DNA from: Escherichia phage JSE
Strand: one strand, 5' to 3'
Sequence record: EU863408
Length of the DNA stretch: 64,000 nucleotides
The notes under the pieces: model-generated
Databases searched by the model: none
Seen by the model: only the letters and a program-made list of their open reading frames with translations
Told to the model about the DNA's origin: nothing
In this document: in pieces, positions 1 through 64,000 of the stretch
Layout of the letters: every line of letters begins with the position of its first letter
How positions within the stretch are numbered: position 1 is the stretch's first letter
Program-made: the position numbers and the translations under genes

Positions 1-774
1 GTCTTCTTGAAGGTCTTTAATCTTCTGGCGATCTTGCATTATTTCGTCCATCTTGTCAAGTGCTGCGATGAAATCATCGAAACGTTCAAAGGTTTTACCT
101 TCATTTGCTTCGCCAAATTTAACCATTGTCAGGCCGTAACGACTACTAAACAGACGTTTCAACTGTCCAACGATTTTAGAATCAGTGGTTATAACTTCCA
201 ATTCTTCTACTTCACGAAAGAATTTTCTATCAGAATCAATAAACCAGCTAGTTCCCTTATGGTCGCTATCTTCTGTTGCGCTCATTAGAGTATGGTCTTT
301 ACCATCAATTTCAATTACATCAATTTGCCCACATGGACTAACATTTTTAACAGTAAAAGGTCTATAATTTATTGCTCGTGCAATAACATAATTAAGGTTA
401 GATACGTTTTCAGCATAATGGCAGAAGTCTGTCATAGCATTCGCATCTTTCCAAGTATAAGTTTTACCAACTTCCCATTTCTGGGGAACTTCTTCAACTT
501 CACGAAAGAATTTTCTATCAAATGGACTAAAGAAATATGTTGCAGTCCAAATGTCTTTTCCTGTAGCAGTTTTCGCCGTATGATAAACACCGTCTAGCTC
601 TATTGCATCAATCCAACCGTTACCCTCGATCTCGATGATGGTAAATGGCTTGTCACCAATAGCTGCACTAATATCGCTGTTAAGTGGAGAAAGAACACCT
701 TCTCCGTTAGTAATAAACTCAGTTTTAGCGTTTTCGTCTTTCCAGGTGTAAGTTTTACCAATTTCCCATTTCAT
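1..774 (-). CDS. Paralog family A protein, 3' end runs off window start; contains two copies of the KWE(V/I)GKTYTWKD module
   Basis: Minus-strand ATG at 774 with AAGGGGA RBS; translation MKWEIGKTYTWKD..., second PQKWEVGKTYTWKDAN repeat near 440-480; no stop before position 1. Confidence 0.55.
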   Translation of the reverse strand, partial: MKWEIGKTYTWKDENAKTEFITNGEGVLSPLNSDISAAIGDKPFTIIEIEGNGWIDAIELDGVYHTAKTATGKDIWTATYFFSPFDRKFFREVEEVPQKWEVGKTYTWKDANAMTDFCHYAENVSNLNYVIARAINYRPFTVKNVSPCGQIDVIEIDGKDHTLMSATEDSDHKGTSWFIDSDRKFFREVEELEVITTDSKIVGQLKRLFSSRYGLTMVKFGEANEGKTFERFDDFIAALDKMDEIMQDRQKIKDLQED

Positions 775-786
775 AATATATTCCCC

Positions 787-1251
787 TTAACCGATTTTAT
801 CAAGTTCGTTTAATGCTTTCTCTGCTTCCTGTATAGCTTGCACCCTTTCCGGCATTTTGTCAAGAAAATCTTTCAACTCTTCAAAACTGGAGATATGACG
901 CAAGGCGTTAGCACCGATAGCCGCATGTGATTTGCATTCAAAGCGGATTTTATAATTATCCATCGCCAATTTGAGAAGATCAATTAATTTAGATTCTTCT
1001 GGAATAATAATTTCTTCAAATCTGCTACGGTCATGATCCAGAAACCAACAAGATAGACCTACATCGGTTGAACTCATATAAGTTCCATCATGAAGATAAA
1101 CAGACCGCACGTATCCTTTTTTCGCATCAACCGACGCAACTTTAAACGGTAATCTCAGATATTTCAAATAATCAACATCATACCATTTAAAAAATTGGTT
1201 TGCATCTTTTACATCTTTCCACGCATAGGTCTTACCAACTTCCCATTTCAT
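787..1251 (-). CDS. Paralog family A protein (N-terminal MKWEVGKTY, PFKV...DGTY beta module, C-terminal helical region)
   Basis: ORF track 787..1266; start moved to ATG 1251 which follows the stop of the upstream gene; shares motifs with 1..774, 1256..1783 and 6382..9020 genes. Confidence 0.55.
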   Translation of the reverse strand: MKWEVGKTYAWKDVKDANQFFKWYDVDYLKYLRLPFKVASVDAKKGYVRSVYLHDGTYMSSTDVGLSCWFLDHDRSRFEEIIIPEESKLIDLLKLAMDNYKIRFECKSHAAIGANALRHISSFEELKDFLDKMPERVQAIQEAEKALNELDKIG

Positions 1252-1255
1252 AATA

Positions 1256-1783
1256 TCATCTCTCATTTTTGATACGTGATTCTAATTGGATCATACGGTC
1301 GCGCGTTTGCTTGTATTCGCGGATAGCACCGATCCGGCTAGGCATACCATCAAGCACGCTCTTAATACCTTCTAGGGTAGTAATTTTGGCAATGCTATTA
1401 TGTAACCCCATCTTATCGATCAACTGAATGTCGTAGGCTTCCATAAGCAGACCCAGGCGTTCTAAAGTTAGGTCTTCTTCTTTTTCTTCCGATTCTGGAA
1501 TCTTAGGTTCAATAGTAACTTCGGTAAAGAAACGACGCTCACCCGACCAAAACCACACACCGGAACAGCCAATAGGGGATTCTTTTAACGTCATAGAGTC
1601 GAAATTACTACCAATAATAGTAATTTCTCTAACATCACCATCATCGTCAAGGTCTTCTACCCTAAACGGGCGACCAGCCAACAAGTCCACAATACATCTG
1701 TTAATAGACGACGAAAATTTAGTCAGTTCGGCTTTCGACGCTTCGCATTCAATCTTGTAAGTTTTACCAACTTCCCATTCCAT
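1256..1783 (-). CDS. Paralog family A protein (MEWEVGKTY N-terminus)
   Basis: ORF track 1256..1792 begins at GTG; ATG at 1783 preceded by GAGGTGA RBS. Confidence 0.55.
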   Translation of the reverse strand: MEWEVGKTYKIECEASKAELTKFSSSINRCIVDLLAGRPFRVEDLDDDGDVREITIIGSNFDSMTLKESPIGCSGVWFWSGERRFFTEVTIEPKIPESEEKEEDLTLERLGLLMEAYDIQLIDKMGLHNSIAKITTLEGIKSVLDGMPSRIGAIREYKQTRDRMIQLESRIKNER

Positions 1784-1793
1784 AATAATCACC

Positions 1794-2297
1794 TCAAATA
1801 ATTTTCACTGGAATACTATTAACAATCTTGTATTGTACTTGATTGTCAGACCCCCGCCACGGCTTCTTCGTTGGCATATCTTTAATATAACGCCCATCGA
1901 TGAACATGTCAACTGATTCTACAATTTTTCTTTGCTCATCATTCAATTGGTCAAGGGTATAACCGGACCATAGCCAAATATCTTTATTTGGCATCCATGA
2001 TTTTACTTCATCGATGATCCGCTGTACACCCTTTAAATTGCGTTTATACAACGGATCACCACCTAAGAATGTTAGCCCCTGAATAAAATCAGGTCTAAGC
2101 AGATCCAGAATCAATCCCATTGTATCATCGGTGAATGGTTCCCCGTTCTTAGGATTGAGTAGGCTAGCATTAAAGCAACCATCACATGCGTGTGAACATC
2201 CGGTAACGTAAAGGGAGACTCTCACTCCCTCACCGTTAACCATATCACAATCTTTAATATCGGCATAGCGTAGTTTGCCGTATGTATCAGAACTCAT
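1794..2297 (-). CDS. nrdG: Anaerobic ribonucleotide reductase activating protein NrdG (radical SAM-type activase)
   Basis: GCSHACDGCFN cysteine cluster and GGDPL motif as in T4 NrdG; ~167 aa; directly downstream of nrdD as in T4. Confidence 0.85.
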   Translation of the reverse strand: MSSDTYGKLRYADIKDCDMVNGEGVRVSLYVTGCSHACDGCFNASLLNPKNGEPFTDDTMGLILDLLRPDFIQGLTFLGGDPLYKRNLKGVQRIIDEVKSWMPNKDIWLWSGYTLDQLNDEQRKIVESVDMFIDGRYIKDMPTKKPWRGSDNQVQYKIVNSIPVKII

Positions 2298-2439
2298 ATT
2301 CAATTACCCCGAACTCGTTTACAATCTGCGCTTTATAGTAACCACCGCGAGATGCTAATAGATAAGCTGGGCTTAGGTATTCGTATTCACGGATTTCTAC
2401 TTGTGCGTTTTCAGTTTCCCAAATCAGTAAAGTCCACAT
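2287..2439 (-). CDS. Small hypothetical protein (~50 aa)
   Basis: ATG at 2439 preceded by CAGGAGAATCAAAT leader and promoter cassette; longer ORF-track start runs through the promoter. Confidence 0.4.
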   Translation of the reverse strand: MWTLLIWETENAQVEIREYEYLSPAYLLASRGGYYKAQIVNEFGVIEYEF

Positions 2440-2481
2440 ATTTGATTCTCCTGTAAAGTTGTATCTCGTCTTGATGAATAT

Positions 2482-2510
2482 AGTATAGGGGATCTCGCGA
2501 TCCCCGTCAA
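2482..2510 (-). promoter_or_regulatory. Sigma70-like early promoter cassette (TTGACG-17-TATACT) with palindromic GC-rich spacer GGGGATCGCGAGATCCC
   Basis: Read on minus strand; followed by conserved leader and GGAGAATCAAAT-ATG. Confidence 0.6.
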
Positions 2511-2514
2511 GCAT

Positions 2515-3063
2515 TTATTTAAATTTTTCGAGAGATTTCAACCACAGGCGGCCTGGTAGGTACTCTCCGGCAAACATGAAATTGTCATCTGGATAAGAAC
2601 GCAGCATATTCAAAATAAACTTCCGGCACTCTTCGTAATCTTTACGTTTAAGATAAATCACATTCTCGCCAGTACCGATCACACCTTTTCTGTATCCATG
2701 CTCTTTACGCACAGACCATTGTACAGTATCTTTTTTAACCCGAATCACAACAGGTTCCCAATACCCAGCGCATCCGGCTACACCACACGAACAGGTGAGG
2801 AAGTATTGACCTTTTGCTTTGTTTTCCTCCCACCCGATATTAACCGGATGCCATTCGTGAAACAAGGCTAAAGCATCGTGTGTCTCTTCGATCTGTTTAT
2901 TGTCAATTCTTACCGTAACCATCCATACAGGGATCTTATTTGTTGGTTCATCATCATAACATGAATCATCATCAATATGTTCTAATGTCATGTCAACATT
3001 AATTGATTTTGCGTGTTCCATGTGTCGTTGTGCTTTACGCTTACGATTCAATAATTTAGACAT
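2515..3063 (-). CDS. Hypothetical protein (183 aa, cysteine-containing CSCGVAGCAGYWEP segment)
   Basis: ORF with GAGGTG RBS before ATG at 3063; no recognisable family. Confidence 0.5.
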   Translation of the reverse strand: MSKLLNRKRKAQRHMEHAKSINVDMTLEHIDDDSCYDDEPTNKIPVWMVTVRIDNKQIEETHDALALFHEWHPVNIGWEENKAKGQYFLTCSCGVAGCAGYWEPVVIRVKKDTVQWSVRKEHGYRKGVIGTGENVIYLKRKDYEECRKFILNMLRSYPDDNFMFAGEYLPGRLWLKSLEKFK

Positions 3064-3075
3064 ATTCACCTCACA

Positions 3076-3612
3076 TTATAAACGAAATTGTACGCCATCA
3101 AAATGAGAACTTGCATTACAGCTATTATAGATAATAAATCCTGTATCTGGCGCTTGTACTACAAATTGACTTGCATTAACAGCGGCAACAGTAAAAATAC
3201 GATCCGTGAGACTATGTTTAATTTCTGTCCCAACTTCCAATGGGATGTACTCTTCCTCTTCGACCCCAACACCAAAACAGCCTTCTTCATGGTACGCCTG
3301 AATCTTTTTATCACAATTACACAGTTTAGCAAAATCAAGCGTATACAATTCACGAGAGTTGTCGGTATAAACCAACACAGATTGATTATGATAGCGAATC
3401 ACATACAGGTTATTATCTTCGTCAACGACACAAAAACTACGGATTTGTGTGCCTTCGCCTTTACTCCAGCAGATATTAACAACCGTTCCCATAATAAAGA
3501 AACTTTCTTTTGTACCAAAGCTAGCCAGTGTGCTAGCGTGCATTTTAACAACTACACCATCACCAATTTCTAACTTGCGAATTTTAATTTCTTTATTCAA
3601 TATACAAAACAT
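3076..3612 (-). CDS. Hypothetical protein (178 aa)
   Basis: ATG at 3612 downstream of TTGACA-16-TATAAT promoter and AGAGAGGA RBS. Confidence 0.5.
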   Translation of the reverse strand: MFCILNKEIKIRKLEIGDGVVVKMHASTLASFGTKESFFIMGTVVNICWSKGEGTQIRSFCVVDEDNNLYVIRYHNQSVLVYTDNSRELYTLDFAKLCNCDKKIQAYHEEGCFGVGVEEEEYIPLEVGTEIKHSLTDRIFTVAAVNASQFVVQAPDTGFIIYNSCNASSHFDGVQFRL

Positions 3613-3643
3613 AATGTTGTCCTCTCTTGTTTTCGATGTGAGC

Positions 3644-3671
3644 ATTATACACGAGCTAATCCGGTTGTCAA
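3644..3671 (-). promoter_or_regulatory. Sigma70-like early promoter TTGACA-16-TATAAT
   Basis: Minus-strand read of 3644..3671; directly downstream of terminator hairpin. Confidence 0.6.
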
Positions 3672-3682
3672 CACCCCAAAAC

Positions 3683-3710
3683 GAAAAAGCCGACCCTTTC
3701 GGATCGACTA
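3683..3710 (-). terminator. Rho-independent terminator after nrdD (CGAUCC-GAAA-GGGUCG stem-loop followed by U run)
   Basis: GNRA-loop hairpin with G-U wobble followed by GCUUUUUCGUUUU on minus strand. Confidence 0.6.
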
Positions 3711-3714
3711 AAAA

Positions 3715-4707
3715 TTACATGTGCTTAACGCGGTTTACCATCTCGGAGTGTTTCCCGTGGTTAAATGGACGCAGATCAACAGATCCAAGATATCCACTAA
3801 CGCGACGGATAACATTCATCTTTTCCAGATTGTCATTTCCGCAATCAGGGCAAACAAAACCAGACTCGGTCGCTCTCATTTCCTTATTAGATCCGCATAC
3901 ATGACATACATCAGAAGGAGTATTAACACCGAAGTAGTGCAATTTATCCATTGCATAGTCTACTACAGTTTCAAGACCTTTCAGGTTGTTTTTCATGTCT
4001 GGGAACTCAACATAAGAGATCATGCCACCGGACGCCAGCCAGTGATAATCTTTCTCAAAGTCGATTTTCTCAAATGGTGTGACTTTCCGGTCTACGTCAA
4101 GGTGGAATGAGTTGGTGTACCAGTCTTTATCGGTAGCACCCTTAACAATACCAAATTGCTCTCTGTCCAGTCGATTAAATCGATAGCAAAGGCTCTCGGC
4201 TGGCGTACCGTAAAGACTAAACCCAAGTCCGGTTTCGTCCTTCCATTTTTCAGTATAATGACGCAAGATCTTAAGAATATGTTTACCGTATCGCTGCGCA
4301 TCTTCCGAATCAAACGGATGAACACCAAACAGGACGCTCAATACCTCATGTAAACCAATATATCCAAGAGAGATACTAGCGCGACCATCTTTCAGCACTT
4401 CCAAAATTTCATCGTTTTGATGAATACGGAAAAATGCACCTTCTGTATACAGTACAGGAGCAACATTGGCTTTAGCCCCTTTTAAAGCGTCTACGCGACT
4501 CATAAGCGCATCAAAGCAAATAGGCATACGATTAGCTAGCTCTTGTTCGAATAGCTCAATTCTGCGCATTACAGACGCTTTACCAGCACGACGCGCGGCA
4601 ATAAGAGCAATACGCGGAAGATTCAGAGTCACAACACCCAAGTTATTACGTCCGTCTAATACTTCCTCGCCTTTCTCGTTATGCCACACACCCAGGAAAC
4701 TTCTACA
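3715..4707 (-). CDS. nrdD: Anaerobic ribonucleoside-triphosphate reductase NrdD, exon 2 (C-terminal half)
   Basis: Begins CRSFLGVW...; C-terminal RRVSGYLGS glycyl-radical motif and CHVCG...CPDCG zinc site; ORF-track ATG at 4708-4710 reinterpreted as intron 3' end. Confidence 0.8.
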   Translation of the reverse strand, partial: CRSFLGVWHNEKGEEVLDGRNNLGVVTLNLPRIALIAARRAGKASVMRRIELFEQELANRMPICFDALMSRVDALKGAKANVAPVLYTEGAFFRIHQNDEILEVLKDGRASISLGYIGLHEVLSVLFGVHPFDSEDAQRYGKHILKILRHYTEKWKDETGLGFSLYGTPAESLCYRFNRLDREQFGIVKGATDKDWYTNSFHLDVDRKVTPFEKIDFEKDYHWLASGGMISYVEFPDMKNNLKGLETVVDYAMDKLHYFGVNTPSDVCHVCGSNKEMRATESGFVCPDCGNDNLEKMNVIRRVSGYLGSVDLRPFNHGKHSEMVNRVKHM

Positions 4708-5467
4708 CATTATTTGTTCAGGGTAGGTCGCTAATCTACCCCCGCCTTTCGGCTGCTACATGTCGCCATGCAGATCAGACTATATCTTCTATCTTTCGAT
4801 AGTCTACCATTTCGGATCGCTTGATCCTACGCCGCTACATTCATCACGGCTAGTCGTTAGGCATTTCATAGCGGAACTCATATTCATAAGTATTGGTTTT
4901 TCTACCATCAAGAATTGCAGATACATTTTTACGATGCAAGCCCAATGTTTCAGAAAGACTTCTCACGCTTTTAAATGTCTGCTCTTGTCCGGTTTCTTTA
5001 TGGATCGCAGTAACCTTATATGAACGACGTTTGAACTTATAGCACCCGTTTTCGTAACCTTCTTTCGTGTTTTCGCTGTTAGTCCCCCACTCAAGGTTAG
5101 ATGCATCGTTTATAGTTTTATCGTCGTTTTTATGTTTCACATATCGATAGCCGTTAGGATTCGGAATCCAACATTCAGCCACAATAACATGAACACGCAA
5201 ACATAAAGGTTTCTTGTCTCTCCTTACCCTTACTAATGTATATCCGGTATTGTTTTCTATCCAGGTACTCAACTGTTTACCTTTAGGAGAAAACACCCGT
5301 CCATCTTTCGATACCATATATTCGGTATCACGAATTTTTCTAAGTTCCATAATATATCCTCTTATACACATTGGCGTAAAGAGAATATGACCGCTATGTT
5401 TAGCACGGGATTGTCTTCTAGAGAGTTCCCCCGTTTAGGCAGATTTTAGATGAGCTGTTTAAAGTTT
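4708..5467 (-). mobile_element. Group I self-splicing intron (T4 td/nrdD-like core) in nrdD carrying an HNH endonuclease ORF
   Basis: 760 nt between NrdD halves; 5' segment AAUCUGCCUAAACGGGGGAACUCUCUAGAAGACAAUCCCGUGCUAAA and 3' segment with AGAUAUAGUCUG resemble T4 group I intron core; exon 1 ends in U, intron ends in G. Confidence 0.75.
4850..5350 (-). CDS. Intron-encoded HNH homing endonuclease (166 aa)
   Basis: HVIVAECWIPNPNGYRYVKHKNDDKTINDASNLEWGT HNH motif; ATG 5350 with AAGAGGA RBS; located inside intron. Confidence 0.8.
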   Translation of the reverse strand: MELRKIRDTEYMVSKDGRVFSPKGKQLSTWIENNTGYTLVRVRRDKKPLCLRVHVIVAECWIPNPNGYRYVKHKNDDKTINDASNLEWGTNSENTKEGYENGCYKFKRRSYKVTAIHKETGQEQTFKSVRSLSETLGLHRKNVSAILDGRKTNTYEYEFRYEMPND

Positions 5468-6337
5468 ACCCATCGGGCTAACCGGAACACTAGATCCAGT
5501 GATGCTACGGTTATTCTTCGCAGAGATATAATCAGGGTAAAGACGCTTACTAGAACATTCCAATGCAAGTTGCTTAATGTCGTAGTTCGGATCTTCCGGT
5601 TTAAGGTTTAATCCTTCTTCTAAGAACATCACCAGCTTAGGAAACACCGGAGTTATACCGTCTTTACCTAAACCTTTAGTTCGAACTTTCAGGATCGCTT
5701 TCTGAATCAGTTTTTCTTCCCAGCTAGTACCCATACCAAAGGTTAAAGTCACAAAAGGTGTTTGACCGTTGGTAGAGAACAAAGTGTTGATCTCATATTC
5801 CAACGCCTGATATCCGTCTAACGTTTCTTTTTCTGTTTTCTCTTGTGCATAGAGAGTATCAGCTTTGATTCCGTAGGTTTCGGCATCAGCAAGGTGTTTA
5901 TGATATGTTTTCTTAACATACGGCGCTAACACCTGGTCGATGTTTGCAATTGTGGTCCCGCCATATTGATGACTTGCCACCTGTGCGATAATTTGAGCGG
6001 TTACAGCACATGCAACACCGATCGATTTAGGACTTTCGATTTGTGCGCTACCCAATTTAAAACCATTCTCTAACATGTCTTTGAGATTAACAAGACAGCA
6101 GTTAGTAAACGGCATAGCTGGTGCATAATCCATATCATGATAATGAATATCACCGTCTACATGCGCTTTATAGATGTGCTCAGGTAACACGGTTTTAGCA
6201 ATATGTTTAGACACAGCGCCAGCAATCAGATCTCGACGTGTCGGGAATGTTCGCGCGTCTTTGTTCGCGTTCTCTTTGCTTACTTCGTTTTCTTTACCCG
6301 TTGCGATCTCTGTAATGTCTTTGATTAGTTTTTCCAT
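5468..6337 (-). CDS. nrdD: Anaerobic ribonucleoside-triphosphate reductase NrdD, exon 1 (N-terminal 290 aa)
   Basis: ATG 6337 with AGGTGA RBS; ends ...VPVSPMG; ORF-track stop 5459-5461 lies inside the intron. Confidence 0.8.
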
Positions 6338-6348
6338 TGTATCACCTA

Positions 6349-6371
6349 TGAAAAAGCGGGATTTCTCCCGC
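6349..6371 (-). terminator. Terminator-like hairpin (GCGGGA-GAAA-UCCCGC + UUUUUC) 12 nt upstream of the nrdD start codon
   Basis: Perfect 6 bp GC stem, U run overlaps nrdD RBS region. Confidence 0.5.
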
Positions 6372-6381
6372 TCGTTGATAG

Positions 6382-6876
6382 TTATTTTACCAGTTCTGCT
6401 AATTCTTTTTCTTTAGCTTCTAGTTCAGCTTTAAGCTGTTTAATCTCTTGTCGCTTCTTATTAGCGGCTTCCTGCTTACTATTTCGGATAACCTGATCTA
6501 GATACAACTCCCAATCCTGAATATTTTTGATAATGTATCCGTCAACATTAATTGGTCGGAGATTCAGTACAGCTTCCAGTTTAGTTGCAAAAACTTTAAT
6601 TGCTGGGGTGAAGTATTCATATTCGTTATCTTCAAACCAATAACCTAGACTTGCATTCTCAATACGAAGATGAAGTTTAAGATCAAGGTCTTTATCATCG
6701 GTATATAGGTCTTTTACACACCCCATAGAATTAACAACAACTTTAAAACGAATTTTATCTACACCACCAAAAACATCTTCAAGAATATCAGCAATTGAGC
6801 TATTAGCGCAAGATTGGTCGCTGAATGCGTCAAGGTTTTCTTTAGTTACAGTATACCAAACATCTTGTACCCACAT
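6382..6876 (-). CDS. Paralog family A protein (164 aa) with C-terminal coiled-coil
   Basis: ATG 6876 after promoter cassette; IRFKVVVNSMGCV and RPINVDGYIIKN modules. Confidence 0.5.
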   Translation of the reverse strand: MWVQDVWYTVTKENLDAFSDQSCANSSIADILEDVFGGVDKIRFKVVVNSMGCVKDLYTDDKDLDLKLHLRIENASLGYWFEDNEYEYFTPAIKVFATKLEAVLNLRPINVDGYIIKNIQDWELYLDQVIRNSKQEAANKKRQEIKQLKAELEAKEKELAELVK

Positions 6877-6906
6877 AATATAATCCTCTCGTTGTTAAGT
6901 GGGAGT

Positions 6907-6934
6907 ATTATAGCATACTCCCTTCGCATGTCAA
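6907..6934 (-). promoter_or_regulatory. Early promoter cassette TTGACA-16-TATAAT; -10 sits in loop of GGGAGTA/TACTCCC palindrome
   Basis: Minus-strand read; leader ...GAGAGGATTATATT-ATG. Confidence 0.6.
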
Positions 6935-8109
6935 GCACTAACTTTTTTCTTTACTGCTTTCACCTTCTGGCGAATTACTCGAATCTCTTCGATCTCTTTT
7001 TCAGTCTCTTTAACAATTTCTTTGCGATTCTGAATATCTGTATCGAGATTATCATCAAGTTTAGGCAGCATGTCAATCAAGAACTTTTTAAAGTCTTTCA
7101 GGTTTCGGATAACAGCACCTTCACCCATTACCGCCACACCAACACCATCCGGCAGATCACCAAACAGTTTAACCAGTTCAGACAGATGATCATGGTCTTC
7201 TAATGCTTCCTCCGGTTCAGATGGCAGTTCAACAAAGTTATAACGTTCATCATTGCTGATCAAGTGATACCAGCAAAGCCCGAAAGATTTCGGTGTATAT
7301 TCTACACCATCAATTTCAACCGCGTCAACACTTCCATAATCATCTACTTTAGTTACCTTAAATCCTTGTCCCAGCTTTTGAACAATTTCAACAACATGAC
7401 TTGATACAGTTTCAGCGGTAAACCAATATGGCAAATTATGCTGATTTGGCTTGTAGCGTTCACCTACTTTAAATCTCTGACCATCCGCTTGCATAGCATG
7501 AAATTGTTGTTTCGTGATTTCCGCGAAGTATTCAAATTCGCCACCATCAAACACACAAGCCCATTGATCACAAAAACGATCTGCCTTAACAGTTTCACCT
7601 TTCGCGGTGATCATGGTAGCTGATCCGTGCAATTCTTCTTCAACTAAAAAGCCATATTCGACAAAATCAACAAGTTTCATAGCTTCTTTGTGATCTGGAT
7701 CATGCTCTCCCCAGAATCGCTTAAATTCTTGCAAACCTTCTGGTGTAAACGAATAACATTTACCTTTTTCAAAGTAAGTCGGCATTGCATCCTCTTTCTT
7801 GTTCATCGCTTCGTATGCCTCTTTTGAGATGCGTTTAAAGTATTTACGCTCATCGTGCATAATCATAGTAGCCCAATAATAAACGATATCCTCAGCGGAA
7901 TAAACTACATCTCCAGCTTCAATAGTAATAACATGACCGTTGTCATCTTTTTCTAATACTTTAAAGCCCTTTTCGACGATTTCAGCAACCCGAATATGAC
8001 CACGGCGCGAAGCATCGGTCAGAATAATTGAATAGCGAGAAAAGTCTAGAAACTCATCTTTACCACCTTCACGGAATGCATAGTAATGACCTTCAAAGAA
8101 TTTAGCCAT
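6931..8109 (-). CDS. Paralog family A protein (392 aa) with duplicated GFKV...ERKYFKRI module
   Basis: ATG 8109; motifs EKGFKVLEKDDNGHV...ERKYFKRISK and GQGFKVTKVDDYGSV. Confidence 0.55.
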   Translation of the reverse strand: MAKFFEGHYYAFREGGKDEFLDFSRYSIILTDASRRGHIRVAEIVEKGFKVLEKDDNGHVITIEAGDVVYSAEDIVYYWATMIMHDERKYFKRISKEAYEAMNKKEDAMPTYFEKGKCYSFTPEGLQEFKRFWGEHDPDHKEAMKLVDFVEYGFLVEEELHGSATMITAKGETVKADRFCDQWACVFDGGEFEYFAEITKQQFHAMQADGQRFKVGERYKPNQHNLPYWFTAETVSSHVVEIVQKLGQGFKVTKVDDYGSVDAVEIDGVEYTPKSFGLCWYHLISNDERYNFVELPSEPEEALEDHDHLSELVKLFGDLPDGVGVAVMGEGAVIRNLKDFKKFLIDMLPKLDDNLDTDIQNRKEIVKETEKEIEEIRVIRQKVKAVKKKVSA

Positions 8110-8140
8110 AATATAATCCTCTCGTTGTTTAAATGGGAGT

Positions 8141-8169
8141 ATCTTACTACTCCCGTTTCATCATGTCAA
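8141..8169 (-). promoter_or_regulatory. Early promoter cassette TTGACA-17-TAAGAT within GGGAGTA/TACTCCC palindrome
   Basis: Minus-strand read. Confidence 0.6.
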
Positions 8170-8172
8170 GCG

Positions 8173-8733
8173 TTAAATGACTTTTTGGATCTCTTTCAGT
8201 TCAGCTACTTTATCGGCGCTGAATTTAGCGTAGGTATCATGTCGAATAATTTCACTTTCAAGAAAGGTTTCCAGCCGAGATCTATTTTCAATAAGGAACT
8301 CTTTCAGGTCTTCCGCGTTCTTGATAAAGATTTTATTGTCAGTAATGTCATCTTCAATCGCAAAGGAGATAGAGCGAACTTTACCAAACAAGTTAATCAG
8401 ATCTTCCAGCGATTCTTCTTTCTTAACTGGTTTCATTTCTTCAAACTGCTTTTTAGTGATGCGTTTAAAGTATTTGCGCTCGCTTGCATCAATCATGATT
8501 GACGCACCCTCATAATCATGAGTTTCTACCAAATACACTTTACCCATAACATTAACCGTAAGAACTTTAAAGCCCCTGTGAAGCACACCATACAGGAACT
8601 TGTTATGTTGTGGATAGCGTTTAACAAATTCCTCTGCGGACTCAGCATTACGGAAAGTGTAATAACGACCTCGTTCAAAAACAGCATCATTTGAAGACTT
8701 AGCTGGATACAATTTATACGTTTTCTGTACCAT
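8173..8733 (-). CDS. Paralog family A protein (186 aa)
   Basis: ATG 8733 with GAGGATT RBS; HRGFKVLTVNVMGKV...ERKYFKRITK module. Confidence 0.55.
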   Translation of the reverse strand: MVQKTYKLYPAKSSNDAVFERGRYYTFRNAESAEEFVKRYPQHNKFLYGVLHRGFKVLTVNVMGKVYLVETHDYEGASIMIDASERKYFKRITKKQFEEMKPVKKEESLEDLINLFGKVRSISFAIEDDITDNKIFIKNAEDLKEFLIENRSRLETFLESEIIRHDTYAKFSADKVAELKEIQKVI

Positions 8734-8747
8734 AATATAATCCTCTA

Positions 8748-9020
8748 TCATTTCACTAATTGAACAGCACGAAACAGAATGCGGTCACACGGAAGAAGCA
8801 TAAATTCCCAACGCGGATCAAAGTCTTTAGCGGTATATGTTTTCCCATCAACCGAGATTTCACTTACATAACCAATAGGTGACACTTTAAGAACAGTAAA
8901 CCCATTCTTGATGACTTCGTAGGTATCTTTCAATCCTTCGTAGTCATCCTCTAGGAAGTCTTTACGTGCTTGCTCAGATTTAAAAACATAGGCCACACCG
9001 GATTTAAACATCTTACGCAT
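8748..9020 (-). CDS. Paralog family A protein, short (90 aa, single beta module)
   Basis: ATG 9020 after GGAGAATCAAC leader; KNGFTVLKVSPIGYVSEISVDGKTY module; ORF-track start 9080 is a TTG inside the -35 box. Confidence 0.5.
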   Translation of the reverse strand: MRKMFKSGVAYVFKSEQARKDFLEDDYEGLKDTYEVIKNGFTVLKVSPIGYVSEISVDGKTYTAKDFDPRWEFMLLPCDRILFRAVQLVK

Positions 9021-9051
9021 TGTTGATTCTCCTTCTTGATTAGATGGGAGT

Positions 9052-9080
9052 ATTTTACTACTCCCATTTCTTATTGTCAA
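9052..9080 (-). promoter_or_regulatory. Early promoter cassette TTGACA-17-TAAAAT within GGGAGTA/TACTCCC palindrome
   Basis: Minus-strand read. Confidence 0.6.
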
Positions 9081-9083
9081 CTA

Positions 9084-9557
9084 CTATCTTAATCTTTGTA
9101 TAAATTGTTTCTTATACTTCTTCGTGATCTCTTCTCTTGTATCAGCGTCACAGTAATCGAAACCTTCTGCGTCCATAATAGCAACCATCTCCGCGCGTGT
9201 CAAGCGTGAAAATCGTTTTACTTTATCAACAGCATATTGAGGATGTAAATGATTGTTGGTGTAGTCTCCTTTGATGTAATTAACATAGTTTGTAGCCCAA
9301 ACAACGAAATCAGCACCTAAAGCACCAACACCAAACCGTTTAAAGTCTCCGGTCAACGATCCTTCTAGGCGGTTGCAACACGAATGAAGCAATCCCCTTA
9401 CACGGCCTTGCCCTTTCCCATCTAGATCGTGGTCGTGGTCAAGATGGTTTTTGCTCATATCCTCAAAAAGTGGCAATTGACAAAGGGGGCAAATACCCCC
9501 CTGTTTTTCGAATAGTTCTTGTTTGTACTCTTTAGCACTCTTAGCAGTCAGTAACAT
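9084..9557 (-). CDS. 49: Endonuclease VII (Holliday junction resolvase, 157 aa)
   Basis: HLDHDHDLDGKGQGRVRGLLHSCCN and C-terminal ...FSRLTRAEM match T4 gp49 as recalled; length identical to T4 endo VII; GGAGGGTGA RBS. Confidence 0.9.
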   Translation of the reverse strand: MLLTAKSAKEYKQELFEKQGGICPLCQLPLFEDMSKNHLDHDHDLDGKGQGRVRGLLHSCCNRLEGSLTGDFKRFGVGALGADFVVWATNYVNYIKGDYTNNHLHPQYAVDKVKRFSRLTRAEMVAIMDAEGFDYCDADTREEITKKYKKQFIQRLR

Positions 9558-9581
9558 AAATTCACCCTCCAAAGAAGGTAT

Positions 9582-9863
9582 TTAACCATGAATCTTGTTT
9601 TTGACTACAAAGGATCGGAACTCATCAAAGCCACCAATATAATCACCATCATAGAAAATCTGCGGCATGGTGGCAATAACTTCTACCCCTGCGCGATCCT
9701 GAATGTCGGCAATGATAGAATCAATCTTTACAGGGCGACCGTTTTCGTCCACACCATCATTGACAGGAATATAGATGTAAGGGATCTTACGCGATTCACA
9801 AAGGCGCTTTGCATTCTGGCAATACTTACAGTTGTAACCTTCAAAACCAAAAATTTCTACCAT
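9582..9863 (-). CDS. nrdC: Glutaredoxin/thioredoxin NrdC
   Basis: CKYCQNAKRL active site (T4 has CVYCDNAKRL) and MPQIFYDGDYIGGFDE; 93 aa; GAGGTA RBS. Confidence 0.85.
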   Translation of the reverse strand: MVEIFGFEGYNCKYCQNAKRLCESRKIPYIYIPVNDGVDENGRPVKIDSIIADIQDRAGVEVIATMPQIFYDGDYIGGFDEFRSFVVKNKIHG

Positions 9864-9871
9864 GTTGTACC

Positions 9872-10684
9872 TCAATCTACGTTAGTTACATAAACTTCTT
9901 GTGTATCAGAAGACTTACCACCTGAACGATCTAGGCAATAGGTCTTATTCAACAGGACGCAGTTTAAATCATTCCGCTTGATAAAGTCAAGGAGATGATC
10001 ATTTACCTTTCCCTTATGATGTGTGACATTACTGATACCAAACCGAAAACCACGCTCCATAATAGATTCTACCCACTGATAGAATTTAATCTCTTCCTCG
10101 TCACTCCAGAACTTATTGTATTCCGCAGAAGTGATAAGGTACGGCGGGTCCAAATAAACGAAATCACCTGGCAAGATCTCGATCTCGTCATAGCGACCAG
10201 ACGTAAAACTGATTCGACCGTCTTTGTTTTCTTCCTTAAAATTCAGGACACGCTCTACCGCGTTTTCGTTAAAAGTCCGGCGACCAAAATTAGCATTAAA
10301 TTCTCCCTTCCTGTTATGGCGGTTAATGTTGCTAAAACTGTGCTGAATCAGAACAAACAGAGATAGCGGATCTGGATTCTCATTATACTTCTTACGGAAT
10401 GCCATGTAAGCGTCTTTATCTTCGCGAGACAAACCATTCTCGGCAATAATCCGCTTGATCGTAGAAACCGGGTCAGGACACTCGTCAATCGCTTTGTACG
10501 CGTCAATTAAGCGGTGATCATAGTCATTAGCCAGCACATCCCCTTCGACGTACAGAGACACGCTCAAGCCGCCACAAAAGGCATCAACAAAGCGGTTATA
10601 GTGCTTAGGGAAATACTTACTAACACCAGGCAATAACTTTTCCTTATTGCCAGTATAGGGAATTAAACCTAATGCTTTCTTCAT
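9872..10684 (-). CDS. dam: DNA adenine methyltransferase Dam (alpha-class, DPPY)
   Basis: NRFVDAFCGGLSVSL motif I and DFVYLDPPYLIT motif IV, YNKFWSDEEE, matching T4 Dam as recalled; start at MKKALG with GAGGAAGGG RBS. Confidence 0.9.
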   Translation of the reverse strand: MKKALGLIPYTGNKEKLLPGVSKYFPKHYNRFVDAFCGGLSVSLYVEGDVLANDYDHRLIDAYKAIDECPDPVSTIKRIIAENGLSREDKDAYMAFRKKYNENPDPLSLFVLIQHSFSNINRHNRKGEFNANFGRRTFNENAVERVLNFKEENKDGRISFTSGRYDEIEILPGDFVYLDPPYLITSAEYNKFWSDEEEIKFYQWVESIMERGFRFGISNVTHHKGKVNDHLLDFIKRNDLNCVLLNKTYCLDRSGGKSSDTQEVYVTNVD

Positions 10685-11115
10685 TATCCCTTCCTCAAAT
10701 AAGTTCTCTCGATCTCTACCAGTTCGAAAAATTCTTGCCAATCACACGGAAAATTGCAGTTTCCGAAATGATCCTCTTTGTAAAGTTCTTTACCGGATGG
10801 CAGCTTAATATCTGTTACGCTGTAGTATCCGCAACAATCGCAATCACCATCTGTATATTCTGTTTTAGTCGGAATATCCATCATTGCCAGATACAAAGGT
10901 ACATCGTCTTGCTCAAAGTTCATGTAACCTTCATGGTCGAATGAAACAAAGTTATCATCACCACCGAAAGGGATATAATGGTCATAATCGGTTACAGGGT
11001 GACCGTGTAATTCCCATTCTACAATTTTAACATTACCACTAAACTTTATACCCATAATTTCAACAAGAAAATGAGTATCGTCAATGTAAATCTTACTAGG
11101 GGTTGGATAAACCAT
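10684..11115 (-). CDS. Hypothetical protein (143 aa, acidic, CDCCGYY cluster)
   Basis: ORF with GAGGATT RBS; TAATG overlap with dam start. Confidence 0.5.
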   Translation of the reverse strand: MVYPTPSKIYIDDTHFLVEIMGIKFSGNVKIVEWELHGHPVTDYDHYIPFGGDDNFVSFDHEGYMNFEQDDVPLYLAMMDIPTKTEYTDGDCDCCGYYSVTDIKLPSGKELYKEDHFGNCNFPCDWQEFFELVEIERTYLRKG

Positions 11116-11125
11116 TATATAATCC

Positions 11126-11419
11126 TCATATCTCAGAGAATAGAATCTCTGTTAGCTTCACTGACTGCTCTCTGAATGTTAGCGTATACTCGAAAGGAAA
11201 GTCAATACCCAACTTCAAAAGAGAATAGCCTACCGCCTCTTTATGCTTATCGGTTAGGGCGATCCTAACCAATTCCCGTTGAATCTCTTTAGGCGGTGAA
11301 TGGATAGTAACACGGGTATCATGCAATGTCCAGTCACCATTACGAATCAAGATTAACGGTTTATCGTCATTGAAGATCACCGACCCCTTTCCGGTCGGTG
11401 AGTGTTTTATACTAATCAT
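11126..11419 (-). CDS. Hypothetical protein (~97 aa)
   Basis: ORF; ATG 11419. Confidence 0.4.
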   Translation of the reverse strand: MISIKHSPTGKGSVIFNDDKPLILIRNGDWTLHDTRVTIHSPPKEIQRELVRIALTDKHKEAVGYSLLKLGIDFPFEYTLTFREQSVKLTEILFSEI

Positions 11420-11633
11420 CAAATTCTAAGAAATATTCTGGAACGATATAACCGTTAAAGTCATTACACTTATAAAAATGTGGTGCATTTAATGCTGGAT
11501 GAGCATTAGTAAAGAGTTTACCCTCTAGAAACAGAATGTAATTAATAGGTCTAATACCTACAGAATCAGGGTCTAAACCTTTTTCTTTCAGTTCAGCCAG
11601 CGTTAAAACTCGTCCAGATCGTAACTTAGCCAT
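11412..11633 (-). CDS. Hypothetical protein (73 aa)
   Basis: ORF in operon-like array. Confidence 0.4.
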   Translation of the reverse strand: MAKLRSGRVLTLAELKEKGLDPDSVGIRPINYILFLEGKLFTNAHPALNAPHFYKCNDFNGYIVPEYFLEFDD

Positions 11634-11919
11634 GATTTACCCCCAATTCATCAAGATTATGTCGCAGCATTTCAGAGTATTTTTCTACTTCCTTAATCTT
11701 AGTGTGGATCTCCACGATCTCATCTTCACTATCAGAAAGTTTAATGGCAATAGCGGTACTTCCTTGACCCGTCTTGATCGCTTCTTTCAGTTCAACCAAC
11801 ATGTCCGCGTGTTTCAATAGCAATTCTTCACGTCGAACATAAGCGACGGTCAAAGCCTCATCAGCGATTTCTAAAGCATTTTCAGCAACACCAACAACCA
11901 TTTTACGAGTAGACAGCAT
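11626..11919 (-). CDS. Hypothetical protein (97 aa, helical)
   Basis: ORF in operon-like array. Confidence 0.4.
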   Translation of the reverse strand: MLSTRKMVVGVAENALEIADEALTVAYVRREELLLKHADMLVELKEAIKTGQGSTAIAIKLSDSEDEIVEIHTKIKEVEKYSEMLRHNLDELGVNHG

Positions 11920-11933
11920 AAATTCACCTCACA

Positions 11934-12242
11934 TTATTTCACGTTAACGCCGTCATCAATCCAGCCGACGCTATTTGGTTTAACAGTTTTACCATAGGAT
12001 GCATACTTAATCAAGCATGGTTTAACATCATTATCAAATCTTCCTAAACGTACTCCCAAATCAGGAATATCCATGTATGCGGCTTTATATCCCCATGTAC
12101 CGTATTCAGAATCAATCTCAACCGGACGGCCTTTAAAAGCATACACTACACCGTGACGGTCAACGATAACATAGCGATAGCCAGCCGGAAGATACACAGT
12201 TTCGCCGTAAACTTTAACTGGAGTAGCAGAAGAGATAAACAT
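11934..12242 (-). CDS. Hypothetical protein (~102 aa)
   Basis: ATG 12242 with GAGGATTATATT leader downstream of promoter cassette. Confidence 0.45.
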   Translation of the reverse strand: MFISSATPVKVYGETVYLPAGYRYVIVDRHGVVYAFKGRPVEIDSEYGTWGYKAAYMDIPDLGVRLGRFDNDVKPCLIKYASYGKTVKPNSVGWIDDGVNVK

Positions 12243-12277
12243 AATATAATCCTCACATCGTTCATTTGATGCGGTCA

Positions 12278-12305
12278 TTATATGATAACCGCATTTTCAT
12301 GTCAA
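12278..12305 (-). promoter_or_regulatory. Early promoter cassette TTGACA-16-TATAAT inside GCGGT/ACCGC palindrome, AT-rich UP-like region upstream
   Basis: Minus-strand read. Confidence 0.6.
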
Positions 12306-12312
12306 CAGTTTT

Positions 12313-12622
12313 TTAAAAATCTTCTTCCGGTTTATATCGACCGTCATCGACTGGTTTTGGACTGAATCCTTTATGCGTGCGCGGCTTCGCTTCCGGTTTA
12401 CCAGCAATCATCAAACCAAAACATTTCAGCCCCTTATAACACATAACATTATCAACCACGGTCCACGTTATAGGCCATACGATTGCAGCAATACAAAATG
12501 CTCCTGTATCGACCTCTTTGGTGTCCTTGTCGAATCTGGCGTACAAGCAGAATACTAGATACGAGATCATTGCACCAGTAGTCCAGATATAAAGCACATT
12601 AACAATATCTTGTGTTGTCACA
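12313..12622 (-). CDS. Small membrane protein (~100 aa), probable GTG start
   Basis: AAGGAGGA RBS 6 nt before GTG at 12622; hydrophobic segments; ORF-track start 12735 overlaps upstream gene. Confidence 0.4.
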
Positions 12623-12631
12623 TTATCCTCC

Positions 12632-12910
12632 TTACATGTCTTGCAGTGCATAAAAGCATTTTTCTTCATAGTCATAGAAAATGTCAAAGTATGCTTTTTC
12701 CACATACTCGCCATTAATCCAAGCGGCAGTAACAATCAGAGTGGTCCAGTTAGATCCGCTCTCAACGGTAAAGGTTTTAATACCCAGCTTCGCTGCCAAG
12801 TCGAACGCAAACCGGACGCAACCACGGCAGGAAGTGATATTGGAAGTTTTGATTTTAAAGCCACCGCGAGTTTTAGAAATTTCTACTTTAGCGAAAGACA
12901 GGTTGCTCAT
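12632..12910 (-). CDS. Hypothetical protein (92 aa)
   Basis: ATG 12910 after promoter cassette and conserved leader. Confidence 0.45.
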   Translation of the reverse strand: MSNLSFAKVEISKTRGGFKIKTSNITSCRGCVRFAFDLAAKLGIKTFTVESGSNWTTLIVTAAWINGEYVEKAYFDIFYDYEEKCFYALQDM

Positions 12911-12952
12911 TTTGATTCTCCTTAAGAAAGTGTGTTTCGTTTTGATGTGTGT

Positions 12953-12981
12953 AGTATAGGGGATACGTGATCCCCTGTCAA
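12953..12981 (-). promoter_or_regulatory. Early promoter cassette TTGACA-17-TATACT with palindromic spacer GGGGATCACGTATCCCC
   Basis: Minus-strand read; leader ACACACATCAAAACGAAACACAC...GGAGAATCAAA-ATG. Confidence 0.6.
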
Positions 12982-12989
12982 CAAATTTT

Positions 12990-13319
12990 TTATGATTTTA
13001 GTGAATTAACCACTACATCAAAATGATGGACAGAGCACACCTTATTAAACACATACTCATCGTGTTTAGGAATAGCGCCTAACCGCTTTATTTCGCTCGC
13101 TGACACGATAAACCGTTTATCCGGTGCATTTACCTTACATGCTTCAACAACGCACGGGAAACGCGTTTCAGAGAGTTCTGGATAGTTTTCTGAATCCATC
13201 AGGACAATGAATACCCTGTTACATTGATTGTAGAATCCTGTTTTTGATTTCATCAAGTTTTCTTCTCTGTACAATTCGTGCAATCTTCCTTTCATGATTT
13301 CGTTGGTTCTTGTCTTCAC
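12990..13319 (-). CDS. Hypothetical protein (<=109 aa)
   Basis: ORF; 5' end overlaps upstream ORF so true start is probably internal. Confidence 0.35.
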   Translation of the reverse strand: MKTRTNEIMKGRLHELYREENLMKSKTGFYNQCNRVFIVLMDSENYPELSETRFPCVVEACKVNAPDKRFIVSASEIKRLGAIPKHDEYVFNKVCSVHHFDVVVNSLKS

Positions 13320-13560
13320 AGTTTACCCATTCAACAAGATCTTTACCCAACTCGAAAGCCCATTCTCGGTCTTGCTTTACGTTTTGTAGGTATGGACTTT
13401 CTGACACTCTACGAAGTGATGTTGTCGTAACAAGAATGATCCCAGGAATGGTCGGATGTTCCTTTCCATATACAATAGGACGCGAGTCACTATCAATACC
13501 TTGTAAGAAGGTGTATCCTGAATCACTTAGAATCATATACTTTTTCATTTCACACATCAC
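13219..13560 (-). CDS. Hypothetical protein (113 aa)
   Basis: ORF. Confidence 0.4.
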   Translation of the reverse strand: MMCEMKKYMILSDSGYTFLQGIDSDSRPIVYGKEHPTIPGIILVTTTSLRRVSESPYLQNVKQDREWAFELGKDLVEWVNCEDKNQRNHERKIARIVQRRKLDEIKNRILQSM

Positions 13561-13814
13561 AGTTTCCTCAACCAGTTATTAAAGCGAGCAAACCATGACG
13601 CTTTTCGTGCTTCTTTTACTTTATGTGCACGAAAACCACTGAAACACCATTCATAATCATCACCGAAACATGATTCAACAGGAACACCCGCATTTCGTAG
13701 TTCTCTGGTCTTTATCATAAATCCTTGACATAAGGGTCGACCTTCAACAATGATAGGAAGTTTAACTTTTTCCATGAAAGTATACCCAGCACGGTCAATA
13801 ATTTCAATTTTCAT
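13557..13814 (-). CDS. Hypothetical protein (85 aa)
   Basis: ORF, 4-nt overlap with neighbours. Confidence 0.4.
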   Translation of the reverse strand: MKIEIIDRAGYTFMEKVKLPIIVEGRPLCQGFMIKTRELRNAGVPVESCFGDDYEWCFSGFRAHKVKEARKASWFARFNNWLRKL

Positions 13815-14059
13815 TTTACATTATCTCCATAGATCTTTCCAGCAATATCAATTTCACCAGCGCGAACATCTAGGATAAGATGCGGTAGGTGTATGCAGTT
13901 TTCCCACCCCACTCGCTTCATTTCTGAAACCGTGACGTAAGCCCATCCGTTCGCTGTAATAAAGTCTACTTCAACCTTGAGAGGAAAGCAAGACTTTTCT
14001 ATGTCTTCAAATCCGATAATGTGTTTTGTCGTTGAATATGGAATATATCCGGTGATCAT
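13811..14059 (-). CDS. Hypothetical protein (82 aa)
   Basis: ORF, 4-nt overlap with neighbours. Confidence 0.4.
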   Translation of the reverse strand: MITGYIPYSTTKHIIGFEDIEKSCFPLKVEVDFITANGWAYVTVSEMKRVGWENCIHLPHLILDVRAGEIDIAGKIYGDNVK

Positions 14060-14517
14060 TTTGTGATCTCCTTATACTCAACACACCATAAGCAGGTAGC
14101 CCATGATAAACGCTCATAACGCTGGCAGAAATCGGACCATAGATATTGTGCACCGTTCGGCATAGTTGAAATATGCGTTTTCTCTCCAACTTTCACGAAA
14201 GAAGTATTCGATTTTGTGATCTCGACCGGAGTATATCCGAAAGCGGGTTCCAACTCAACATCTGAACTAAATGCCAATTTAACAGAATTTGTTTTTCTGA
14301 CCGCTGTCCGGTTTCCTTCTGGGTACAGCACAGCAGGTTTAGCGCCTAAGCGGATAAACTCAGTATTTTTAATGAACAGAATATCATGATAACCGTCATA
14401 TTCCGACACTTCCATAGTAACAGGAAAATCGACATGTGCTAAACCTGGTAGATCTCGCATATCATGAAAGGTCGCCATCAACTTTTTCATTCTATATTCC
14501 TCACTCTTCTGTTTCAT
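14056..14517 (-). CDS. Hypothetical protein (153 aa)
   Basis: ORF. Confidence 0.4.
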   Translation of the reverse strand: MKQKSEEYRMKKLMATFHDMRDLPGLAHVDFPVTMEVSEYDGYHDILFIKNTEFIRLGAKPAVLYPEGNRTAVRKTNSVKLAFSSDVELEPAFGYTPVEITKSNTSFVKVGEKTHISTMPNGAQYLWSDFCQRYERLSWATCLWCVEYKEITK

Positions 14518-14737
14518 TTCTTTTATATGGTACTATAACAGGATTAATACAGCAAGCACCAATTACGTTATGAGCACCACAAGTTAAACATTTATAGTCA
14601 TGGAACTTATTAAGGAATCGACCAAACTCATAACCGACTAGCGCCGCGTGTACTTGAGTCTCGATCTCATCCATATCAGCCAATGTTTTAACCTTCATAG
14701 TATAATCCTCAAATGGTAGTTTTGCGAAGATGGTCAT
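14501..14737 (-). CDS. Hypothetical small Cys-containing protein (78 aa)
   Basis: ORF; CLTCGAHNVIGACC segment. Confidence 0.4.
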   Translation of the reverse strand: MTIFAKLPFEDYTMKVKTLADMDEIETQVHAALVGYEFGRFLNKFHDYKCLTCGAHNVIGACCINPVIVPYKRNETEE

Positions 14738-14999
14738 TACATGCTTTTAATGCATCAGTCGCGGTGTCATAGCGAGTATTATCATAGCACCAGTAACCAT
14801 CTGTCAACTGATAAATCAATCCGTCCTTTTTAGCTTCGATGAAAGACAATTCTTTGAAAGTTTCTACTTTCTTTGCTGATACTCCACGGTCACGGCGTTT
14901 ATAGAGTTTAGCTAAAATGCGTTCAGCTTGTTCCTCTTTATTGCCAGACAGATCCCAGATGATGTTTCTTATATGCTTGATTAATTGTTCAGTGGTCAT
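14709..14999 (-). CDS. Hypothetical protein (96 aa)
   Basis: ATG 14999 after promoter and GGAGAATCAAAG leader. Confidence 0.45.
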   Translation of the reverse strand: MTTEQLIKHIRNIIWDLSGNKEEQAERILAKLYKRRDRGVSAKKVETFKELSFIEAKKDGLIYQLTDGYWCYDNTRYDTATDALKACNDHLRKTTI

Positions 15000-15028
15000 C
15001 TTTGATTCTCCTTAGTTGGTATGCGTGC

Positions 15029-15056
15029 ATTATAGCATTGTGATTATCTTTGTCAA
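15029..15056 (-). promoter_or_regulatory. Early promoter TTGACA-16-TATAAT
   Basis: Minus-strand read. Confidence 0.6.
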
Positions 15057-15061
15057 CACCC

Positions 15062-15092
15062 AAAAACAAAAAAGGCTATCCCGAAGGATAGC
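15062..15092 (-). terminator. Rho-independent terminator after the Gly-rich gene (GGCUAUCC-UUCG-GGAUAGCC + U run)
   Basis: 8 bp perfect stem, UUCG-type loop, UUUUUUGUUUUU tail. Confidence 0.7.
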
Positions 15093-15100
15093 CCATAAAA

Positions 15101-15877
15101 TTACACGCGAGCACCGTAGATCGTGCCTACTTTATCCCAGCGTGGAGCATTACCAGTAACGGCTTTACCAGCAGCACCACCGTTATATTCTGTACCGTTC
15201 CCCTGAGTATTACATCTTCCTCCAGCAGCACCAACGTTACCGCCCGCACCGCCTGTATATGCACTAAGAGACCCCTCACCAACAGATCCTTTACCAGGAG
15301 CGGAAATAGTACCAGCAGTTGCACCGGAACTCATATGAGAGGAAGACCCACCAGCACCGAATGGGCGACCACCGCCACCACCAAATACTAGTCGACCCCT
15401 GTTACCGCCGCCACCGCCGCCACCGCCGCCAGCGATAGCACCGTTATTTGTAATTCGTAGACGTGTACCGATAGCGTTATTGATTGCGTTTCCACCAGCA
15501 GCGCCAGCAGCGTTACTACCACCATTACCCCCACGTCCGTAGACAGTCACACCGGAGTTAATGATCAATGTTACATATTCGTTTGTTAACGAGCTAGGGA
15601 AGTCAAGACAAGGAACGCCAGTAGATTGGGAAACAATATCACCAGTGATAGTAATTACTACAGGAGTAGATCCTTGTGCTTTCATCCAGTTAATAAGAGT
15701 GTCTTTATTGTAAGAGTTACTAGCACCAATGCTATAATGAATCTCTTTAGAGCGTCCGACCATTGCCGACATATACGCCGGACGACCTAAGCGTACAGCT
15801 TCCATTGCGGCACTCATCCACCGTTGACCAGTCTCGGACACAGCAGATGATCCTACCCATCCAGAAGATATTGCCAT
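15101..15877 (-). CDS. Glycine-rich low-complexity protein (258 aa) of unknown function
   Basis: GAGGAAA RBS; N-terminal ~115 aa ordinary, then poly-Gly tracts (GGGGGGGGGN, GGGGGRPFGAGG); flanked by terminators. Confidence 0.5.
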   Translation of the reverse strand: MAISSGWVGSSAVSETGQRWMSAAMEAVRLGRPAYMSAMVGRSKEIHYSIGASNSYNKDTLINWMKAQGSTPVVITITGDIVSQSTGVPCLDFPSSLTNEYVTLIINSGVTVYGRGGNGGSNAAGAAGGNAINNAIGTRLRITNNGAIAGGGGGGGGGNRGRLVFGGGGGRPFGAGGSSSHMSSGATAGTISAPGKGSVGEGSLSAYTGGAGGNVGAAGGRCNTQGNGTEYNGGAAGKAVTGNAPRWDKVGTIYGARV

Positions 15878-15896
15878 AAAATTTCCTCACAAGAAA

Positions 15897-15913
15897 AGCC
15901 CCATTTAAGGGGC
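15897..15913 (-). terminator. Terminator hairpin GCCCC-UUAAAU-GGGGC followed by UUUUCUUG
   Basis: Seen on minus strand between 15932 gene and Gly-rich gene. Confidence 0.5.
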
Positions 15914-15931
15914 ATTGATTGATAATATTAC

Positions 15932-16153
15932 TTAGATGATCTCTGCTTCACCATCCAAGAAGAAAGACCATGTTTTGTTAGGATAGCGAAGCGCCCATGA
16001 TTCGGCAGTTTTAACACCAGTTTCGAACAATTGACGGCTGGTCACTTTAGCCATACCATCTTCGATGGCAACGTTTTCAATAATCATCGGGTACTTAGCG
16101 CCACGCATGAAACCGAAGCCAGCGGAAGATTTGATAATTTTAACAGTTGCCAT
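15932..16153 (-). CDS. Hypothetical protein (73 aa)
   Basis: ATG 16153 after conserved leader AGGAGAATCAAAA. Confidence 0.45.
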   Translation of the reverse strand: MATVKIIKSSAGFGFMRGAKYPMIIENVAIEDGMAKVTSRQLFETGVKTAESWALRYPNKTWSFFLDGEAEII

Positions 16154-16192
16154 TTTTGATTCTCCTAGAAAGTGTCGTGTTTCGATGGGTGT

Positions 16193-16221
16193 ATTATGCA
16201 ATAACACCGGATCGCTGTCAA
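16193..16221 (-). promoter_or_regulatory. Early promoter cassette TTGACA-17-CATAAT, -10 inside GGTGT/ACACC palindrome
   Basis: Minus-strand read. Confidence 0.6.
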
Positions 16222-16240
16222 CACTTTCTAAGAAAAATTT

Positions 16241-16525
16241 TTAAACTAATCGAATATAGCCCAGAATTTCAGCACCTTTAGCCAGTCCTAAAACTTCCCA
16301 TTCAAGGTCGCCGTAGTCATAATTTGCAACCATCAACTGACCATTTTTCATGCAGCAATCATGAGAGAAAATTTGCCCCGCATAAACTACGATAGTAATA
16401 AACTTTCCTGATTCTGGCGGTGTGGAAGACAAAGCGACCATATGACCATTCAGCTTAGTAACCAGTGATGGAACAATAAAATTCGGGCTTACCTTAATAC
16501 CGTTAAATTCGTTTGTGTCTTTCAT
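16241..16525 (-). CDS. Hypothetical protein (94 aa)
   Basis: ORF. Confidence 0.4.
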   Translation of the reverse strand: MKDTNEFNGIKVSPNFIVPSLVTKLNGHMVALSSTPPESGKFITIVVYAGQIFSHDCCMKNGQLMVANYDYGDLEWEVLGLAKGAEILGYIRLV

Positions 16526-16872
16526 GCCAGACCTCGCAAAACACTAATAGCATAATCATGCTGGTTATTCATAATATCAATTGCATTGTGATAACGAGCT
16601 AAACCATCAAGGATAAATTCTTGTTTATCCTGTTTCAGTTTGGTATCACGCGCAGCCATAAGAGCATCAAGAACAGGTCCAAAGTGATTATCTAATTCAT
16701 CTTCGGTTGCAATGTTTCCTATTGCCTCGTCTATCCGTGATTCTAATGCTTGCTTTTCGTTGATCACTTGCTGGGTATATTCCAACACATCAAGAATATC
16801 GCGGGTAACGTCGCCATGATAAGGTATTCCCGCATGAAGATGATCAATTAGTCGTTGAATGTCAATGTTCAT
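16522..16872 (-). CDS. Hypothetical protein (116 aa)
   Basis: ORF with 4-nt overlaps. Confidence 0.4.
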   Translation of the reverse strand: MNIDIQRLIDHLHAGIPYHGDVTRDILDVLEYTQQVINEKQALESRIDEAIGNIATEDELDNHFGPVLDALMAARDTKLKQDKQEFILDGLARYHNAIDIMNNQHDYAISVLRGLA

Positions 16873-17207
16873 TTGTAACCCTCCTCTGAAAGCACATCCC
16901 AGATCGTTGAGTCAAGGTGCATTAAATTCCACATAATAGAGTCATAACTACCGAAGCCAGAAGTAAAAATTACATCACACTGGCGATATGTCTTATGAAA
17001 ATCGGTGGCTGTCTCTGCATCAATAGGCATATCGTCACCTGAAAGCACCAGACATTTAAGAATCATAACTCTGTTAGCCGTTGGCGCTTGCTTAGTCTTT
17101 TCAGCATATTTTTCGATGATCCGTTTTGCCTTTTCTTCTTTGATACGTCCAGACCAAATCCGGTTTCGGTATTGATTCATAATAATTTCAATCACATCAT
17201 TTTGCAT
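16869..17207 (-). CDS. Hypothetical protein (112 aa)
   Basis: ORF. Confidence 0.4.
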   Translation of the reverse strand: MQNDVIEIIMNQYRNRIWSGRIKEEKAKRIIEKYAEKTKQAPTANRVMILKCLVLSGDDMPIDAETATDFHKTYRQCDVIFTSGFGSYDSIMWNLMHLDSTIWDVLSEEGYK

Positions 17208-17406
17208 TCTTCACGGTCTCCATAATGGTTTTGTAAGCCAGTTTAAGATGATCACCGAAAAACTTTGCGGTGTTACCCTTCGGATCGCGGAGCATGGTTT
17301 CTACGATCTCATCGGCAGTAACAATTTCTCCTTTCTTTGCTGCATGTTCTACCATATACTTCAAAGTTTCTTCGGAAGCAAGTGCTGCGGCTACTGGATT
17401 AATCAT
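17197..17406 (-). CDS. Hypothetical protein (69 aa)
   Basis: ATG 17406 after promoter and GGAGAATCAAAA leader. Confidence 0.45.
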   Translation of the reverse strand: MINPVAAALASEETLKYMVEHAAKKGEIVTADEIVETMLRDPKGNTAKFFGDHLKLAYKTIMETVKNAK

Positions 17407-17437
17407 TTTTGATTCTCCTTTGTTGTCGATGTGTGCA

Positions 17438-17465
17438 TTATGCTATACCCTATTCCGGTTGTCAA
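17438..17465 (-). promoter_or_regulatory. Early promoter TTGACA-16-CATAAT
   Basis: Minus-strand read. Confidence 0.6.
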
Positions 17466-17470
17466 CACCT

Positions 17471-17500
17471 AAAAACGAAAAAGCCACCCTTTCGGATGGC
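17471..17500 (-). terminator. Rho-independent terminator (GCCAUCC-GAAA-GGGUGGC + U run)
   Basis: GNRA loop, G-U wobble, UUUUUCGUUUUU tail on minus strand. Confidence 0.65.
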
Positions 17501-17735
17501 TTTTTGATTATATTTTATTCACGTCCATTTGTATAGTAGTGTTTGAATCGACCTTTGCTAAACTAGTTAAACATAGTAACCAATTCACCATCCCTTTCCA
17601 ATGATAACCCTTCCTCGTCTTAGACGGGTCTTCCGATTCGGTAGTAATTGAACACGCGAAAGTATGAGGAAGCCAAATAGTTGTGTTAATGCTAGTATTC
17701 TTTTACTTCTGGTATGCATCCCACGGTGACTAACA

Positions 17736-18134
17736 TTAAGCCAGTCGAGTGAGTTTATAAATTGTTTTAAAGCATAGAGCTTTGATATCGTCTAAAACGC
17801 TCTGTAACGAGCTATCAACATCATTATAAATCTCACTAGCCATTTGCGTTAACTCTTGCAAATAGGCAATTTCGCTAATCTCCTTGCGGACGACCAACTT
17901 TGGCTGATAACGACCAGTGATCCCAATATTGGTTTCAGTGAAATTATCAACCAATTCTTGCATTTCAAGATAGAACTCTTCTAGAGCCTTATGTTTTGCA
18001 TAAGATCCAGGACCAGTTACCCCAAAATGCGCAGAATGCATATAAGTAACACTCATCAGACATTCACCGATAAAGCGGTCAACTTTATTAGCCTTTCCCT
18101 CTTCGGACGTCTTTAGAAAATCACTGAATTTCAT
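17736..18134 (-). CDS. Hypothetical protein (132 aa)
   Basis: ORF; followed by ~230 nt ORF-free structured region before terminator. Confidence 0.45.
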   Translation of the reverse strand: MKFSDFLKTSEEGKANKVDRFIGECLMSVTYMHSAHFGVTGPGSYAKHKALEEFYLEMQELVDNFTETNIGITGRYQPKLVVRKEISEIAYLQELTQMASEIYNDVDSSLQSVLDDIKALCFKTIYKLTRLA

Positions 18135-18423
18135 GTTCTAGATTCTCCATATTATGCAACAGAACAAATTGTTGTGCGGCATATCCCCCCATAATAAAAC
18201 ACTGCCTAGAATCCATACATTTACTACGAGCATACATCTTCATAATATGGGCATGAAATTTCTGGCTGGTTTCAATGGAAGGAGATATTTTGTTTACATA
18301 TACTATCATTGCGCCGTCGAAATAATCAGTAAAGTCACCAGTTGGATCATATTGATCAGCACCGACACTTCCGACCGCAGTCAAGCATATTGCCGCTGTT
18401 AGAGTTTTACGAATAAATGACAT
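18121..18423 (-). CDS. Secreted/periplasmic protein (100 aa, signal peptide)
   Basis: N-terminal hydrophobic signal-like segment; preceded by late-promoter-bearing hairpin. Confidence 0.45.
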   Translation of the reverse strand: MSFIRKTLTAAICLTAVGSVGADQYDPTGDFTDYFDGAMIVYVNKISPSIETSQKFHAHIMKMYARSKCMDSRQCFIMGGYAAQQFVLLHNMENLEHEIQ

Positions 18424-18432
18424 AAGTCATTC

Positions 18433-18472
18433 CCCCAGATTGAAAATATTCAGTTATATTTATAATCTGGGG
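18433..18472 (-). promoter_or_regulatory. Hairpin (9 bp stem CCCCAGAUU/AAUCUGGGG) whose loop contains T4 late promoter consensus TATAAATA
   Basis: Minus-strand TATAAATA at 18457..18464, ~35 nt upstream of ATG 18423. Confidence 0.5.
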
Positions 18473-18491
18473 CTTTATTTATGATTAACTC

Positions 18492-19088
18492 TTATTTGGT
18501 AGTACCGTCAATAAAATGTTTACGACACACAGAAACATATTTATCCTCTGCACCAACTTCTATTTGAGCACCATCGCGAATAACATTACCCTCTTTATCT
18601 ACACGAAGGACCATTGTTGCTTTCTTGCCACAATGACAAATACCCTTCATTTCGACCAGTTTATCAGCAAATGCCATTAATGCCGCAGATCCTTCAAATA
18701 GATTGCCCTGAAAGTCAGTGCGAAGGCCATAGCACAGTACAGGGATATTAGCATCATCAACAAGCGCACACAAGCCTAAAACATGCTCTTTAGTCATAAA
18801 TTGGGCTTCATCTACAAATACAGCATCAGGACGCCAGCGATCCGGTCTACGCTTACCTAACGATTCACGATAAACCAAATCGAAAAGATCATCCGATTTA
18901 GTGAAGGTGATCGCTGGGGCACTTAGGCCAATTCGGGAAACGACTTCACTTTCTGAATCTCGATTATCAATCGCTGGCTTAAGAATTAATACTCGCATAT
19001 CACGTTCTGTATAGTTATAAGCACTTTGTAACAGAGAAGTTGATTTGCCAGCGTTCATAGATGCATAGTAGAAATATAATTGCGCCAT
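18492..19088 (-). CDS. tk: Thymidine kinase
   Basis: P-loop MNAGKST, C-terminal CHCGKKA...CRKHF zinc motif; 198 aa as in T4 Tk. Confidence 0.9.
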   Translation of the reverse strand: MAQLYFYYASMNAGKSTSLLQSAYNYTERDMRVLILKPAIDNRDSESEVVSRIGLSAPAITFTKSDDLFDLVYRESLGKRRPDRWRPDAVFVDEAQFMTKEHVLGLCALVDDANIPVLCYGLRTDFQGNLFEGSAALMAFADKLVEMKGICHCGKKATMVLRVDKEGNVIRDGAQIEVGAEDKYVSVCRKHFIDGTTK

Positions 19089-19381
19089 TAATTAATCTCC
19101 AAAAATCCAACAAGACCTAAACCGATATAAGTCCAGATACCAATAAAAAAGATGTTAATGCTCATGGCAAGGATAAACCCTTTCAGCGTTTTGGGATACC
19201 CGACCCAATATTCCCGACCATCTTCTAACCGGATCAGTTTATTGCCTTGAGAGTCCATATCAACTACAACATGTTTATTTCGAGATTGCAATAGATATTG
19301 TTTTACAATCTCTACACCCGCCATAATAACAATAACGAAAATAAAAGTCCACACAACAAGATTAATGATAGTCTCAAGCAT
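19088..19381 (-). CDS. Small membrane protein (97 aa)
   Basis: Two predicted TM segments; TAATG overlap with tk. Confidence 0.45.
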   Translation of the reverse strand: MLETIINLVVWTFIFVIVIMAGVEIVKQYLLQSRNKHVVVDMDSQGNKLIRLEDGREYWVGYPKTLKGFILAMSINIFFIGIWTYIGLGLVGFLEIN

Positions 19382-19616
19382 TTTCTATCACCTCCACCCA
19401 ATCAGGTGTTTCCTGAAAGACTCCTTCTCCTTCATGATGGTCGCAACCTTTATTGCTACAATACATCCACCAATCCCACATTCCCCACGGTAAACGCTGC
19501 ATATCGTCGTTACAGCAAGTGAAGATAATAGGCCAACCACATCTAACACATCGGCAGTTTTCTTTCATGTGAGCGGTATTCGGCTTCTTCATAGATGACT
19601 CCAATATAATCGACAT
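19374..19616 (-). CDS. Small Cys-rich (zinc-binding-like) protein (80 aa)
   Basis: CRCVRCGW...CCNDD...CSNKGCDHH. Confidence 0.4.
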   Translation of the reverse strand: MSIILESSMKKPNTAHMKENCRCVRCGWPIIFTCCNDDMQRLPWGMWDWWMYCSNKGCDHHEGEGVFQETPDWVEVIENA

Positions 19617-19819
19617 TTACATTTAGGGCAATGCGGTTCTTTAATATAATACCCGTCTGTCTTTGGAACACTAACAGGAGCGGTTTTTATATTGTATTCA
19701 GTGAAACAACGAAAACAAGTTACGTTTTCTACAGACTGACGTTTCACCCAATCACCGGAATATAGATCATTTTTATTTGTCATATTCAACCACCACAATG
19801 TTAATGTCTGGAGTAGCAA
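19589..19819 (-). CDS. Small zinc-ribbon-like protein (76 aa)
   Basis: CFRCF...CPKCKC. Confidence 0.4.
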   Translation of the reverse strand: MLLQTLTLWWLNMTNKNDLYSGDWVKRQSVENVTCFRCFTEYNIKTAPVSVPKTDGYYIKEPHCPKCKCRLYWSHL

Positions 19820-20228
19820 TATTAATGATCTCTTCTACACATTCCCACTCAAGGCCACCGATACCGCAACCGATTTTAGGAATATAGAAAGGCTGTATAG
19901 CACCTTCAAAAACATCATTGATAGTCTCAAATCCTTTCAGGATAGCACCATATTCAGCATTTGGACCCGGTCGGAATTGGGTATATAGATTCACCCCGCA
20001 CCAGTTATAACCATTAACTTGATGCGTCCAGACACTAAACCCACCCAGCTTTTCTACCTTACCGCGAGAAGTTTGCTTGTCAATCTCTAACGCTTGCGGG
20101 AACTCTTTCGCGATCTTTGCAGCAATACCAGCACCCATAGTATGAAAACAATTACAACCATGAATTAAATGACCGTTTCCTTGTTTAAACAGGGCGATGA
20201 GATCGCCCTTTACAGTATCAATAATCAT
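19773..20228 (-). CDS. Macro-domain protein (ADP-ribose binding/processing fold, 151 aa)
   Basis: GDLIAL...GHLIHGCNC...MGAGIAAKI and PKIGCGIGGL resemble macro-domain motifs; GAGAGG RBS. Confidence 0.65.
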   Translation of the reverse strand: MIIDTVKGDLIALFKQGNGHLIHGCNCFHTMGAGIAAKIAKEFPQALEIDKQTSRGKVEKLGGFSVWTHQVNGYNWCGVNLYTQFRPGPNAEYGAILKGFETINDVFEGAIQPFYIPKIGCGIGGLEWECVEEIINIATPDINIVVVEYDK

Positions 20229-20243
20229 AATATAAACCTCTCA

Positions 20244-20603
20244 TTAGTCACGGGAAGACAACCCAGCCATAAAACGGCTTAACAGTGTGTCGCGATAAGC
20301 AAAGCATAATTGCTTATCAGGGGCAGTATCACAAAGGTTGCGTTTTGTTTTAGCAAAGCTGGCAATACTCAGATCCCACGCTCGATTTTTTCGTTTTTCG
20401 TCTCGACCTTGTTTGTATGCTTCGTCGAGTTCAAGTGCGATAAAATCACTACACATGTTATCATCATCACAGAAAGTTTTAATGATCTTTTTGTTGATCT
20501 CAAATCCTTTGTATTCGAACTTTGGATAAGGGCGCTCATTACTAGCAAGCGCACCAGCCGAGAACATCATAGCAATCATAGCAATTATTGTCAACTTTTT
20601 CAT
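20244..20603 (-). CDS. Periplasmic protein with signal peptide (119 aa)
   Basis: MKKLTIIAMIAMMFSAGALA signal-like N-terminus. Confidence 0.45.
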   Translation of the reverse strand: MKKLTIIAMIAMMFSAGALASNERPYPKFEYKGFEINKKIIKTFCDDDNMCSDFIALELDEAYKQGRDEKRKNRAWDLSIASFAKTKRNLCDTAPDKQLCFAYRDTLLSRFMAGLSSRD

Positions 20604-20610
20604 ATATTCC

Positions 20611-21201
20611 TCAATAGCGTTTAGTCTTAAGAATGCCTTTACTCTTTAGATGGTTAGCCTTTTTTAGTACATCATCAGCATAACCTAACCCGGCTTTATA
20701 GTTCCATCCAGCATTGTAAGAAGCTAGCGCGAGTCGGATATTACCGTTTCGAACATCCAGCCAGTATGCTAACTCATCCATCGCGTAGAATGCAGAAACC
20801 TCGCGATTCATGATAAAGTTGATAGTCTGGCGATCACTCATTTTAACACCGCGCTTTGCATTTTTCGCTTTCACCGTTTTAAGGTAATTTTGAAATAATC
20901 CATAAGCATGATGATTTTTCTTTGGTGCTAAGTTTGCACCCGCGCTTGATTCTTGCCATGCGATACCCGCCAGGATGTGACCTAAACCCTTTCCGTTATA
21001 GCGAATATTCGGATGGTCCTTTTTCAACTTACCGCTTTTCTCGAATTGCTCGCCGTATTGATAGGCGAAATGTAAATTATCTAGTTGGTGTGCTGTAAAG
21101 TTGTCTATCGGCGCTTTTTTGATCGGTGCGCTAGTCGATGCGTGTGTAGCACCAACGGCTAGTGACAGACTCAATACTATCGCTTTTAGAACTTTTAACA
21201 T
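20611..21201 (-). CDS. Secreted lytic transglycosylase (SLT domain) with signal peptide
   Basis: Signal peptide; GIAWQESS...YGLFQ...ASYNAG motifs typical of SLT family. Confidence 0.7.
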   Translation of the reverse strand: MLKVLKAIVLSLSLAVGATHASTSAPIKKAPIDNFTAHQLDNLHFAYQYGEQFEKSGKLKKDHPNIRYNGKGLGHILAGIAWQESSAGANLAPKKNHHAYGLFQNYLKTVKAKNAKRGVKMSDRQTINFIMNREVSAFYAMDELAYWLDVRNGNIRLALASYNAGWNYKAGLGYADDVLKKANHLKSKGILKTKRY

Positions 21202-21287
21202 TAATTTCTCCTGTTTGGCTTAACTTTCTGATTCCATAATATAGCCCTATCACCAGAAAGTCAAGCATTATTTTTAACCAATTTCCA

Positions 21288-21710
21288 TTATTGGTCTACC
21301 TTCAAAACAACCGCCGACATTTTACCCGCCAGTCGTTTTGGATTCTCTATAATCATTCGGCAGCATAGACCGTGATATGGCTTACCCTCTTCGATTAGAT
21401 CTACTGTCATCCCGATCCACATGTTACCGTCAGTAATTTCTAATCGATTCGGTCGGTCTTCCATTTTCAGGAAGTCGAAGATCTCCGGCAAACGAGTTTC
21501 TATCTTATTGAATAGTTCCATTGTCTTATGTTCATCGATATGACGATCGGTTAGACGGTCGATCATATGCGGACTAAAGCGAATGAAAATATACTCACCG
21601 TAACCATCATTCAAGCACTTTTCTTTGATCTGCGCATTGGTTTTGCGCATTTCGGTTTCGAAGAATCTACGCAGCTTACTACGGCGAACATGTACGTTAA
21701 TTGTTTCCAT
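21288..21710 (-). CDS. regB: Endoribonuclease RegB
   Basis: INVHVRRSKLRRFFETE, RLEITDGNMWIGMTV and CRMIIENPKRLAGK match T4 RegB as recalled; ATG 21710 with AAAGGATAA RBS. Confidence 0.8.
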   Translation of the reverse strand: METINVHVRRSKLRRFFETEMRKTNAQIKEKCLNDGYGEYIFIRFSPHMIDRLTDRHIDEHKTMELFNKIETRLPEIFDFLKMEDRPNRLEITDGNMWIGMTVDLIEEGKPYHGLCCRMIIENPKRLAGKMSAVVLKVDQ

Positions 21711-21714
21711 TTTA

Positions 21715-22050
21715 TTATCCTTTCTTAAACAAATTGCGAATCCAGTATACAAACGGGATTTCTTTAAACTTGAATTTCTCTATAGTTAATTCTTTAGTAG
21801 CAAGATGAATACCATAAGCATCATGTGTAACTATATGCCATTTTCTATAGCCCAAATGTGAACAACCGTCTGGATCTAGGTTAATAAGAGTTTCTCGCTC
21901 ACTAGGATTATTTTTCCACAATTTTGTAATAGGATCGCACATAATTCGACCTAGCGTACCATGAATAATCTCACAACGGTAAAGTTTTCCAGCAGTGAGA
22001 TAGGCGCACCCGTCATAGTCGGTATAAACAAACACTTCTTTAACACTCAT
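21715..22050 (-). CDS. Paralog family B protein (DGCSHL motif, 111 aa)
   Basis: ATG 22050 after promoter cassette; DPDGCSHLGYRKWHI. Confidence 0.45.
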   Translation of the reverse strand: MSVKEVFVYTDYDGCAYLTAGKLYRCEIIHGTLGRIMCDPITKLWKNNPSERETLINLDPDGCSHLGYRKWHIVTHDAYGIHLATKELTIEKFKFKEIPFVYWIRNLFKKG

Positions 22051-22081
22051 TTTAATACTCCTTTGTTGTTTCGATGGGGGT

Positions 22082-22110
22082 ATATTACTACCCCCGATCA
22101 TGTGTGTCAA
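22082..22110 (-). promoter_or_regulatory. Early promoter cassette TTGACA-17-TAATAT inside GGGGGTA/TACCCCC palindrome
   Basis: Minus-strand read. Confidence 0.6.
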
Positions 22111-22372
22111 CTACTTTTTCAAGATTTTTTTTGATTGCATTCCAAAGACCTTTATTTCCAGGTTGTTTTGGTTCTTCGATCAGTGTCCATGTTCGACCGT
22201 CTAAGTGTGCACAATTTTTAAGGCAAATAAAAATCTGGTGTCCCTTATCAGCACGGATATAACCACTATTCGCAAATCTTTCATGTGGTGTATATTCATA
22301 CAGTGTATTAGGTGTAATATACTTGCGGTTACTATAAGGTGTCATCACATACATCATGGTACTAACTCCCAA
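22088..22372 (-). CDS. Paralog family B protein (94 aa)
   Basis: NCAHLDGRTWTL motif. Confidence 0.4.
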   Translation of the reverse strand: MGVSTMMYVMTPYSNRKYITPNTLYEYTPHERFANSGYIRADKGHQIFICLKNCAHLDGRTWTLIEEPKQPGNKGLWNAIKKNLEKVVDTHDRG

Positions 22373-22548
22373 CGATCACCGCGAAGATGAGAACATCCAC
22401 CATCAAGAAGTATCGTAATACGATAACCTATATCATCTTTGATGTAACCGATTGTCGGTGGATTTTCGTCGTCTCGTGCCGGGGTAAAATCATACATCTT
22501 TCCGGGCGTAATATCTTGTCCTTTATTGCTATTGGTATAAACTTGCAT
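22354..22548 (-). CDS. Paralog family B protein (64 aa)
   Basis: DGGCSHLRGDRWEL motif. Confidence 0.4.
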   Translation of the reverse strand: MQVYTNSNKGQDITPGKMYDFTPARDDENPPTIGYIKDDIGYRITILLDGGCSHLRGDRWELVP

Positions 22549-22569
22549 TTTCTTAATCTCCTATATTAA

Positions 22570-23268
22570 CTAACCACGGGTATAGTGTTCCAGAACAACG
22601 GTCAGATGAATATATTCTAATAGATCTTTCCAAAAGTCAACATCTGGTTCTTCCGGCATACCGTTTTTCTTTGCCTCTTCACGCGCGAGTTTAACACGCT
22701 CGTAGAGATCTTTCAATTCTTCCCGCACATTATCAAAGGTTCTTTCTCCTAACTTACACGCTAAAATAGAAGAACGTCGCGCGAGCGGGAATTGTAGATC
22801 ACCTGTCTGATAGATTTCAAGTAGCTGATAACCAACACGCAGAGCATGAGAAAGATCTTTCCAGTTACTGAAATACTTTTCAGATTTGGCTACCTGCTTT
22901 TTGAGATAGCCAGACAAACCCCACATACCAACATGATAGAATTTATCTCGATGTGTTCGGATGTATTCCCATTCTCTGGAGGATTCAACCAACATGTTAC
23001 TAGGCGCGTGCACCATATCAATAGCGCCGATATCGCCTTTACATGCCAGATTGATAAACCGTTTTAGACTGAACATATTAACGTCAATATCGTCTTTGGT
23101 GTTCTTGATCCCTTGACCGCTAGTGCTTTGATCATAGTGTTCTTTCATCGATCCTAAGATAATTTCTTTCGCAGTCGGAACAAAGATACCACGATAATCT
23201 TTATCGGAATTTTCAGTATCAAGGCCGTATAAGTGAGATCCGAAGACCATTTTAACCATTGTATGCAT
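22570..23268 (-). CDS. Pol-beta superfamily nucleotidyltransferase (232 aa) with C-terminal helical domain
   Basis: FGSHLYGLDTENSDKD matches GS-x10-DxD nucleotidyltransferase signature, third acidic DDIDV; GAGGGT RBS. Confidence 0.6.
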   Translation of the reverse strand: MHTMVKMVFGSHLYGLDTENSDKDYRGIFVPTAKEIILGSMKEHYDQSTSGQGIKNTKDDIDVNMFSLKRFINLACKGDIGAIDMVHAPSNMLVESSREWEYIRTHRDKFYHVGMWGLSGYLKKQVAKSEKYFSNWKDLSHALRVGYQLLEIYQTGDLQFPLARRSSILACKLGERTFDNVREELKDLYERVKLAREEAKKNGMPEEPDVDFWKDLLEYIHLTVVLEHYTRG

Positions 23269-23281
23269 AATTAAACCCTCA

Positions 23282-23812
23282 TTAGTATTTTACGTTACGT
23301 CGAACGCCTTTTCGAATCTGACAAATAGCAGACGGTGAAACATTATATTTTCTTGCAAGTTCTACACCCTTCATATGGGGAGAAGATAAAATCTCTTCCA
23401 CTTGGTCGTCGGTAAGTTTTGCGTTTCCGTGGTTCTCTCCCCAATTTTTGTTTAATCCTTCTTCCTTCGCATGAACAAGATTTCGGGTATCTGTCGTCCA
23501 TTCAAGATTATAAAGGTCATAGTTTTGTTTGTTTCCATCCTTATGATTAACTACACGGTAGTTATTTGGATTCGGAATAAACGCAACCGCCATAGCTTTA
23601 TGCATGTTCACGGTTTTTCTAAATCCATCCGGCTTATAACATACTGTAAATTTAGAATAACCAGTTTTACCATAAACACTAATATAATTTCCGGTCTCCG
23701 TATTTCTAACCCTACCATGAGAGCTAATCTCAAATTGAGTGTAGGGCAACAGCGCATCAATCACTTTCCATTCTTCGACAGGATGGTCATCACAATATCT
23801 TTTAATCATCAT
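23282..23812 (-). CDS. Free-standing HNH homing endonuclease with C-terminal HTH
   Basis: FIPNPNNYRVVNHKDGNKQNYDLYNLEWTT HNH motif; C-terminal LTDDQVEEIL...ARKYNVSPSAICQIRKG helix-turn-helix. Confidence 0.8.
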   Translation of the reverse strand: MMIKRYCDDHPVEEWKVIDALLPYTQFEISSHGRVRNTETGNYISVYGKTGYSKFTVCYKPDGFRKTVNMHKAMAVAFIPNPNNYRVVNHKDGNKQNYDLYNLEWTTDTRNLVHAKEEGLNKNWGENHGNAKLTDDQVEEILSSPHMKGVELARKYNVSPSAICQIRKGVRRNVKY

Positions 23813-23830
23813 ATCACCTCATAAAAATAA

Positions 23831-23852
23831 AGCCAACCCTTTCGGATTGGCT
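23831..23852 (-). terminator. Terminator after grcA (AGCCAAUCC-GAAA-GGGUUGGCU + U-rich tail)
   Basis: GNRA hairpin with wobble, followed by UUAUUUUUAU. Confidence 0.6.
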
Positions 23853-23859
23853 TAAAAAT

Positions 23860-24276
23860 TTACATTGCTTCCGTAAAGGTGCGCGAAATAACGTCACGTT
23901 GTTGGTCTGGAGTCAGACTATTGAATCTTACGGCATATCCGCTAACGCGAATGGTTAGTTGCGGATACTTATCAGGATTAGCAACCGCATCGAGAAGAAG
24001 ATCGCGACTCATAACATTGATATTAGCGTGCTGACCACCTTCGACAACCGGAGCACCATTATCTACAATCACCGGACGGAAGCTAGTTGTGTGCAGTGCC
24101 AGAGAATCGACGTCTTCTGCGGTGATCACATGGTCTTCTGCGAAAGTTTTACTAACAATTACTTTAGCGCCGATCAGTGCTTTCGGTTCGGATACCAGAA
24201 TCATAGGCGCGAAGTGTCCACCAATAATAGTACCTTTATGCTCACCTTTCATGATTTGAATTGCTTTAAATTCCAT
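23860..24276 (-). CDS. grcA: Autonomous glycyl radical cofactor GrcA (YfiD-like)
   Basis: C-terminal GGQHANINV...[36 protein letters not shown] nearly matches E. coli GrcA as recalled (RVSGYAV glycyl-radical loop); AAGAGGTGA RBS. Confidence 0.9.
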
Positions 24277-24411
24277 AATTCACCTCTTATAGATCAGGAC
24301 GTTCGTCATTAATTTTACCAACCAAAACACCATAGAGTTTATCAGGTTGGACTTTACGATTCTTTTTAATTGTAGCACGGAATCGACGAGCTACGCTATC
24401 TTTATTTTTCA

Positions 24412-24897
24412 TTAGTTGATACCTAAGCCAATGAAAATAGGTTGGTCTTCTACATTACCCATCCCAACACTAAGTCGATTCAATTCTAAAAACTGCAATA
24501 CGCTGTCAGTAAATCCGCGCATGGTAGTATCTAGGATAAAAATTGTTTTGTCAAGACTACGACCTCGCCATGTGATCGGATTCAGGAAAGTTCGGATAGA
24601 TGTACAATCTACATCTGAAATATTTACATTTTCACCGCGACCGCGATCTCGGATCGTTTTGGCATGTTCCCGCGTCGTTGAAACGATAAAGACACTATAG
24701 CCTTTTCGCGTATAATGGTCATATAACTTGATTGTAGCGTCTGTATGCCCTGTCTGACGGCCTAAATTGATTGAGACGATGGAATCTAGGTCATCAGCAA
24801 AATTGCGTCGCTTACGGCGTTCTATGATGCCATTTACGGCAGATACACACGCAGCATAAATCAAATCTTTACTTTCTAATTTTACATCAATATTCAT
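24412..24897 (-). CDS. Hypothetical protein (161 aa), possible degenerate P-loop (GRQTGHT)
   Basis: ORF with GGAGAC RBS; weak P-loop-like and hhhhD motifs only. Confidence 0.4.
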   Translation of the reverse strand: MNIDVKLESKDLIYAACVSAVNGIIERRKRRNFADDLDSIVSINLGRQTGHTDATIKLYDHYTRKGYSVFIVSTTREHAKTIRDRGRGENVNISDVDCTSIRTFLNPITWRGRSLDKTIFILDTTMRGFTDSVLQFLELNRLSVGMGNVEDQPIFIGLGIN

Positions 24898-24959
24898 GGT
24901 AAAGTCTCCAGTGAACGGGGAGAGATCCTTAGATTGTCTCCCCGTTGATGGTTAATATT

Positions 24960-25535
24960 TTATTTTGGATCTGGGAAATTCAATAGAGCATATTCTCCAT
25001 AAAATTTCCTAGCTGCATTATCATAAGCGATTGCAGCTTCGATTTCTGTGTCATATTGTCCAAGAACATGTCTTTGTAGGTTGACCATTATACTAGCTCT
25101 CCATTTCTTACGCAAATCCTTCCTGTTACACTTACTAACACCCTTATACACACTAGAAAACTTTTTAGACTTCTTCTTTCTATTATGTTGATTTTGCGCG
25201 TCGGTTGCCTCCCTAAGATTTGGAGGATTGTTATTAGCAGGATTACCGTCAATATGATCAATTAATCTAACTTGCGTCCCATGTTCTAGAAACCAAACAA
25301 CCCTATGCACGAATAGATGAACTCTAGGAAGACCGTCATCTCTACTATGCCAAAATCTAAGATGACCATCTTTATTTGTTCTGACTTTAACTAAATCGCC
25401 GTGTTTATATCTACTCCCTAATGGTCGTCCTTTGATAGCTTTACTATCGACTCTATAATATAAGATACCCTCTATATGAGCATATCTAAGTTTTATCTCG
25501 TTTTGTAGGGATTCATCCCAATATTTAAAAGCCAT
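24960..25535 (-). CDS. HNH endonuclease fused to AP2 DNA-binding domain
   Basis: HRVVWFLEHG...IDHIDGNPANNNPPNLREAT HNH motif and C-terminal YKGVSK...WRASI...YDNAARKFYGEYA AP2-like segment. Confidence 0.75.
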   Translation of the reverse strand: MAFKYWDESLQNEIKLRYAHIEGILYYRVDSKAIKGRPLGSRYKHGDLVKVRTNKDGHLRFWHSRDDGLPRVHLFVHRVVWFLEHGTQVRLIDHIDGNPANNNPPNLREATDAQNQHNRKKKSKKFSSVYKGVSKCNRKDLRKKWRASIMVNLQRHVLGQYDTEIEAAIAYDNAARKFYGEYALLNFPDPK

Positions 25536-25580
25536 TTTATAATCCTCACAAAGCCAGCGATTAAGCTGGCTTTATTTTAG

Positions 25581-25970
25581 TTATACCGGGTCTGGATATA
25601 CCTTTTTATCGAGTTCCATATGCGGTCCGTCTTTAAAAGTAACCCAATCAACACCGCAGATAACAGGAACACCCAATTCTCGACCAGCTTGTTTAAATGC
25701 ATCAGCGATCATACGGTAGTATTTCATGTTCCATGTATCCTTATCTTTCGGATACGCTACAACGTCAACCGCGAAACCGTGAAGATGACGAGATTTCATA
25801 GTCTTAGATTTACCTTCCGCAACATATTTCTTTTGCGTTTCTAGACTACGTACACCTTCCGTAATACCAAAATCGACCGGAGTCAGTTCTAACGCACGAT
25901 GAACGACTTTTACCAGGTCTGGATGCACACCAACAAGCCGATCTTTGCTTCTTTGAGATAATTTAAACAT
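25581..25970 (-). CDS. Endolysin, L-alanyl-D-glutamate peptidase (peptidase M15, T5-endolysin type)
   Basis: SRHLHGFAVD and DGPHMEL zinc-site motifs and N-terminal HRALELTPVDFGITEG resemble phage T5 endolysin as recalled; GGGGGTGA RBS. Confidence 0.85.
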   Translation of the reverse strand: MFKLSQRSKDRLVGVHPDLVKVVHRALELTPVDFGITEGVRSLETQKKYVAEGKSKTMKSRHLHGFAVDVVAYPKDKDTWNMKYYRMIADAFKQAGRELGVPVICGVDWVTFKDGPHMELDKKVYPDPV

Positions 25971-25998
25971 TATTCACCCCCTTTGTGAGTGATAATAT

Positions 25999-26190
25999 TT
26001 AGATCCCGGCGATCCTGCATAGAGTTCTTGTATTAGCACCAATAAGGATAGCATTAACGACAACCATTCCCCAATCAACCCACTGATTATTATAAATGCT
26101 AAATCCGTTTGCTAGGCCAAATACAAGCATTCCGGTACACATACTCAGAGCAATAATCAACATCACGGTAAAACCAAATGCAAATCTCAT
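25999..26190 (-). CDS. Small membrane protein (63 aa)
   Basis: Hydrophobic ORF immediately upstream of endolysin. Confidence 0.4.
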   Translation of the reverse strand: MRFAFGFTVMLIIALSMCTGMLVFGLANGFSIYNNQWVDWGMVVVNAILIGANTRTLCRIAGI

Positions 26191-26191
26191 A

Positions 26192-26458
26192 TTATTTTCC
26201 TTTTCTCTGTTTACGTTTATAAAAGTAATACATTACCTCATCGCGTCCGGTGATCCAACATGCTAGGGCGGTAAACAGGTTTACAATTCCCAACACACCT
26301 ACTGACGCGGCGCTGTCAACAGACATAGGAACAGTAAAGGCCATAGCTAACATAGCAACGCCACAAATGACATTAAGCACCATTATAATAAGACCGAAGA
26401 AAACCATTGTCAATCCTCCGACACAAGAAAACCAACAATCACGCCAGTGATAAGACAT
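26192..26458 (-). CDS. Small membrane protein (<=88 aa)
   Basis: Hydrophobic ORF; start probably internal. Confidence 0.35.
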   Translation of the reverse strand: MSYHWRDCWFSCVGGLTMVFFGLIIMVLNVICGVAMLAMAFTVPMSVDSAASVGVLGIVNLFTALACWITGRDEVMYYFYKRKQRKGK

Positions 26459-26601
26459 GATGCGCCGCTAATCAGACAACCCGCACCAAGTGATTCCCAC
26501 CAGATCAGAGAAGCGACAATAACACAGAATCCCCATACTACCGCAATCACAACATAGGCAAGGGTCGCCCAAAACATATATTTGTTCATAATAAATCCCA
26601 T
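26410..26601 (-). CDS. Small membrane protein (63 aa)
   Basis: Two TM-like segments. Confidence 0.4.
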   Translation of the reverse strand: MGFIMNKYMFWATLAYVVIAVVWGFCVIVASLIWWESLGAGCLISGASCLITGVIVGFLVSED

Positions 26602-26774
26602 TCACCAAACAAATAAGAAAAAAGCCATATCAACAGAAACGAGGCAATTGATCCGGCAAGCAAAATGATATTAGAGAATCCGCCGTCTATCCAGGCGACA
26701 AAACAGAATACGCCAGTATAGAAGCATAAACCAATTACAAAGCATACTATAAGCAACCATAGATAAAACGCCAT
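26586..26774 (-). CDS. Small membrane protein (62 aa)
   Basis: GGAGGG RBS; two TM-like segments. Confidence 0.4.
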   Translation of the reverse strand: MAFYLWLLIVCFVIGLCFYTGVFCFVAWIDGGFSNIILLAGSIASFLLIWLFSYLFGEWDLL

Positions 26775-26835
26775 AGAAAGCCCTCCATCGAGATAAATTA
26801 GTGCGGGTAGTACATTACCCTACCCGCATTGTTAA

Positions 26836-26994
26836 TCATCGCAGAGCGTGTTCTAGAACGATTCCACACCAACCGCTAACCACACCCAAACACACAGCAA
26901 CAAGCAGATTCATTCGGTCTTTTGGAATCATCGCAAACAGAACAACACCCACACAGAAAGCCATTACCATTGAAGTTAACATTTGTTCAACCAT
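26836..26994 (-). CDS. Small membrane protein (52 aa), not in ORF track
   Basis: ATG 26994 with AAAGGTG RBS (TGATAATG overlap with upstream stop); translation MVEQMLTSMVMAFCVGVVLFAMIPKDRMNLLVAVCLGVVSGWCGIVLEHALR. Confidence 0.4.
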   Translation of the reverse strand: MVEQMLTSMVMAFCVGVVLFAMIPKDRMNLLVAVCLGVVSGWCGIVLEHALR

Positions 26995-26996
26995 TA

Positions 26997-27335
26997 TCAC
27001 ACCTTTAAAGTCATAGACGCATAAACATTAATGTCAGGCCAGTTAGGTTCGCAATTATACTCAACATCCCACAAATAAAGCGGTTTAGATGTATCAGCCA
27101 AGTTTTTAAAATCTTCTACCCACATTTCAAGGCTATATGATGGATAAACTAGGCTATCATATCCGCCGTAACGTTGGCCTACTGGTCGGTCAGTAAAAAC
27201 TACCTCAAGATCCGGTAATTCTTTTTCAAGGATAACCGCCAGCGCATAAATCAGACGGTCTTCCTTGTTACGCTGCCGAAGGACCGTTGTCAGTGGGTTT
27301 TTCTGGTTCACTAGCAAGCACCTCCACATTTTCAC
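26997..27335 (-). CDS. Hypothetical protein (<=112 aa)
   Basis: ORF; 5' end overlaps upstream gene. Confidence 0.35.
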   Translation of the reverse strand: MKMWRCLLVNQKNPLTTVLRQRNKEDRLIYALAVILEKELPDLEVVFTDRPVGQRYGGYDSLVYPSYSLEMWVEDFKNLADTSKPLYLWDVEYNCEPNWPDINVYASMTLKV

Positions 27336-27588
27336 AGAATGAAATTTTCACAGACACAATTTTACCATAAGTGAAGAATGAATATACATTATCGAGATAT
27401 TCAACGTCACCTACAATCACATCAAACTGCGGATCAGCAACCGCCGCAACATATTCTACCAGTTCATCAAGAGAATGCAACTTAATTTCATCAATTCGGC
27501 TGTATTTGGTTGCATCTTTGATTTTAAAACCACGTTCTTTCAGCTTATCAATTAGAATTTCACGCGGAGTTTCAAACAGTTTGCTCAT
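27268..27588 (-). CDS. Hypothetical acidic protein (106 aa)
   Basis: ATG 27588 with GAGGATTATATT leader. Confidence 0.45.
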   Translation of the reverse strand: MSKLFETPREILIDKLKERGFKIKDATKYSRIDEIKLHSLDELVEYVAAVADPQFDVIVGDVEYLDNVYSFFTYGKIVSVKISFCENVEVLASEPEKPTDNGPSAA

Positions 27589-27610
27589 AATATAATCCTC
27601 ACATAGTTAA

Positions 27611-27805
27611 TCAATGGTCAATAATCTTGCACATTATAACAGAAAGAACAAAGACCGCAACCCACATATAGATCCCAGCAATCAATGCAATTTCAATATC
27701 ACAATATCCAAGATATACAACAGGAATAAAAACAAACATACAGACCAGCGCAAAGAAACTAGCAAAGACGCTAGAAAATCCGATAGCAGTATTAGTAATA
27801 TTCAT
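27611..27805 (-). CDS. Small membrane protein (64 aa)
   Basis: Hydrophobic ORF. Confidence 0.4.
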   Translation of the reverse strand: MNITNTAIGFSSVFASFFALVCMFVFIPVVYLGYCDIEIALIAGIYMWVAVFVLSVIMCKIIDH

Positions 27806-27806
27806 A

Positions 27807-27989
27807 TTAACAATCCTCGCGGCTTAAGTCAACAGCAATTGCATACAGCATAATGAATATGCTAGCCGATCCGAGAATCAATGCACCCTCACATTTTGAA
27901 ACTCGCTCATCAAAATGTAACATTATCCATCCGAGGATGTTAAAGGCGCAGACCGCGCCTATGTTCGCTAACCAATTAATCTTTTTCAT
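27807..27989 (-). CDS. Small membrane protein (60 aa)
   Basis: Hydrophobic ORF. Confidence 0.4.
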   Translation of the reverse strand: MKKINWLANIGAVCAFNILGWIMLHFDERVSKCEGALILGSASIFIMLYAIAVDLSREDC

Positions 27990-27997
27990 AATATACC

Positions 27998-28324
27998 TTA
28001 GAAAGAAACAGTTTTCAAGAAATCCAGATTTTTAGTACCGAAAACAGAAAAGTAGTGTTTTCCTTTTTCGGTTTTAGAGAAAGCGATTGTCTTCTCTACA
28101 TGGTGACGGAAGCCAGACAGACGATCACCCAGGTCAAGGCGGCAAGCGTAAGTAGTGCCGTTTTCGAAAGTAACCTCGATTTGAGTTTTGTCATATTCGC
28201 TTTCATAGGCTTTTGCTGCCGCTTCCTGTGCTTTACGCTCGAAGTCTTCGAAGTGGAATACTTCGTTTGCGTTAGCGAATACAGAAGATTCAGAGAAGAT
28301 AACTTTAACAGATACTGGTTTCAT
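27998..28324 (-). CDS. Hypothetical protein (108 aa)
   Basis: ATG 28324 after promoter cassette and conserved leader. Confidence 0.45.
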   Translation of the reverse strand: MKPVSVKVIFSESSVFANANEVFHFEDFERKAQEAAAKAYESEYDKTQIEVTFENGTTYACRLDLGDRLSGFRHHVEKTIAFSKTEKGKHYFSVFGTKNLDFLKTVSF

Positions 28325-28367
28325 TTTGATACTCCTTAGTAGTTCGTGTTTCGTTTCGATGGGTGTA

Positions 28368-28395
28368 TTATGCTATACACCCTCTCTCGTGTCAA
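28368..28395 (-). promoter_or_regulatory. Early promoter cassette TTGACA-16-CATAAT inside GGGTGTAT/ATACACCC palindrome
   Basis: Minus-strand read; leader ACACCCATCGAAACGAAACAC. Confidence 0.6.
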
Positions 28396-28402
28396 CAACT
28401 TT

Positions 28403-28591
28403 TTAGTCTTTTTTCATAATTTCTAGAGCAGTTTCTACAGCACCTTTCCAACCTTCCCACATAATGGACATAGTAAGGAAGTTAAAGCACCCGCAGGAAT
28501 CAACCTTTTTAGAGATAAACCATTCTACAAACGCTTCGCTCATACCATGCTCTTTAGCGGATTCGCGTAATTGTTCAATTTGGTCTTCCAT
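28403..28591 (-). CDS. Hypothetical small protein (62 aa)
   Basis: ORF. Confidence 0.35.
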   Translation of the reverse strand: MEDQIEQLRESAKEHGMSEAFVEWFISKKVDSCGCFNFLTMSIMWEGWKGAVETALEIMKKD

Positions 28592-28613
28592 AGTATCACC
28601 TCAACACTTAACG

Positions 28614-28808
28614 TTATTCAAACTCAAACGGTCTATTCATCCTATTGTAAAAGTACATATAACAAGCATAGTTATGTTTTGGTTGTACCGTATCAGATAG
28701 ACACGCTTTTACAGCCTCGCGGTCCGATGGGTCTACACCCTCAGCTTTAAGTAATGCTAAAATCTGGTTATAGCGTACTCTTAGTTGTACTAATGGTTTA
28801 TCCCCCAT
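28614..28808 (-). CDS. Hypothetical small protein (64 aa)
   Basis: ORF. Confidence 0.35.
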   Translation of the reverse strand: MGDKPLVQLRVRYNQILALLKAEGVDPSDREAVKACLSDTVQPKHNYACYMYFYNRMNRPFEFE

Positions 28809-28817
28809 ATTACCCCC

Positions 28818-29039
28818 TTATAGTTGATCAGCGATGTAAGCGTGACAAGCGCGGAGTTTCATTAATGCACTACCTTTCACTTCGCCTACGATGTTCATAA
28901 CTTCTAAGCGGTCGGATGGATTCATCTTAGAGCACCAGATCTGGTTAGCCAATTCCAGTTTACTCATATTTGGTTCCATCTCAAACAGTTCACGCTCAAA
29001 GTCGATAATTTCTTTTGCTGCGTCTTTAAAGTTAATCAT
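28818..29039 (-). CDS. Hypothetical small protein (73 aa)
   Basis: ATG 29039 after promoter cassette. Confidence 0.4.
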   Translation of the reverse strand: MINFKDAAKEIIDFERELFEMEPNMSKLELANQIWCSKMNPSDRLEVMNIVGEVKGSALMKLRACHAYIADQL

Positions 29040-29068
29040 TTTGATTCTCCCGTTTCGTTGATGGTTGT

Positions 29069-29097
29069 ATTGTAGGGGAGTTATCCTCCCCTGTCAA
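29069..29097 (-). promoter_or_regulatory. Early promoter cassette TTGACA-17-TACAAT with palindromic spacer GGGGAGGATAACTCCCC
   Basis: Minus-strand read. Confidence 0.6.
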
Positions 29098-29105
29098 CAC
29101 TTTTA

Positions 29106-29291
29106 TCAGAAATATGCAATATAGTTTGCCAGTCCGACAGAGTCATCATTCGGCATTGCTTTTACTGCCAGTTCAAACCCTGCTTCAACTTTCTGTTTAG
29201 CGGATTCTTCGTTATAACCCCAGATTACCAGAATAGCTACTACGTTTTCTTTGCTTACTGCTTTCAGTGCTTTAGTGATGCGACGTGCCAT
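29106..29291 (-). CDS. Hypothetical small protein (61 aa)
   Basis: ATG 29291 after promoter cassette and conserved leader. Confidence 0.4.
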   Translation of the reverse strand: MARRITKALKAVSKENVVAILVIWGYNEESAKQKVEAGFELAVKAMPNDDSVGLANYIAYF

Positions 29292-29337
29292 AATTTGATT
29301 CTCCGTTTAAGAAAGTGTGTTTCGTTTCGATGGGTGT

Positions 29338-29366
29338 ATTATGCTATAGGCCGGATCTGGTGTCAA
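29338..29366 (-). promoter_or_regulatory. Early promoter cassette TTGACA-17-CATAAT with A/T-rich upstream region
   Basis: Minus-strand read; leader ACACCCATCGAAACGAAACACAC. Confidence 0.6.
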
Positions 29367-29395
29367 CAACTTTTTTTAAAAAAAATTTTTAGGCA

Positions 29396-29421
29396 ATAAA
29401 AAAGCCACTCCGAAGAGTGGC
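29396..29421 (-). terminator. Rho-independent terminator (GCCACUC-UUCG-GAGUGGC + UUUUUU)
   Basis: 7 bp perfect stem, UUCG loop, U6 tail on minus strand. Confidence 0.75.
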
Positions 29422-29570
29422 TTATAGGGAAGGTAGCGAATCTTCCTTGTCTCCAACCTGCTAGCGGCCTAGCAAGTGAATGCTTTAGCGTACCGGATCG
29501 CCCATACGCTGCAATAAATGCGGCTAGGTGACGTCCAAATCATTCTAACCGCGCTGTCTTTAGTTCACTA
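29422..29570 (-). ncRNA. Candidate structured non-coding RNA / long structured 3' UTR
   Basis: 149 nt with no ORF of >=60 aa between a stop codon and a strong terminator; at least four predicted hairpins (GCGGUUAG/CUAGCCGC, AGCGUA/UACGCU, UGCUAG/CUAGCA, GGAAG/CUUCC). Confidence 0.3.
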
Positions 29571-29789
29571 TTATTTATATCGCTTTCTCTCGCGACGTTT
29601 TTGATCTTCTTCCTTGATAGAGTTAAATGCATCAAAAAGACACATGACACTAATAATAAACATAACCGTATTTTCTACGATATCCCACGGCTTCGCATCA
29701 GTACAGATCCCCCAAACGGTAAGAAATGCAAATAGTGCAGAAGAGATCACAAGCATGATACTTGCTAAGATATAAAAAGTCATTTTCAT
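29571..29789 (-). CDS. Small membrane protein (72 aa)
   Basis: Hydrophobic ORF, basic C-terminus. Confidence 0.4.
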   Translation of the reverse strand: MKMTFYILASIMLVISSALFAFLTVWGICTDAKPWDIVENTVMFIISVMCLFDAFNSIKEEDQKRRERKRYK

Positions 29790-29980
29790 GGTTTTACCTC
29801 AATTCTTCGATATTCATCACACATCCACGCAGTAAGCAAGAATCCTAACACATAAGCAACAAAATACGTTAATGCTTCTTCTGGTTCTGTGCTGTGTATC
29901 ATCATTAAACCAGCTAGAACGGTCTTAACAATTACATTTAAAATAATTAGCCACGCAAATAATTTCATCGTTTGCCCCAT
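29786..29980 (-). CDS. Small membrane protein (64 aa)
   Basis: Hydrophobic ORF. Confidence 0.4.
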   Translation of the reverse strand: MGQTMKLFAWLIILNVIVKTVLAGLMMIHSTEPEEALTYFVAYVLGFLLTAWMCDEYRRIEVKP

Positions 29981-30204
29981 TTCGGTCGAGTCTTTTCAAA
30001 CTTATACATTCCGTAACAATCTCGAATCATCCACGTAACAAGAGCACCAGTCAACACAGACAATACACAGAAGAAGTAAAACGGTCCAGTTGCATTATCA
30101 ACATGAGCAAGCCATGTAAAGAAAACACATGCTAAGAATGTAAAGAACATCATAAAACACAAGAAAGCAAAATATTTTATGCTACTCATAGCGCCACCAT
30201 ACAA
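29965..30204 (-). CDS. Small membrane protein (79 aa)
   Basis: Hydrophobic ORF. Confidence 0.4.
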   Translation of the reverse strand: MYGGAMSSIKYFAFLCFMMFFTFLACVFFTWLAHVDNATGPFYFFCVLSVLTGALVTWMIRDCYGMYKFEKTRPKWGKR

Positions 30205-30292
30205 CAGATCATAAGAAAACCCAACGCAATAAGAATTGCATCAAATTTAGTGAACTCAGGTCCACCTATCAACATCATTCGTTCCTGTTCAT

Positions 30293-30490
30293 TCATAGAT
30301 CACAGAGCCATCTTACAGCACCACATAAAGCGATCAAAAGACTAGGTATAAACGAGATTACAACAAGTTTACAAAAATCATCTAAGGTAACACCGGAATA
30401 GCTACCTACTGTAACAACACCGATCATCAGACACAGAAAGAAAACAAATGCAATCAGAAACAAAGTATTGCTAAACAGTTTAGTGATCAT
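30293..30490 (-). CDS. Small membrane protein (65 aa)
   Basis: Hydrophobic ORF. Confidence 0.4.
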   Translation of the reverse strand: MITKLFSNTLFLIAFVFFLCLMIGVVTVGSYSGVTLDDFCKLVVISFIPSLLIALCGAVRWLCDL

Positions 30491-30684
30491 TAGACACCCC
30501 CACGACGATCAATTTCAAAAACTTTTTTACCATCAACGAAGCATGTCACAACTGCCTCGTTGACTTCCGCAAATTGTTGTGTCACCCACTTAAGGTCAGA
30601 GCGAAACAATGTTCTATTAATAACAAATGTTTTACCGCTCTTATCCTTACCCATAAATTTTGCTTTAACCATATCCAATTCCAT
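30490..30684 (-). CDS. Hypothetical small protein (64 aa)
   Basis: ORF. Confidence 0.35.
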   Translation of the reverse strand: MELDMVKAKFMGKDKSGKTFVINRTLFRSDLKWVTQQFAEVNEAVVTCFVDGKKVFEIDRRGGV

Positions 30685-30693
30685 ATTATCACC

Positions 30694-30852
30694 TTATTTG
30701 CTAATCGCTAAACCCAATCCGAAGAGAGCACCCGATGCTACAGTATACCCGAAAGTTTCAAATGCAGTAAAGATATCTAAGCCACCAGCTAACAGAGTTG
30801 CAGTAAACAGAGTACCAGCTACGAACATAAAAGTTTTACCGATAAATTTCAT
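30694..30852 (-). CDS. Small membrane protein (52 aa), not in ORF track
   Basis: ATG 30852 directly after promoter cassette and GGAGAATCAAA leader; translation MKFIGKTFMFVAGTLFTATLLAGGLDIFTAFETFGYTVASGALFGLGLAISK. Confidence 0.45.
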   Translation of the reverse strand: MKFIGKTFMFVAGTLFTATLLAGGLDIFTAFETFGYTVASGALFGLGLAISK

Positions 30853-30883
30853 TTTGATTCTCCTTTCGTTTGTTTGTGGGGGT

Positions 30884-30912
30884 ATCTTACTACCCCCGTT
30901 TCATGTTGTCAA
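30884..30912 (-). promoter_or_regulatory. Early promoter cassette TTGACA-17-TAAGAT inside GGGGGTA/TACCCCC palindrome
   Basis: Minus-strand read. Confidence 0.6.
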
Positions 30913-30918
30913 CTGTTT

Positions 30919-31293
30919 TTAAGAAAATTTTACTTCGTCTACAATGTCTTTCATGACATTGATTTCCATTCCGGTCAGAACACGTTGGAACATGTGCTGC
31001 ACATACGCTTTCAGGTATTCATTTGATGGCTTGCTATCGAAAGTCTTTTTAGTGTAGTAGTCATCACCGAAAGCTACTGTAATTACATTTTCGTCGTCGT
31101 TCCAAGCGATATAAGCAAATTTGCCGTTATCCCAGAAGCGAGCACTAATTGCTACTTTTGTTGAATCGAATCCTACTTCGCTGTGAGATTCAAGAACTAC
31201 TTGCGTACCAGTTTCTTTATGAATGTAGTAGCGGGATACTAAGTCAAAGTTACGGGTGTAGTGACATTCGAATTTATCTTTAAACATCATCAT
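30919..31293 (-). CDS. Hypothetical protein (~125 aa)
   Basis: ATG-ATG-ATG at 31293 after conserved leader; ORF-track start 31362 runs through promoter. Confidence 0.45.
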   Translation of the reverse strand: MMMFKDKFECHYTRNFDLVSRYYIHKETGTQVVLESHSEVGFDSTKVAISARFWDNGKFAYIAWNDDENVITVAFGDDYYTKKTFDSKPSNEYLKAYVQHMFQRVLTGMEINVMKDIVDEVKFS

Positions 31294-31330
31294 TTTGATT
31301 CTCCTAAGTGTGTTTCGTTTCGATATGTGC

Positions 31331-31360
31331 ATTATGCTATAGTCGTTTATGGTTGTCAAC
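31331..31360 (-). promoter_or_regulatory. Early promoter TTGACA-18-CATAAT
   Basis: Minus-strand read; leader GCACATATCGAAACGAAACACAC. Confidence 0.55.
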
Positions 31361-31365
31361 ACCTA

Positions 31366-31396
31366 AAAACAAAAAACCCCGAAAAATTTTCGGGGT
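31366..31396 (-). terminator. Rho-independent terminator after acb1 (CCCCGAAAA/UUUUCGGGG + U run)
   Basis: Palindromic GC-clamped hairpin followed by UUUUUUGUUUUU. Confidence 0.7.
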
Positions 31397-31402
31397 ATAA
31401 AA

Positions 31403-31867
31403 TTACAGTTTGGTCGTCCACTCCAGGTCTAGATCTTCGACATACTCATGAGATCGGACAATCTCTAAATCGAACTCTAGGTCAGTGCCAAATTTACGCG
31501 CACCAACATCATAAGAAAGCGTGATATGCGGTACATATTCAGGATAATCCCACGTCGCGCCTAAAGCAGTGCCGATATCGTGTCTGAATTGCATGTAGTC
31601 GCTTTCAAATGCCAACACAAGCGCATTAGTACCGGATTGAGTTTCAAACACTTTCAGATGGCATAGAGAGCCTAAAAACTTTTCACCCTCTTCTGGGATA
31701 AACGGAACATAGACACGAGAATATAAGATAGTGCTATGCAGTTTATCACGAGGAACGGCATTAGGCAGATCGTAGAACTCCTGCAATTTTTCAATGCGGT
31801 CTAGTGTATCCTCAGTGAATTTAACAGCCGCATATGTACCTTTAACGGATTCTCGAAACGGGGTCAT
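31403..31867 (-). CDS. acb1: 2H phosphoesterase, anti-CBASS protein Acb1 (T4 gene 57B position)
   Basis: Two H-x-T/S-x motifs (HSTIL, HITLS); 154 aa; immediately downstream of 57A as in T4. Confidence 0.75.
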   Translation of the reverse strand: MTPFRESVKGTYAAVKFTEDTLDRIEKLQEFYDLPNAVPRDKLHSTILYSRVYVPFIPEEGEKFLGSLCHLKVFETQSGTNALVLAFESDYMQFRHDIGTALGATWDYPEYVPHITLSYDVGARKFGTDLEFDLEIVRSHEYVEDLDLEWTTKL

Positions 31868-31869
31868 AA

Positions 31870-32130
31870 TCAAGCCTCCGTGATCAGTTCTACTTCCTCT
31901 TCTGCGTCTTCCGCTGCTTCGTCTTTAGGGAGAAGTGCTTTCACTTCTTCGACAATAGCATCAAGGGAAACAGTCCCGTTTTCGTCTGGCTGAATACCCA
32001 GAATGCGTACCAGTTCCATCAATACACGCTCACGATCTTTCAGTTGGCCTTCTAAGAATGCGGCCTTTTCTTGAGTGTCAAACAGACGTACTTTCAGGAC
32101 ATTAATCATTTGTTCATGCTGATTGGACAT
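31870..32130 (-). CDS. 57A: Tail fiber assembly chaperone gp57A
   Basis: 86 aa acidic coiled-coil protein at the T4 57A position; AGGAGA RBS. Confidence 0.65.
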   Translation of the reverse strand: MSNQHEQMINVLKVRLFDTQEKAAFLEGQLKDRERVLMELVRILGIQPDENGTVSLDAIVEEVKALLPKDEAAEDAEEEVELITEA

Positions 32131-32162
32131 ATTCACATCTCCTACTTGTTGATAACTTTTTA

Positions 32163-32819
32163 TTAAATGTTCGCGAGAATCGCGCTTTCAAATTCTTCTA
32201 ATGTACCATTATTTATGATAATGGTTTCACCGTCAATAGGCAAAATTCCTTTTTCGGTGGAGTGAGTCGATACAATACCAGTATCACGCTGAATATGCAA
32301 CACCTTAGCACCCATAGCACGCACGAGAGCAATTTCAATAGGCTGACGCACATCAACCACTACAAAATAACCTTCTTCATTTTTGCGCTTCATAAACTCA
32401 TTCACGAATAGATTACACCAATAAAGCGGATTGATCAAGTTAACCATTATATCAGTACCGAGAGTGGTTAACATGAGACGAATAGACCAGACGTTATTAT
32501 GTTTTTCGCCAATCTCATTAACGACCTTGTAAATCTCAGCCAGACGATCACAAGTAAAGGAACTACCGCCATACTTCGAATCTAGCATAAGCAGACACTG
32601 AATAAACCACTTATGCGCGGTATAGGTATCAATACCTAGATCGGCTTCTCTGTCACGCCCTAACCCGTCAAAGTCAAGATAAGTCAGACCTAAGTCTGGT
32701 TGACATTCGCACAATATTTCTTTGATCGGTGCTGCCAGTTGATAACTATGTCCATCAATGATTAACGCGGCAGTATCTTTTCCTACTCGCTTTTTACCAC
32801 AAAGTGCAATCAATTTCAT
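32163..32819 (-). CDS. 1: Deoxynucleoside monophosphate kinase gp1
   Basis: N-terminal P-loop LCGKKRVGKDT; syntenic with T4 gene 1. Confidence 0.8.
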   Translation of the reverse strand: MKLIALCGKKRVGKDTAALIIDGHSYQLAAPIKEILCECQPDLGLTYLDFDGLGRDREADLGIDTYTAHKWFIQCLLMLDSKYGGSSFTCDRLAEIYKVVNEIGEKHNNVWSIRLMLTTLGTDIMVNLINPLYWCNLFVNEFMKRKNEEGYFVVVDVRQPIEIALVRAMGAKVLHIQRDTGIVSTHSTEKGILPIDGETIIINNGTLEEFESAILANI

Positions 32820-32834
32820 TATATAAGCCTCTTA

Positions 32835-33425
32835 TTACTTTCTAAAAGCAGGGTGCATAGCTTTAATACCTTCCACCCTCTGACGATCCGCCGCCTGAAT
32901 TGCTGGGCGAGGAACGATCAGTTGACCATCACGTTCAATGCTCATTGTTTTAAAGGGAAGAATTGCAGTACACACCAGAGATTCATGCATATCATCGGTG
33001 TATGTTAACTCAAGTTCCCCCAATTGTGAACACCAACAACCATAAAAGTTAAAAGTGCACACAATGTTACGTCGTTCGTTGTCCATCATGTGAACTTGAA
33101 CGGCTTCCGGCATTGAATCCTTCCACGCAGTGGAGTTACCGTTATTGTAGTCTACTATAGAAAGCATCCATGTGTAAAGGTTTAGATAGCTTTCCAAATG
33201 CTCATCGACAATAAACCGGACTACCAACGGGTCAAACTCCACATGACTAGACGGATAATCAGCGACCGCCAAACCATATTGACCAGCAACTTGCTTAGTC
33301 GGTGGAATGGTTATAGCCGGAAGTGTAACACCTTGAGCATTTAAAGTAAAGCCTTTTGTTAGTTGTCCATCTGGAATATTGATCTGCCAGTTGCTGGGGT
33401 TAGCATAGTTAAAGAGATTAGACAT
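32835..33425 (-). CDS. 3: Tail completion/sheath stabiliser gp3
   Basis: 196 aa ORF at the T4 gene 3 position (between 1 and 2); GAGGAA RBS. Confidence 0.65.
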   Translation of the reverse strand: MSNLFNYANPSNWQINIPDGQLTKGFTLNAQGVTLPAITIPPTKQVAGQYGLAVADYPSSHVEFDPLVVRFIVDEHLESYLNLYTWMLSIVDYNNGNSTAWKDSMPEAVQVHMMDNERRNIVCTFNFYGCWCSQLGELELTYTDDMHESLVCTAILPFKTMSIERDGQLIVPRPAIQAADRQRVEGIKAMHPAFRK

Positions 33426-33615
33426 TACTGATTCCTCAAATGAAAATATTTATTAACAATTGTCGCTTTGCGACGTGCCGGAGGCACTGACTACTTTTTA
33501 ACCGAAACAAATTTTCTATTATTCTAAAGATCTTTCTTCGTTTTGGTTATGTTTTAACCAATAACTATATTTTTATACAGTAATAAATAAAACGGGTACT
33601 ATACGAGGACTTCTT

Positions 33616-33870
33616 ATGACAGAAGACATTTTGTTAAAACTCTATGATCGTCTGGATAACGAATTAGCAACATTGCGGGGTGAAGTTCTCTATTTGTCTA
33701 AATGCAATACAGATCTGCTTAAGCAGATTGCAGAAAGGGATGATCAAATAAAATCCCTTTCAGGTGCATTACGTGATCGCGACAAGGCATTAGAGATTTT
33801 ACAGCGTGTTACCAATAAGGAAGAATTAAAAGACTTCTTACATGGTTATGCTCATGCCATCGATCTATAA
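33616..33870 (+). CDS. Small coiled-coil protein (84 aa) encoded antisense to the surrounding operon
   Basis: GAGGAC RBS; heptad-rich sequence; convergent with 33901..35043 gene and sharing its terminator hairpin. Confidence 0.45.
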   Translation: MTEDILLKLYDRLDNELATLRGEVLYLSKCNTDLLKQIAERDDQIKSLSGALRDRDKALEILQRVTNKEELKDFLHGYAHAIDL

Positions 33871-33871
33871 T

Positions 33872-33894
33872 AAAAAAGCCCGTCATTGACGGGC
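33872..33894. terminator. Shared hairpin terminator between convergent genes (GCCCG...CGGGC), U6 tail on minus strand
   Basis: A6-GCCCGTCATTGACGGGC on plus; strong in minus orientation, weak in plus. Confidence 0.6.
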
Positions 33895-33900
33895 TTAATG

Positions 33901-35043
33901 TTAACTATTGATCATATCAATGACGTTTTGTAGCTCTGATATGGATAGCGTTTCTGTATATCCATCTGGCATATCTTCTTTACTAACATAGAAACCTTTA
34001 TACTTTTTCTTTATTGCACATTCCATAGAAAGAGCATCATCACCGTTATCGTATTTTTTATAAAATGTCAACTCATGACGAAATATAGATTTTGAAGATT
34101 GGTTTTGTATTCTTTTTATTAATCTGTTGTTGGTTATACCAAATTTTATAGCAACCGCAACATCTTCTTTGTATAAAGTTTGTACATAAATGTATGCAGG
34201 TTTATTCCTCTTAAATCCATGATTGCTACACATAGGGCAACCGCTATTTTTTGATACGTAGTCTCCTAAGTTTGGCGTAAATTCATGTCCGCTACTACAA
34301 CGCATTACCAATTTTGTTTTTAGCATTCCTCTATACTCACCGCCAACAAAATCAACAAATGTATCACCTTTATCAATCGCCTTATCTGTTATTTCCTTTA
34401 CTACTTGCTCAGTTGACTTCTTGTTTTTACCTGAACATAGTTTACATCTAGATCCATTAACTAAAAACGAGTGACCGGATGCAGTATATTCATGTCCATT
34501 AGGGCATTTAACTAAGATATTTCTTTCATAAAAATCTTTATAATCAGACACATAGCCAATGACTTCGTGGTCTTTTTGGTTATTCCTCATCTCTGTTAGC
34601 AACTCTTCGCTATTCCAGCGTTTACCCTTAACGCAGAGACAACCATGACCTTGATAAAGATATATAAATTTCTTAGTAAAGTTTTTGTTGCAATCAGGAC
34701 AATGCATTAGTAATTCTGTCATTTGACCTGTATATCCTTTAGGAATATCGATCAATGTGTATTTTCCGCATATTGTCTTTAATGCATCATCTATTCTTTC
34801 TTTGGTCCAGCGTAAGCGACCAGTGCATTCATGACATTTTACACCCAGTCTAAGAGTATCTAAACTAAATATAGTTGACGTATGTCCTTTATCACATTTT
34901 AACTTAAATCTAGTATCCTTTGCGTTGGTGTATTCTCCGACTAGACCATACCATTCATAACAACATGGGATATGTTCTTTTACCTTCTCTAGATATACAC
35001 CGAACGGTCTAGGAACTGAATTGGGTTTTCTTTCTTTAGTCAT
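33901..35043 (-). CDS. Putative endonuclease: four tandem zinc-ribbon repeats plus C-terminal GIY-YIG-like (T5orf172-type) domain
   Basis: Repeated C-x2-C...G-H...C-x2-C units; C-terminal KPAYIYVQTLYKEDVAVAIKFGITNNRLIKRI; inserted between genes 2 and 3. Confidence 0.5.
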   Translation of the reverse strand: MTKERKPNSVPRPFGVYLEKVKEHIPCCYEWYGLVGEYTNAKDTRFKLKCDKGHTSTIFSLDTLRLGVKCHECTGRLRWTKERIDDALKTICGKYTLIDIPKGYTGQMTELLMHCPDCNKNFTKKFIYLYQGHGCLCVKGKRWNSEELLTEMRNNQKDHEVIGYVSDYKDFYERNILVKCPNGHEYTASGHSFLVNGSRCKLCSGKNKKSTEQVVKEITDKAIDKGDTFVDFVGGEYRGMLKTKLVMRCSSGHEFTPNLGDYVSKNSGCPMCSNHGFKRNKPAYIYVQTLYKEDVAVAIKFGITNNRLIKRIQNQSSKSIFRHELTFYKKYDNGDDALSMECAIKKKYKGFYVSKEDMPDGYTETLSISELQNVIDMINS

Positions 35044-35099
35044 ATTTTTATATCCTGTAAATTAAAGCGCCGTCACCAGCGGCGCTATTTTTATAATCA

Positions 35100-35922
35100 T
35101 TAAAACAATTTCCACACCTTACGAGCATCATATTTCTTGTCTTTGCTCATAAACTGGTAGGTCGGAAGATACACAACCGTGCTCCAATCTTTTGGTGCGA
35201 TCTCAATCAGTTTTGTTTGGATGTGTCCAGGCAAATATGCTTTGATCATGTGGTCTGCGCCTCTCATACCTTTAACATCACTCCATTTAATTTTTAAACG
35301 AGTTTTATTACTAAGAGTAGGTGTACTCGCGTATTGTCGCAACAACGCTTCTAAGAACTGCTGGCGAGCTTTAGGTGGCGCATAGTGCAAGTTCAAACCT
35401 AGCATAATCTCGTTTCCCGCTTTAGATGTACCAAATCCTAGACAGATAATCAAGGGGTATCGGTCAAAGAATGGCAAAGAATCCCGATATTTTGGGTTAT
35501 ACGCATAAGTATAGATCCGTCCCACTTGTGGTTTTACTACCTGATGACCTTTTACACCATCCTTGATGGTCTTCATAAACCACTCCTGTGATTTTTCTTT
35601 AGGACGACTCTTTGATACAGCACGCATAGACGCACGAAAATCATTAATCATCATCATTGCGCGTTGCTGCTTATTGAGACCCTTTGCACCTTTCCCTTTT
35701 AGTTTTTCAACTTCTATTGCTGTTTTAATTTCGCTGGCATAACGAGACATACTTTTAGTGAAAGTCGCATAGGCTATTCCCTTAGAATCTGCAAATGCTT
35801 TAGCTGTCATGCCTTTGGCTTTTGCTTTCGCAAATTCTACACCCAATTCGACCCACTGTTTAGACTTTCGTTTTTGGGGTAGACGGCTTTTCGTCTTCTG
35901 TGATTATTTCAAATACGCTCAT
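35100..35922 (-). CDS. 2: DNA end-protector protein gp2, with apparent +1 frame discontinuity near 35871..35879
   Basis: RBS-supported ATG at 35922 (AGAGGATAATATT) opens a 20-codon frame that ends at 35860; long basic ORF continues in +1 frame from 35903; corrected length ~273 aa equals T4 gp2. Confidence 0.6.
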
Positions 35923-35933
35923 AATATTATCCT

Positions 35934-36407
35934 CTATTTGTTAAGCCCTTTAAAGCCAAACACTTTCTTTAATGCATGTTCGGTGATGATCTTAAACTCC
36001 ATGTTATGCTTTTGGCATAATTTCACGGCAGCTAACCATTTTTCAGTATTTTTTGTGTATGTCCATACTTCATGCATATATCGTTGCTTTGTCTTCGCGG
36101 TCATTCTTTTTGGCTTTTCCGGTGGCCTTGTCTCTTTAGCTGGTTTAACTTCCCATAAATGCTCCTTGCCATCATCAAACTTAACGTAAAAATCCATAAA
36201 GTATCTGTGTCTTTTTCCGTCTGTTGATGACTCATAAGGAATTACTACGGTCTCAGATCCCCATTTTGCAACTCTAGGATTGCGGTCTAGCCACTGCATG
36301 ATCCATCTTTCCCAGCTTGAACGGTATGTGATCTTACGTATATCCCCTTTATACTTTTCCTTATTCTCAGGAACATACTTGCCCTTATAAGTGTTAGATC
36401 CTCCCAT
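35934..36407 (-). CDS. 4: Head completion protein gp4
   Basis: 157 aa ORF divergent from gene 53, as T4 gene 4 (150 aa); AAGGGTG RBS. Confidence 0.65.
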   Translation of the reverse strand: MGGSNTYKGKYVPENKEKYKGDIRKITYRSSWERWIMQWLDRNPRVAKWGSETVVIPYESSTDGKRHRYFMDFYVKFDDGKEHLWEVKPAKETRPPEKPKRMTAKTKQRYMHEVWTYTKNTEKWLAAVKLCQKHNMEFKIITEHALKKVFGFKGLNK

Positions 36408-36423
36408 TTTAGCACCCTTTATT

Positions 36424-36431
36424 ATAAATAC
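36424..36431 (+). promoter_or_regulatory. T4-type late promoter TATAAATA upstream of gene 53
   Basis: Exact TATAAATA 32 nt upstream of ATG 36463. Confidence 0.7.
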
Positions 36432-36462
36432 ATAATACTATTTATCAATTGAGGGTGATAAA

Positions 36463-37017
36463 ATGCTCTTTTCTTTCTTCCCTGCCATTGAATACAACGG
36501 CAAGATGATTACTGACATTGTGCGCAATTACCGCGCATATTTCAACGCAATAATTTCTGATTATAACATACAAACATATTACATTCAAGGTAGTCCACGA
36601 CCGGAACAAGTTGCATATGAAGTATACGGAAACCAACAACTTTACTGGATCTTGCTGATGCTTAATGACGTATACGATCCGTTCCATGACTGGATCACCG
36701 ATCAAGAGACAGCATATGAATCAGCCGAACAACGATATGCAAATGTCGGAGGAAATCAAGTATTATACCACGTTGATATTGACGGAAACAAGTATTGGAA
36801 TCTTACCGAATATCCGAAAGGATCAAGCAATTGGTATGATAAAGGGGATATTCATCACCGTCATTTGCAGTTTCATGGTGCATTGTCGGCAGTGGACACA
36901 CTGGAAGATGCGATCCTCCGTAATGAGGAACGACGCAAGATCAAGATCATAGATCCTACACAAATTAAACAATTTATTAACGCATTCATTCGAGAAATGG
37001 AAAAGGCTGATGTGTAA
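36463..37017 (+). CDS. 53: Baseplate wedge protein gp53
   Basis: 184 aa ORF directly upstream of gp5; synteny and size with T4 gp53. Confidence 0.7.
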   Translation: MLFSFFPAIEYNGKMITDIVRNYRAYFNAIISDYNIQTYYIQGSPRPEQVAYEVYGNQQLYWILLMLNDVYDPFHDWITDQETAYESAEQRYANVGGNQVLYHVDIDGNKYWNLTEYPKGSSNWYDKGDIHHRHLQFHGALSAVDTLEDAILRNEERRKIKIIDPTQIKQFINAFIREMEKADV

Positions 37018-37028
37018 GGTGATTAATT

Positions 37029-38828
37029 ATGCTAATGTTTAATAACTCCGTTAAATGGTTTACCGGAATTGTAGAAAACAGGGAAGACCCATTAATGCTG
37101 GGGCGTGTTCAGGTTAGGATTCATGGTATACATCCCTCGCTATCCGCGCACGGTGACATTCAAGGTCTTCCAACAGAAGATCTATTATGGATTACGCCAG
37201 TACAAGATATTACAAGCGCGGCGATCTCCGGTATAGGTCAAAGCCCTACTGGTATTGTTGAAGGTTCAATGGTATTTGGTTTGGCTTTAGATGAACGTTA
37301 TTTAAACTGCGTTATTCTGGGTACTATTGCCGGACAATATACAGAGAAACCACTCACTACAGAAGGTTTTTGCGACCCTTCTGGTGCATATCCTCGTTAT
37401 ATTGGTAATGATGTTAATATTCTTGCTCGTGGCGGTATTAACCCAGAAACCGGACAAACAACAAAACCTGATAGTGTCTATATTCGAGATGAAAACACTG
37501 GAGTTGCAGTAAATCCAGACGACGAGCCATTAGACCAAATTCCGGTTGATGATAATCCTGATTTTACAATAGAAAAAATGCTGAGGGGCGATGAGGGATA
37601 TCGCGAGAAATGGTATCTTGATTCAGAAGGATATCCGACAATAGGCATCGGGCATTTGATCATTTATAAGAAAACCAGTGATCTGGGTATTATCAATAAT
37701 GAACTTTCTAAGCTGGTAGGGCGTGAAGTTACAAACGGAAGACTTACCGCCGAAGAAGTTAGTAAAGTATTTGCTGACGATATAGAAAAGACTCGTCGTG
37801 ATATGCGCAAACATCCACGAATTGCACCTGTCTATAATAAATGTAATGCCTCTCGTCGTATGGCATTAGAAAATATGGCGTTTCAAATGGGTGTTGGTGG
37901 ATTGGGTAAATTTAAGAATAGTCTTGCTGCGATGTTAGCGGAAGAATGGAAACAAGCCTATGATGGATTACGTCAATCTGTATGGGCTAATCAAACTCCA
38001 GGACGGTCAAGCCGTGTTTCTAAAATTATTCTTACTGGTAACTTAGAATCATATGGCGTAATTGCTCCAAAGAAAGAGGAATCTGTTTCTGATGATCCGC
38101 GAGCACGTTTGAGAAATGCCCGTATTGCTGCCTATAAGACGCAGAGAGCAGAAGAAGACCCAGAAGCACCGTTTACCCCACAAGACACACGAATCATGTT
38201 TAAAGAGCCTAAGAGTTCGTATTCTGCGAGGTATCCTTATAACCATGTGTACGAGTCAGAGAGCGGTCATATTATCGAGATTGATGATACTCCTTCTCAT
38301 GAGCGTTATCACCGCAAACATCCTTCTGGTACATTTGAAGAAACCAGACCGGACGGAACGAGGGTAGAAAAGATTGAAGGTGATGATTATCTAATCGTTA
38401 AACAAGGCCGGAAAGTAAACGTTAAGGGTAATTTGCAAGTTGTTGTTGAAGGTGACGCGCAAGTTTATTATATGGGTAATGTGATGCAAACCGTTGATGG
38501 TAACGTCACTGAATTTATTCGTGGCAATGTTAATCAGACCGTTGAAGGTACGGCTAACATGCATGTTGTAGGTGATGTTACCGCTCAACTTGACGCTAAT
38601 TTAACGGCTAATGTCAAGGGTAATGCTGAATTAATGATCGAGGGTAACACTACCGAAACAATTAAAGGTAACTATGATTTAACCGTTGAGGGTAATTTTA
38701 ATATGACCGTCAATGGCACTAAATCAGATCAGGTTAATGGTGACTGGTCCCGTAATTGTGGTGCAAGCGTTAAAGATATTGCATCTGGTACAGTTCAAAT
38801 TGATGGTAGCCGTATTGATTTTGGGTGA
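37029..38828 (+). CDS. 5: Baseplate hub/tail lysozyme gp5 (cell-puncturing device)
   Basis: Internal T4-lysozyme-like GYPTIGIGHLI motif; C-terminal beta-helix with VxGxxxxx repeats; 599 aa. Confidence 0.95.
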   Translation: MLMFNNSVKWFTGIVENREDPLMLGRVQVRIHGIHPSLSAHGDIQGLPTEDLLWITPVQDITSAAISGIGQSPTGIVEGSMVFGLALDERYLNCVILGTIAGQYTEKPLTTEGFCDPSGAYPRYIGNDVNILARGGINPETGQTTKPDSVYIRDENTGVAVNPDDEPLDQIPVDDNPDFTIEKMLRGDEGYREKWYLDSEGYPTIGIGHLIIYKKTSDLGIINNELSKLVGREVTNGRLTAEEVSKVFADDIEKTRRDMRKHPRIAPVYNKCNASRRMALENMAFQMGVGGLGKFKNSLAAMLAEEWKQAYDGLRQSVWANQTPGRSSRVSKIILTGNLESYGVIAPKKEESVSDDPRARLRNARIAAYKTQRAEEDPEAPFTPQDTRIMFKEPKSSYSARYPYNHVYESESGHIIEIDDTPSHERYHRKHPSGTFEETRPDGTRVEKIEGDDYLIVKQGRKVNVKGNLQVVVEGDAQVYYMGNVMQTVDGNVTEFIRGNVNQTVEGTANMHVVGDVTAQLDANLTANVKGNAELMIEGNTTETIKGNYDLTVEGNFNMTVNGTKSDQVNGDWSRNCGASVKDIASGTVQIDGSRIDFG

Positions 38829-38836
38829 GGTAACTA

Positions 38837-39403
38837 ATGGTTGAAATTCTTCCGATGAATTCAAAATTGGAGGATATCAGCGAGCGAGAAATCTTTGAGG
38901 TGGTGTTCTCTTATAAAGCAACGCCACCGGATGCAAATACCACATACACAATTAAAGAGTTTAAGATCAGCGAGTATCGCCCTAATAAGGGCGTTACCGT
39001 TGAAGAAACTAAAATATCTGGTGAGTATCGGGATAGTTTTTCGCTTGGCGCGGATTCTCTTAAATATATAACGAAAGATAGAATTAAAAAATCTGCCGGA
39101 AGTTTTGATGATTTACCAGATCCAACTACCGCAGATCTATATTATTTTAACGCTCCTACACGTCTACAGGAGGTTTATACTTATAAAGTAACCCTAACCT
39201 ATATCCAATCTGTTTCAGAGTCTTCTGGTGGTTCTGGTGAAGGAAATAGTGGTGGTTCCAATAGCCGAGAGGGTGCTGGTGAAACTAATCCTCCTCCGGT
39301 AGTAACCGAACACACAATAGAGAAAGTTTATACTCAAACCGTTTTTGGAAATTGGGATGTGTGGGCGCAGCAACTAAGAGATTATGTACATAGGGGTGTT
39401 TAA
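38837..39403 (+). CDS. Hypothetical baseplate-associated protein (gene 5.1 position), Gly/Ser-rich linker
   Basis: 188 aa ORF between gp5 and the PAAR protein. Confidence 0.5.
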
Positions 39404-39696
39404 TGGCTGGATTATCCTACGATAAAGCTAAAACTACAGGGCACGGAAACTACCCACCTACGGTAATTAATGCAACTCAATCTAAGGTATTTGTTGAGGG
39501 TATCCCTGTATTAGTCGAAGGAGACCCAATTACACCACACACAAAAACAACAAAGCCTTATGATACACACGGGGGAACTACGGTCGCCAGTACCCCGAAA
39601 GTATTTGTTACCGGAAAGAAAGCAATTCAAATGGCAGATCGTATTAGCTGTGGCGATACCGTCGCTATGGCATCACCGAAGGTATTCATAAAATGA
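39403..39696 (+). CDS. 5.4: PAAR-repeat spike tip protein gp5.4
   Basis: 97 aa, same length as T4 gp5.4; located between gp5 and gp6. Confidence 0.75.
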
Positions 39697-41597
39697 CAAA
39701 GCAAAAGATTACACAAATTCCTGATATTTTTAATGCTGCTACATTCGATGAAATTAAAAGCGCATTAACAGACTGGATGAGAAACCAGGAAGAATTTAAA
39801 GATTTTGATTTTAATGGTGCTGGTATTAACGTATTGATGGACTTGCTCGCATATAACACTCTGTATATTCAGCAATTCGCTAACGCCGCGCTATATGAAT
39901 CTTTTATCAGAACGGCAATTAAGCGTAGTTCAGTTGTTCAAGCCGCGCAAGATTTAGGATATTTGCCAGCAAGTAAAACTAGTGCATCGACTACAATTAT
40001 GTTGCACGTAACACATCCTCGAAATCCGGCAAGTATTCGAATCCCACGAGGAACTAAATTTATTGCAAGTGTGGATCGCCAGACGTCTTATCCGTTTGTG
40101 ACTACAGAAGACGTTGTGAGCGTTTTAGGTTCAAATGGTTTATATACGCCTATGCTTAAAGTCGCACAAGGTCGTATTGTTCGTACAGAAATGTTATTTG
40201 ATCCGAAGAAACAAATTCTGATCCGCGATCCTGATATTGACCGCGCTCAGGTTAAATTGTGGGTAGACGGTGCTGAATGGAAAGACTGGACACGAGAAAG
40301 CATTGTTAACGCAACTGGTGCAAGCAATATTTTCTATATGCGTGAAACCGTAGACGGTCATACAGAAATCTTCTTTGGTGAAGGTGAATCAACTTTATCT
40401 GCTGCTGGCGGTGCACTGGAAGCAAATTATATTGGTGGACTTAAGCCGTCAACTGGTGCTAATATTGTTATCGAATATATCAGCACTAAAGGCGCGGAAG
40501 CTAACGGATCTGTCAATTTCACATACGCGGATACATTGGCATCTATCTCTATTGTTAAAATTATTGAGAATCCGACAAATGATCGTGATTATGTCGGTGC
40601 AGATGGTGGTGGTGATCCTGAATCAATCGAACGTATCCGTGAACTTGCTCCGGTAATGCGTGAATCTCAGCGTCGTTGTGTTACTGCTTCTGACTATGAG
40701 GCTTTTGTATCTAGCCGTTTTGGTAGTATTGTTCAGGCGGTACAATGTTTCACCGACCGAGAAAAACCGGGTTATGCTTTTGTTGCTGTTAAGCCTAAAT
40801 CTGGCTTGCGTTTGACAACTGTTCAAAAAGAAGATATGCGGGATTATCTGGCAAAATATAATCTTGCCCCTATCACGCCGAGCATCATTGACCCAAACTA
40901 TCTGTATATTAAACAGAATATTAAAGTTTCCTATTCAATCAATGACTTGTCAGAATCAGAGCAGTGGTTGCGCGGTGCGGTTATTGATCAGATTGATGCA
41001 TATTATACCGACGAAGTGGAAATTTTTAACCAGACCTTTAGTAAGTCTAAAATGCTTGCTCGTATTGACAAAGCTGATGTATCTGTGATAGGTTCTAGTG
41101 CAGAAATCGAGATGGTGCGAGAGATCGACAACTTCTATAAAGCACCTATGGCTGGAATCAAGTTTTTAAACCAGTATAAGAGCGGAATCAAGTCTAGTTC
41201 ATTCAACTTCGAAAAGGACGACAAGCAATATCCGATCCATTATGTAAGTACAGAAATGAACAAAGAATCCGGTTTAGCTAAATTGCTGGTTGGACCTTTC
41301 CCTGTTGGTTCTGCAATCGCTTTACCGCACTATTCCGGCACTGATTTTGATAAAGAGGTTATCGACGGTGCGGACCTATACTTTGAGGTTGGAGAGGTTC
41401 AGCATTATGACGACCTTATTTCATGGGATCTGGGTAAACTGAATATCAATAGCGATCGCTTTACTGGTTCATATATTGAGTTGACAGCTAAACCGATTGC
41501 TGATAACATCTTTACTAAAGACGGTTCTTTGATCGTGTTTGAAAACGATCTCCGTCCTCAGTACACAACTATTAGTCTGGAGGCAATTGCTCAATGA
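39693..41597 (+). CDS. 6: Baseplate wedge protein gp6
   Basis: 634 aa; synteny and size (T4 gp6 ~660 aa). Confidence 0.8.
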
Positions 41598-44500
41598 TTA
41601 AAGCGCCTAGTGTAACTAGCTTGACAATAGAAAAATTGTCTGCTAATCAGGCGTATATCACATGGGATGACGTAGGCGAAAACTTCTTTTATTTTGTGGA
41701 GTTAGCCGAAACCAGAACACGAGACGGGGAGATCATCCCCGTCGATGAGTTAAGCTGGGTAAACCTGGGATATACTGCCGAACAAAACTGGTTTGAGGAT
41801 AAAAACCTTTTTCCAGAATATTATTACAAATTTCGTGTAGCAGTAGCCGCAGAAGGATTTGAACAAAGTAAATGGATTGAAACCGAAGAGTTTCAGACAT
41901 TTAAAACAAACGCATATAATTTTTCTATGATGCGAGAGTTCAACCTTGCAAACGAGTTTGTTAAGCAAAAGTTTACATATGATAATCGTGATTATATTAA
42001 ATTCAATACTGATTTAATTCAAGCATCATTGATGAAGGAAGATTTTGTCTTTAGTCCTGAATATGCAAACATGACAAATATCTCAAACTACATTGTAGTT
42101 GATGAGAACTTTCATGAAATACAGGATCACATAGAAAAAGTTTGTATTGATATAAACCGCACTATGTTAGCGGAAATGAACGGTGTTTTGTACCTTTTCG
42201 AACGGTTCCAGCCGATTGTGAAAGTGTCAAATGATAAAGGTCAATCATGGAAAGCATACAAGGCTTTTAATGACCGTGTAGGCAATCCGGTTTCCCGTAC
42301 ATGCGTTTATCAGTCTAAAACCACTACTTACGTTTTAGGATATGACCGAATCTTTTACGGACGACAAGCTAGAGATACTCGATGGAGCGCGGACGATGTT
42401 CGATTTAGTGATGATACGATCACTTTTGCAAAGGTTGGTGACGAGAACGATTTAGGCTTTGACGTTGAGGTCTTTGGTGTATTTTCCAGATTGACAGGTG
42501 ACACCACAAAATACGCCGAAGCTATGGCGTGCAGTGACGATTATTTGTGGGTTGGTGCTAAAGATGTTATTCGCCGGATTCGTCTTAAGAATACTCCTGT
42601 TGATACCGTACAGGGTTCGCCTACGTTTGGAGAAAAAATATTCGATCCTGATGTTATCCGAGTAACAGGAAATGATAAAGCTGTCATTCAGAAAATGGAT
42701 GTGATCGACGGTAAATTGCTTGTATTTGTTACGGGTGAAGTTAAACAGCGTTATCAAGATCCAACTAAACCAGAAAACGTTGTTCCGTCAGATGATGCGG
42801 GTGTATACTTAATAGGGAGTGATGGTCTGTCTTTTCAGAGAGTATTTGGCAACACTCCGCAGGAAAGGGAATATATTCAGCATGGGTTCAGTAATATGTC
42901 AACCAATGGTGATGAGGTGTTCATAAGCCATTATAATCATCACTTTGAAAGCATTTTACCTGATCCAGAAACTGCCGCGAAATATGAATTAGGCGAAGCT
43001 GTGAAATATTCTCAGGAGCCAACTTATCTAACTGATAAGAAAATACATCAAACTACTTTCAGAGCAAGTTATGATGATTTGCGTATTTGGGAGTTGGGAC
43101 CGCAAGCGTATTATAATGAGGCTGATTATACATGGATGCGTCGAAACGGTGTCCGTGTGTGGATCACAAATGATAATCGCCCGTTGGTTGTTTATCCAGA
43201 GGTTATCTATACTCAAGAAGTTGATACATCTGGCATTCTTGACCAAAATAGGGTCAACCGAGAAGTTTATGATAAAGGGACCGTGACCTGTTATCTTAAC
43301 AATGTTAAATTTGAAGGATTCAAACAATATGCATCCGGTGTAATGTTCCATAAAAACACGGGAGAGATCATAGGATTCTATCAATTTAATTATCGTGTTC
43401 GTGACCAAGTTGGTGTATATTGGAAACCTACAAATGTCGCATTTGTTGCTGAATTGCAAAATCAGGTTCGGGAGGTTCCCTGGGTTCCTGTTCATTATGA
43501 CAGAGAGCAAGATCCAGATTTGCGGCCTTTACTGAATAAGATGACGCCTGATAGCTTTTTACTTGAGAACGAAAATTTCAGAAAATTCTCTGAATATTAT
43601 CTGCAATTCTTAAGTGATGGTTCAGGAACATATTATAATAAACTAAAAAATCTGATTAAAAACAAATATCCACGCGAGCAAGATGCATATGAGTATCTTT
43701 GGTCAGAGATGAACAAACGAAACATCTATGCAGATAAAAACAAGCGAGATGCGGTCGTAAGATTCTTTGAATCCCGCAAATCAGATTTTTATTCCACTAA
43801 GGGCGTGGAGGCTTCTTACAAGTTCTTGTTTAAGTTACTTTATAATGAAGATGTGGAAATTGAGGTTGAATCACAAGCCGGACTAGAGTATGATATTGTT
43901 GTTAGTTCAACGAACATTGACGAGGATATCGTAGGACGCACGATCTATACTCCAACCGGACGGGCTAACGTGACTTATCTTGAAAGGGAATATGAAGGTG
44001 GACGTCTACGCTGGCGAGTAACCATTCATAACCTGATCGGGCGGTTTGAAGAAGGTCAAGTGATCAAATCAGAGAAAACAGCGTTTGAGGGGATGATCCT
44101 TGTTGGTGTACGTGGTAAAGAGTTGTTGAGTAGTTCAATCGACTATATCAACCGCTCACGAAGCCAATACACCATGAAGATTAAAAGTGCATTGCCAGTT
44201 TCGCGCTATGCAAATGATGTAATGCGATTCGTTCATCCTGTCGGCTTTGGTTTCATAGGTGTTACTCTTCTTACAATGTTTATTAATAGCGGGTTAAGTA
44301 TGAGACACGTAGAAACTATAATTCAATCTCTGAAAAATTATAAGTTTGACAGCGGATTGCCTAGCGTGTATCCTGATCGTGTTGCTGATCTTGATGTTGA
44401 TGGAAATATTAAGATTGACCCACTAACAGGGAAACCATTATACTTAACGTCACCGACAATTGGCGAAGAGTTCCCTGTTCCTCCTGAATATGATCAGGAG

Positions 44501-44680
44501 AACAGCGAATTGTTCCACGGACTTAAAGCAAGCGAACGAAGATTTGCAATGAGTCCACTGTTTGACCAGTCGGCGGTAACATTCTCTATGTTCCGTGAAC
44601 TTGTAGATAAACGGTTGAAGGATAATATAGGGAATCCACGCGATCCGAAGAATCCGACACAGAGGAAAATTAATGGCTAA
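41594..44680 (+). CDS. 7: Baseplate wedge initiator gp7
   Basis: 1028 aa; synteny and size (T4 gp7 ~1030 aa). Confidence 0.85.
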   Translation: MIKAPSVTSLTIEKLSANQAYITWDDVGENFFYFVELAETRTRDGEIIPVDELSWVNLGYTAEQNWFEDKNLFPEYYYKFRVAVAAEGFEQSKWIETEEFQTFKTNAYNFSMMREFNLANEFVKQKFTYDNRDYIKFNTDLIQASLMKEDFVFSPEYANMTNISNYIVVDENFHEIQDHIEKVCIDINRTMLAEMNGVLYLFERFQPIVKVSNDKGQSWKAYKAFNDRVGNPVSRTCVYQSKTTTYVLGYDRIFYGRQARDTRWSADDVRFSDDTITFAKVGDENDLGFDVEVFGVFSRLTGDTTKYAEAMACSDDYLWVGAKDVIRRIRLKNTPVDTVQGSPTFGEKIFDPDVIRVTGNDKAVIQKMDVIDGKLLVFVTGEVKQRYQDPTKPENVVPSDDAGVYLIGSDGLSFQRVFGNTPQEREYIQHGFSNMSTNGDEVFISHYNHHFESILPDPETAAKYELGEAVKYSQEPTYLTDKKIHQTTFRASYDDLRIWELGPQAYYNEADYTWMRRNGVRVWITNDNRPLVVYPEVIYTQEVDTSGILDQNRVNREVYDKGTVTCYLNNVKFEGFKQYASGVMFHKNTGEIIGFYQFNYRVRDQVGVYWKPTNVAFVAELQNQVREVPWVPVHYDREQDPDLRPLLNKMTPDSFLLENENFRKFSEYYLQFLSDGSGTYYNKLKNLIKNKYPREQDAYEYLWSEMNKRNIYADKNKRDAVVRFFESRKSDFYSTKGVEASYKFLFKLLYNEDVEIEVESQAGLEYDIVVSSTNIDEDIVGRTIYTPTGRANVTYLEREYEGGRLRWRVTIHNLIGRFEEGQVIKSEKTAFEGMILVGVRGKELLSSSIDYINRSRSQYTMKIKSALPVSRYANDVMRFVHPVGFGFIGVTLLTMFINSGLSMRHVETIIQSLKNYKFDSGLPSVYPDRVADLDVDGNIKIDPLTGKPLYLTSPTIGEEFPVPPEYDQENSELFHGLKASERRFAMSPLFDQSAVTFSMFRELVDKRLKDNIGNPRDPKNPTQRKING

Positions 44681-45668
44681 TGAAAATAGTGTGATCTATC
44701 GCTCAATCATTACTAGCAAATTCAGAACAGAAAAACTTCTGAACTTCTATAATTCTGTAGGCGATGGAGCAAATCAAATTACAATTTATGGAACGTTTGG
44801 ACGTTCGGAGCCGTGGTCAGAAAACGAAAAAGAGGTGGGCTTTGCCCCACCTTATCCGACCGATTCAACGGCTGGTGTTGTTGACATGTGGACCCATATG
44901 ATGGGGGCGGTTAAGATTAACAAATCACTTCTTGATGCGGTTATCCCTCGTAAAGATTGGGGTGATACCGGACAGGATAACCCGCGCACATTCTTTATCA
45001 ATGACATTGTTGTTGTCAACTCAGCACCATATAACCGAACTGATGTTGGTAGCGGCTGGATGGTGTATCGCGTAACCGATGTTCCTGAACGCGGTTACTG
45101 CTCGATTTCAAGCATTGACGCTAAAGTAGAGTGTTTGAAGTTGGGCGGAAAGTGGACCCCCACTCATGAATCAATTGCGCCACCTGTAGGAAAGGGCGAT
45201 TCTATTGATATGGGTGATGGGTATCGTTGGGAATATCTGTACACAATTCCACCTGATGCGGCGATCAACCGTTGCACCAATGAACATATTGTTGTACCGT
45301 TCCCCGATGAACTGCGACAAGATCCGGCGCGTTGGGGCTATGACAATGTGATCACATGGTATAATGACTATAATCTTCTTTATCGGCTGAAAGTAGTAAC
45401 TTTGCGTTTTCAGGCTTATATGGACTCTGCGCAATTCCCAACTACCGCGTTAGTGGGTAATACTGGTTTCCGTCAGTTAAGCATTATCCTTAACCCATTG
45501 GAAAAGAAAGCACGCCCTAGCGATCCAGACGTTAAAGCGGTCAAAGATAAGTACCGACCGCAAGACTTAGAGCCACACTCAGGCGAAATGATCTACATGG
45601 AAAACCGACAACCTATCGTTCGGTCATTAGATCAAACAGAACTTGTTTCTGTATTGTTTGAGTTCTAA
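44673..45668 (+). CDS. 8: Baseplate wedge protein gp8
   Basis: 331 aa; synteny and size (T4 gp8 334 aa). Confidence 0.85.
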   Translation: MANENSVIYRSIITSKFRTEKLLNFYNSVGDGANQITIYGTFGRSEPWSENEKEVGFAPPYPTDSTAGVVDMWTHMMGAVKINKSLLDAVIPRKDWGDTGQDNPRTFFINDIVVVNSAPYNRTDVGSGWMVYRVTDVPERGYCSISSIDAKVECLKLGGKWTPTHESIAPPVGKGDSIDMGDGYRWEYLYTIPPDAAINRCTNEHIVVPFPDELRQDPARWGYDNVITWYNDYNLLYRLKVVTLRFQAYMDSAQFPTTALVGNTGFRQLSIILNPLEKKARPSDPDVKAVKDKYRPQDLEPHSGEMIYMENRQPIVRSLDQTELVSVLFEF

Positions 45669-45683
45669 GTGTATGATTTTAAA

Positions 45684-45715
45684 AGCCAATTCGAGAGAGT
45701 TGGCTTTTTCCATTT
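45684..45715 (+). terminator. Rho-independent terminator after gene 8 (9 bp stem, GAGA loop, U run)
   Basis: AGCCAAUUC-GAGA-GAGUUGGCU followed by UUUUUCCAUUUUU. Confidence 0.7.
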
Positions 45716-45721
45716 TTGGTG

Positions 45722-45749
45722 TTGACAATCTTATTTGGTAAGGTATAAT
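45722..45749 (+). promoter_or_regulatory. Sigma70-like early promoter TTGACA-16-TATAAT on plus strand inside the late baseplate cluster
   Basis: Consensus hexamers; followed by ACGGAGGATAAATT-ATG. Confidence 0.7.
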
Positions 45750-45778
45750 ACACACATCTAAACAACGGAGGATAAATT

Positions 45779-46036
45779 ATGGCACGTCGTAAATTTACAG
45801 ATAATTGTGAAGCAATTCAGGTATCCCCTTGCGGTTGGGATGTGATCGCGAACGGTGAAAAGATCGGCGAGATCATCGATCATACTCATTCATCACTAGC
45901 CGATTACACCGATGAACTATGGGAGGGTATCAACTTCATGAATGACACTAAACGATTCAAGACTATCGACGAAGCTATCTATTTTGTGTATAATCCAACT
46001 TTCGGTATGTGGGGAACTAGAAAATGGCACGCGTAA
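45779..46036 (+). CDS. Hypothetical protein (85 aa), first gene of inserted early cassette
   Basis: GGAGGA RBS; no recognisable family. Confidence 0.5.
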   Translation: MARRKFTDNCEAIQVSPCGWDVIANGEKIGEIIDHTHSSLADYTDELWEGINFMNDTKRFKTIDEAIYFVYNPTFGMWGTRKWHA

Positions 46037-46356
46037 ATATTAAATTGCATTACACAATGAATAAAGCTAAGTTCCCAATGCAAAAGCATTACTATGGTCT
46101 ACGTGCACAAGATCCTAAACTCTATGGTACTCATTGGTTTTGTAAACATGATAACCAATGGCACACATACGAAGAAATGCATGAGATGATGAAACAGGGT
46201 ATTGAATTTAGTTATTCTAATTATGACCATCGTATAACTTGCATTCGAAAATTGAAACGATGGATTCGTAAGAATCCGCAATTTAAAAACTTTGTGTTCT
46301 TTATGTCTCATGTTTATTTGGGACATAGCGTTACCGTCACAGCAAAGGTTAAATAA
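46024..46356 (+). CDS. Hypothetical protein (110 aa, His/Trp/Tyr-rich)
   Basis: ORF overlapping neighbours by a few nt. Confidence 0.45.
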   Translation: MARVNIKLHYTMNKAKFPMQKHYYGLRAQDPKLYGTHWFCKHDNQWHTYEEMHEMMKQGIEFSYSNYDHRITCIRKLKRWIRKNPQFKNFVFFMSHVYLGHSVTVTAKVK

Positions 46357-47195
46357 TGGCACGACTTTCTAAACAAGAACAAAAATTACACGATCGGGTG
46401 ATGGAGTTGATTAATTCAGATCGCCCATTGACATATGAAGAAAAAGAATTTTGCTATAATAACTATCATGGCGATGGTCTAGGCGGTTCAGGTGCATTCT
46501 TTACCCCAGAAGGGCTTGCATGGGATTTTACCATCGATGCACATTGCACAGGAAAAGTATTAGATCTTTGTGCTGGGATCGGTCGCTTATCTTTTTGTAT
46601 GTTACATCGTTGTAAGCCAGAAAAGATCGTATGCGTCGAACTCAATCCAGAATTTGCGCGGATTGGCAAGAGACTATTACCGGAGGCAGAATGGATCACC
46701 AGCGATGTATTCGAATTTGAGTCAAACGAAAAATTCGATGTGGTGATCAGCAATCCACCTTTCGGGAAAATCAATACAACCGACACAAAGGATGTATTTG
46801 AGTACACTGGCGGCGAATTTGAATTTAAGGTTATGACATTAGGCCAGAAGTTTGCCGATGTAGGTTATTTTATTGTTCCTACTGGTTCCGCTGGTTTTGC
46901 TTATTCCGGCAGACCTTATTATGACGGGAGCATGAAGTCTAATAAATATCTAAAATGGAGCAAACAAACTGGTTTGGTGACTTACGCCGGATGTGGGATC
47001 GATACATCAATCTATCGCGATGAATGGCATAGTACCAACGTTTTAACAGAAGTGGTTGAGGTTCGGTATTACGAGAAAGAAGCTGTAGAAGCGCCTAAAT
47101 CACGTCCTAACGAACAAATAGAAGAAAGTAAGGAGATTACCTTACCGAAACAGGAAAGCGAGTCTGGGACGCTCTCAGATTTGTTTGACATTTAA
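46356..47195 (+). CDS. Orphan DNA methyltransferase, gamma-class (probable N6-adenine), 279 aa
   Basis: AFFTPEG (motif X), VLDLCAGIGRLSF (motif I), DVVISNPPFGK (motif IV) in gamma order X-I-IV. Confidence 0.75.
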   Translation: MARLSKQEQKLHDRVMELINSDRPLTYEEKEFCYNNYHGDGLGGSGAFFTPEGLAWDFTIDAHCTGKVLDLCAGIGRLSFCMLHRCKPEKIVCVELNPEFARIGKRLLPEAEWITSDVFEFESNEKFDVVISNPPFGKINTTDTKDVFEYTGGEFEFKVMTLGQKFADVGYFIVPTGSAGFAYSGRPYYDGSMKSNKYLKWSKQTGLVTYAGCGIDTSIYRDEWHSTNVLTEVVEVRYYEKEAVEAPKSRPNEQIEESKEITLPKQESESGTLSDLFDI

Positions 47196-47200
47196 TTATA

Positions 47201-47226
47201 AGCCGTCCTTGTGGGCGGCTTTTTTG
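47201..47226 (+). terminator. Rho-independent terminator after methyltransferase cassette
   Basis: GCCGUCC-UUGU-GGGCGGC + UUUUUUG. Confidence 0.75.
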
Positions 47227-47235
47227 TATGTATTT

Positions 47236-47243
47236 TATAAATA
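47236..47243 (+). promoter_or_regulatory. T4-type late promoter TATAAATA upstream of gene 9
   Basis: Exact TATAAATA 28 nt upstream of ATG 47271. Confidence 0.7.
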
Positions 47244-47270
47244 ATACATCATAACATGAGGAATTAAACA

Positions 47271-48125
47271 ATGGCACAAGTTCCAAAGAAAAGAATAGAC
47301 ACAGGTACTGTCGGCAATCCCAGCACCGGGGACATCCTCTATGACGGCGGTAATAAAATTAACGATAACTTTGATTCAATATATGACGCATTTGCTGATC
47401 AACGGTTTAAAGACGTAGACCACGGCGTAGGAAGAATGGTTATTCATGCAACCGGATACTATCAGAAACATCCACGTCAAAGCTACTCTGGTTCCGCTGT
47501 TGAGATTGGGAGTCTACACGATATCGATACAACTCAAGGCGCACTTATTGCTATTCTACCTAAAGCAAAGGTCGGTGAGGGTGTTGTATTCATAAATAGT
47601 AACGGTAGCCTTTCAACGACTACACCGCTCAATATTCGAACTCAAGCAGGTGATTCTATTAGCGGGTATTCCGGTGATGCTACAATAACACAACCATTTT
47701 CAAAAGTCACTGTTTGGTGTACTGCCGTTGAAGGTAGTCGCGTAACATGGCGATTGGGTATCGAAAGTATGTTTACCGATACAACAACGCCATTAGATAA
47801 AACAGTTAACGTAACTGGAGTAGCAACAAACGTTGCTATTGCCGCAAAAACAGAATACGTTTCCATCAAATTATTAACTACCGCTAGCAATACATCCGGT
47901 TCAAAAATGCGTTCAAGTGAAACGCTACTGATGATTGATTCTAAAGCCGGAAAAGTTTATGCGACGGAATATGCAGTTTTGCAGAAGACAGAAGACGAAT
48001 TATACACGGTTCGTTATTTCATCGGTTCCGGCGATAAAGTATATGCAGAGTATAAGGCTACTGGCGAAAATATTCGTTTAGCAGTTAAAGCCGTAGACAC
48101 TATTAAAATCGGGGTTGCTACATGA
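47271..48125 (+). CDS. 9: Baseplate wedge/long tail fiber socket protein gp9
   Basis: 284 aa; synteny and size (T4 gp9 288 aa). Confidence 0.8.
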   Translation: MAQVPKKRIDTGTVGNPSTGDILYDGGNKINDNFDSIYDAFADQRFKDVDHGVGRMVIHATGYYQKHPRQSYSGSAVEIGSLHDIDTTQGALIAILPKAKVGEGVVFINSNGSLSTTTPLNIRTQAGDSISGYSGDATITQPFSKVTVWCTAVEGSRVTWRLGIESMFTDTTTPLDKTVNVTGVATNVAIAAKTEYVSIKLLTTASNTSGSKMRSSETLLMIDSKAGKVYATEYAVLQKTEDELYTVRYFIGSGDKVYAEYKATGENIRLAVKAVDTIKIGVAT

Positions 48126-49924
48126 AACAATTAATTAATATCGGTAACGTTGTTGATGACGGTACAGGTGATTATCTAAGAAAAGGCGGTCAAAAGATTA
48201 ATGACAACTTTTCTGAACTTTATACTAAGCTGGGGGATGGTGATATCCCTCATGCATCCGGCGCGTGGAAAACTCACACACAACCAGTATTAAAACCAAA
48301 TTTTGGTGATGCATGGGCGATTAATACAACGAACAACGCTGTTTCTGTTGAATTGCCTAAAGGTGGAGTTGGTGATTATAACAAGACAATTAAACTTCGT
48401 GATGTTTGGCGCTCGTGGGCGTCTCATAACGTAACACTTAAGCCAGCACAAGGTGATACCATTAAGGGATCTCCAATCGACCGTGAGTTGTATAAAGATT
48501 TTATGGATGTTGAACTGGTTTATTGTGCGCCTGGACGCTGGGAATATATCGAAAACAAGCGAGTTGACACGATCACCACGTCTGACCTAAGCACAGTAGC
48601 TAAGGAAGTTTATATTGCCACAGAAGGGCAAACAGATTTCCCTAATGTATTTGGTTCTAACACATATAACACTCGAAATGTTGAAGTATATTATCGAGGA
48701 AACCTTTTATATTATGGCAAGTCTTTTAGTAATGACTCTAACTACGGTTCAATTGGTGAGGATGGATCACTTGTTGAACTTGATGGCAAAAGCATAAAAC
48801 TTCGTTTTCCTTGTTCGGCTGGGGATACCGTTCAAATTATTACATATATGGACGGAATTGCATCATTCCGATCTAGTTATATCACACACACAATTAGAGT
48901 GTATGATACCGGAATGACAGCACTAGAAACTATTCCTGGTGAAGTGTGGGTAGGTGATTTATCGACGAAAAAAGAATTTACCAATGCTGATTTGGGAGTT
49001 AGTAAACGTGATATAATTAACCCAAATTCATTTGAGTTATTAATAAATGGTACTCAAATGATTAAAGCTGGTGATGCTGATCTTCCTTCGTTTGTTTGTG
49101 AAGGTGCTGACGGAGAAACCGAAGAGAGTTGCGCACTTGCTGGCGGTCAGTGGGTACAGTCTGGAGAAGATTATTCACTGGTATTTGATGAGAATAGCAT
49201 TGTAACAGGGATTAAATTAGCTAAAGCGTTGGACAATAGAGATACTATAACAATTCGTTGGTTTAATAACGATATCGGAACTCTATTAGAATGGGATGGT
49301 GTCGGCGGAATTAAAGAAAAAGCAGACAAGATTTATCTCAATAACGAAGACGAAGTTAATTTAACAAAACAAATTGAATATACCGACTTCCAGAATCCTA
49401 GCCAGAAAAACACTCGTCCGGCGGAAGAGTATTCAGGTCGAATTATGGATATATATGCACTGTTTGATATTTTCCATCCGATCGGCACGATATACGAAAA
49501 CGCACATAACCCAGCTAACCCAGCGACATATATGGGTATTGGTATCTGGGTTCGGTATGCGGAAGGAGAATTTCTTGCTGGTTGGTCTTCCGATGCCAGC
49601 GACCAGAATTTTGCATTAAACAATAACGATCTTGATATTCATGGACAACCTACACACACCGCTGGTGGTACTGGTGGTGAAGTTGCCTATCAAATCAAGA
49701 AAGATATGATTCCTGAATTACAATCCAGCGATCGTGTTTTGGTGAAAGACGATACAGGGTCAATTATCATTGGTGGTTGTCAAGTTGACCCTGATGCGGC
49801 AGGTCCAGCGTTTACGAAATATAGAGAGGATATCGTAAAAGTTAATTCTGGAAATGCTGATCCATCAATGATGGGTATTCTTCCTCCATATCGCACCGTT
49901 CATCGCTGGTTAAGGGTAGGTTAA
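48122..49924 (+). CDS. 10: Baseplate wedge protein gp10
   Basis: 600 aa; synteny and size (T4 gp10 602 aa). Confidence 0.85.
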   Translation: MKQLINIGNVVDDGTGDYLRKGGQKINDNFSELYTKLGDGDIPHASGAWKTHTQPVLKPNFGDAWAINTTNNAVSVELPKGGVGDYNKTIKLRDVWRSWASHNVTLKPAQGDTIKGSPIDRELYKDFMDVELVYCAPGRWEYIENKRVDTITTSDLSTVAKEVYIATEGQTDFPNVFGSNTYNTRNVEVYYRGNLLYYGKSFSNDSNYGSIGEDGSLVELDGKSIKLRFPCSAGDTVQIITYMDGIASFRSSYITHTIRVYDTGMTALETIPGEVWVGDLSTKKEFTNADLGVSKRDIINPNSFELLINGTQMIKAGDADLPSFVCEGADGETEESCALAGGQWVQSGEDYSLVFDENSIVTGIKLAKALDNRDTITIRWFNNDIGTLLEWDGVGGIKEKADKIYLNNEDEVNLTKQIEYTDFQNPSQKNTRPAEEYSGRIMDIYALFDIFHPIGTIYENAHNPANPATYMGIGIWVRYAEGEFLAGWSSDASDQNFALNNNDLDIHGQPTHTAGGTGGEVAYQIKKDMIPELQSSDRVLVKDDTGSIIIGGCQVDPDAAGPAFTKYREDIVKVNSGNADPSMMGILPPYRTVHRWLRVG

Positions 49925-49925
49925 T

Positions 49926-50570
49926 ATGATTTCTAAAACACGTTCTAAAGCAAGCGTATTTTCTAGCGACGCAGCATTCATTTCATACGATCCGGGGTCT
50001 AAAGACCCCATTATTGGTGACATTCGCCCAATTGGTGGATTAAACGTAGACCAATCTCGCAAAGGTTCTTTTATTAACAACGTACAATCAGCCATTGATG
50101 ATTTGTATAGCATTTCTATGCTTAATGTCGGTGATGTATTGGTAACTACAAATTCAACTCCACCGGAAGCGGCGGGACAAATAGAAACTCTTTCTTTCAC
50201 TGGAACGGTAACAAATAAACACGATCCAGCCGCGAAAAAAGTTGTGATTGAAGTTTTGGGTTATCCATTTGTTGTTAATGTTGGAACATCGAATGTTGCA
50301 TTATGCGAAATGGTCACAACAAAATTTACTGAATTGAAAGACAAAAGCATCCTGTTCTCTAAAGTTCAGAGGAAAGGCACTGGCAACGATCAAATAGAGA
50401 TTCAGTATATTGATTCAAACGCACACGAAGCAACGGTCGTAGAAAAATATGGTATTAGCGTTCGTGGGGAAATAAATTCCCCTGCTCGTTATGGTTATGG
50501 TGCATGGTCCAGATTGGGAACGGAAGAAAAATTTGATTCAACACTATTTTATTTTAAGCGTATTGCGTAA
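49926..50570 (+). CDS. 11: Baseplate wedge/short tail fiber attachment protein gp11
   Basis: 214 aa; synteny and size (T4 gp11 219 aa). Confidence 0.8.
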   Translation: MISKTRSKASVFSSDAAFISYDPGSKDPIIGDIRPIGGLNVDQSRKGSFINNVQSAIDDLYSISMLNVGDVLVTTNSTPPEAAGQIETLSFTGTVTNKHDPAAKKVVIEVLGYPFVVNVGTSNVALCEMVTTKFTELKDKSILFSKVQRKGTGNDQIEIQYIDSNAHEATVVEKYGISVRGEINSPARYGYGAWSRLGTEEKFDSTLFYFKRIA

Positions 50571-50581
50571 GGTGTAAAATT

Positions 50582-51985
50582 ATGAATAACACTATTAATC
50601 ACGTAAAAGACGATGCACAGTATGTTAAGTTTGACCCTACCGGAAATTGGCCTAGCAATATAAAAAACGTACAAGCGGCATTAGCCGCTATTCAGGGATT
50701 TGCTATTGCAGGTCTTCCAACGGCAACCGAAGAAACAGCGGGTATTGCTGAAATTGCTACTCAACAAGAAGTAGATGATGGGTTGGATGGAACTAAAATT
50801 GTTACCCCCAAAACATTGGCTGTTAAGCTGTCAAGACCGGACGCAACAAAACTTGTCAAAGGGATCACTCGCTATGCTAATAACGATGAAGCTATGGGCG
50901 ATACTCCAAATATTGCAATTGGTCCTGATACATTAACCCATGTATTCGAGAATAAGAAAGCAACGGAAACCGTACAGGGTACAATTAAAATCTGTTCTAT
51001 GGATGCGGCAAAAATCGGTAGTGATGACACTATGGCGGTCACGCCTAAAAAGATGCACGCTGCTATTGCTCAGATTGTTCCTGGGTTGATTCCAGAACAA
51101 AACACGGCGACCGAGTCCCGTGAGGGTTTAGTTCGACTGGCGACAAGCCAACAAACGCTTGCTGGTACTATCAGAGAAGGATTTGCCGTTAGCCCATATG
51201 CATTTTCCAACGCAAGAGCCAATGAAAATCAGGCGGGTACTGTTAAAATTGCGTCATCCCAACAAATGATTGACGGTAATGACAACACAGTAGTAGTATC
51301 AGCACAAAAATTTGCGAACACTAAAGCAACCACTGGACAATTCGGTGTTGTTAAGCTAACAGATAACCCAGGATCAGGCGAGGCAAACACAGCACTGTCG
51401 GCAAACGCTCGTGTATTGCCTCTAAGTGGTGGTGTCGTTACTGGTGATGTGTATCGTCATAGTGGAGGCGACGGAAACCAGTTTATCATTAAAAATGAAC
51501 TGGATGGTCTTTGTATGCCTATTGGTGGCATCATTCTTACAGCATTTAACAGTTTCGACCACGCACAATTCAAAATCTGCAACGGTCAATGGTTAAATAA
51601 ACACCAATATCCAGTATTATTTTCACGAATCGGTTTCACTTACGGCGGAGATGGCGGAGACAACTTTGCTCTACCCGATATGCGAGGGCTTGTTGCTAGA
51701 GGATGCGACCACGGTCGAGGACTAGACCCAGGTCGTGGATTTGGTACTTATCAAGACGACACCATGCAACATATGACAGGTAACTTCCCTGTAGCCAACC
51801 GTTGGCGAGGTTGGACTGGTGGTGTATTTGCCATCACAGGCGGTCAATGGAGCACGAACTATAAAAACGGTGGTGGTGATGATTGGGGTAGTATTGTTAA
51901 CTTTGACAGCGCAAGACAGGTTAGAACGTCTGGCGAAACTCGCGTTAAAAGCCTTGCATTAAACTACATGATAAGGGTACAATAA
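50582..51985 (+). CDS. 12: Short tail fiber protein gp12
   Basis: 467 aa; N-terminal alanine-rich repeats, C-terminal His-containing head region; synteny. Confidence 0.8.
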   Translation: MNNTINHVKDDAQYVKFDPTGNWPSNIKNVQAALAAIQGFAIAGLPTATEETAGIAEIATQQEVDDGLDGTKIVTPKTLAVKLSRPDATKLVKGITRYANNDEAMGDTPNIAIGPDTLTHVFENKKATETVQGTIKICSMDAAKIGSDDTMAVTPKKMHAAIAQIVPGLIPEQNTATESREGLVRLATSQQTLAGTIREGFAVSPYAFSNARANENQAGTVKIASSQQMIDGNDNTVVVSAQKFANTKATTGQFGVVKLTDNPGSGEANTALSANARVLPLSGGVVTGDVYRHSGGDGNQFIIKNELDGLCMPIGGIILTAFNSFDHAQFKICNGQWLNKHQYPVLFSRIGFTYGGDGGDNFALPDMRGLVARGCDHGRGLDPGRGFGTYQDDTMQHMTGNFPVANRWRGWTGGVFAITGGQWSTNYKNGGGDDWGSIVNFDSARQVRTSGETRVKSLALNYMIRVQ

Positions 51986-53754
51986 TGATCGAACAGTTAA
52001 ACATTCGAAAGATCCCTAACGTCGATGGTGTCCCTGGAGAGGGACAGCATTCTATTAGCTGGATTAAAAATGGTGAATGTCTAAGCGCAGCAACCACAGA
52101 AACAGGACACGAGGGGACGCTTAACCGCGCCCCTTATGCGATTCAAGAAAATATTGTTCGTCTGGATGAAAATTCTAAGACAACGGTAACAAAAGTTAAC
52201 GAAGTTGTTACAGCAGTTAATGATATTAAAACTACTTTAGGCGCGGTTGCTGATGGTAGTATTATTGATATTGTCAATCAAACTATTGCAAAGGTTGATT
52301 CTGTAGAAGAAAATTTAGGAGAAACTTCAAGGATATTACAAACCACAGTAGATGAACTGGCAGAGACAGGAAAGAAAATTGGTGTTCGTCCGGCAGCAGA
52401 TCCGAGTACACGAACAATATATGATGATATTTCTTTCATCAAACAAGAATTGGGCGCTTTCCCTAACTTCAATATCAACGGTTCTCCAGATCCGGGTAGT
52501 TCCGGTTCCGGTATCAAATATCGAGTTATCCAGAATACGGAAGCATTAAACAACCACGGTCAGCGAATCCGCCAACTAGAAAACGACTGGCAAGATTCTG
52601 ACGTTGGAGAGCTAACAAAACAAGTTAACAAAATGCGAAGCGAGCTAGGCGATACATCACTAGCAACACAGGACAATGTTTATCTTCGTCTTCGCACAAA
52701 TACTCGCAATATCGCTAGTATATCAAACGAAGTTCAGGAAGTAAAGAAAGCGATTCTATTTGAATCAATTCCTGATATCGGGACTAAAGTAACTAAGCTA
52801 CAATCTGATTATACACAGCTTAATGATGAAGTCAACGGCGTTGACGCTGGTATCCGTCCTCGTTTAACTCTTCTGGAAAATAATATTGGCAATCCTCAAG
52901 CCGCTGGAAGTATTGATTATCGATTGACTAATCAAGAACGGGAATTTGTAGATCTTAAATCTGTTGTCGGTGTTAGTGGTGCTGATGGTCTACGTGGTGA
53001 GGTTGCACGAATCTCTAACACAGTTGGTACTGATAGTGAGCGTCATACTATCGCAGGTCGTCTAAAAATTGTCGAAAACACACAGGGACGACTAGAAGCT
53101 AGCGTACAGGATATCGAGCAAATGATCGGCGATCGAGATTCCGGTCTAACCGCCGGGGTTATTAAGCTGTCAAGCGACATGTACGGCAATCCAGAAGGAA
53201 GCACGCAGCTTGAACAAGATGGGATCGTGAAAACTGTTAAGGAATTGAGCACATCAAATGCAAGCAAGGTAACAGACGTTCCTGATGATGGTTTCCATTA
53301 TCTACGTAAGCACGGGGAATGGGTTCAGGTCGCATGGGCGGCTGGTGCATTTAAAAACACCGCTCAGATTGATATTACTCTCGACGGACAAGATCAATAC
53401 AAAGGAATCCCGCTAAACGATATGACCGAAGAAGTTCCTGCGCGTGGAATGGTTAAGAGCGAATCTCTTGTTACGGTTAACGACAAAGGCTTATTCCGTT
53501 GTGATTTCCGTTGTTCTGTAAATGCGGCACATAACGCTACTTTCGTAGTCGGTATTGCTAAAAATGGTCTGATTGTACATGAGGTACGAAATGGTCATTA
53601 TGGACCTGATGATTTAATTAGCTATTCTACCAGTGCTTTCCTAAATATTGAAAAGGGCGACCGGATCGATATTCGCATTAAGGGCGTATCCGAAGAAGCA
53701 TTAGCGCAACAGCTACAAATTAAAGAGTTCCTCTTTGGAATTTCTCCGGTATAA
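51985..53754 (+). CDS. wac: Fibritin (whisker) Wac with internal foldon-like motif and extra C-terminal domain
   Basis: Long coiled-coil; DDGFHYLRKHGEWVQV (53284..53331) resembles T4 foldon DGQAYVRKDGEWVLL; ~140 aa follow the foldon. Confidence 0.75.
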   Translation: MIEQLNIRKIPNVDGVPGEGQHSISWIKNGECLSAATTETGHEGTLNRAPYAIQENIVRLDENSKTTVTKVNEVVTAVNDIKTTLGAVADGSIIDIVNQTIAKVDSVEENLGETSRILQTTVDELAETGKKIGVRPAADPSTRTIYDDISFIKQELGAFPNFNINGSPDPGSSGSGIKYRVIQNTEALNNHGQRIRQLENDWQDSDVGELTKQVNKMRSELGDTSLATQDNVYLRLRTNTRNIASISNEVQEVKKAILFESIPDIGTKVTKLQSDYTQLNDEVNGVDAGIRPRLTLLENNIGNPQAAGSIDYRLTNQEREFVDLKSVVGVSGADGLRGEVARISNTVGTDSERHTIAGRLKIVENTQGRLEASVQDIEQMIGDRDSGLTAGVIKLSSDMYGNPEGSTQLEQDGIVKTVKELSTSNASKVTDVPDDGFHYLRKHGEWVQVAWAAGAFKNTAQIDITLDGQDQYKGIPLNDMTEEVPARGMVKSESLVTVNDKGLFRCDFRCSVNAAHNATFVVGIAKNGLIVHEVRNGHYGPDDLISYSTSAFLNIEKGDRIDIRIKGVSEEALAQQLQIKEFLFGISPV

Positions 53755-53762
53755 GAAATTAA

Positions 53763-53785
53763 AGGGGCGTTAAGCCCCTTTTTCG
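53763..53785 (+). terminator. Terminator after wac (AGGGGC-GUUAA-GCCCCU + UUUUU)
   Basis: Perfect 6 bp stem and U run. Confidence 0.7.
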
Positions 53786-53800
53786 TTTATAGGTGATATT

Positions 53801-54733
53801 ATGTCAGGATATGTAACCAATAACCCAAGAGAATTAAAAGACGCTATTCTGCGTCGTTTAGGCGCACCAGTAATTAACGTAGAAGTAACAGAAGACCAGA
53901 TTTACGATTGTATTCAGAGAGCATTAGAACTCTATGGGGAATATCATTTCGATGGTGTGAATAAAGGATATAAAGTATTTCGTGTTAGTGCAGAGCAAGC
54001 GCAACACGGGGTATTTGATTTAAGCGATTCTGGAGTATTCGCAGTAACTAAAATAATTCGAACAAACGTAGGTAGCGCGGCTACGATGGATGGTACTGCC
54101 GTTTATCCGTGGTTTACTGACTTTCTGTTGGGTTTAGCGGGTGTAAATGGCGGTTTAGGATCTGGCTGTAGTAAATTTTATGGACCAAATGCAATGGGCG
54201 GTGATCTAGGATATTTCGAACAGCTTATGAGCTATCGAGCCACTATGCAAAATATGCTTAATCCGCTGCCAGATTATTGGTATAATAGCGCAAACGGACA
54301 ACTTAAGATAACAGGAAACTTCCGAGAAGGTGATCTCATTGTTGTTGAATTATATGTTAAAAGTTATGTTGATGTACCTGATATGATCGGCGCGGTTGCT
54401 GGTTATGCTCATGCGGGAGGATGTTCTACCGCTGGCGGGATTAGCGCCGTTTATGATAACCCAACTGCTGGTTTAAGCGGGATTGTTGCTGGCATGGGAC
54501 CGATCCGTGATAACAAGCAGGGCGCATATAATAACCGTTGGGTTAAAGACTGCGCGACTGCGTTTACTCGTGAGCTATGGGGGCAGATCTTAGCTAAACA
54601 TCAAGGGTTGCAATTACCAGGTGGTGTCACTGTTGATGGTGTCAGAATCATCGAAGAAGCACGCGCGGATATTGAGAAATTGCGACAAGAACTACTTGAC
54701 TTAGATCCTCCGTTCGGCATCCTCATGATTTGA
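53801..54733 (+). CDS. 13: Neck protein gp13
   Basis: 310 aa; synteny and size (T4 gp13 309 aa). Confidence 0.8.
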
Positions 54734-54769
54734 TTTATTGGGGGAGTATTCCCCCATTTGGAGTAACAT

Positions 54770-55510
54770 ATGTTTAACAACACTCTTTTTGCTCGCCTTG
54801 AATCGCAAAAGGATTATGAGAATACACGACAAACCGAGATTCTCAATCCTTACGTAAATTTCAACCGTCATACAAACACCCAGACGTTAGCCGACGTTAT
54901 GGTCGCCGAAGCTATTCAGATGCGAGGTGTAGAATTATATTACATCCCTCGTGAATTTGTCAAACCAGATATGATCTTTGGTGAGGATGTTCAAAGCAAA
55001 TTTACTAAAGCATGGAAATTTGCTGCGTATATAAACTCTTTCGACGGGTATGAAGGTGCAGGAAACTTTTTTCAATCTATGGGTTATACGGCAAACGACG
55101 AATTAACGTTTACGGTGAATCCTAACCTATTCAAGCATCAAGTAGATGATCAAGAGCCAAAATCAGGTGACTTGATTTATATTCCAATGAGTAATGATCT
55201 CTTTGAAATTAATTACGTCGAGCCATATCAGCCGTTTTTTCAGGCTGGCAAAAATGCCATGCGTAAAATTATTGCAGAGAAATTTGTGTATAGCGGTGAG
55301 GAATTGCGACCAGAATTACAACGCAATGAGGGAATTAATGTTGATGAGTTTGCGGATCTGGATCTTGCACCGATCACTAATCTGGACGGGTTAACAGATA
55401 TCAACTTAGATCAGTACAAAGAAGATAAGCAATTCAGAAGCGAAGGACAAGATTTTATTGATCCGTTTGATCCTATTAATGGCAAGGGTTCACCTTTCTC
55501 CGATTTTTGA
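54770..55510 (+). CDS. 14: Neck protein gp14
   Basis: 246 aa; synteny and size. Confidence 0.8.
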
Positions 55511-55550
55511 TAAATACTTGTATTGATATAATATAAGGATCTAATGACTT

Positions 55551-56306
55551 ATGAAAAACTATTATCTATACGAAATAAAGAACAATATAAATGGTAAGAT
55601 ATATGTTGGCATTCGTGGGTATGATGGTGACATAAGTCAAGATCCTTATATGGGTAGTGGATTGACTCTTAAGAGGTCTATTAAAAAGAACGGGATAGAA
55701 AACTTCACAAAAACAATTCTCAAAACGTTTGACTCATGGAAAGAGGCAAGGAAAGCAGAAAGAGAAATAGTTACAGAGGAATTTGTAAAAAGAGAAGATA
55801 CCTATAATGTTTCGGTTGGTGGACAAGGTGGAAATACTCACGCTGGGATGAGCGAAGAACGAAGAAAACTTGCAAGCGAAAGACACGCAGAAGCAAACCG
55901 AAATAGAGTATGGAAGCAAGAATCTAGAGATAAGGTTAGCGCAAGATTCAAAGGTCATAAGCTATCACAGAAGCAGATAGACGCGCTAAAGAAGGCAAAC
56001 ACAGGAAGAAAGTTCACAGAAGAACACAAGTTCAAAATAGGTAAAACGTGGCGAGGAAAGAAACGACCAGATATAGGAGAGAAGGTTGCGGCAAAATTAA
56101 CAGGGAGAAAACTACCCCCAGAACATGTGGCAGCAATAACGCAAAATACACCGAGAGGAAAACAACACTTTAGGGCAAAAAGATTCTTCATCGACGATAT
56201 GGAATTTTATATTTTGAGTGATGCAGCTAAAATGTTTGGTATAAGTTATAAAACGGTTAAAGCTAGACTTCTCTCAGATAAGTTTCCTACATGGAGATAT
56301 GAATAA
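55551..56306 (+). CDS. Free-standing GIY-YIG homing endonuclease (Seg-like) inserted between genes 14 and 15
   Basis: N-terminal YYLYEIKNNINGKIYVGIRG GIY-YIG motif; basic repeat region; C-terminal HTH; stop overlaps gene 15 start (TAAATG). Confidence 0.85.
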   Translation: MKNYYLYEIKNNINGKIYVGIRGYDGDISQDPYMGSGLTLKRSIKKNGIENFTKTILKTFDSWKEARKAEREIVTEEFVKREDTYNVSVGGQGGNTHAGMSEERRKLASERHAEANRNRVWKQESRDKVSARFKGHKLSQKQIDALKKANTGRKFTEEHKFKIGKTWRGKKRPDIGEKVAAKLTGRKLPPEHVAAITQNTPRGKQHFRAKRFFIDDMEFYILSDAAKMFGISYKTVKARLLSDKFPTWRYE

Positions 56307-57140
56307 ATGTTTTCACATTTTTACAATTCGTCAATTAGAAGGTATATTGTATTGCTGGGTAATTTATTCTCCGGCGTACAAATTAAAAGGGTGCGTAGTG
56401 ACGGTGAGCGTTTTATTAAAGTTCCTATCACCTACGCAAAGAAAGAAAAATTCATGATGAGTCTGGACAAATATAACAATATCTTAAGCGAGGAAGACGT
56501 CGCAAAGGTAGAAACTATTTTACCTCGTATGTGTCTTTCTTTGATTGATATGACATACGCCCAGAACTTTAAAACCAATATTGCAAATAAGACAGTACCA
56601 AAATATACGGCTGATGGAATCAGGAGCGTAACACAATATAATCCTGTACCATATAAGTTTACTTTCGAGTTAGGGATTTATACGCGTAACGAAGATGATA
56701 TGTTTCAGATAATTGAACAGATTCTTCCTTACTTCCAGCCTCATTTTAACTGTAAGATTAAAGAACTACACGGTAATGATGTATGGATTGATCGAGATAT
56801 TCAGGTCACAATTAGTTCTATTACTCCAGATGAACAGGTAGGCGAAGATAAGTTTTCTCGTCGTCGTCTTGAGTGGACCATTATGTTTGAGTTCATCGGG
56901 TTTATCTATCCTCCAGCCACCGACGTTAAGGGGGAAATCAGAACGATTTATCTTGATTTTCATGCTAATTCTCGTGAATTAAATCCTAGCGGTAATTTTG
57001 AATCAGTGGATCATGAAGTTGTTAAACGTGATGTTGAGCAAGAAGAATGGGACGGAACTATCAAAGAATCATATTCTAGTGATATTCCAATACCAGTTGC
57101 ACCGACTCCACCGGGTCCACGTATTGTAAGAGAATTTTAA
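56307..57140 (+). CDS. 15: Tail sheath stabiliser/completion protein gp15
   Basis: 277 aa; synteny and size (T4 gp15 272 aa). Confidence 0.8.
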   Translation: MFSHFYNSSIRRYIVLLGNLFSGVQIKRVRSDGERFIKVPITYAKKEKFMMSLDKYNNILSEEDVAKVETILPRMCLSLIDMTYAQNFKTNIANKTVPKYTADGIRSVTQYNPVPYKFTFELGIYTRNEDDMFQIIEQILPYFQPHFNCKIKELHGNDVWIDRDIQVTISSITPDEQVGEDKFSRRRLEWTIMFEFIGFIYPPATDVKGEIRTIYLDFHANSRELNPSGNFESVDHEVVKRDVEQEEWDGTIKESYSSDIPIPVAPTPPGPRIVREF

Positions 57141-57153
57141 GAGGTAATTTATT

Positions 57154-59474
<2,321 letters not shown>

Positions 59475-59505
59475 CGATAATGCATAAAAAGATGAGGAAA
59501 TTCTA

Positions 59506-61509
59506 ATGACTCTATTATCACCGGGTTTCGAAACGAAAGAAACTACTCTCTCCACTACCATTGTGCAATCTGCGACTGGTCGCGCGGCGCTGGTAGGTAA
59601 ATTTCAATGGGGTCCAGCTTTCCAGATTGTTCAAGTAACTAATGAAGTTGAATTAGTTAATAAATTTGGTCAGCCGGATAATAACACCGCAGACTATTTC
59701 ATGAGCGGGGCTAACTTCCTCCAGTATGGCAATGACCTGCGTGTTGTTCGTGTACTCAATAAAGAAAAAGCAAAAAACGCAACTGCCCTAGCTGGTAACG
59801 TAGAGTTTGAAATCACAAACGAAGGTTCAAACTATGAAGTAGGCGATACCATCAAGATTAAACATAACCGTCAAGATATTGAAACGGCAGGTAAAGTAAC
59901 TAAAGTTGATGGTGATGGTAAAGTTAAGGGCGTATTTATCCCAACTGGTAAAATTATCGCTCACGCTAAAGCAATCGGTGTATATCCAGAACTTGATGGC
60001 GGTTGGACGGCAGAGTTCACTTCTTCGTCAGGTAACGGTAGTGCGGCGCTGTCAGTAACTAAAATTGTTACCGATTCCGGTCTTCTCTTAACGGATCTGG
60101 AAACTTCCCGAGCCAATATCACCAATCAAGATTTTTTGACTAAGCTCAAAAAGTATGATATGCCAGCGGTAAGTGCAATCTATGCTGGTGAGATCGGCAA
60201 CTCTCTGGAAGTTGAAATTCTGGCACGTAGCTCGTTCAGTGGCGCGGTAGCACCTGAATTAACTATGTATCCGTTCGGCGGAACTCGTGCCGCAGCACGC
60301 AACCTAATTCCATATGCACCGCAGAATGATAATCAATATGCGTTTATTGTTCGTCGAGATGGTGTTGTGGTAGAATCCTATGTACTGTCTACTCTGAAAG
60401 GGGATAAAGACGTATACGGCAATTCTATCTACATGGACGACTTCTTTGCTCGTGGTTCTAGCCAGTACATCTATGCAACCGCTCAAGGGTGGGTAGATGG
60501 TTTCAGTGGTATTATCTCTCTTGCTGGTGGTGTGTCTGCTAACGAAGCCAGTACGGGCGACCGTGGAAATGATCCGTTCATTGGTGCGATGATGCAAGGT
60601 TGGGATCTGTTTGCTGAACGAGAATCTATTCACGTAAACCTGTTGATTGCTGGTGCATGTGCTGGCGAAGGCGATGCGTTCTCTACCGTACAGAAACATG
60701 CTGTTTCCATCGGTGATGAGCGTCAGGATTGCTTAGTAATGGTTTCTCCGCCGCGTAGCACTGTTGTTAATATTCCGGTCACTACCGCAATCGATAATCT
60801 GATCGCATGGCGAGAAGGAAATAGCAATTATTCAGACAACAACATGAACATTAATACCACTTACGCGGTTATTGATGGTAACTACAAATATCAGTATGAC
60901 AAATACAACGACGTAAACCGTTGGGTTCCGTTGGCTGCTGATATTGCTGGTTTGTGCGCTCGTACTGATGCTGTATCCCAGCCGTGGATGAGTCCGGCAG
61001 GTTATAACCGTGGTCAGATCATGAACGTGGTTAAACTGGCTATTGAGCCTCGCAAGGCACACCGTGATCGTCTGTATCAGGCTGCAATTAACCCGGTGAT
61101 CGGTGCTGGTGGTGAAGGGTTTATCCTGATGGGTGATAAAACCGCTACGACTGTTCCTAGCCCGTTTGACCGCATTAACGTTCGTCGTCTGTTTAACATG
61201 CTGAAAAAGAATATCGGCGATTCAAGCAAATACAAACTGTTTGAAAACAACGATAACTTTACTCGCGCTTCCTTCCGTATGGAGGTTTCGCAATATCTCA
61301 GCACGATTCGCTCTCTTGGTGGCATTTATGACTTCCGAGTACAATGCGACACCACGAACAACACGCCGGATGTAATTGATCGTAACGAATTTGTTGCTAG
61401 TATGTTCATCAAACCAGCAAAATCGATCAACTATATCATGCTCAATTTCACTGCTGTTGCAACTGGTGCTGATTTTGACGAAATTATCGGTCCAGCTAAC
61501 CAGGCATAA
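59506..61509 (+). CDS. 18: Tail sheath protein gp18
   Basis: 667 aa; synteny and size (T4 gp18 659 aa). Confidence 0.9.
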   Translation: MTLLSPGFETKETTLSTTIVQSATGRAALVGKFQWGPAFQIVQVTNEVELVNKFGQPDNNTADYFMSGANFLQYGNDLRVVRVLNKEKAKNATALAGNVEFEITNEGSNYEVGDTIKIKHNRQDIETAGKVTKVDGDGKVKGVFIPTGKIIAHAKAIGVYPELDGGWTAEFTSSSGNGSAALSVTKIVTDSGLLLTDLETSRANITNQDFLTKLKKYDMPAVSAIYAGEIGNSLEVEILARSSFSGAVAPELTMYPFGGTRAAARNLIPYAPQNDNQYAFIVRRDGVVVESYVLSTLKGDKDVYGNSIYMDDFFARGSSQYIYATAQGWVDGFSGIISLAGGVSANEASTGDRGNDPFIGAMMQGWDLFAERESIHVNLLIAGACAGEGDAFSTVQKHAVSIGDERQDCLVMVSPPRSTVVNIPVTTAIDNLIAWREGNSNYSDNNMNINTTYAVIDGNYKYQYDKYNDVNRWVPLAADIAGLCARTDAVSQPWMSPAGYNRGQIMNVVKLAIEPRKAHRDRLYQAAINPVIGAGGEGFILMGDKTATTVPSPFDRINVRRLFNMLKKNIGDSSKYKLFENNDNFTRASFRMEVSQYLSTIRSLGGIYDFRVQCDTTNNTPDVIDRNEFVASMFIKPAKSINYIMLNFTAVATGADFDEIIGPANQA

Positions 61510-61582
61510 TCAGTAAATTAGCATAGATTAAAAGTTAAATCAAGCGGGGATTTTCTCCCCGCTCTATTAAGGAATATCAATT

Positions 61583-62077
61583 ATGGCACTCGATTTGAAT
61601 GATATTACACGCGGTTTCGAGTCTGGCGATTTTGCTCGTCCTAACCTGTTTGAAGTTGAGATCCCGTATCTGGGGCAAAACTTTAAGCTGATGTGTAAGG
61701 CTGCGACTGTCCCGGCTGCTACCGTAGAAAAAATTGCTGTAGGCTATCAAAACCGTAAAATTAACATCGCTGGCGACCGTGTATACGACGACTGGACCAT
61801 CACTGTATTCAACGATGACGCACACAAGATCCGTGATGCTATCGTTGCATGGAGCGATCAGACACATGGCACAGGTTCGGCGATCACTGGTGCAACTCCT
61901 GCACAATATAAGAAACAAGCTATTGTTCGTCAACTTAACCGTAACACCGAATCAACTAGCGAAAAAACATTGTACGGTATTTTCCCGACCAACGTTGGTG
62001 AAGTAACCCTCGATTGGGAACAAAACAACGAAGTTGAAACGTTTGAAGTTACTTTTGCTATCGATTGGGTAGAATAA
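61583..62077 (+). CDS. 19: Tail tube protein gp19
   Basis: 164 aa; synteny and size (T4 gp19 163 aa). Confidence 0.9.
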   Translation: MALDLNDITRGFESGDFARPNLFEVEIPYLGQNFKLMCKAATVPAATVEKIAVGYQNRKINIAGDRVYDDWTITVFNDDAHKIRDAIVAWSDQTHGTGSAITGATPAQYKKQAIVRQLNRNTESTSEKTLYGIFPTNVGEVTLDWEQNNEVETFEVTFAIDWVE

Positions 62078-62135
62078 ATATATTATCATGCGGGGAGAAG
62101 TTCCCCGCTTAATTTCTCCCAATTCGAGGTGAATA

Positions 62136-63701
62136 ATGTTTAGTAGATTAAAAATGCTTGCGCGTTGGGCTGATTTTGACAACGACAAATACGAAGAACA
62201 AATTAAAGATAAAGCAGAGTCTATCGCCGCACCTAAAAACAATGATGGTGCTACGGAAGTAGAAATTAATGATAATTCACCTGCTAGCGCGTGGAACTCT
62301 ATTACCCAGCAATTTTACAGCACCGACCAGAAAATCAGCACAACTAAGCAATTAGTTAACACATATCGCGGTTTGATGAATAACCATGAAGTCGAAAACG
62401 CTGTACAAAATATCGTTAACGATGCGATTGTATTTGAAGAAGGTCATGAAGTTGTTTCATTAAATCTTGAGGCGACTGGCTTTAGTGAATCTGTAAAAGA
62501 GCGCATTCATGAAGAATTTAAAGATCTTTTAAACACTATCCAGTTTGATAAGCGTGGTCAGGATATGTTCCGTCGCTGGTATGTCGATTCGCGTATTTTC
62601 TTCCATAAAATCATCGGCAAAAATCCAAAAGATGGTATCGTAGAATTACGCCAGCTTGACCCACGAAATCTTGAATACGTTCGAGAGATCATTACAGAAG
62701 ACACACCGGAAGGTAAAATTTATAAAGCAACGAAAGAATATTTCATTTACACTGTAGGCAATAGCTCTTATTGCGCAGGTGGTCAAGTATTCTCTCCTAA
62801 TAGTCGCGTTAAAATCCCGCGTAGTGCTATTACATACGCTCACAGCGGCTTGATGGATTGCGATGATAAATATATCATTGGTTATTTGCATCGGGCTGTT
62901 AAGCCAGCAAACCAGCTTAAATTGTTGGAAGACGCAATGGTCGTTTATCGTATCACGCGTGCACCGGAACGCCGAGTGTTCTTTATTGATACCGGAAACA
63001 TGAACAACCGCAAGGCTGCACAGCACATGAACTCAGTGGCACAGTCTTTTAAAAACCGCGTTGTTTATGATGCATCGACTGGTAAACTTAAAAACCAGCA
63101 AGCAAATCTATCAATGACAGAGGACTACTGGTTACAGCGTCGAGATGGTAAAGCAATCACCGACGTTACTACTTTACCGGGTGCATCCGGTATGAGTGAT
63201 ATCGATGATATTCGCTACTTTAACCGTAAATTGTATGAAGCGTTGCGTGTGCCATTGTCACGTAGCAATCTCTCCGATGCTAATATGGTGATCGGTGGTG
63301 ATGGTTCAGAAATTACTCGCGATGAGTTGGAATTTTCGAAATTCATTAGAACTCTGCAATCACAGTTTTCGGAAGTATTGCGCGATCCTCTGAAATATAA
63401 TCTGATTCTCAAAAATGTAATTACGGAAGACGATTGGGATCGTGAAATAAATAATATCAAGGTGGTTTTCCATCGGGACTCTTACTATACAGAAGTTAAA
63501 GACGCGGAAATTTTAGAACGTCGAATCGGTCTAATCGAACGTATTACACCTTACATTGGTAAATATTTCTCTAACCAGACAGTGATGCGTGACATTCTGA
63601 AATATACCGATGACCAGATGGACACCGAGAAGAAACAGATCGAAGAAGAAGCGAACGATCCGCGCTTTAAACAAACTCCCGATGAAATAGAGGATTTTTA
63701 A
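62136..63701 (+). CDS. 20: Portal vertex protein gp20
   Basis: 521 aa; synteny and size (T4 gp20 524 aa); AATAAATA late-promoter-like box at 62073..62080. Confidence 0.9.
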   Translation: MFSRLKMLARWADFDNDKYEEQIKDKAESIAAPKNNDGATEVEINDNSPASAWNSITQQFYSTDQKISTTKQLVNTYRGLMNNHEVENAVQNIVNDAIVFEEGHEVVSLNLEATGFSESVKERIHEEFKDLLNTIQFDKRGQDMFRRWYVDSRIFFHKIIGKNPKDGIVELRQLDPRNLEYVREIITEDTPEGKIYKATKEYFIYTVGNSSYCAGGQVFSPNSRVKIPRSAITYAHSGLMDCDDKYIIGYLHRAVKPANQLKLLEDAMVVYRITRAPERRVFFIDTGNMNNRKAAQHMNSVAQSFKNRVVYDASTGKLKNQQANLSMTEDYWLQRRDGKAITDVTTLPGASGMSDIDDIRYFNRKLYEALRVPLSRSNLSDANMVIGGDGSEITRDELEFSKFIRTLQSQFSEVLRDPLKYNLILKNVITEDDWDREINNIKVVFHRDSYYTEVKDAEILERRIGLIERITPYIGKYFSNQTVMRDILKYTDDQMDTEKKQIEEEANDPRFKQTPDEIEDF

Positions 63702-63944
63702 ATGAAACAATTTATCGAAGCAATTAAAACTCGCGATCTAACGCTGATCGAAAAAGAATTTGATAAGATCATGGAGGCTAAAAAAGCCCAGATCATCGAA
63801 TCCCAGCGTGTCGAAATCGCATCCAGTATCATGATCGAAGGTGAAGAAGAAAAAGACCGCGATGATGAAGAAGATATGGAAGATGAAGATGAGGACGACG
63901 AAGATCGCAAAGACGATAAAAAAGACAAAGAAGACGACGAATAA
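63702..63944 (+). CDS. 67: Prohead core protein gp67
   Basis: 80 aa with highly acidic C-terminus, same size as T4 gp67; directly follows gp20. Confidence 0.75.
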   Translation: MKQFIEAIKTRDLTLIEKEFDKIMEAKKAQIIESQRVEIASSIMIEGEEEKDRDDEEDMEDEDEDDEDRKDDKKDKEDDE

Positions 63945-63956
63945 TAGGAAGCCAAC

Positions 63957-64000
63957 ATGATTAAAGATTTTACTCCTAAAGCTGACTTAGAAACTTTTCT
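63957..64000 (+). CDS. 68: Prohead core protein gp68, 5' fragment (runs off window end)
   Basis: ATG 63957 with AGGAAG RBS, MIKDFTPKADLETF...; position after gene 67. Confidence 0.55.
   Translation, partial: MIKDFTPKADLETF

Follow-up and report, generated by a model that had tools for sequence, protein, structure and literature searches.

The 64-kb stretch of Escherichia phage JSE analyzed here (64,000 nucleotides of record EU863408; hereafter the window) has very probably gathered five independent, apparently intact homing-endonuclease gene (HEG) cassettes, mobile by HEG homing. Judged by its sequence, the source is a Krischvirus, that is, an RB49-like T4-type coliphage (~96% identity between the window and RB49). 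Because all five HEGs are missing from most sister phages, we regard them as ordinary but recently acquired selfish DNA.

Cassettes present and absent among Krischvirus genomes

A first-pass annotation of this DNA had proposed five homing-endonuclease-like genes, and all five ORFs lie where they were placed and match HEG families: an HNH ORF inside an nrdD intron (HEG1), a free-standing HNH protein (HEG2), an HNH-AP2 protein (HEG3), a zinc-finger/GIY-like protein (HEG4), and a Seg-like enzyme (HEG5). In a whole-window blastn comparison with RB49, six stretches longer than 40 bp are specific to the window, and five of these are the HEG cassettes—760, 525, 644, 1206, and 803 bp for HEG1 to HEG5, or 3.9 kb together; the sixth is a non-HEG replacement of 197 bp (27605-27801). 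The synteny check that the annotation had suggested gave a clear answer, with a clean empty site in RB49 at all five positions.

All five loci are presence/absence polymorphisms among ~57 Krischvirus records, with ~1, 3, 12, 3, and 7 carriers of HEG1 to HEG5, respectively, and no record among the ~57 has the full set. Several of the genes had been read as recent invaders rather than ancestral genes conserved in all relatives, and these counts bear that reading out. Where the HEG alone was measured (HEG2 and HEG3 DNA), copies are 99.3-100% identical between carriers; the DNA around the HEGs shows 94-97% identity, below that of the HEGs themselves. In addition, a stretch of neighboring gene that is recoded relative to RB49 adjoins each HEG, a pattern that co-conversion would produce, and these tracts track carrier status at HEG2, HEG3, HEG4, and HEG5.

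In a Pfam scan of the 95 window ORFs, HEG1, HEG2, and HEG3 were the only HNH_3 proteins among the matches listed (the first 25 of 64 families). Several nuclease-domain scores fall just under the curated cut-offs: HNH_3 in HEG1 and HEG2, SegE_GIY-YIG in HEG5, and T5orf172 in HEG4.

Free-standing HEGs and their recoded neighbors

HEG2 (23282..23812, minus strand) lies between vs.6 and nrdC.11 and is laid out as NUMOD4, HNH_3, and a helix-turn-helix-like C-terminal tail. HNH_3 and NUMOD4 each score just under the Pfam cut-off, phrog_59 is matched at 1e-36, and the nuclease half is 35% identical to HEG1. The cassette (23282-23806) stands in place of 16 bp of RB49; Whisky and 011D4 carry it at 99.6% identity, and phiS has a 77.7%-identical variant. 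The neighboring vs.6 is a GrcA-like glycyl-radical cofactor gene, and its 3' end contains a recoded tract (23857..23972, minus strand) spanning the RVSGYAV motif—one sequence in three HEG2 carriers, differing in RB49 and in the empty-site phage G2248. Identity to RB49 is 68-78% in the tract and 95-100% further off; the changes are mostly synonymous, since 27 nucleotide changes in the last 40 codons alter only 6 amino acids.

HEG3 (24960..25535, minus strand) is an HNH-AP2 endonuclease by family, with an HNH_3 score of 40.2 bits (over the cut-off), an AP2 score of 25.2 bits (under the cut-off of 33.3), and a phrog_99 match at 1e-43. Its cassette (24976-25619) takes the place of 23 bp in RB49; the ORF's final 16 nt, stop codon included, used to be the endolysin 3' terminus as it stands in RB49. 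The twelve carriers have copies 99.3-100% identical. A recoded endolysin 3' end (25576..25655, minus strand) arrived with HEG3: this tract can be aligned among carriers, not in non-carriers, and has 60-72% identity to RB49, against 98-100% upstream. The last 30 endolysin codons hold 31 nucleotide and 12 amino acid changes, the first 99 only 6 nucleotide changes. The target of HEG3 is probably this 3' end of the endolysin gene.

HEG4 (33901..35043, minus strand), between genes 3 and 2, combines N-terminal repeated CapR/DUF4379 zinc-finger modules with a C-terminal GIY-YIG-like T5orf172 domain. CapR (46.6 bits) and DUF4379 (33.9 bits) score over their cut-offs and T5orf172 (17.3 bits) below its cut-off of 20; the match to phrog_681, 'endonuclease', reaches 2.5e-80. 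Across 38 homologues the invariant residues are Y286, KFGxTN 300-305, R311, E341, and GYTET 361-365, and the C-terminal domain is modeled at pLDDT 94 with a beta-beta-alpha-beta-alpha topology; the best PDB folds for this nuclease domain are the GIY-YIG nucleases Slx1 and HIGLE, matched without statistical significance (E=0.6). RB49 has 7 bp where the cassette (33904-35109) lies in the window, and the ORF ends on the stop codon that gene 2 uses in RB49. Adjoining it, the 3' two-thirds of gene 2, the DNA end protector gene (35084..35600, minus strand), has 50-88% identity to RB49, rising to 98-100% past 35604. In the carriers G37-3, AV108, and PTE-Eco09 the 3.6-kb HEG4 region is 99.1-99.6% identical, whereas the flanks are ~93% identical in empty-site genomes; in Phi1 and ECD7 the site is held by an allele of only 28% identity.

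HEG5 (55551..56306, plus strand) is a Seg-like endonuclease between genes 14 and 15, with GIY-YIG, NUMOD3, and I-TevI-type C-terminal DNA-binding domains. It matches I-TevI_DNA-bd at 31.7 bits (over the cut-off), SegE_GIY-YIG at 20.1 bits (below 25), phrog_314 'homing endonuclease' at 1e-46, and TIGR01453 at 3.7e-10; its FL20 homologue is 100% identical at the protein level, and seven records carry it. The cassette (55519-56321) stands in place of 33 bp of RB49, and no TATAAATA late-promoter motif was found near HEG5. The TAAATG at its junction with gene 15 had been described as an overlap; the stop and start codons (56304-56309) in fact abut, TAA|ATG. Codons 2-6 of gene 15 (56310..56324, plus strand) are recoded, giving MFSHFY versus MFGWHY, and this is strictly linked to HEG5: the window, FL20, and MIZ4, all with HEG5, have the recoded version, and Whisky, RB49, and KFS-EC, whose sites are empty, do not. 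A divergent patch in gene 14 (55020-55139) was also considered as a HEG5 effect and dropped; its divergence is not common to other carriers. HEGs thus do not account for all of the mosaic patches near them.

Could recombination, homologous or illegitimate, at the promoter/stem-loop motifs (PeSLs) found beside variable genes of RB49-like phages have been the main force moving such cassettes, without cleavage and with the endonucleases as passengers? Many insertions, deletions, and replacements between RB49 and phi1 have been ascribed to PeSL cassettes (Arbiol et al., PMC2839356), HEG2, HEG3, and HEG4 have stem-loops or terminators on their flanks, and the replacement at 27605-27801 contains no HEG. 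We nevertheless consider this explanation unlikely: it would be an odd coincidence for all five large insertions to encode endonucleases if movement were endonuclease-independent; each linked tract lies on one side only, where it recodes the end of the adjoining gene, as break repair near a target predicts; and the nrdD insertion lies inside coding sequence and has no such motifs at its flanks.

It is also improbable that the HEGs are relics of past homing, now inactive or domesticated, for instance as exclusion factors or in a regulatory role like that of PLE CapR. Domestication of CapR-type domains as repressors has occurred elsewhere (PMC8096241, PMC10448857), and defective HEGs can persist, as the annotation of T4 I-TevIII illustrates; however, the five ORFs are full length with catalytic-type residues intact, and the near identity of carrier copies on a more divergent backbone points to recent spread, not long decay.

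The nrdD intron and HEG1

The insertion in nrdD (4708..5467, minus strand; 760 bp, exact relative to RB49) is a putative group I intron of subgroup IA2 with a T4 sunY-like core. It separates exon 1 (5468..6337, minus strand; 290 codons) from exon 2 (3715..4707, minus strand), and a 620-aa NrdD is restored once it is taken out. The insertion directly follows a Gly codon and precedes the codon of the catalytic Cys (..SPMG|CRSF..); U ends the 5' exon (5468) and G ends the intron (4708). The core can be aligned with the introns of T4 sunY and of Phapecoctavirus and Felixounavirus nrdD, and compensatory changes occur in 21 of 56 predicted pairs across these four introns. Rfam RF00028 matches in part, scoring 27.4 bits (E=1e-4) against a gathering score of 50. 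Base pairing is possible between GCUCAU in the intron and AUGGGU, with which the 5' exon ends; a U-G pair would then fall at the splice site. Self-splicing is predicted. In Aeromonas phage Aeh1, nrdA is split by mobE; a free-standing HEG flanked by two separately translated NrdD polypeptides would suit the two nrdD ORFs annotated in Phapecoctavirus and Felixounavirus records and the uniformly sub-threshold Rfam matches, but is scarcely credible: the break comes right after the Gly codon and before that of the catalytic Cys, U and G stand at the boundaries as in group I introns, and the sunY-like core has covarying pairs and an RF00028 match.

HEG1 (4850..5350, minus strand; 166 aa) occupies a peripheral loop of the intron and is an I-HmuI-like HNH protein. 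Its start codon is an ATG preceded by the ribosome-binding sequence AAGAGG, and in its longest form the ORF reaches 5371. I-HmuI_NUMOD-like scores 32.3 bits (over the cut-off) and HNH_3 22 bits (just under); phrog_59 is matched at 9e-38, and I-HmuI itself (PDB 1u3e) at E=4e-9 over the full length, residues 8-163. The motif HKNDDK..N..NLEW..N, read from the sequence, is intact. Exon 2 begins with TGTAGAAGTTTC in the window and TGTCGTAGCTTC in RB49—three synonymous changes in 12 nt—and the window version recurs unchanged in the Phapecoctavirus nieznany exon. Over ~1 kb of aligned exon 2, 8 of the 19 mismatches to RB49 lie in the first 102 nt. Besides the window, phiS is the only one of ~57 Krischvirus records with the intron; the same insertion site is occupied in nrdD of nieznany and of Mushroom (Felixounavirus).

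Proposed homing and known systems

Break-repair copying in mixed infection is the established mechanism for phage HEGs. On this model, each enzyme would cut or nick a related phage's allele that lacks the HEG, close to where the cassette inserts, and the break would be repaired by recombination with the HEG-carrying genome as template. Repair would copy the HEG together with a short neighboring stretch (co-conversion, or marker exclusion), and, this stretch being recoded, the new carrier would no longer be a target. HEG1 would ride in its sunY-type intron at the catalytic-cysteine codon, where RNA splicing would keep NrdD intact; HEG2, HEG3, and HEG4, which directly follow vs.6, the endolysin gene, and gene 2, respectively, would each supply that gene with a substitute 3' end, and HEG5 would do likewise for the 5' end of gene 15. 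Transfer would run from carrier to empty site.

Close parallels to the nrdD intron are those of Phapecoctavirus (nieznany, phi92-like) and Felixounavirus (Mushroom, Felix O1-like), which share its site and have a homologous core and HNH ORF, with ~70-78% DNA identity over aligned parts; these hosts belong to other phage subfamilies, and the intron is rare in Krischvirus. T4 nrdD (sunY) also contains a mobile group IA2 intron with a HEG, and shares the ribozyme core, long near-identical stretches, and the GCUCAU guide sequence. In T4, however, the insertion site is ..AYE|YEVNTLF.., ~110 codons upstream of that in the window, the enzyme is the GIY-YIG protein I-TevII rather than an I-HmuI-like HNH protein, and another loop of the intron houses the ORF. 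I-HmuI, the HNH nicking endonuclease of Bacillus phage SPO1, is intron-encoded like HEG1, the likeness spanning the HNH domain and the C-terminal NUMOD-like DNA-binding domain; its target gene is DNA polymerase, whereas HEG1 resides in nrdD.

HEG3 resembles the HNH-AP2 homing endonucleases of phages and cyanobacteria in joining HNH_3 to an AP2-type DNA-binding domain (at a sub-cut-off AP2 score). HEG4 has the T5orf172 and repeated zinc-finger architecture of ICP1 and T5-like phage HEGs (Barth et al. 2023, PMC10448857), with the same beads-on-a-string layout and conserved GIY-YIG-like residues; it places such a HEG in a T4-type phage, T4 itself having none (PMC10448857).

The first-pass annotation had called the HEG load unusually high, which stands within the genus (RB49 has none in the interval) but not against T4, as five HEGs per 64 kb only equal the T4 density (15 per 169 kb); T4 is described as the outlier among T4-like phages in this respect (PMC2988022). 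HEG2, directly upstream of nrdC.11, occupies the slot of mobD in T4 and shows no BLASTP similarity to MobD. As had been noted, T4 lacks a HEG at the 14/15 and 2/3 junctions, and none of the five is a same-site orthologue of a T4 HEG. The T4 seg and mob HEGs (SegF, SegG, MobE, MobD) are nonetheless intergenic, apparently promoterless cassettes between conserved genes, as here, and cause localized co-conversion of neighboring markers (PMC2988022); the set in the window comprises new members of well-known kinds.

Gene content relative to RB49

A megablast search with the first 25 kb of the window matched 48 phage records at a query cover of at least 80% and ~94–97% identity—all of them T4-type, RB49-like coliphages belonging to Krischvirus, and the window differs from each. 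Genes follow the order seen in RB49, running through nrdD, dam, gene 38, tk, regB, nrdC.11, vs.6, and endolysin, and continuing through genes 57A/B, 1, 3, 2, 4, 53, and 5 through 20. When the whole window was compared with RB49 by blastn, six window-specific stretches longer than 40 bp were found; five are cassettes carrying homing-endonuclease genes (HEGs, numbered HEG1 to HEG5 along the window), with sizes of 760, 525, 644, 1206, and 803 bp and a sum of 3.9 kb. The sixth is a 197-bp replacement (27605–27801) that stands in place of ~396 bp of the RB49 ORF110–112 region. Almost all of the gene-content difference from RB49 across these 64 kb consists of HEG cassettes, and with each of them one end of a neighbouring gene, essential or conserved, has been recoded—a clean natural example of homing endonucleases shaping T4-type phage genomes.

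The five HEG-like open reading frames (ORFs) listed in the first-pass annotation are all present at the coordinates given there, and each matches homing-endonuclease profiles. Taken with their distribution among relatives, the sequences support the reading of HEG1 to HEG5 as mobile homing-endonuclease elements that were acquired recently and belong to four known families.

Outside the cassettes, identity to RB49 is ~91% at 1–4707 and 35110–55518, versus ~96–98% elsewhere in the window; the lower values are mosaic divergence, located upstream of nrdD and in baseplate/tail-fibre genes. The Pfam scan of the window ORFs also flagged an Acb1 anti-CBASS homologue (E = 1.5e-51), presumably the 57B homologue near 31403–31873, and a TnsA-like endonuclease N-terminal domain (E = 4e-21), which we guess to be in gene 4.

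Domain architecture of the five endonucleases

HEG1, the ORF inside the nrdD intron (4850–5350, minus strand), and the free-standing HEG2 (23282–23812, minus) and HEG3 (24960–25535, minus) are of the HNH type. Their Pfam matches are I-HmuI_NUMOD-like and HNH_3 for HEG1, NUMOD4 and HNH_3 for HEG2, and HNH_3 and AP2 for HEG3; the HNH_3 score of HEG3 is 40.2 bits against a cut-off of 24.8, and those of HEG1 (22.0 bits) and HEG2 (23.6 bits) fall slightly under it. Among the best 25 of the 64 Pfam families matched by the 95 window ORFs, HNH_3 is found in these three proteins only. PHROG HNH families match all three at 1e-36 to 1e-43, and the H..N..N residues are visible in each. A PDB search aligned HEG1 over its full length with the I-HmuI structure 1u3e (E = 4e-9), and HEG1 and HEG2 share 35% identity across the nuclease half. 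For each of the three, the gene is present in some relatives and absent from others at one fixed position, and the allele that lacks it is cleanly empty. Several of the five nuclease domains score slightly under the Pfam curated cut-offs; the PHROG matches are strong, and each of the proteins has recognisable catalytic-type residues. A search of NCBIfam found nothing for four of the five.

HEG4 (33901–35043, minus), at the junction of genes 3 and 2, combines CapR and DUF4379 zinc-finger modules, both over cut-off (46.6 and 33.9 bits), with a weak T5orf172 match (17.3 bits, cut-off 20), and matches the PHROG family phrog_681, "endonuclease", at 2.5e-80. Searching a large protein database gave 44 homologues, most of them on contigs of phage size; across the 38 that were aligned, the invariant positions are Y286, K300-F-G-x-T-N305, R311, E341, and G361-Y-T-E-T365, and paired cysteines, also conserved, repeat upstream of them. 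The AlphaFold model of the whole protein has a pLDDT of 85.5 and a pTM of 0.41, as would be expected of independently folded modules on flexible linkers. Modelled alone, the C-terminal 106 residues reach a pLDDT of 94 with a beta-beta-alpha-beta-alpha topology, and Foldseek against the PDB places the GIY-YIG nucleases Slx1 (TM 0.56–0.59) and HIGLE at or near the top, with non-significant E-values of 0.6–2.6. Foldseek with the whole model returned only noise because the model is multi-domain (pTM 0.41), and a PDB sequence search with HEG4 found nothing. This architecture matches the T5orf172 HEG family of ICP1, T5-like, and other phages, in which repeated CapR/DUF723/DUF4379 zinc fingers precede a nuclease domain and of which T4 has no member (PMC10448857). 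In Phi1 and ECD7 this site is occupied by ORF130.1, a homologue with 28% identity, so the slot is contested by divergent alleles of one family.

HEG5 (55551–56306, plus), between genes 14 and 15, is a putative Seg-like GIY-YIG protein with a SegE-like N-terminus, NUMOD3, and an I-TevI DNA-binding domain. The last of these is over its Pfam cut-off (31.7 bits vs. 27); NUMOD3 (18 bits vs. 20.4), SegE_GIY-YIG (20.1 vs. 25), and TIGR01453 (40.2 vs. 56) are under theirs. The protein matches phrog_314 at 1e-46, and the motifs YLY..(x10)..YVG, EREIV, and YNVSVGG are readable.

The predicted nrdD intron

The intron (4708–5467) is an exact 760-bp insertion relative to RB49, and its removal joins ..PVSPMG to CRSFLGV.., restoring the frame of a 620-aa NrdD. 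The Cys after the junction corresponds to Cys290, the catalytic cysteine of T4 NrdD, which places the intron directly before one of the most conserved codons in nrdD. On the coding strand, U at 5468 ends the 5' exon and G at 4708 ends the intron; as read from the sequence, AUGGGU at the end of this exon could base-pair with GCUCAU close to the intron start, placing a U-G pair at the splice site. Rfam gave no match anywhere in the window at the gathering threshold because the ORF splits the intron core; when matches are filtered by E-value, the 3' core is picked up by RF00028 with 27.4 bits (E = 1e-4), under the gathering score of 50. With the ORF removed, the core aligns closely with the T4 sunY (nrdD) intron and two other phage introns, and RNAalifold finds compensatory changes in 21 of 56 pairs in this set of only four intron sequences. 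On sequence grounds the element is a probable sunY-like group I intron of subgroup IA2, with splicing predicted.

Earlier work has already catalogued phage nrdD genes that are split (PMC3653736). Within Krischvirus the nrdD region measures 1941 bp rather than 2701 bp in ~57 records—that is, it is without the intron—and phiS is the sole exception; its linear record starts within the intron, and the portion present is 95.8% identical to the window. Homologous introns, with HNH ORFs that are likewise homologous, occur in nrdD of Phapecoctavirus (nieznany, phi92-like) and Felixounavirus (Mushroom and many Felix O1-like phages), and the insertion point is identical in the aligned introns of all three genera (ATGGGT/intron/TGTAGA). 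Exon 2 begins with the 12 nt TGTAGAAGTTTC in the window and TGTCGTAGCTTC in RB49, with three synonymous differences; the window version is identical to the nieznany exon. Over the aligned part of exon 2 the window has 19 mismatches to RB49, and 8 of these lie in the first 102 nt. We read the start of exon 2 as a putative footprint of exon co-conversion from a heterologous donor.

The T4 nrdD intron lies at a different site (..AYE/YEVNTLF.., vs. ..SPMG/CRSF.. in the window), and its ORF, downstream of the core, encodes the GIY-YIG enzyme I-TevII, whereas the window intron encodes the HNH protein HEG1; the T4 annotation places I-TevII in nrdD and I-TevIII in nrdB. These contrasts indicate the same ribozyme family with a different site, ORF position, and enzyme family. 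The guide sequence GCUCAU is common to the window intron (5449–5467) and the T4 sunY intron (~3840–3860 of the T4 comparison locus, L003), and the 5' exons at the two nrdD sites end in AUGGGU (window) and AUGAGU (T4). We speculate that reverse splicing moved the ribozyme between sites, an idea with which a common guide at two sites would be compatible.

A more far-reaching joint reading has, in our estimate, just short of an even chance: the sunY-type intron with its I-HmuI-like HEG would be a cross-family traveller that homes to the nrdD catalytic-Cys codon in three unrelated lineages of coliphages and Salmonella phages, namely Krischvirus (Straboviridae), Phapecoctavirus (Stephanstirmvirinae), and Felixounavirus (Ounavirinae); it would have entered here recently from a Phapecoctavirus-like donor, leaving a 12-nt exon footprint; the second site in T4 would be consistent with a reverse-splicing hop; and HEGs would dominate gene-content change and local mosaicism in the genus. 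The nrdD intron, which two unrelated phage subfamilies also carry, is well suited to testing whether introns home from one phage family to another.

Cassette boundaries, recoded neighbours, and comparison with T4

The free-standing cassettes each replace a short run of RB49 sequence: 16 bp for HEG2 (23282–23806), 23 bp for HEG3 (24976–25619), 7 bp for HEG4 (33904–35109), and 33 bp for HEG5 (55519–56321). At the HEG4 position the site is cleanly empty in RB49 and in most other records. HEG5 is inserted in the intergenic space of two conserved genes, and relatives differ in whether they have it. Carrier counts—approximate, as some records are GenBank/RefSeq duplicates of one genome—are 12 Krischvirus records for HEG3 (99.3–100% identical), seven for HEG5 (FL20, TB34, SAP, G2494, MIZ4, MIZ5, and AV108), three for HEG4 (G37-3, AV108, and PTE-Eco09, with the whole 3.6 kb of HEG and flanks at 99.1–99.6%), and, for HEG2, Whisky and 011D4 at 99.6% plus phiS, whose allele at this position is 77.7% identical. 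The HEG5 protein is 100% identical to its FL20 counterpart. In comparisons restricted to the HEG itself, carriers resemble one another more closely than they do in the surrounding backbone (94–97%), which points to recent spread. No Krischvirus record holds all five HEGs together; phiS comes nearest (intron, HEG2 variant, and HEG3), followed by several two-element sets. Krischvirus isolates are in use in phage therapy collections, and the five loci provide practical presence/absence markers for typing isolates and for tracing recombination between co-infecting phages.

Sliding-window identity to RB49 falls sharply on one side of each cassette. At HEG2, the last ~35 codons of vs.6 are identical in three carriers and different in RB49 and the empty-site phage G2248; the last 40 codons hold 27 nucleotide but only 6 amino-acid changes vs. 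RB49, and the RVSGYAV.. motif is unchanged. The final 16 nt of the HEG3 ORF, stop codon included, derive from what in RB49 is the 3' end of the endolysin gene, and endolysin now ends in a different ~80-nt sequence next to HEG3, with 31 nucleotide and 12 amino-acid changes vs. RB49 in its last 30 codons and 6 nucleotide changes in its first 99. The HEG4 stop codon is the RB49 gene 2 stop codon; over the last ~500 nt of gene 2, identity to RB49 is only 50–88%, and beyond 35604 it is 98–100%. Codons 2–6 of gene 15 are recoded (MFSHFY vs. MFGWHY) in all three of the HEG5 carriers examined and in none of the three empty genomes examined. The HEG5 stop codon abuts the gene 15 ATG, so the overlap between the two genes proposed in the first-pass annotation was not borne out.

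Repair of a break from a divergent donor would be expected to leave one-sided recoded tracts of this kind, and such a tract would also leave the carrier without the target of the enzyme that it encodes. We infer that the tracts are traces of break repair and of target removal; endonuclease activity, target sites, splicing, and donor identity are likewise readings of the sequence. The HEG2 target probably covers the RVSGYAV motif of vs.6. The main alternative is that recombination at flanking stem-loop cassettes moves HEGs with no cleavage. Stem-loops do lie upstream in the HEG cassettes; however, this explanation fits poorly with five of five large insertions being nuclease-encoding and with the one-sided recoded gene end that accompanies each cassette. 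A patch in gene 14 (55020–55139, 65–85% identity to RB49) was also considered, and rejected, as a HEG5 co-conversion tract or target site: the patch is unique to the window, and the HEG5 carriers FL20 and MIZ4 are RB49-like there, so it is mosaicism unrelated to HEG5.

Two neighbouring genes deserve separate mention. The vs.6 gene (23860–24276) is a GrcA/YfiD-like autonomous glycyl-radical cofactor gene whose product contains the RVSGYAV motif; with HEG1 in nrdD, two of the five HEGs therefore lie at genes for glycyl-radical proteins. Gene 2, the DNA end protector gene (35100–35921, minus), has an extra A at ~35877 relative to RB49 and to the 99.6%-identical G37-3, which shifts the frame after ~codon 17 and leaves a longest ORF of 248 aa from a TTG at 35846; either the extra base is an error of sequencing or assembly, or the protein may truly be truncated at its N-terminus.

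Insertion hot spots in Krischvirus lie in the 1-3-2-4 and 13-14-15 modules, where HEGs that differ from isolate to isolate are found at gene 3/ORF130, ORF130/gene 2, gene 2/gene 4, 13/14, and 14/15. The individual occupants include a 177-aa endonuclease between gene 3 and ORF130 in phiS and an HNH gene between genes 2 and 4 in Makalu_002; in the 13-14-15 module a second slot, between genes 13 and 14, is filled in MIZ4 and KFS-EC and holds segC in Phi1. In T4 the 3/2 and 14/15 junctions are both empty, in agreement with the first-pass annotation. T4 mobD lies directly upstream of nrdC.11, the relative position of HEG2; we rejected HEG2 as a MobD orthologue, as the two share position with no BLASTP similarity.

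The T4 late-promoter motif TATAAATA adjoins none of the HEGs, and its total count in the window is at or below chance; for lack of this motif beside them, the cassettes appear promoterless. They resemble in this respect several T4 seg and mob genes, which are promoterless cassettes read through from their neighbours (PMC2988022). All five HEGs are of kinds already known—what is new is further members of these kinds—and HEG biology as understood is in no way challenged. The load itself had been called unusually high, which holds within the genus and fails against T4: Edgell et al. describe T4 as an outlier, with few HEGs in most T4-like genomes (PMC2988022), and Arbiol et al. list one novel HNH-type HEG (ORF040) among the unique genes of RB49 and segC among those of phi1 (PMC2839356). 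T4 carries 15 HEGs in 169 kb, or 5.7 per 64 kb; five HEGs in 64 kb is therefore high for Krischvirus and equal to the density of T4.

Follow-up and report, generated by a model that had tools for sequence, protein, structure and literature searches.

The glycine-rich open reading frame (ORF) described here is almost certainly gene 38 (g38) of an RB49-like T4-type myovirus (Krischvirus), and its product, gp38, the adhesin by which the long tail fibre (LTF) recognises its receptor. It begins with ATG and encodes 258 amino acids plus a stop on the minus strand of the window, by which we mean the whole 64,000-nucleotide stretch of Escherichia phage JSE DNA that was analysed (EU863408; Table 1). 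The predicted protein is 100% identical to the JSE gp38 entry and 97% identical to the gp38 of both RB49 and Phi1, and the surrounding 3 kb is 97–98% identical to Krischvirus genomes whose annotations call the gene gene 38, adhesin or receptor-recognising protein. Both the gene and its atypical position have been described before, and recognising gp38 here gives the window its correct annotation.

Table 1 Features of the g38 region, with positions in the window
Feature	Position	Strand	Basis
Gene 38, gp38 long-tail-fibre tip adhesin	15101..15877	-	Pfam, PHROG, PDB 6F45_D, JSE/RB49/Phi1 identity
N-terminal half (aa 1–115), putative gp37-attachment domain plus linker/base of receptor-binding domain	15533..15877	-	Gp38_N, S16 alignment
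C-terminal half (aa 116–258), predicted polyglycine-II sandwich receptor-binding domain	15104..15532	-	Alignment, AF2, Foldseek
(ACCGCCGCC)x3.1 tandem repeat, coding for the G9 run in the central glycine-rich motif	15404..15431	-	Tandem Repeats Finder, 100% matches
Shine-Dalgarno GAGG, 7 nt 5' of ATG	15885..15888	-	Sequence read directly
Upstream hairpin GCCCC-TTAAAT-GGGGC (5 G-C pairs, 6-nt loop) then TTTTCTT; stem 15913-15898	15888..15913	-	Terminator scan
Downstream putative intrinsic terminator, 9-bp stem, 4-nt UUCG-type loop, T6GT5; stem 15094-15073	15063..15094	-	Terminator scan
Consensus sigma70 early promoter TTGACA-16-TATAAT, TG-extended, 12/12	15029..15056	-	Promoter scan
Closest promoter upstream of g38 on its own strand, sigma70 early type, 11/12	16193..16221	-	Promoter scans
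Closest exact match to the T4-type late promoter motif, TATAAATA	18457..18464	-	Motif search

Identity and fold of gp38

That g38 is a real gene and not a chance ORF follows from overwhelming homology. Two Pfam families cover the full length of the protein: Gp38_N (PF21721) matched aa 1–40 (6.3e-18, 64.9 bits against a cut-off of 25, profile positions 1–40 of 40) and GP38 (PF05268) matched aa 45–258 (1.4e-72, 244.5 bits against a cut-off of 25, profile positions 1–218 of 218). PHROG 2056, labelled 'tail fiber protein; host specificity', was matched at 1.5e-98. Among PDB sequences, phmmer returned S16 gp38 (6F45_D) at 6.7e-51 over residues 1–256 and the receptor-binding domain of PP01 gp38 (9v85) at 8.3e-36. 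The alignment with S16 gp38 (PDB 6F45 chain D) is full-length at 42% identity and spans the same attachment domain and polyglycine-II sandwich.

Structure prediction led to the same proteins. An AlphaFold2 (AF2) model built with 36 homologues reached a pLDDT of 93 and a pTM of 0.84, with confidence in the C-terminal half of 89–98 per 10-residue block (88 over the last eight residues), and it superposes on S16 gp38 (Foldseek match to 6f45_D, E 6.9e-22, TM 0.82/0.85, rmsd 2.7 Å) and on 9v85_C (E 2e-20, TMt 0.88); the next match, to a structure other than gp38, came at E 3.7. The predicted fold has two domains, an N-terminal attachment domain followed by a polyglycine-II sandwich. A preliminary description of this DNA had reported the 258-amino-acid ORF and its long glycine-rich tracts, both of which are present. 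It had considered the protein impossible to place in any family, which the full-length Pfam matches and the solved gp38 structures contradict: the match is to a known T4-type structural protein. Its guess of a structural, fibre-like product was broadly right, the protein being an adhesin at the tip of the LTF.

The part of the protein previously called ordinary, aa 1–115, aligns with residues 1 to ~115 of S16 gp38, and its nucleotide conservation among Krischvirus phages is 93–98%. Its first ~44 amino acids, the gp37-docking part, are the portion that diverges from the Tequatrovirus homologue. Glycine accounts for 23% of all residues in gp38 and for 34% of residues 116–258, where alanine makes up a further 15%. 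The glycine tracts noted earlier lie, among other places, at 114–117 (GRGG), 128–129 (GG), 150–156 (a G run), 166–174 (GGGGGRPFG) and 212–213 (GG). Across the 36 homologues, the invariant glycine-containing columns include G114 R115 G116 G117, G128 G129 and G152 G153 G155, followed by G167 G169 G170 P172 G174, G210 G212 G213 and G234 G237; between them are poorly conserved stretches with indels, differing in both sequence and length.

Trojet et al. 2011 (PMC3157838) reported this alternation of glycine-rich motifs and hypervariable segments, which was re-confirmed on 54 adhesins (bioRxiv 10.64898/2026.04.02.716166), and the gp38 of T2/T6/PP01-type Tequatrovirus (e.g. 236Ecol005PP; 9v85), a member of the same family, has the same architecture. 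In the S16 structure, as summarised in PMC9569957, the glycine motifs form the polyglycine-II sandwich, and the receptor-binding face is made up of the intervening loops. The invariance of the glycine columns, taken with the sandwich in S16, argues that the tracts are, as modelled, a folded scaffold rather than disordered low-complexity sequence.

Flanking stem-loops and the transcription of g38

The preliminary description had placed the ORF between two hairpins, and terminator-like sites do flank it on its own strand, both satisfying the sequence pattern of a Rho-independent terminator (a G+C-rich hairpin plus a T-tract). Folding predictions make the upstream hairpin a weak one and the downstream hairpin a strong one. 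The former, which sits between the stop of a 73-aa ORF and the g38 ribosome-binding site, has a 5-bp stem with a centroid of about −10 kcal/mol (MFE −11.5, z −1.7), and 12 of 200 shuffled sequences folded equally well; it is nearly invariant in six Krischvirus genomes. The latter folds at −15.3 kcal/mol (z −4.6), with none of 200 shuffles as stable. The good ribosome-binding site claimed for the ORF is also there, in the form of GAGG at the expected place before the ATG (Table 1), and leader motif counts show that g38 is without the GGAG-containing leader AGGAGAATCAAA of the early genes around it. GGAG is the motif at which RegB cleaves in T4. A Shine-Dalgarno sequence without GGAG would fit an expression class different from that of the neighbours.

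A hyperplastic early region takes up the first ~31 kb of the window. It contains 14 sigma70 consensus promoters (≤1 mismatch), all on the minus strand, compared with 0.9 expected, and 11 copies of the leader AGGAGAATCAAA. Promoter-early stem-loop (PeSL) cassettes were described in RB49 and Phi1 by Arbiol et al. 2010 (PMC2839356), who proposed a role for them in insulating transcription units and in modular shuffling. The region has many cassettes of this kind. Downstream of g38, the stem-loop at 15094–15073, the promoter at 15056–15029 and AGGAGAATCAAA at 15012–15001 together fit the PeSL pattern of a strong sigma70-like promoter plus a stable stem-loop between genes, ahead of a Shine-Dalgarno sequence and gene start, their activity being predicted; the promoter serves the next gene downstream (14709–14999), not g38. 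The element upstream of g38 differs from the published cassettes (PMC2839356) in consisting of a stem-loop only, with no promoter scoring at least 9/12 in the 54-nt gap and no leader, so that the earlier statement that the ORF lacks the neighbours' promoter cassette holds for this gap. JSE, RB49 and Phi1 carry gp38 at the same locus, with the same small ORFs around it, the same flanking hairpins and the same downstream early promoter. Pfam found no significant family for the 73-aa and 96-aa neighbour ORFs or for Phi1 ORF252, and tRNA and Rfam scans over the whole window gave no matches.

The closest promoter upstream of g38 on its own strand (Table 1) drives the 73-aa ORF at 15932–16153, a gene that has the AGGAGAATCAAA leader in common with the gene downstream of g38. 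The nearest exact late motif, TATAAATA, is ~2.6 kb upstream of g38 in front of rI and equals the RB49 site 'Pl:48756'; its counterpart is the only late promoter predicted in this part of RB49 (Nolan et al. 2006, supplement). A motif search of the g38 strand found no exact TATAAATA within 2.5 kb upstream of g38 and none with one mismatch on the minus strand over 15878–16565; the nearest one-mismatch late motif upstream, TATGAATA at 16566–16573, falls within an ORF. The motif is not enriched in the window (5 found versus 6.5 expected). The RB49 promoter tables list no site at g38 (Nolan 2006), neither Arbiol 2010 nor Comeau 2014 deals with g38 at this locus, and a literature search found no Krischvirus RNA-seq paper.

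We propose that some transcripts reach g38 by reading through the weak upstream hairpin, which would act as a leaky terminator or attenuator. Transcripts would originate at the early promoter at 16221–16193 and possibly also at the late promoter near 18460; attenuated read-through would supply the low dose required (about 6 copies per virion), and the strong downstream hairpin, a putative terminator, would keep transcription out of the next cassette. The canonical Tequatrovirus g37-g38 operon offers a parallel, since it too has a hairpin just upstream of the g38 Shine-Dalgarno sequence, between g37 and g38 and of comparable stability (−13.4 kcal/mol). A stem-loop in this place is thus no peculiarity of the displaced locus, and the one in Tequatrovirus must be read through, though there g37-g38-t lie within the late tail-fibre operon, whereas here g38 occupies the hyperplastic early region on the early-gene strand. 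The difference in strength between the two flanking hairpins, together with read-through of the Tequatrovirus hairpin, favours attenuated read-through; against it, termination at the upstream hairpin and its T-tract may be efficient.

We consider it rather unlikely, but worth weighing, that g38 has a promoter of its own, either a divergent late or a weak sigma70 promoter in the 54-nt gap or the 73-aa ORF, in which case the hairpin would stabilise the 5' end of the mRNA and would not be an attenuator. The gap is almost invariant in six Krischvirus genomes though the adjacent C-terminal half of g38 varies widely, but it is no more conserved than the flanking ORF. It contains −10-like hexamers (TATTAT/TAATAT), and its invariant stretch TAAGTAATATTATCAATCAATG includes GTGAAG-18-TATTAT, which by inspection scores 8/12; this is below the scan threshold, and the sigma70 scan of the gap was empty at 9/12 or above. 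In favour of a divergent late promoter, the late motif in RB49 has a poorly conserved first T (Nolan 2006), yet even one-mismatch copies of TATAAATA are missing from 15878–16565 on the minus strand, and the HMM-based RB49 prediction put no late promoter in the gap. This alternative concerns expression; the identity of the protein is undisputed under either account. The question left is a narrow one for T4 transcription specialists, that of a virion gene in the early region, behind a hairpin and without a late promoter. If early read-through is the true source of g38 transcripts, the gene would be a small exception to the dependence of T4-type structural genes on gp55 late promoters.

Displacement and probable exchange of g38

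In S16, g38 presumably lies directly after g37, whereas here it is displaced from g37 by tens of kb. The arrangement can be read in Phi1, where a 79-aa ORF and then t (the holin gene) come after g37 (151643–154585), and g38 is at 44989–45765 on the strand opposite to g37. The usual g37-g38-t synteny, absent from Phi1, is typical of the family and not defining for the protein. The distance between g38, within the hyperplastic early region, and g37 is ~55–106 kb. Displacement in RB49 was first reported by Desplats 2002 (as cited in PMC3157838), and in RB49/Krischvirus it appears in PMC3157838 (2011); a 2026 preprint places g38 'approximately 55 kb downstream of gp37' genus-wide and suggests displacement or independent acquisition (bioRxiv 10.64898/2026.04.02.716166).

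Sequence comparison between and within genera suggests that g38 has also moved between phages. Its product is 86% identical in amino acids to the gp38 of Tequatrovirus 236Ecol005PP (81% in nucleotides, over the CDS only), compared with 48% identity between the holins of the same Tequatrovirus and Phi1 and a patchy 31–46% between their gp37 proteins. Throughout Krischvirus, the flanks and the N-terminal half of g38 are 93–100% identical. Relative to GEC-3S, E26, JK32 and MIZ3, nucleotide identity drops to 68–76% in the C-terminal half, while the flanks are 93–99% identical; such C-terminal mosaicism within the genus is the familiar swapping of specificity segments. Because g38 is displaced from g37, is far more similar to its Tequatrovirus counterpart than are the holin and gp37, and is mosaic within the genus, these comparisons support its mobility by horizontal exchange.

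The preliminary description had likewise suggested horizontal acquisition, a suggestion that gains from displacement, cross-genus similarity and mosaicism but loses its argument from base composition. The locally raised GC that it reported is real, at 0.54–0.56 over the glycine-rich half (300-nt windows) against about 0.38–0.42 around it and ~0.40 for the window. The excess is found solely at codon positions 1 and 2 (0.56 and 0.62), and GC3 is not above that of the neighbours (0.33 in g38, 0.36 in eleven neighbouring genes), so the bump is an amino-acid composition effect of Gly and Ala codons, without a foreign-DNA signature. Codons other than those for Gly and Ala have a GC of 0.38 (neighbours 0.35), and Gly codon choice is GGT-dominant, the same as in the neighbours. 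A foreign origin argued from GC is ruled out by this agreement in GC3 and Gly codon choice.

A search for an empty site found the upstream 73-aa ORF only in 56 Krischvirus records (95–99% identity) and yielded no genome without g38 there from which insertion boundaries could be drawn. A 10-nt direct repeat, AATTTTATGG, occurs at both ends of the g38 CDS. One could assemble a fuller scenario in which the hairpin-bounded g38 is a mobile host-range cassette that moved into the early region by stem-loop/PeSL recombination or a mini-circle route, with exchange between T-even genera ongoing, AATTTTATGG as the junction footprint and dose set by attenuated early read-through. A mini-circle/PeSL route of recombination has been described for ORFans in RB49 and Phi1 (PMC2839356), but as a whole we regard this scenario as unlikely. 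If true, it would make g38 a virion gene under non-late control.

Receptor recognition and the gp37 partner

The mechanism proposed for gp38 is taken from the S16 structure and RB49 genetics and carried over by homology. One gp38 monomer would cap each LTF, its N-terminal domain docked on the tip of the gp37 trimer once the C-terminal intramolecular chaperone of gp37 has been shed (PMC9569957). The C-terminal half would fold from its conserved glycine-rich motifs into a sandwich of polyglycine-II helices, leaving the hypervariable loops as the distal surface that would bind the host receptor and set host range. The structural template is the S16 gp37-gp38 tip complex, 6F45 (Dunne et al. 2018, as cited in PMC9569957). 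We looked at gp37 in the congener Phi1, g37 being beyond the window: this 980-aa protein carries a Peptidase_S74 domain (PF13884, aa 872–931, E 1.2e-11), which is consistent with a partner of the self-cleaving type and would fit the docking route. The short gp37 fragment in 6F45 was not matched by Phi1 gp37 in a phmmer search of PDB sequences.

S16 binds OmpC. The hypervariable loops of its gp38 differ from those here, and receptor specificity is therefore expected to differ. A closer guide is RB49, whose gp38 is the LTF receptor-binding protein, with the substitutions E230K and Y231S altering host range (PMC9569957). Genetic work showed that RB49 gp38 recognises certain O-antigens as well as OmpA on rough strains (PMC9569957), and genome-wide screens likewise assign RB49 to OmpA (bioRxiv 10.64898/2026.04.02.716166). 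Both E230 and Y231 are kept in JSE gp38, and the few differences between the RB49 protein and this one (among them S4K, S5A, E27Q, D80N, H179N, S181G and T189S) fall outside these published host-range positions and make no difference of substance. We infer from the RB49-type alleles that the JSE allele probably recognises OmpA on rough strains and certain O-antigens, with the proviso that receptor specificity can shift with single substitutions (bioRxiv 10.64898/2026.04.02.716166).

The product name 'distal long tail fiber assembly catalyst' in AY343333 (RB49), HE978309 (GEC-3S) and the JSE protein entry would instead make gp38 a T4-style tail-fibre assembly chaperone that stays outside the virion and binds no receptor. 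We regard this as highly improbable: the protein matches over its whole length the T2/S16-type adhesin crystallised bound to the gp37 tip (6F45), the RB49 host-range mutations fall in gp38 at E230/Y231, porin specificity has been redirected by gp38 swaps (bioRxiv 10.64898/2026.04.02.716166), and Krischvirus gp37 carries an intramolecular chaperone domain of its own. The 'assembly catalyst' label is a legacy of T4 nomenclature. The bacteriocin-like protein that had been offered as an option for this ORF, or more broadly a glycine-rich bacteriocin/microcin-like or generic low-complexity protein that came from a higher-GC donor and has no link with the virion, has next to nothing left in its favour beyond high glycine content and a local GC of 0.55, being refuted by the full-length Pfam GP38/Gp38_N membership, the 6F45_D and Foldseek matches to solved gp38 structures, and a codon composition (GC3 at or below the neighbours, the same GGT-dominant glycine codons) that agrees with its surroundings, while the glycines occupy invariant columns in a folded domain modelled at pLDDT >90 and Pfam at E≤0.1 gave no bacteriocin family.

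In most T-even-like phages gp38 is the main determinant of host range, and it is a prime target for therapeutic phage engineering.

Boundaries and glycine-rich coding region of g38

The coding sequence of g38, the gene for the glycine-rich long-tail-fibre tip adhesin gp38, is bracketed exactly by the two copies of a 10-nt direct repeat, AATTTTATGG, which overlap its start and stop codons (see table). When the two 80-nt windows spanning the g38 junctions were shuffled, a shared 10-mer arose in just 47 of 5000 shuffles. In RB49, the copy at the g38 start codon reads AACTTTATGG (9/10). The repeat could be a chance occurrence or a recombination footprint. Within the gene, the nine-glycine run of gp38 is encoded by a perfect tandem repeat, (ACCGCCGCC)x3.1, also annotated in the TB34 record, which could act as a slippage hotspot that changes the length of one glycine-rich motif.

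Features of the g38 region and of related tail-fibre loci (JSE window positions unless another phage is named)
Feature	Position	Strand	Remarks
Paralogous ORF pair	13557-13814 and 15932-16153	minus	weak, E 5e-5
Paralogous ORF pair	12990-13319 and 14056-14517	minus	weak, E 1e-4
Paralogous ORF pair	14709-14999 and 16869-17207	minus	weak, E 3e-4
Direct repeat AATTTTATGG, 10 nt	15874-15883 and 15093-15102	minus	overlaps g38 start codon and stop codon
Tandem repeat (ACCGCCGCC)x3.1	15404-15431		nine-glycine run
Late-promoter-like TATAAATA	18457-18464	minus	5' of rI
Late-promoter-like CATAAATA	18476-18483	minus	5' of rI
Late-promoter-like GATAAATA	18538-18545	minus	5' of rI
ORF252, 79 aa	Phi1 stretch, 20628-20867		between g37 and holin gene t
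UUCG hairpin, 7 bp, GC-rich	Tequatrovirus 236Ecol005PP, ~4790-4815	minus	-13.4 kcal/mol, z -2.6

Comparison with other tail-fibre loci

In the canonical tail-fibre operon of 236Ecol005PP, a hairpin lies between the g37 stop codon and the g38 Shine-Dalgarno sequence, so that a stem-loop just 5' of g38 seems to be common to displaced and non-displaced loci. In Phi1, the g37-t slot, the usual place of g38, is filled by ORF252; this ORF had no Pfam match, and fibre chaperone and remnant are candidate roles for it.

Transcription signals and small ORFs around g38

Scans of the 64-kb window for tRNA genes and Rfam families gave no hits. Its closest DNA match in the phage collection was phage ELT3, at only 97.8%, although gp38 itself shows 100% identity to the JSE protein. 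Consensus sigma70 promoters (TTGACA-17-TATAAT, ≤1 mismatch) numbered 14, against an expectation of 0.9, and the leader AGGAGAATCAAA occurred 11 times, against an expectation of 0.6; every copy of both lies on the minus strand, between 1884 and 31359. In several of these promoters, among them those at 12953-12981 and 29069-29097, the spacer that separates -35 from -10 contains a G/C-rich palindrome, and the promoter and leader elements look like the promoter-early stem-loop (PeSL) cassettes of RB49 and Phi1 (Arbiol 2010, PMC2839356). The cluster of late-promoter-like motifs at 18457-18545 is the sole late-type signal on the minus strand for several kb around g38.

The small early ORFs flanking g38 (12990-17207, minus strand) form weakly paralogous pairs, which suggests that ORFan families have diversified in tandem here, with g38 located between their members.

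What the first reader, a model, noticed from the sequence alone, without database searches (positions are those of the whole stretch)
19773..20228. Phage-encoded macro-domain protein between regB and tk
Seen: the 151-aa protein has GDLIAL...GHLIHGCNC...MGAGIAAKI and PKIGCGIGGL segments that resemble the conserved NAAN/GGGV and G-x-G-x-G ADP-ribose-binding loops of macro domains. Established: macro domains bind or hydrolyse ADP-ribose derivatives (mono-ADP-ribosyl groups, O-acetyl-ADP-ribose, ADPR-1''-phosphate); several bacterial defences act through ADP-ribosylation or NAD-derived signals; T4-type phages themselves encode ADP-ribosyltransferases. Inference: a candidate eraser countering host ADP-ribosylation-based immunity or regulating phage ADP-ribosylation; I do not recall a macro-domain gene in T4 at this locus.
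Basis: partly seen in the sequence, partly recalled or inferred. Interest (0 to 1): 0.6.

Follow-up and report, generated by a model that had tools for sequence, protein, structure and literature searches.

The report
Krischvirus copy of T4 tk.4/adfM macrodomain
This gene is the RB49-type phage's copy of the T4 gene tk.4 (recently renamed adfM), a small macrodomain enzyme that most likely strips ADP-ribose off phage DNA to defeat the bacterial DarTG2 defence. It is real, but the gene family and its function are already described.

Summary

The window is a Krischvirus (RB49-like) genome. The gene is the positional and sequence orthologue of T4 tk.4: 44% identity over the full length, in the same vs | tk.4 | ... 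| tk slot.

A 2025 preprint showed that T4 tk.4 (renamed adfM) is required to resist DarTG2. PhiKZ AdfM removes DarT2-made ADP-ribose from DNA in vitro.

One nuance came out of this work. The Tk.4 family has an invariant Gln84 where DarG, TARG1 and PhiKZ AdfM have the catalytic lysine. This matches SCO6735, whose Gln85 is essential for cleaving thymidine-linked ADP-ribose. No biochemistry exists for any T4-type protein, including this one.

Verdict: already known; low interest.

The parts
19773..20228 (-). CDS of the 151-aa macrodomain protein, orthologue of T4 tk.4 / adfM. Key residues: H23, N26, M31-G32-A33-G34-I35-A36 (loop 1), N80-L-Y82-T83-Q84 (Gln at the DarG K80 / TARG1 K84 position), P117-K-I119-G120-C-G122-I-G-G125 (loop 2), W128.
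   Evidence: ORF; Pfam Macro 28.7 bits vs GA 22; PHROG 335 E 1.1e-61; 44% id to T4 Tk.4, E 9e-45; family conservation; AF2 pLDDT 97.3; fold matches.
20237..20242 (-). Shine-Dalgarno GAGAGG, 8 nt upstream of the ATG. It lies just after the vs stop codon (TAA at 20244-20246).
   Evidence: Read directly from the sequence.
19773..19783 (-). 11-nt overlap (ATGACAAATAA) between the end of this CDS and the ATG of the downstream Zn-binding gene (19589-19783). It indicates co-transcription and translational coupling.
   Evidence: Sequence. The PHROG/Pfam matches of the downstream protein begin at or after the internal Met, residue 13 of the listed ORF.
20244..20603 (-). Context: vs (valyl-tRNA synthetase modifier) homologue, immediately upstream, as in T4.
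   Evidence: phrog_1256 E 1.8e-33; 27% id to T4 vs; T4 gene order.
18492..19088 (-). Context: thymidine kinase (tk), downstream anchor of the syntenic block.
   Evidence: Pfam TK E 9.6e-52; 52.5% id to T4 tk.

Best explanation
The gene is the Krischvirus orthologue of T4 tk.4 (adfM, anti-DarT factor macrodomain). It is a standalone, early-region macrodomain ADP-ribosylglycohydrolase. When the host's DarTG2 system releases DarT2, the toxin ADP-ribosylates thymidines in single-stranded phage DNA and blocks replication. This protein binds the ADP-ribose moiety in its two glycine-rich loops and hydrolyses the thymidine-ribose bond, which restores a replicable template. In effect it is an orphan 'antitoxin' carried by the phage. 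Catalysis is probably of the SCO6735 (glutamine) type rather than the DarG/TARG1 (lysine) type. In that type, the invariant Gln84, with N26 and H23, positions the substrate and an activated water. What is shown here: macrodomain identity, fold, orthology and synteny with T4 tk.4, and the active-site constellation. What is shown by others: the phenotype of T4 tk.4 deletion on DarTG2; enzymology of SCO6735, DarG and PhiKZ AdfM. What is inferred: that this particular protein has the same substrate and phenotype.
For: 2. Orthology. The protein is 44% identical to T4 Tk.4 over the full length, E 9e-45. The flanking syntenic genes are 27-53% identical to their T4 counterparts. T4 has the same vs | tk.4 | ... 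| tk order. The RB49 record names the gene tk.4. There is no paralogue in the window.
3. DarG link. DarG is the only hit in PADLOC (50.8 bits) and in NCBIfam (antitoxin_DarG, 48.4 bits). Both matches cover only the macrodomain part of the model, and the window protein scores higher than T4 Tk.4 itself (36 and 30 bits).
4. Function of the orthologue. T4 tk.4 was the single HIDEN-SEQ hit on DarTG2 hosts, and a clean knockout sensitised T4 to DarTG2 (bioRxiv 10.1101/2025.11.20.689424). T4 lacking adfA and adfN stays DarTG2-resistant (PMC11825919).
5. Chemistry precedent. The family's invariant Q84 aligns with DarG K80 and TARG1 K84 and with SCO6735 Q85; H23 aligns with H24 and N26 with N27. SCO6735 cleaves dT-ADPr on DNA, Q85A and Q85E are inactive, and it protects against DarT (PMC9411070). 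PhiKZ AdfM removes DarT2-made ADP-ribose from DNA in vitro (PMC13309987).
Against: No experiment exists on this protein or on any Krischvirus allele. Identity to the tested T4 protein is only 44%. The T4 evidence is genetic only and comes from a preprint; hydrolysis by a T4-type Tk.4 has not been shown in vitro. The protein lacks the DarG/TARG1 catalytic lysine. It also lacks the SCO6735 features thought to help DNA binding: K34 is Ala33 here, and the K89/K93 loop insert is absent. By sequence and fold it is about equally close to DarG, TARG1, BT1257 and Poa1p, so substrate cannot be read from similarity alone. The allele is closer to rV5-like phage proteins (68%) than to T4 (43%), so specificity could differ.
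Confidence: 0.75

Rival explanations
1. It is what current RefSeq/PHROG annotation calls it, a 'phosphatase'. On this reading it is a Poa1p-type enzyme acting on small ADP-ribose derivatives (ADP-ribose-1''-phosphate, O-acetyl-ADP-ribose) rather than on DNA.
Against: The label is a legacy of the old domain name (A1pp) and comes from domain matches, not assays (PMC1524935). No source of ADP-ribose-1''-phosphate is known in T4-type infection (my knowledge: T4 Pnkp/Rnl repair leaves no 2'-phosphate). The family's invariant Q84 is Ser in Poa1p but Gln in the DNA-ADPr hydrolase SCO6735. The only phenotype known for the orthologue is DarTG2 sensitivity.
Confidence: 0.08
2. It protects mainly without catalysis, either by binding and inhibiting DarT2 directly or by binding ADP-ribosylated DNA.
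For: Catalytically dead SCO6735 Q85A inhibits DarT in vitro more strongly than the DarG or TARG1 mutants do (PMC9411070). Other phage anti-DarT factors (AdfA, AdfB) act by binding the toxin (PMC11825919). The DarG-type catalytic lysine is absent.
Against: All ligand-binding and catalytic-position residues (H23, N26, Q84, both Gly loops) are invariant or nearly so across 47-65 diverse homologues, including orphan bacterial ones with no DarT nearby. That pattern points to selection on an active site rather than on a toxin-binding surface. The isolated DarG macrodomain K80A did not inhibit DarT (PMC5179494).
Confidence: 0.07
3. It removes ADP-ribose from proteins or RNA. It would either tune the phage's own ADP-ribosyltransferases (Alt/ModA/ModB type) or reverse host protein- or RNA-targeting ARTs.
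For: TARG1 and SCO6735 also remove Glu/Asp-linked ADP-ribose from proteins.
Against: T4 Alt/Mod enzymes modify arginine, and TARG1/DarG-class macrodomains are not known to cleave that linkage (my knowledge, not tested here). T4, which carries tk.4, is still strongly restricted by the mRNA ADP-ribosyltransferase system CmdTAC (PMC11618068). tk.4 is dispensable for T4 on plain K-12, and its only conditional phenotype was on DarTG2.
Confidence: 0.05
4. It degrades or sequesters NAD-derived immune signals (Thoeris-type cyclic ADPR isomers or similar).
Against: There is no specific similarity to any known signal-binding or signal-degrading protein. The nearest neighbours are all macromolecular de-ADP-ribosylases or Poa1p. 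The orthologue's phenotype is on DarTG2.
Confidence: 0.03

Closest known systems
T4 Tk.4 = AdfM (NP_049723; bioRxiv 10.1101/2025.11.20.689424)
   Same: Same genomic slot (downstream of vs, upstream of tk). Same size (151 vs 155 aa). 44% identity over the full length. Same invariant H23/N26/T83-Q84/Gly-loop residues.
   Different: Sequence has diverged to the level typical of Krischvirus versus Tequatrovirus. The genes between it and tk differ: Zn-binding genes here, tk.1-tk.3 in T4. This allele is closer to rV5-like phage alleles, and it has not been tested experimentally.
SCO6735 of Streptomyces coelicolor (PDB 5E3B; PMC9411070)
   Same: Standalone macrodomain of about 150 aa in the TARG1/DarG class, with no DarT partner. 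Gln at the catalytic-lysine position (Q85 = Q84 here), with H24 = H23 and N27 = N26. It is a proven dT-ADPr DNA hydrolase.
   Different: About 23% identity. SCO6735 is basic (pI about 9.7 for the aligned part, versus 5.3 here). It has K34 and a longer Lys-bearing mobile loop (K89, K93) that the phage protein lacks. It is a bacterial housekeeping/stress gene, not a phage counter-defence gene.
DarG antitoxin macrodomain (PDB 5M3I, 5M31, 7OMU; NCBIfam NF048014)
   Different: No C-terminal DarT-binding domain, no adjacent darT, and a score far below the equivalog cut-off (48 vs 250 bits). The catalytic K80 is replaced by Gln.
PhiKZ gp104 AdfM (PMC13309987)
   Same: A phage-encoded standalone macrodomain that counters DarTG2, with the same published name. 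It is acidic like this protein (pI 5.05 vs 5.3).
   Different: PhiKZ AdfM keeps the DarG-type 'FPTK' lysine (translated from the sequence). It is only about 22% identical and is imported into a phage nucleus. It therefore belongs to a separate (Lys-type) lineage that shares the name.
Human TARG1/OARD1 (PDB 4J5R) and yeast Poa1p (PDB 6LFQ); B. thetaiotaomicron BT1257 (2FG1/2AFC)
   Different: The TARG1 K84/D125 dyad is absent (Q84 and G124/G125 here). Poa1p has Ser at the Q84 position and a long insertion. BT1257 has no known function.

Membership tests
Macro domain superfamily (Pfam PF01661) | Profile match above the curated gathering score over the whole domain | tested here: met
   28.7 bits vs GA 22, profile positions 1-118 of 118. 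Most homologues also carry a precomputed PF01661 hit.
Macro domain superfamily (Pfam PF01661) | Three-layer alpha/beta/alpha macro fold | tested here: met
Macro domain superfamily (Pfam PF01661) | Conserved Asn plus two glycine-rich ADP-ribose/phosphate-binding loops | tested here: met
   N26, M31, G34, A36, G120 and G122 are invariant; G32 and G125 are at least 90% conserved in 47-65 homologues.
Macro domain superfamily (Pfam PF01661) | Actual ADP-ribose binding | not testable with these tools
   Needs ITC/DSF or a co-crystal structure.
T4 Tk.4 / AdfM orthologous group | Full-length homology to T4 Tk.4 | tested here: met
   44% identity, 65% positives over 153 columns, E 9e-45. No other copy in the window.
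T4 Tk.4 / AdfM orthologous group | Conserved position downstream of vs and upstream of tk on the same strand | tested here: met
   Window order regB-vs.1-vs-X-...-tk-rI matches T4 order regB-vs.1-vs-tk.4-tk.3-tk.2-tk.1-tk-rI.1-rI. The RB49 record names the gene tk.4.
T4 Tk.4 / AdfM orthologous group | Required for plating on DarTG2-expressing hosts | not testable with these tools
   Shown only for T4. Needs a Krischvirus deletion mutant.
DarG type II antitoxin (NCBIfam NF048014 equivalog; PADLOC DarG) | Score above the equivalog cut-off, i.e. full two-domain architecture with the C-terminal DarT-binding domain | tested here: not met
   48.4 bits vs cut-off 250. The match covers model positions 2-141 of 338 only; PADLOC covers 3-141 of 329. 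The protein ends at residue 151.
DarG type II antitoxin (NCBIfam NF048014 equivalog; PADLOC DarG) | Encoded next to a darT toxin gene | tested here: not met
   The neighbours are vs and a phage Zn-binding gene.
DarG type II antitoxin (NCBIfam NF048014 equivalog; PADLOC DarG) | Catalytic lysine (Taq DarG K80) | tested here: not met
   The profile alignment puts the family's T83-Q84 on DarG 'PT-K'. The column is Q in 46 of 47 family members and K in 1. K80A inactivates DarG (PMC5179494).
SCO6735-type (Gln-type) thymidine-ADPr hydrolases | Gln at the position of the DarG/TARG1 catalytic Lys, plus the His24/Asn27 equivalents | tested here: met
   Window H23/N26/Q84 align with 5E3B chain H44/N47/Q105, which are native H24/N27/Q85 after the 20-residue tag. 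The numbering is cross-checked by K34, K89 and K93 (PMC9411070).
SCO6735-type (Gln-type) thymidine-ADPr hydrolases | Electropositive DNA-binding elements: K34 and the extended mobile loop with K89/K93 | tested here: not met
   K34 aligns with Ala33. The 5-residue 'GMKTG' insert is absent. Overall pI is 5.3 vs about 9.7.
SCO6735-type (Gln-type) thymidine-ADPr hydrolases | Hydrolysis of thymidine-linked ADP-ribose on ssDNA | not testable with these tools
   Needs an in vitro assay with DarT2-modified oligonucleotide.
TARG1/OARD1 | Catalytic Lys84/Asp125 dyad | tested here: not met
   K84 aligns with Q84. The 'GCGLDRLQW' D125 aligns with the G124/G125 region of 'GCGIGGLEW'.
Poa1p-type ADP-ribose-1''-phosphate phosphatase (source of the 'phosphatase' label) | Poa1p active-site residues probed by mutation (H23, S30) and overall similarity | tested here: inconclusive
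   H23 is conserved and S30 corresponds to T30 (hhalign prob 98%; mutant names). But the family's invariant Q84 is Ser in Poa1p, and H23 is also shared with SCO6735, BT1257 and TARG1. Similarity alone therefore does not discriminate.

The most novel reading that the evidence does not exclude
The two kinds of phage protein now both called AdfM are mechanistically different lineages. PhiKZ-type proteins are DarG-like with a catalytic lysine. The T4/Krischvirus/rV5-type Tk.4 family is a Gln-type (SCO6735/BT1257-like) enzyme that is present in about 2,700 sequenced phages. The most novel reading still open is that the Gln-type family, or specifically the Krischvirus/rV5-like allele (68% to rV5-like, 43% to T4), has a different or broader substrate range than DarT2-modified thymidine. 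It might act on other nucleic-acid or protein ADP-ribose adducts made by as yet uncharacterised defence ARTs, or it might act partly by binding the toxin.
Probability: 0.15. Interest if true: 0.5.

Novelty: already known. Interest (0 to 1): 0.2.

Why it matters
DarTG systems are common anti-phage defences, and knowing which phages carry counter-measures helps predict host range, for example in phage therapy cocktails. For this window the practical result is a better annotation. The gene should be called tk.4/adfM (anti-DarT2 macrodomain, putative DNA ADP-ribosylglycohydrolase) rather than 'hypothetical protein' or 'phosphatase'. The remaining scientific value is modest. The widespread T4-type family has Gln in place of the DarG lysine, and no member has been assayed in vitro, so its chemistry and substrate range remain an open, easily testable question.

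Tried and rejected
1. I first read the Lys-to-Gln replacement at the DarG K80 position as possible evidence for an inactive 'reader' or a different function. I rejected that as a strong argument after finding that SCO6735 has the same Gln, needs it for activity, and cleaves dT-ADPr.

2. MAFFT misaligned PhiKZ gp104 around the FPTK motif. I relied instead on HMM and profile alignments to DarG, TARG1 and SCO6735, which agree with each other and with published residue numbers.

3. I considered the acidic pI (5.3) as an argument against a DNA substrate. I rejected it because PhiKZ AdfM, which is active on ADPr-DNA, has pI 5.05.

4. I asked whether 44% identity to T4 meant non-orthologous replacement. 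The flanking syntenic genes are 27-53% identical, so the divergence is ordinary. The closer relation to rV5-like alleles is recorded as a side observation only.

5. I looked for a DarT neighbour of a bacterial family member (P0099, Pelagimonas). There is none; it is an orphan gene in a housekeeping context.

6. I looked for a second macrodomain in the window. There is none.

8. I did not use the large representative-protein search, metagenome scans or a second structure job, because they would not change the verdict.

Full report
**Observation.** It contains all the quoted segments. It has a GAGAGG ribosome-binding site 8 nt upstream (20237-20242), directly after the stop codon of the upstream gene. 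Its last 11 nt overlap the ATG of the downstream gene. It therefore looks like an expressed member of a tightly packed T4-type early/middle gene cluster.

**Identity of the window.** A 5-kb stretch around the gene is 98-98.6% identical to many Krischvirus (RB49-like) Escherichia phages. The protein is 100% identical to proteins in at least ten GenBank phage records and 98.7% identical to that of RB49. In the RB49 record the gene is named tk.4 ('Tk.4 conserved hypothetical protein', or 'phosphatase' in RefSeq). A few records call it 'macro domain protein'.

**Is it a macrodomain?** Yes.
- Pfam Macro (PF01661) matches end to end at 28.7 bits against a gathering score of 22.
- PHROG 335 ('phosphatase') matches at E 1.1e-61.
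- An AlphaFold2 model built on 65 homologues is very confident (pLDDT 97.3, pTM 0.91).
- Foldseek against the PDB returns TARG1 (TM 0.77-0.84), Poa1p and DarG first.

**Relation to T4.** The T4 RefSeq record has tk.4 (NP_049723, 155 aa, 'phosphatase; contains A1pp phosphatase motif') between vs and tk.3. The window protein is 44% identical and 65% similar to it over the full length (E 9e-45). The surrounding genes are in the same order and orientation: regB, the SLT-domain vs.1, vs, then tk, rI and rI.-1. They are 27-53% identical to their T4 counterparts, so 44% is ordinary orthologous divergence. The A1pp (macro) match of tk.4 orthologues in T4-like phages was already tabulated in 2006 (PMC1524935). 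Homologues occur in 2,730 of 50,697 phage records, across T4-like, rV5-like, Felix-O1-like, ViI-like, Pseudomonas, Vibrio and Acinetobacter phages.

**What is known about function.**
- A November 2025 preprint screened a T4 transposon library on E. coli expressing DarTG2. tk.4 was the single significant hit, and a clean knockout became sensitive to DarTG2. The authors renamed the gene adfM (anti-DarT factor macrodomain). They inferred, but did not show, enzymatic removal of ADP-ribose from DNA (bioRxiv 10.1101/2025.11.20.689424).
- This fits earlier work showing that T4 lacking adfA and adfN remains DarTG2-resistant (PMC11825919).
- Independently, a DarG-like macrodomain of PhiKZ (gp104, also named AdfM) removes DarT2-installed ADP-ribose from an oligonucleotide in vitro and rescues DarT2 toxicity (PMC13309987).
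- In defence-system and NCBI family libraries, the only hit for the window protein is DarG. The match covers only the macrodomain part of the model and scores higher than T4 Tk.4 itself.

**Active site.** This is where I looked hardest for something new. In 47-65 diverse homologues the invariant or near-invariant residues are H23, G24, N26, C27, M31, G32, G34, A36, N80, Y82, T83, Q84, G88, P117, I119, G120, G122, G125 and W128. Profile alignments to solved structures place T83-Q84 on the 'T-K' of DarG (NFPTKKHW) and TARG1 (LITKKRA). The catalytic lysine, whose K80A mutation inactivates DarG (PMC5179494), is therefore an invariant glutamine in the Tk.4 family (Q in 46 of 47). TARG1's D125 is also absent. 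PhiKZ AdfM, by contrast, keeps 'FPTK' (sequence).

This is not evidence of inactivity. SCO6735 of Streptomyces coelicolor is a standalone macrodomain of the same class with Gln85 at this position. It cleaves thymidine-linked ADP-ribose from DNA efficiently, is dead as Q85A or Q85E, and protects against DarT (PMC9411070). The window protein aligns to it as H23=H24, N26=N27 and Q84=Q85, and the published K34, K89 and K93 numbering confirms the register. The phage protein lacks SCO6735's K34 (Ala33 here) and its Lys-bearing loop insert, and it is acidic (pI 5.3). PhiKZ AdfM is equally acidic. BT1257 also has Gln at this position, whereas Poa1p has Ser.

**Most likely mechanism.** The protein is a phage-borne orphan 'antitoxin'. 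It binds ADP-ribose attached by DarT2 to thymidines in single-stranded phage DNA and hydrolyses the glycosidic bond, probably by the water-mediated, Gln-dependent mechanism proposed for SCO6735. This keeps replication going.
- Shown here: fold, orthology, synteny and active-site constellation.
- Shown by others: the T4 phenotype, and the enzymology of SCO6735, DarG and PhiKZ AdfM.
- Inferred: that this allele has the same substrate and phenotype.
- Confidence: about 0.75.

**Rivals.**
- The legacy 'phosphatase' reading (Poa1p-like action on small ADP-ribose derivatives) rests on a domain name, not on an assay.
- A purely stoichiometric inhibitor is conceivable, because dead SCO6735 inhibits DarT. 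It is disfavoured by strict conservation of catalytic-site residues, including in orphan bacterial homologues with no DarT nearby.
- Reversal of protein or RNA ADP-ribosylation is not supported. T4 carrying tk.4 is still restricted by the mRNA ADP-ribosyltransferase system CmdTAC, and T4's own ARTs make arginine linkages, which this macrodomain class is not known to cleave (my knowledge).
- A Thoeris-type signal-degrading role has no specific support.

**Novelty and verdict.** The gene, its macrodomain nature, its conservation in T4-like phages and the anti-DarTG2 role of its T4 orthologue are all already described, so the finding is 'already known'. The implied novelty, however, rested on a mistaken recollection. 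The residual open points are small but real. No T4-type Tk.4 has been assayed in vitro. The family uses Gln where DarG and PhiKZ AdfM use Lys, so two mechanistically distinct lineages now share the name AdfM. The Krischvirus allele is closer to rV5-like alleles (68%) than to T4's (43%). Interest: 0.2.

Noticed in passing
window 21715-22110, 22088-22372, 22354-22548 (all minus strand): Three tandem, partly overlapping small ORFs upstream of regB are paralogues of one another (B vs C 38% identity, E 4e-11; A vs C E 4e-4). They share a C(S/A)HL-x-G-x-x-W motif. None matches any Pfam family.
   Followed up: partly
window 19088-19783 (minus strand): 19589-19783, 19374-19616, 19088-19381: The segment between tk.4 and tk is not the T4 tk.1-tk.3 set. 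It holds two small phage zinc-binding-domain genes (PF23903, PF23895) and a 97-aa hydrophobic protein (phrog_16027). None has a BLASTP match (E<=1e-3) to T4 tk.1, tk.2 or tk.3. This is a plastic spot inside an otherwise syntenic block.
   Followed up: partly
window 19773-20228 vs rV5-like phages (e.g. P0006, Escherichia phage EduardKellenberger/Bas59; phage isim, H2): The Krischvirus tk.4 allele is 68-70% identical to the macrodomain of rV5-like (Vequintavirinae) coliphages but only 43% to T4's. T4 versus the rV5-like protein is 39%. This suggests allele exchange between Krischvirus and rV5-like phages.
   Followed up: partly
window 20566-20594 (minus strand): The best sigma-70-like promoter match in the region (TTGACA-17-TATGAT, 11 of 12, with an extended-10 TG) lies inside the first 40 nt of the vs coding sequence, about 340 nt upstream of tk.4. 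It could drive transcripts that skip the vs start. It is a consensus match only.
   Followed up: no
window 22570-23268 (minus strand): A 232-aa RlaP-family nucleotidyltransferase (PF10127, 54 bits), the family to which the T4 nrdC.11-type protein is assigned. Here it sits upstream of the regB cluster rather than beyond rI/mobD as in T4.
   Followed up: no
L002:6001-6459 (Pelagimonas phthalicica chromosome, protein P0099): A bacterial member of the same Gln-type macrodomain family (44% identity) is an orphan chromosomal gene among housekeeping genes. It has no DarT or other ART nearby, the same arrangement as SCO6735.
   Followed up: partly
Literature: PhiKZ gp104 vs T4 Tk.4: Two independent 2025-2026 papers gave the name AdfM to phage macrodomains that are only about 22% identical and differ at the key catalytic position: Lys in PhiKZ gp104, Gln in T4 Tk.4 and this protein.
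   Followed up: yes

Follow-up and report, generated by a model that had tools for sequence, protein, structure and literature searches.

A predicted RlaP-family nucleotidyltransferase of the T4 NrdC.11 type and three small C-x-H-L...W paralogs in a Krischvirus early region

Organization of the locus

The window is the whole 64,000-nucleotide stretch of DNA that was analyzed; it belongs to Krischvirus (RB49-like, T4-type coliphages) and is 96-98% identical to published Krischvirus genomes. Four ORFs lie on its minus strand (Table 1): a nucleotidyltransferase (NTase) gene and, downstream of it, three small paralogs that we call C, B and A. The first-pass annotation was correct that these ORFs are real, but the middle small gene more likely starts at ATG 22357 than at TTG 22372, because this ATG forms an ATGA overlap with the stop codon of paralog C and relatives annotate a protein that begins MMYVMT. 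A GGAG Shine-Dalgarno sequence lies upstream of paralog C. The NTase neighbors here are an HNH endonuclease and the small SH3-like paralogs, none of which has a HEPN domain, and regB (PF10715, E=2e-48) is found three genes downstream of the NTase gene. We agree with the earlier description of this region as one of early genes. Its arrangement differs from that of T4, where nrdC.11 is downstream of tk, rI and mobD rather than between vs.6 and regB as in Krischvirus.

Table 1. Genes and sequence features at the NTase locus, with positions in the window.
Feature	Position	Strand	Length and basis
NTase, nrdC.11 ortholog	22570..23268	-	232 aa; Pfam RlaP and phrog_388 matches, RB49 annotation
Small paralog C, RB49ORF097c ortholog	22354..22548	-	64 aa; family HMM, phrog_6261
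Small paralog B, RB49ORF096c ortholog	22088..22357	-	89 aa; family HMM, phrog_15978
Small paralog A, RB49ORF095c ortholog	21715..22050	-	111 aa; family HMM, phrog_6261
GGGGG-loop-CCCCC intergenic hairpin	22095-22076	-	visible in sequence
Sigma-70-like site TTGACA-17-TAATAT, overlaps hairpin	22110-22082	-	10/12 consensus score

NTase, C and B seem to share one transcription unit. The site in phage G37-3 that is equivalent to the hairpin has been annotated as a putative terminator. To judge from the sequence, the hairpin and the promoter-like site (together 22076..22110) probably mark the boundary between the NTase-C-B unit and a second unit that contains paralog A and regB.

The nucleotidyltransferase

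Sequence comparison identifies the gene as the ortholog of T4 nrdC.11 in Krischvirus; its 232-aa product is predicted to be an RlaP-family (RNA-ligase-associated Pol-beta) NTase of canonical length. The protein scores 54.1 bits with the Pfam RlaP profile (PF10127; gathering cutoff 23, E=2.3e-14), with residues 7-191 aligned to positions 24-198 of 249, and also matches the phrog_388 'nucleotidyltransferase' family (E=2e-79). Searches recovered 281 homologs, including the T4-type NrdC.11 proteins, and PF10127 was detected in all 120 of those listed. The early-gene module had been called uncharacterised on first inspection, but RB49 annotates the NTase gene as nrdC.11 and published Krischvirus genomes name the product NrdC.11 or nucleotidyltransferase, so the identity of the enzyme is already known from annotation. 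In the PDB, neither the NTase sequence alone nor a profile of 23 sequences found a real relative, and NCBIfam and PADLOC gave no meaningful match to the NTase or to the small proteins.

The first-pass prediction of a Pol-beta-fold NTase with an intact catalytic triad and a helical C-terminal half is borne out. The Pol-beta signature, consisting of G-[GS], D-x-[DE] 9-13 residues further on and one more carboxylate on the strand that follows, is present in FGSHLYGLDTENSDKD (residues 9-24) and DDIDV (residues 59-63). Unconserved catalytic aspartates had been named as one observation that would count against the proposal; instead, D22, D24, D60 and D62 are invariant, together with G10 and S11, in an alignment of 23 diverse homologs. 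An AlphaFold2 (AF2) model with a pLDDT of 90 has a beta-rich N-terminal half, with strands between residues 2 and 96 and the catalytic residues at strand ends, followed by an all-helical C-terminal half (residues 116-230). The pairwise dN/dS ratio of 0.04 shows that the NTase is under strong purifying selection.

Comparison with T4 NrdC.11 reveals a large difference in length, because the T4 ortholog has 336 aa. Most of the T4-type proteins carry a central insert of ~100 aa with conserved KYG-x-KGSR and YGERA motifs, whereas the short Krischvirus form lacks the insert and aligns collinearly with the RlaP profile. The substrate range of the Krischvirus enzyme could therefore differ. Bacterial RlaP proteins, such as those encoded in rtcB-rtcA operons of Pseudomonas fluorescens and P. 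aeruginosa, share the two-domain layout of the Krischvirus model; the crystal structure of PfRlaP consists of an N-terminal NTase domain and a C-terminal helical domain (preprint PMC12776372). These bacterial enzymes are only distantly related, and T4 NrdC.11 falls into a separate similarity-network cluster (preprint PMC12776372). Some phage relatives, like these Pseudomonas genes, are next to RtcB, but no ligase gene adjoins the NTase of Krischvirus.

The first-pass annotation had also pointed to minimal nucleotidyltransferases (MNTs) of toxin-antitoxin pairs and to antibiotic-modifying enzymes as analogs, but these proved to be distant fold relatives at most. The best structural neighbors of the AF2 model are Hailong HalB and the aminoglycoside enzymes ANT(4') and AAD(9), which share its size class and architecture but only 10-16% identity (Foldseek TM 0.35-0.48). 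MNTs of HEPN-MNT pairs consist of an NTase domain alone (~100-150 aa) and can be set aside, given the 232-aa length, the large helical domain and the missing HEPN neighbor; the only PADLOC match for the NTase was at noise level (E=0.03). ANT/Lnu resistance enzymes produced no NCBIfam match at E<=1, and Foldseek comparisons gave TM scores of 0.25-0.42 with 9-13% identity. HalB itself has only fold-level likeness, with no sequence match and no membrane-channel (HalA-type) gene next to the Krischvirus NTase.

The small paralogs and their family

We built an HMM exclusively from 97 non-Krischvirus members of the small family, and it matched all three genes (C, E=3e-21; B, E=2e-22; A, E=3e-13) and nothing further in the 64-kb window. 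BLASTP also connects C with B (E=7e-12) and C with A (E=2e-4), though the match between B and A is marginal (E=0.015). C and A belong to phrog_6261 (E=1e-28 and E=2e-37, respectively) and B to phrog_15978 (E=8e-59), and these two PHROG families cross-match each other. These comparisons agree with the original proposal that the genes are paralogs. The motif first proposed for them, D-G-C-x-H-L-x-G-x-x-W, is valid in part: C-[AS]-H-L-x(4)-W is common to all three, but the middle copy lacks the leading D-G, and in the third copy the G that comes after the Leu has a shifted position.

Paralog C is closest to the family consensus and retains T14, G16, K17, Y19, DD-x-G, C52-x-H54-L55 and W60. The protein is acidic (pI 4.75), and its AF2 model is an SH3-like beta-barrel (pLDDT 88). 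Paralog B lacks the G-K of the T-x-G-K-x-Y motif and has a basic C-terminal tail (GLWNAIKK...), which is frameshifted in this window. DNA alignment shows a run of eight A residues at 22125-22132 where five relatives have seven; the last codons are therefore out of frame, and paralog B has 89 aa compared to 81 aa in the relatives. Paralog A is divergent, having lost the DD-x-G turn while keeping T-A-G-K-x-Y and C-S-H-L...W, and carries a basic C-terminal extension of 36 aa that ends in WIRNLFKKG. It is almost invariant among seven Krischvirus genomes. Weak FosA matches of paralog A, which score at most 19 bits against cutoffs of 180-305, are noise.

Pairwise dN/dS ratios are 0.10 for A, 0.22 for B and 0.25 for C, and no positive selection on the small genes is seen in these values. 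Within the genus, two of the small genes vary to an unusual degree and are mosaic. In phage FL04, paralog C is truncated, and a metagenomic contig carries a C/B hybrid, with the NTase intact in both settings. The small copies are therefore dispensable one by one.

The small domain comprises ~60 aa, with the consensus ...YITAGKxYEV...G.I.DD.G..I.I.L..CAHL.G..WEVVE. Its three motifs (T-x-G-K-x-Y, DD-x-G and C-x-H-L-x4-W) are all present in the family, and their residues are 84-100% conserved in the 97-member alignment. A search of 1.84 billion proteins recovered 353 representative clusters, and Pfam has no entry for the domain. Most of these proteins are stand-alone early or accessory gene products of many unrelated phages, encoded within arrays of small early or nin-region ORFs, and their median pI is 4.65. 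The domain also occurs as two to four tandem repeats within single proteins and in fusions with Z-alpha and DUF3850/ASCH domains. Fold searches of BFVD matched uncharacterised viral proteins only, and a literature search with the RB49 ORF names and PHROG identifiers gave no match. Among the closest known systems is Bas11 Gp54, a small SH3-like phage protein that triggers CapRel-SJ46 (PDB 9axb). The C-x-H-L...W domain is an undescribed family, and its frequency in the accessory regions of phages would justify defining it formally and screening it against host proteins.

Associations and likely functions

A study of two Pseudomonas RlaPs has shown that these enzymes extend RNA 3'-OH ends by one or two NMPs, prefer Mn2+ and do not modify DNA or proteins (preprint PMC12776372). 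In vitro they label many cellular RNAs and discriminate little among NTPs, their preferred substrate is the 3' end of a mimic of nicked tRNA, and RlaP restores the aminoacylation of over-trimmed tRNA (preprint PMC12776372). The same study lists T4 NrdC.11 as a member of the family. Comparative genomics led to the prediction that RlaP replaces the nucleotides that RloC-type nucleases excise, before the ends are ligated (PMC7824862).

We examined the surroundings of 80 NrdC.11-type loci from viral contigs and found RtcB, HD or HD-kinase genes within 2.5 kb of the NTase in 23 of them. RtcB (E=9e-110) is encoded 0.8-1.8 kb downstream in seven loci, an HD gene adjoins the NTase in ten, and a gene for an HD domain with a P-loop kinase is upstream in seven. 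Counting against a repair role, no ligase or kinase gene adjoins the NTase in this window, and the pseT and rnlA genes of RB49 are ~75 kb from nrdC.11. Together, the RlaP biochemistry, the repair genes beside relatives and the pseT and rnlA genes of RB49 make RNA end repair, and that of tRNA in particular, the best-supported function. Nucleotidylation of a signal molecule or host target, as suggested in the first-pass annotation, is less likely. From the RlaP biochemistry and from the neighbors of the gene in other phages, we infer an RNA substrate and cooperation with Pnk and Rnl1. Early in infection, the NTase would extend RNA 3'-OH ends by one or two NMPs without a template, relying on its G-S...D-x-D...D carboxylate triad and on a divalent metal. 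Its chief targets would probably be tRNAs cleaved and trimmed in the anticodon loop by ribotoxins of the host; PseT/Pnk and RnlA, whose genes are in other parts of the genome, could then heal and seal the ends to give full-length tRNA. If this is true, RB49-like phages hold a third T4 tRNA-repair component beside Pnk and Rnl1, and the phage would survive anticodon nucleases that remove a nucleotide (RloC-type) and not only those that simply nick tRNA. Because the Krischvirus enzyme is a compact RlaP of canonical length, it may be a convenient phage representative for the repair prediction.

Other activities can be envisaged for the NTase. It might put short 3' tails on host mRNA fragments, or on early phage mRNA fragments cut by RegB, and thereby deliver them to 3' exonucleases; the proximity of regB, only three genes away, and the shared ~10-kb early region in which T4-type phages have the NTase together with regB, vs and tk are in keeping with this idea, as is the broad RNA labeling by RlaP in vitro. 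Such a scheme would have Pnk remove the 3'-phosphate first, and the NTase would then help in the early-to-middle switch of mRNA turnover rather than in tRNA repair. However, RlaP adds only one or two nucleotides and prefers the nicked-tRNA mimic (preprint PMC12776372), the conserved neighbors elsewhere are RtcB, HD and HD-kinase proteins rather than nucleases, and regB is found within 1 kb of the NTase in Krischvirus alone, so we regard tailing as unlikely. We think it very unlikely that the NTase is a HalB-like enzyme and acts in counter-defense, by making a protein-primed or free oligonucleotide or by nucleotidylating a host protein or small molecule. HalB makes oligodeoxyadenylate, which gates HalA (review PMC13434031), and an example of the proposed product is an oligo-dA-like decoy that holds a Hailong-type channel closed. 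HalB is the best PDB match of the NTase model in Foldseek (9dbj/9dbh; E~3e-5, TM 0.38-0.48, 217 aa), aminoglycoside nucleotidyltransferases are also among the best matches, and the gene belongs to an early-expressed region rich in host-interaction genes. Yet this resemblance is modest; kanamycin nucleotidyltransferase scores about as well, which makes the match generic for an NTase with a helical domain. PADLOC, NCBIfam and PDB contain no sequence match of this kind, the family is RlaP, whose tested members leave DNA and proteins unmodified (preprint PMC12776372), and the RNA-repair neighbors of relatives point elsewhere.

The four genes were originally proposed to form a module, with co-occurrence as the suggested check. 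We compared the 80 NrdC.11-type loci with 12 loci of distant small-family members, found using an 11-sequence alignment. Small genes are near the NTase in a single NrdC.11-type locus, that of Krischvirus, and none of the 12 small-family loci contains an NrdC.11-type NTase. A functional module of the NTase and small genes is thus not supported. Still, a divergent relative, with an NTase that shares only 57% identity, has the genes in the same NTase-C-B order, and with the apparent single transcription unit this leaves room for a lineage-specific functional link. One version of such a link is that the SH3-like proteins recruit substrates for the short NTase, or regulate it, in place of the ~100-aa insert. 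The immediate tandem arrangement, the apparent co-transcription of NTase, C and B, the translational coupling suggested by the ATGA overlap of C and B, and the presence of small genes in both lineages seen with the short NTase form (there are only two) would fit this proposal. Against it, no small-family gene occurs up to 10 kb from the NTase in the other 79 of the 80 loci, except for a weak match (E=3e-4) ~6 kb away in one of them, and the 12 distant small-family loci show the same lack of linkage. The insert of the long form does not resemble the small domain; a search of 120 NTases with filters off gave a best E-value of 0.67, which also eliminates the small domain as a split-off insert. 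The NTase stays intact where C is truncated or fused to B, and constraint on B and C is unlike that on the NTase (dN/dS 0.22-0.25 versus 0.04). We therefore consider a partnership that replaces the insert quite improbable.

The complete explanation that we favor, and hold to be probable though by no means certain, is that the NTase repairs RNA ends and the small genes encode independent proteins. The small proteins probably lie between nrdC.11 and regB by chance in Krischvirus and are not NTase subunits or partners. Most likely, they are independent small binders with a role in host interaction or counter-defense. There is also an outside chance that this widespread SH3-like family neutralizes host factors of defense or RNA metabolism, that it was tripled in Krischvirus and that at least one copy aids the short RlaP. 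For example, a small copy might target RlaP to particular damaged RNAs or shield it from a host inhibitor. Features that we count as fitting this host-factor reading are the 353 clusters without a Pfam entry, the acidity, the tandem repeats and the fusions. Copy variability and the NTase-C-B order in both short-NTase lineages also fit.

The nrdC.11 locus and its mobile insertions

All of the genes discussed here lie on the minus strand within a long early-gene array. The 2.7-kb region around the nucleotidyltransferase (NTase) and the small genes shares 96-98% identity with published genomes of Krischvirus, the RB49-like T4-type coliphages, with matches to Whisky, vB_EcoM_011D4, KFS-EC, RB49 and about 50 others. 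We assigned local gene identities from Pfam and the RB49 annotation (see table).

Genes of the early array around the NTase, in the direction of transcription
Gene	Position	Strand	Match
vs.8	24412-24897	-	
vs.6, Gly-radical protein	23860-24276	-	
HNH, NUMOD4/HNH homing endonuclease	23282-23812	-	NUMOD4/HNH_3
NTase, nucleotidyltransferase	22570-23268	-	
Three small genes, paralogs C, B and A	21715-22548	-	
regB	21288-21710	-	PF10715, E=2e-48
vs.1, SLT domain	20611-21201	-	
vs	20244-20603	-	
tk.4, macro domain	19773-20228	-	
Three small ORFs	between tk.4 and tk	-	
tk, thymidine kinase	18492-19088	-	

The HNH gene is inserted between vs.6 and nrdC.11, a site at which RB49 has no such gene. Its ~176-aa allele is found in 011D4, phiS, Whisky and this window, G37-3 and FL04 carry a different ~197-aa allele, and in a 57%-divergent relative (locus L003) the same position holds a version of 198 aa. 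This polymorphism marks the site as a hotspot for mobile insertions. A second homing-endonuclease-like ORF of 191 aa (24960-25535, minus strand), two genes upstream of vs.8, is also missing from the corresponding place in RB49; its HNH-type N-terminal half is followed by an AP2-like C-terminal motif (...YKGV...WRA...LG.Y.T..EAA.AYD.AA).

The nucleotidyltransferase belongs to the RlaP family

The first-pass annotation correctly placed a Pol-beta NTase and paralogous small genes in an early region, but it did not recognize the enzyme as the product of nrdC.11, an already known RlaP gene for which a role in RNA repair is plausible. RB49's own record names the gene nrdC.11, and a 2006 comparison of T4-like genomes noted a COG3541 nucleotidyltransferase domain in its orthologs (PMC1524935); there is little new in the enzyme itself. 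The protein matches Pfam RlaP (PF10127) with 54 bits against a cutoff of 23, and phrog_388 "nucleotidyltransferase" with E=2e-79. A database of 5.8 billion proteins contains 281 homologs, with PF10127 in all among the matches listed; most are T4-type phage proteins of 300-340 aa named NrdC.11 or nucleotidyltransferase. Many orthologs in GenBank/UniRef are wrongly called "thioredoxin", apparently after the neighboring nrdC gene, and one is named "HNH homing endonuclease".

The catalytic motifs reported earlier are present in the 232-aa ORF (FGSHLYGLDTENSDKD, residues 9-24; DDIDV, residues 59-63). G10, S11, D22, D24, D60 and D62 are invariant in an alignment of 23 diverse homologs, which removes the concern that the catalytic aspartates might not be conserved. 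The same alignment shows a central insert of ~100 aa in the T4-type proteins that is absent from the Krischvirus NTase and from one other metagenomic lineage (P0002, 57% identical to the Krischvirus NTase). The short form is collinear with the Pfam profile (P0002 residues 6-221 against positions 23-229 of 249) and the T4-type match ends at position 142; therefore, the short form is of canonical length, and it is the T4 form that contains an insertion. The insert is unrelated to the small domain encoded downstream, which counts against the proposed module of NTase and small genes.

In a confident AlphaFold2 model (pLDDT 90) the N-terminal NTase domain is rich in beta strands and the C-terminal domain is helical, in agreement with the architecture described for the PfRlaP crystal structure. 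Among solved structures, Hailong HalB and the aminoglycoside nucleotidyltransferases come closest in fold (TM 0.35-0.48, 10-16% identity). Given these low TM values and the lack of any sequence-level match to either in NCBIfam, PADLOC and PDB searches, we regard them as fold relatives rather than as families to which the NTase belongs.

RNA repair as a candidate function

Two Pseudomonas RlaPs are reported in a 2025 preprint to extend RNA 3'-OH ends by one or two NMPs, with a preference for Mn2+ and, in a mimic of nicked tRNA, for the 5' half; they do not use DNA or proteins as substrates, and a tRNA that had lost a nucleotide could be made chargeable again by their action (restored aminoacylation). 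The same preprint counts T4 NrdC.11 within the family (PMC12776372). Comparative genomics has predicted that phage RlaPs refill nucleotides cut out by RloC-type anticodon nucleases prior to ligation (PMC7824862). We examined same-strand neighbors within 2.5 kb at 80 viral-contig loci that carry NTase relatives. RtcB RNA ligase (Pfam E=9e-110) was found at seven loci, an HD-domain gene at ten and an HD plus P-loop-kinase gene at seven, for a combined 23 distinct loci. These neighborhoods look like compact phage RNA-repair cassettes distinct from the T4 Pnk/Rnl1 pair. The seven environmental T4-like contigs with RtcB (L016, L017, L058, L061, L063, L069 and L071) encode it 0.8-1.8 kb downstream of the NrdC.11-type NTase.

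In RB49, pseT (polynucleotide kinase/phosphatase) and rnlA (RNA ligase 1) are present ~75 kb from the NTase, and purifying selection on the NTase itself is strong across the genus (dN/dS 0.04). Together with the RlaP biochemistry and the phage neighborhoods, these data point to RNA 3'-end "filling" in tRNA repair as the best-supported function. We infer this substrate and cooperation with Pnk/Rnl1.

The small paralogs and their relation to the NTase

The three downstream genes are paralogs, as had been proposed. C matches B (E=7e-12) and A (E=2e-4) by BLASTP, their two PHROG families match each other, and an HMM of 97 family members from outside the genus detects all three (E=3e-21, 2e-22 and 3e-13), with no further match in the 64-kb window or in the other RB49 segments examined. 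The middle gene B most likely begins with the ATG at 22357, which overlaps the stop of the gene upstream as ATGA, a correction to its earlier start; the invariant core of the shared motif is C-[AS]-H-L-x4-W, narrower than the motif originally described. These are real protein-coding genes. Paralog A is nearly invariant in Krischvirus (dN/dS 0.10), whereas B and C are several-fold more diverged, mosaic (dN/dS 0.22-0.25) and individually dispensable. Phage FL04 has an N-terminally truncated C (L097, 1453-1578). In one metagenomic contig a hybrid protein (P0122) joins the N-terminus of C to the C-terminus of B, consistent with deletion by recombination between tandem paralogs. Paralog B contains a run of eight A (A8, 22125-22132), against A7 in five related phages. 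This run frameshifts the last codons, such that the ORF reads into the downstream hairpin and ends ...KKNLEKVVDTHDRG rather than ...KKILKK; it may reflect either an error in sequencing or true slippage variation.

The earlier proposal that the NTase and small genes form a module is unsupported by co-occurrence. Small-family genes lie beside the NTase at one of the 80 NrdC.11-type loci, that of Krischvirus (a second locus has a weak match, E=3e-4, 6 kb away), and no NrdC.11-type NTase was found at 12 loci of distant small-family members. Other T4-type phages share the T4 arrangement, in which nrdC.11 has regB, vs.1, vs, tk.4 and tk 2-9 kb upstream of it; only in Krischvirus has nrdC.11 been relocated, to a place between vs.6 and regB. 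The adjacency is lineage-specific. We retain a partnership peculiar to this lineage as a minor and improbable alternative, because the order NTase, C-like, B-like is kept in a divergent relative (NTase 57% identical) and B is separated from A by a hairpin and a promoter-like site, which suggests that NTase, C and B share one transcript; the lack of co-occurrence beyond Krischvirus argues against it.

The small domain represents an unnamed, widespread phage family, the one mildly new element here. A word-indexed search returned 16 clusters, nearly all from Krischvirus, and 353 emerged when 1.84 billion representatives were searched exhaustively with a profile; Pfam, NCBIfam and PADLOC hold no model for it. 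Most members stand alone and are 58-75 aa long; their consensus is MKVKTDYxGCxYITAGKxYEV...G.I.DD.G..I.I.L..CAHLxG..WEVVE, with 82-100% conservation at T, G, K, Y, D, G, C, H, L and W. Some have 2-4 tandem copies within one polypeptide, and others are fused to DUF3850 (ASCH-like), Z-alpha or, weakly, a Tad2-like domain. In other phages the genes are found among small ORFs arrayed in early or nin regions, and no neighbor recurs across the loci of distant members. The family is acidic (median pI 4.65), and our best guess is that the proteins are SH3-like and bind some macromolecule of the host or the phage. B (22088-22150) and A (21715-21830), and also several distant members (P0144, P0137, P0168 and P0231), end in a short amphipathic tail of basic character (W-x-x-I-K-K-F-L-K-K or WIRNLFKKG). 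The tail appears to resemble the membrane-targeting helices of MinD and FtsA, and by this analogy a subfamily may associate with membranes.
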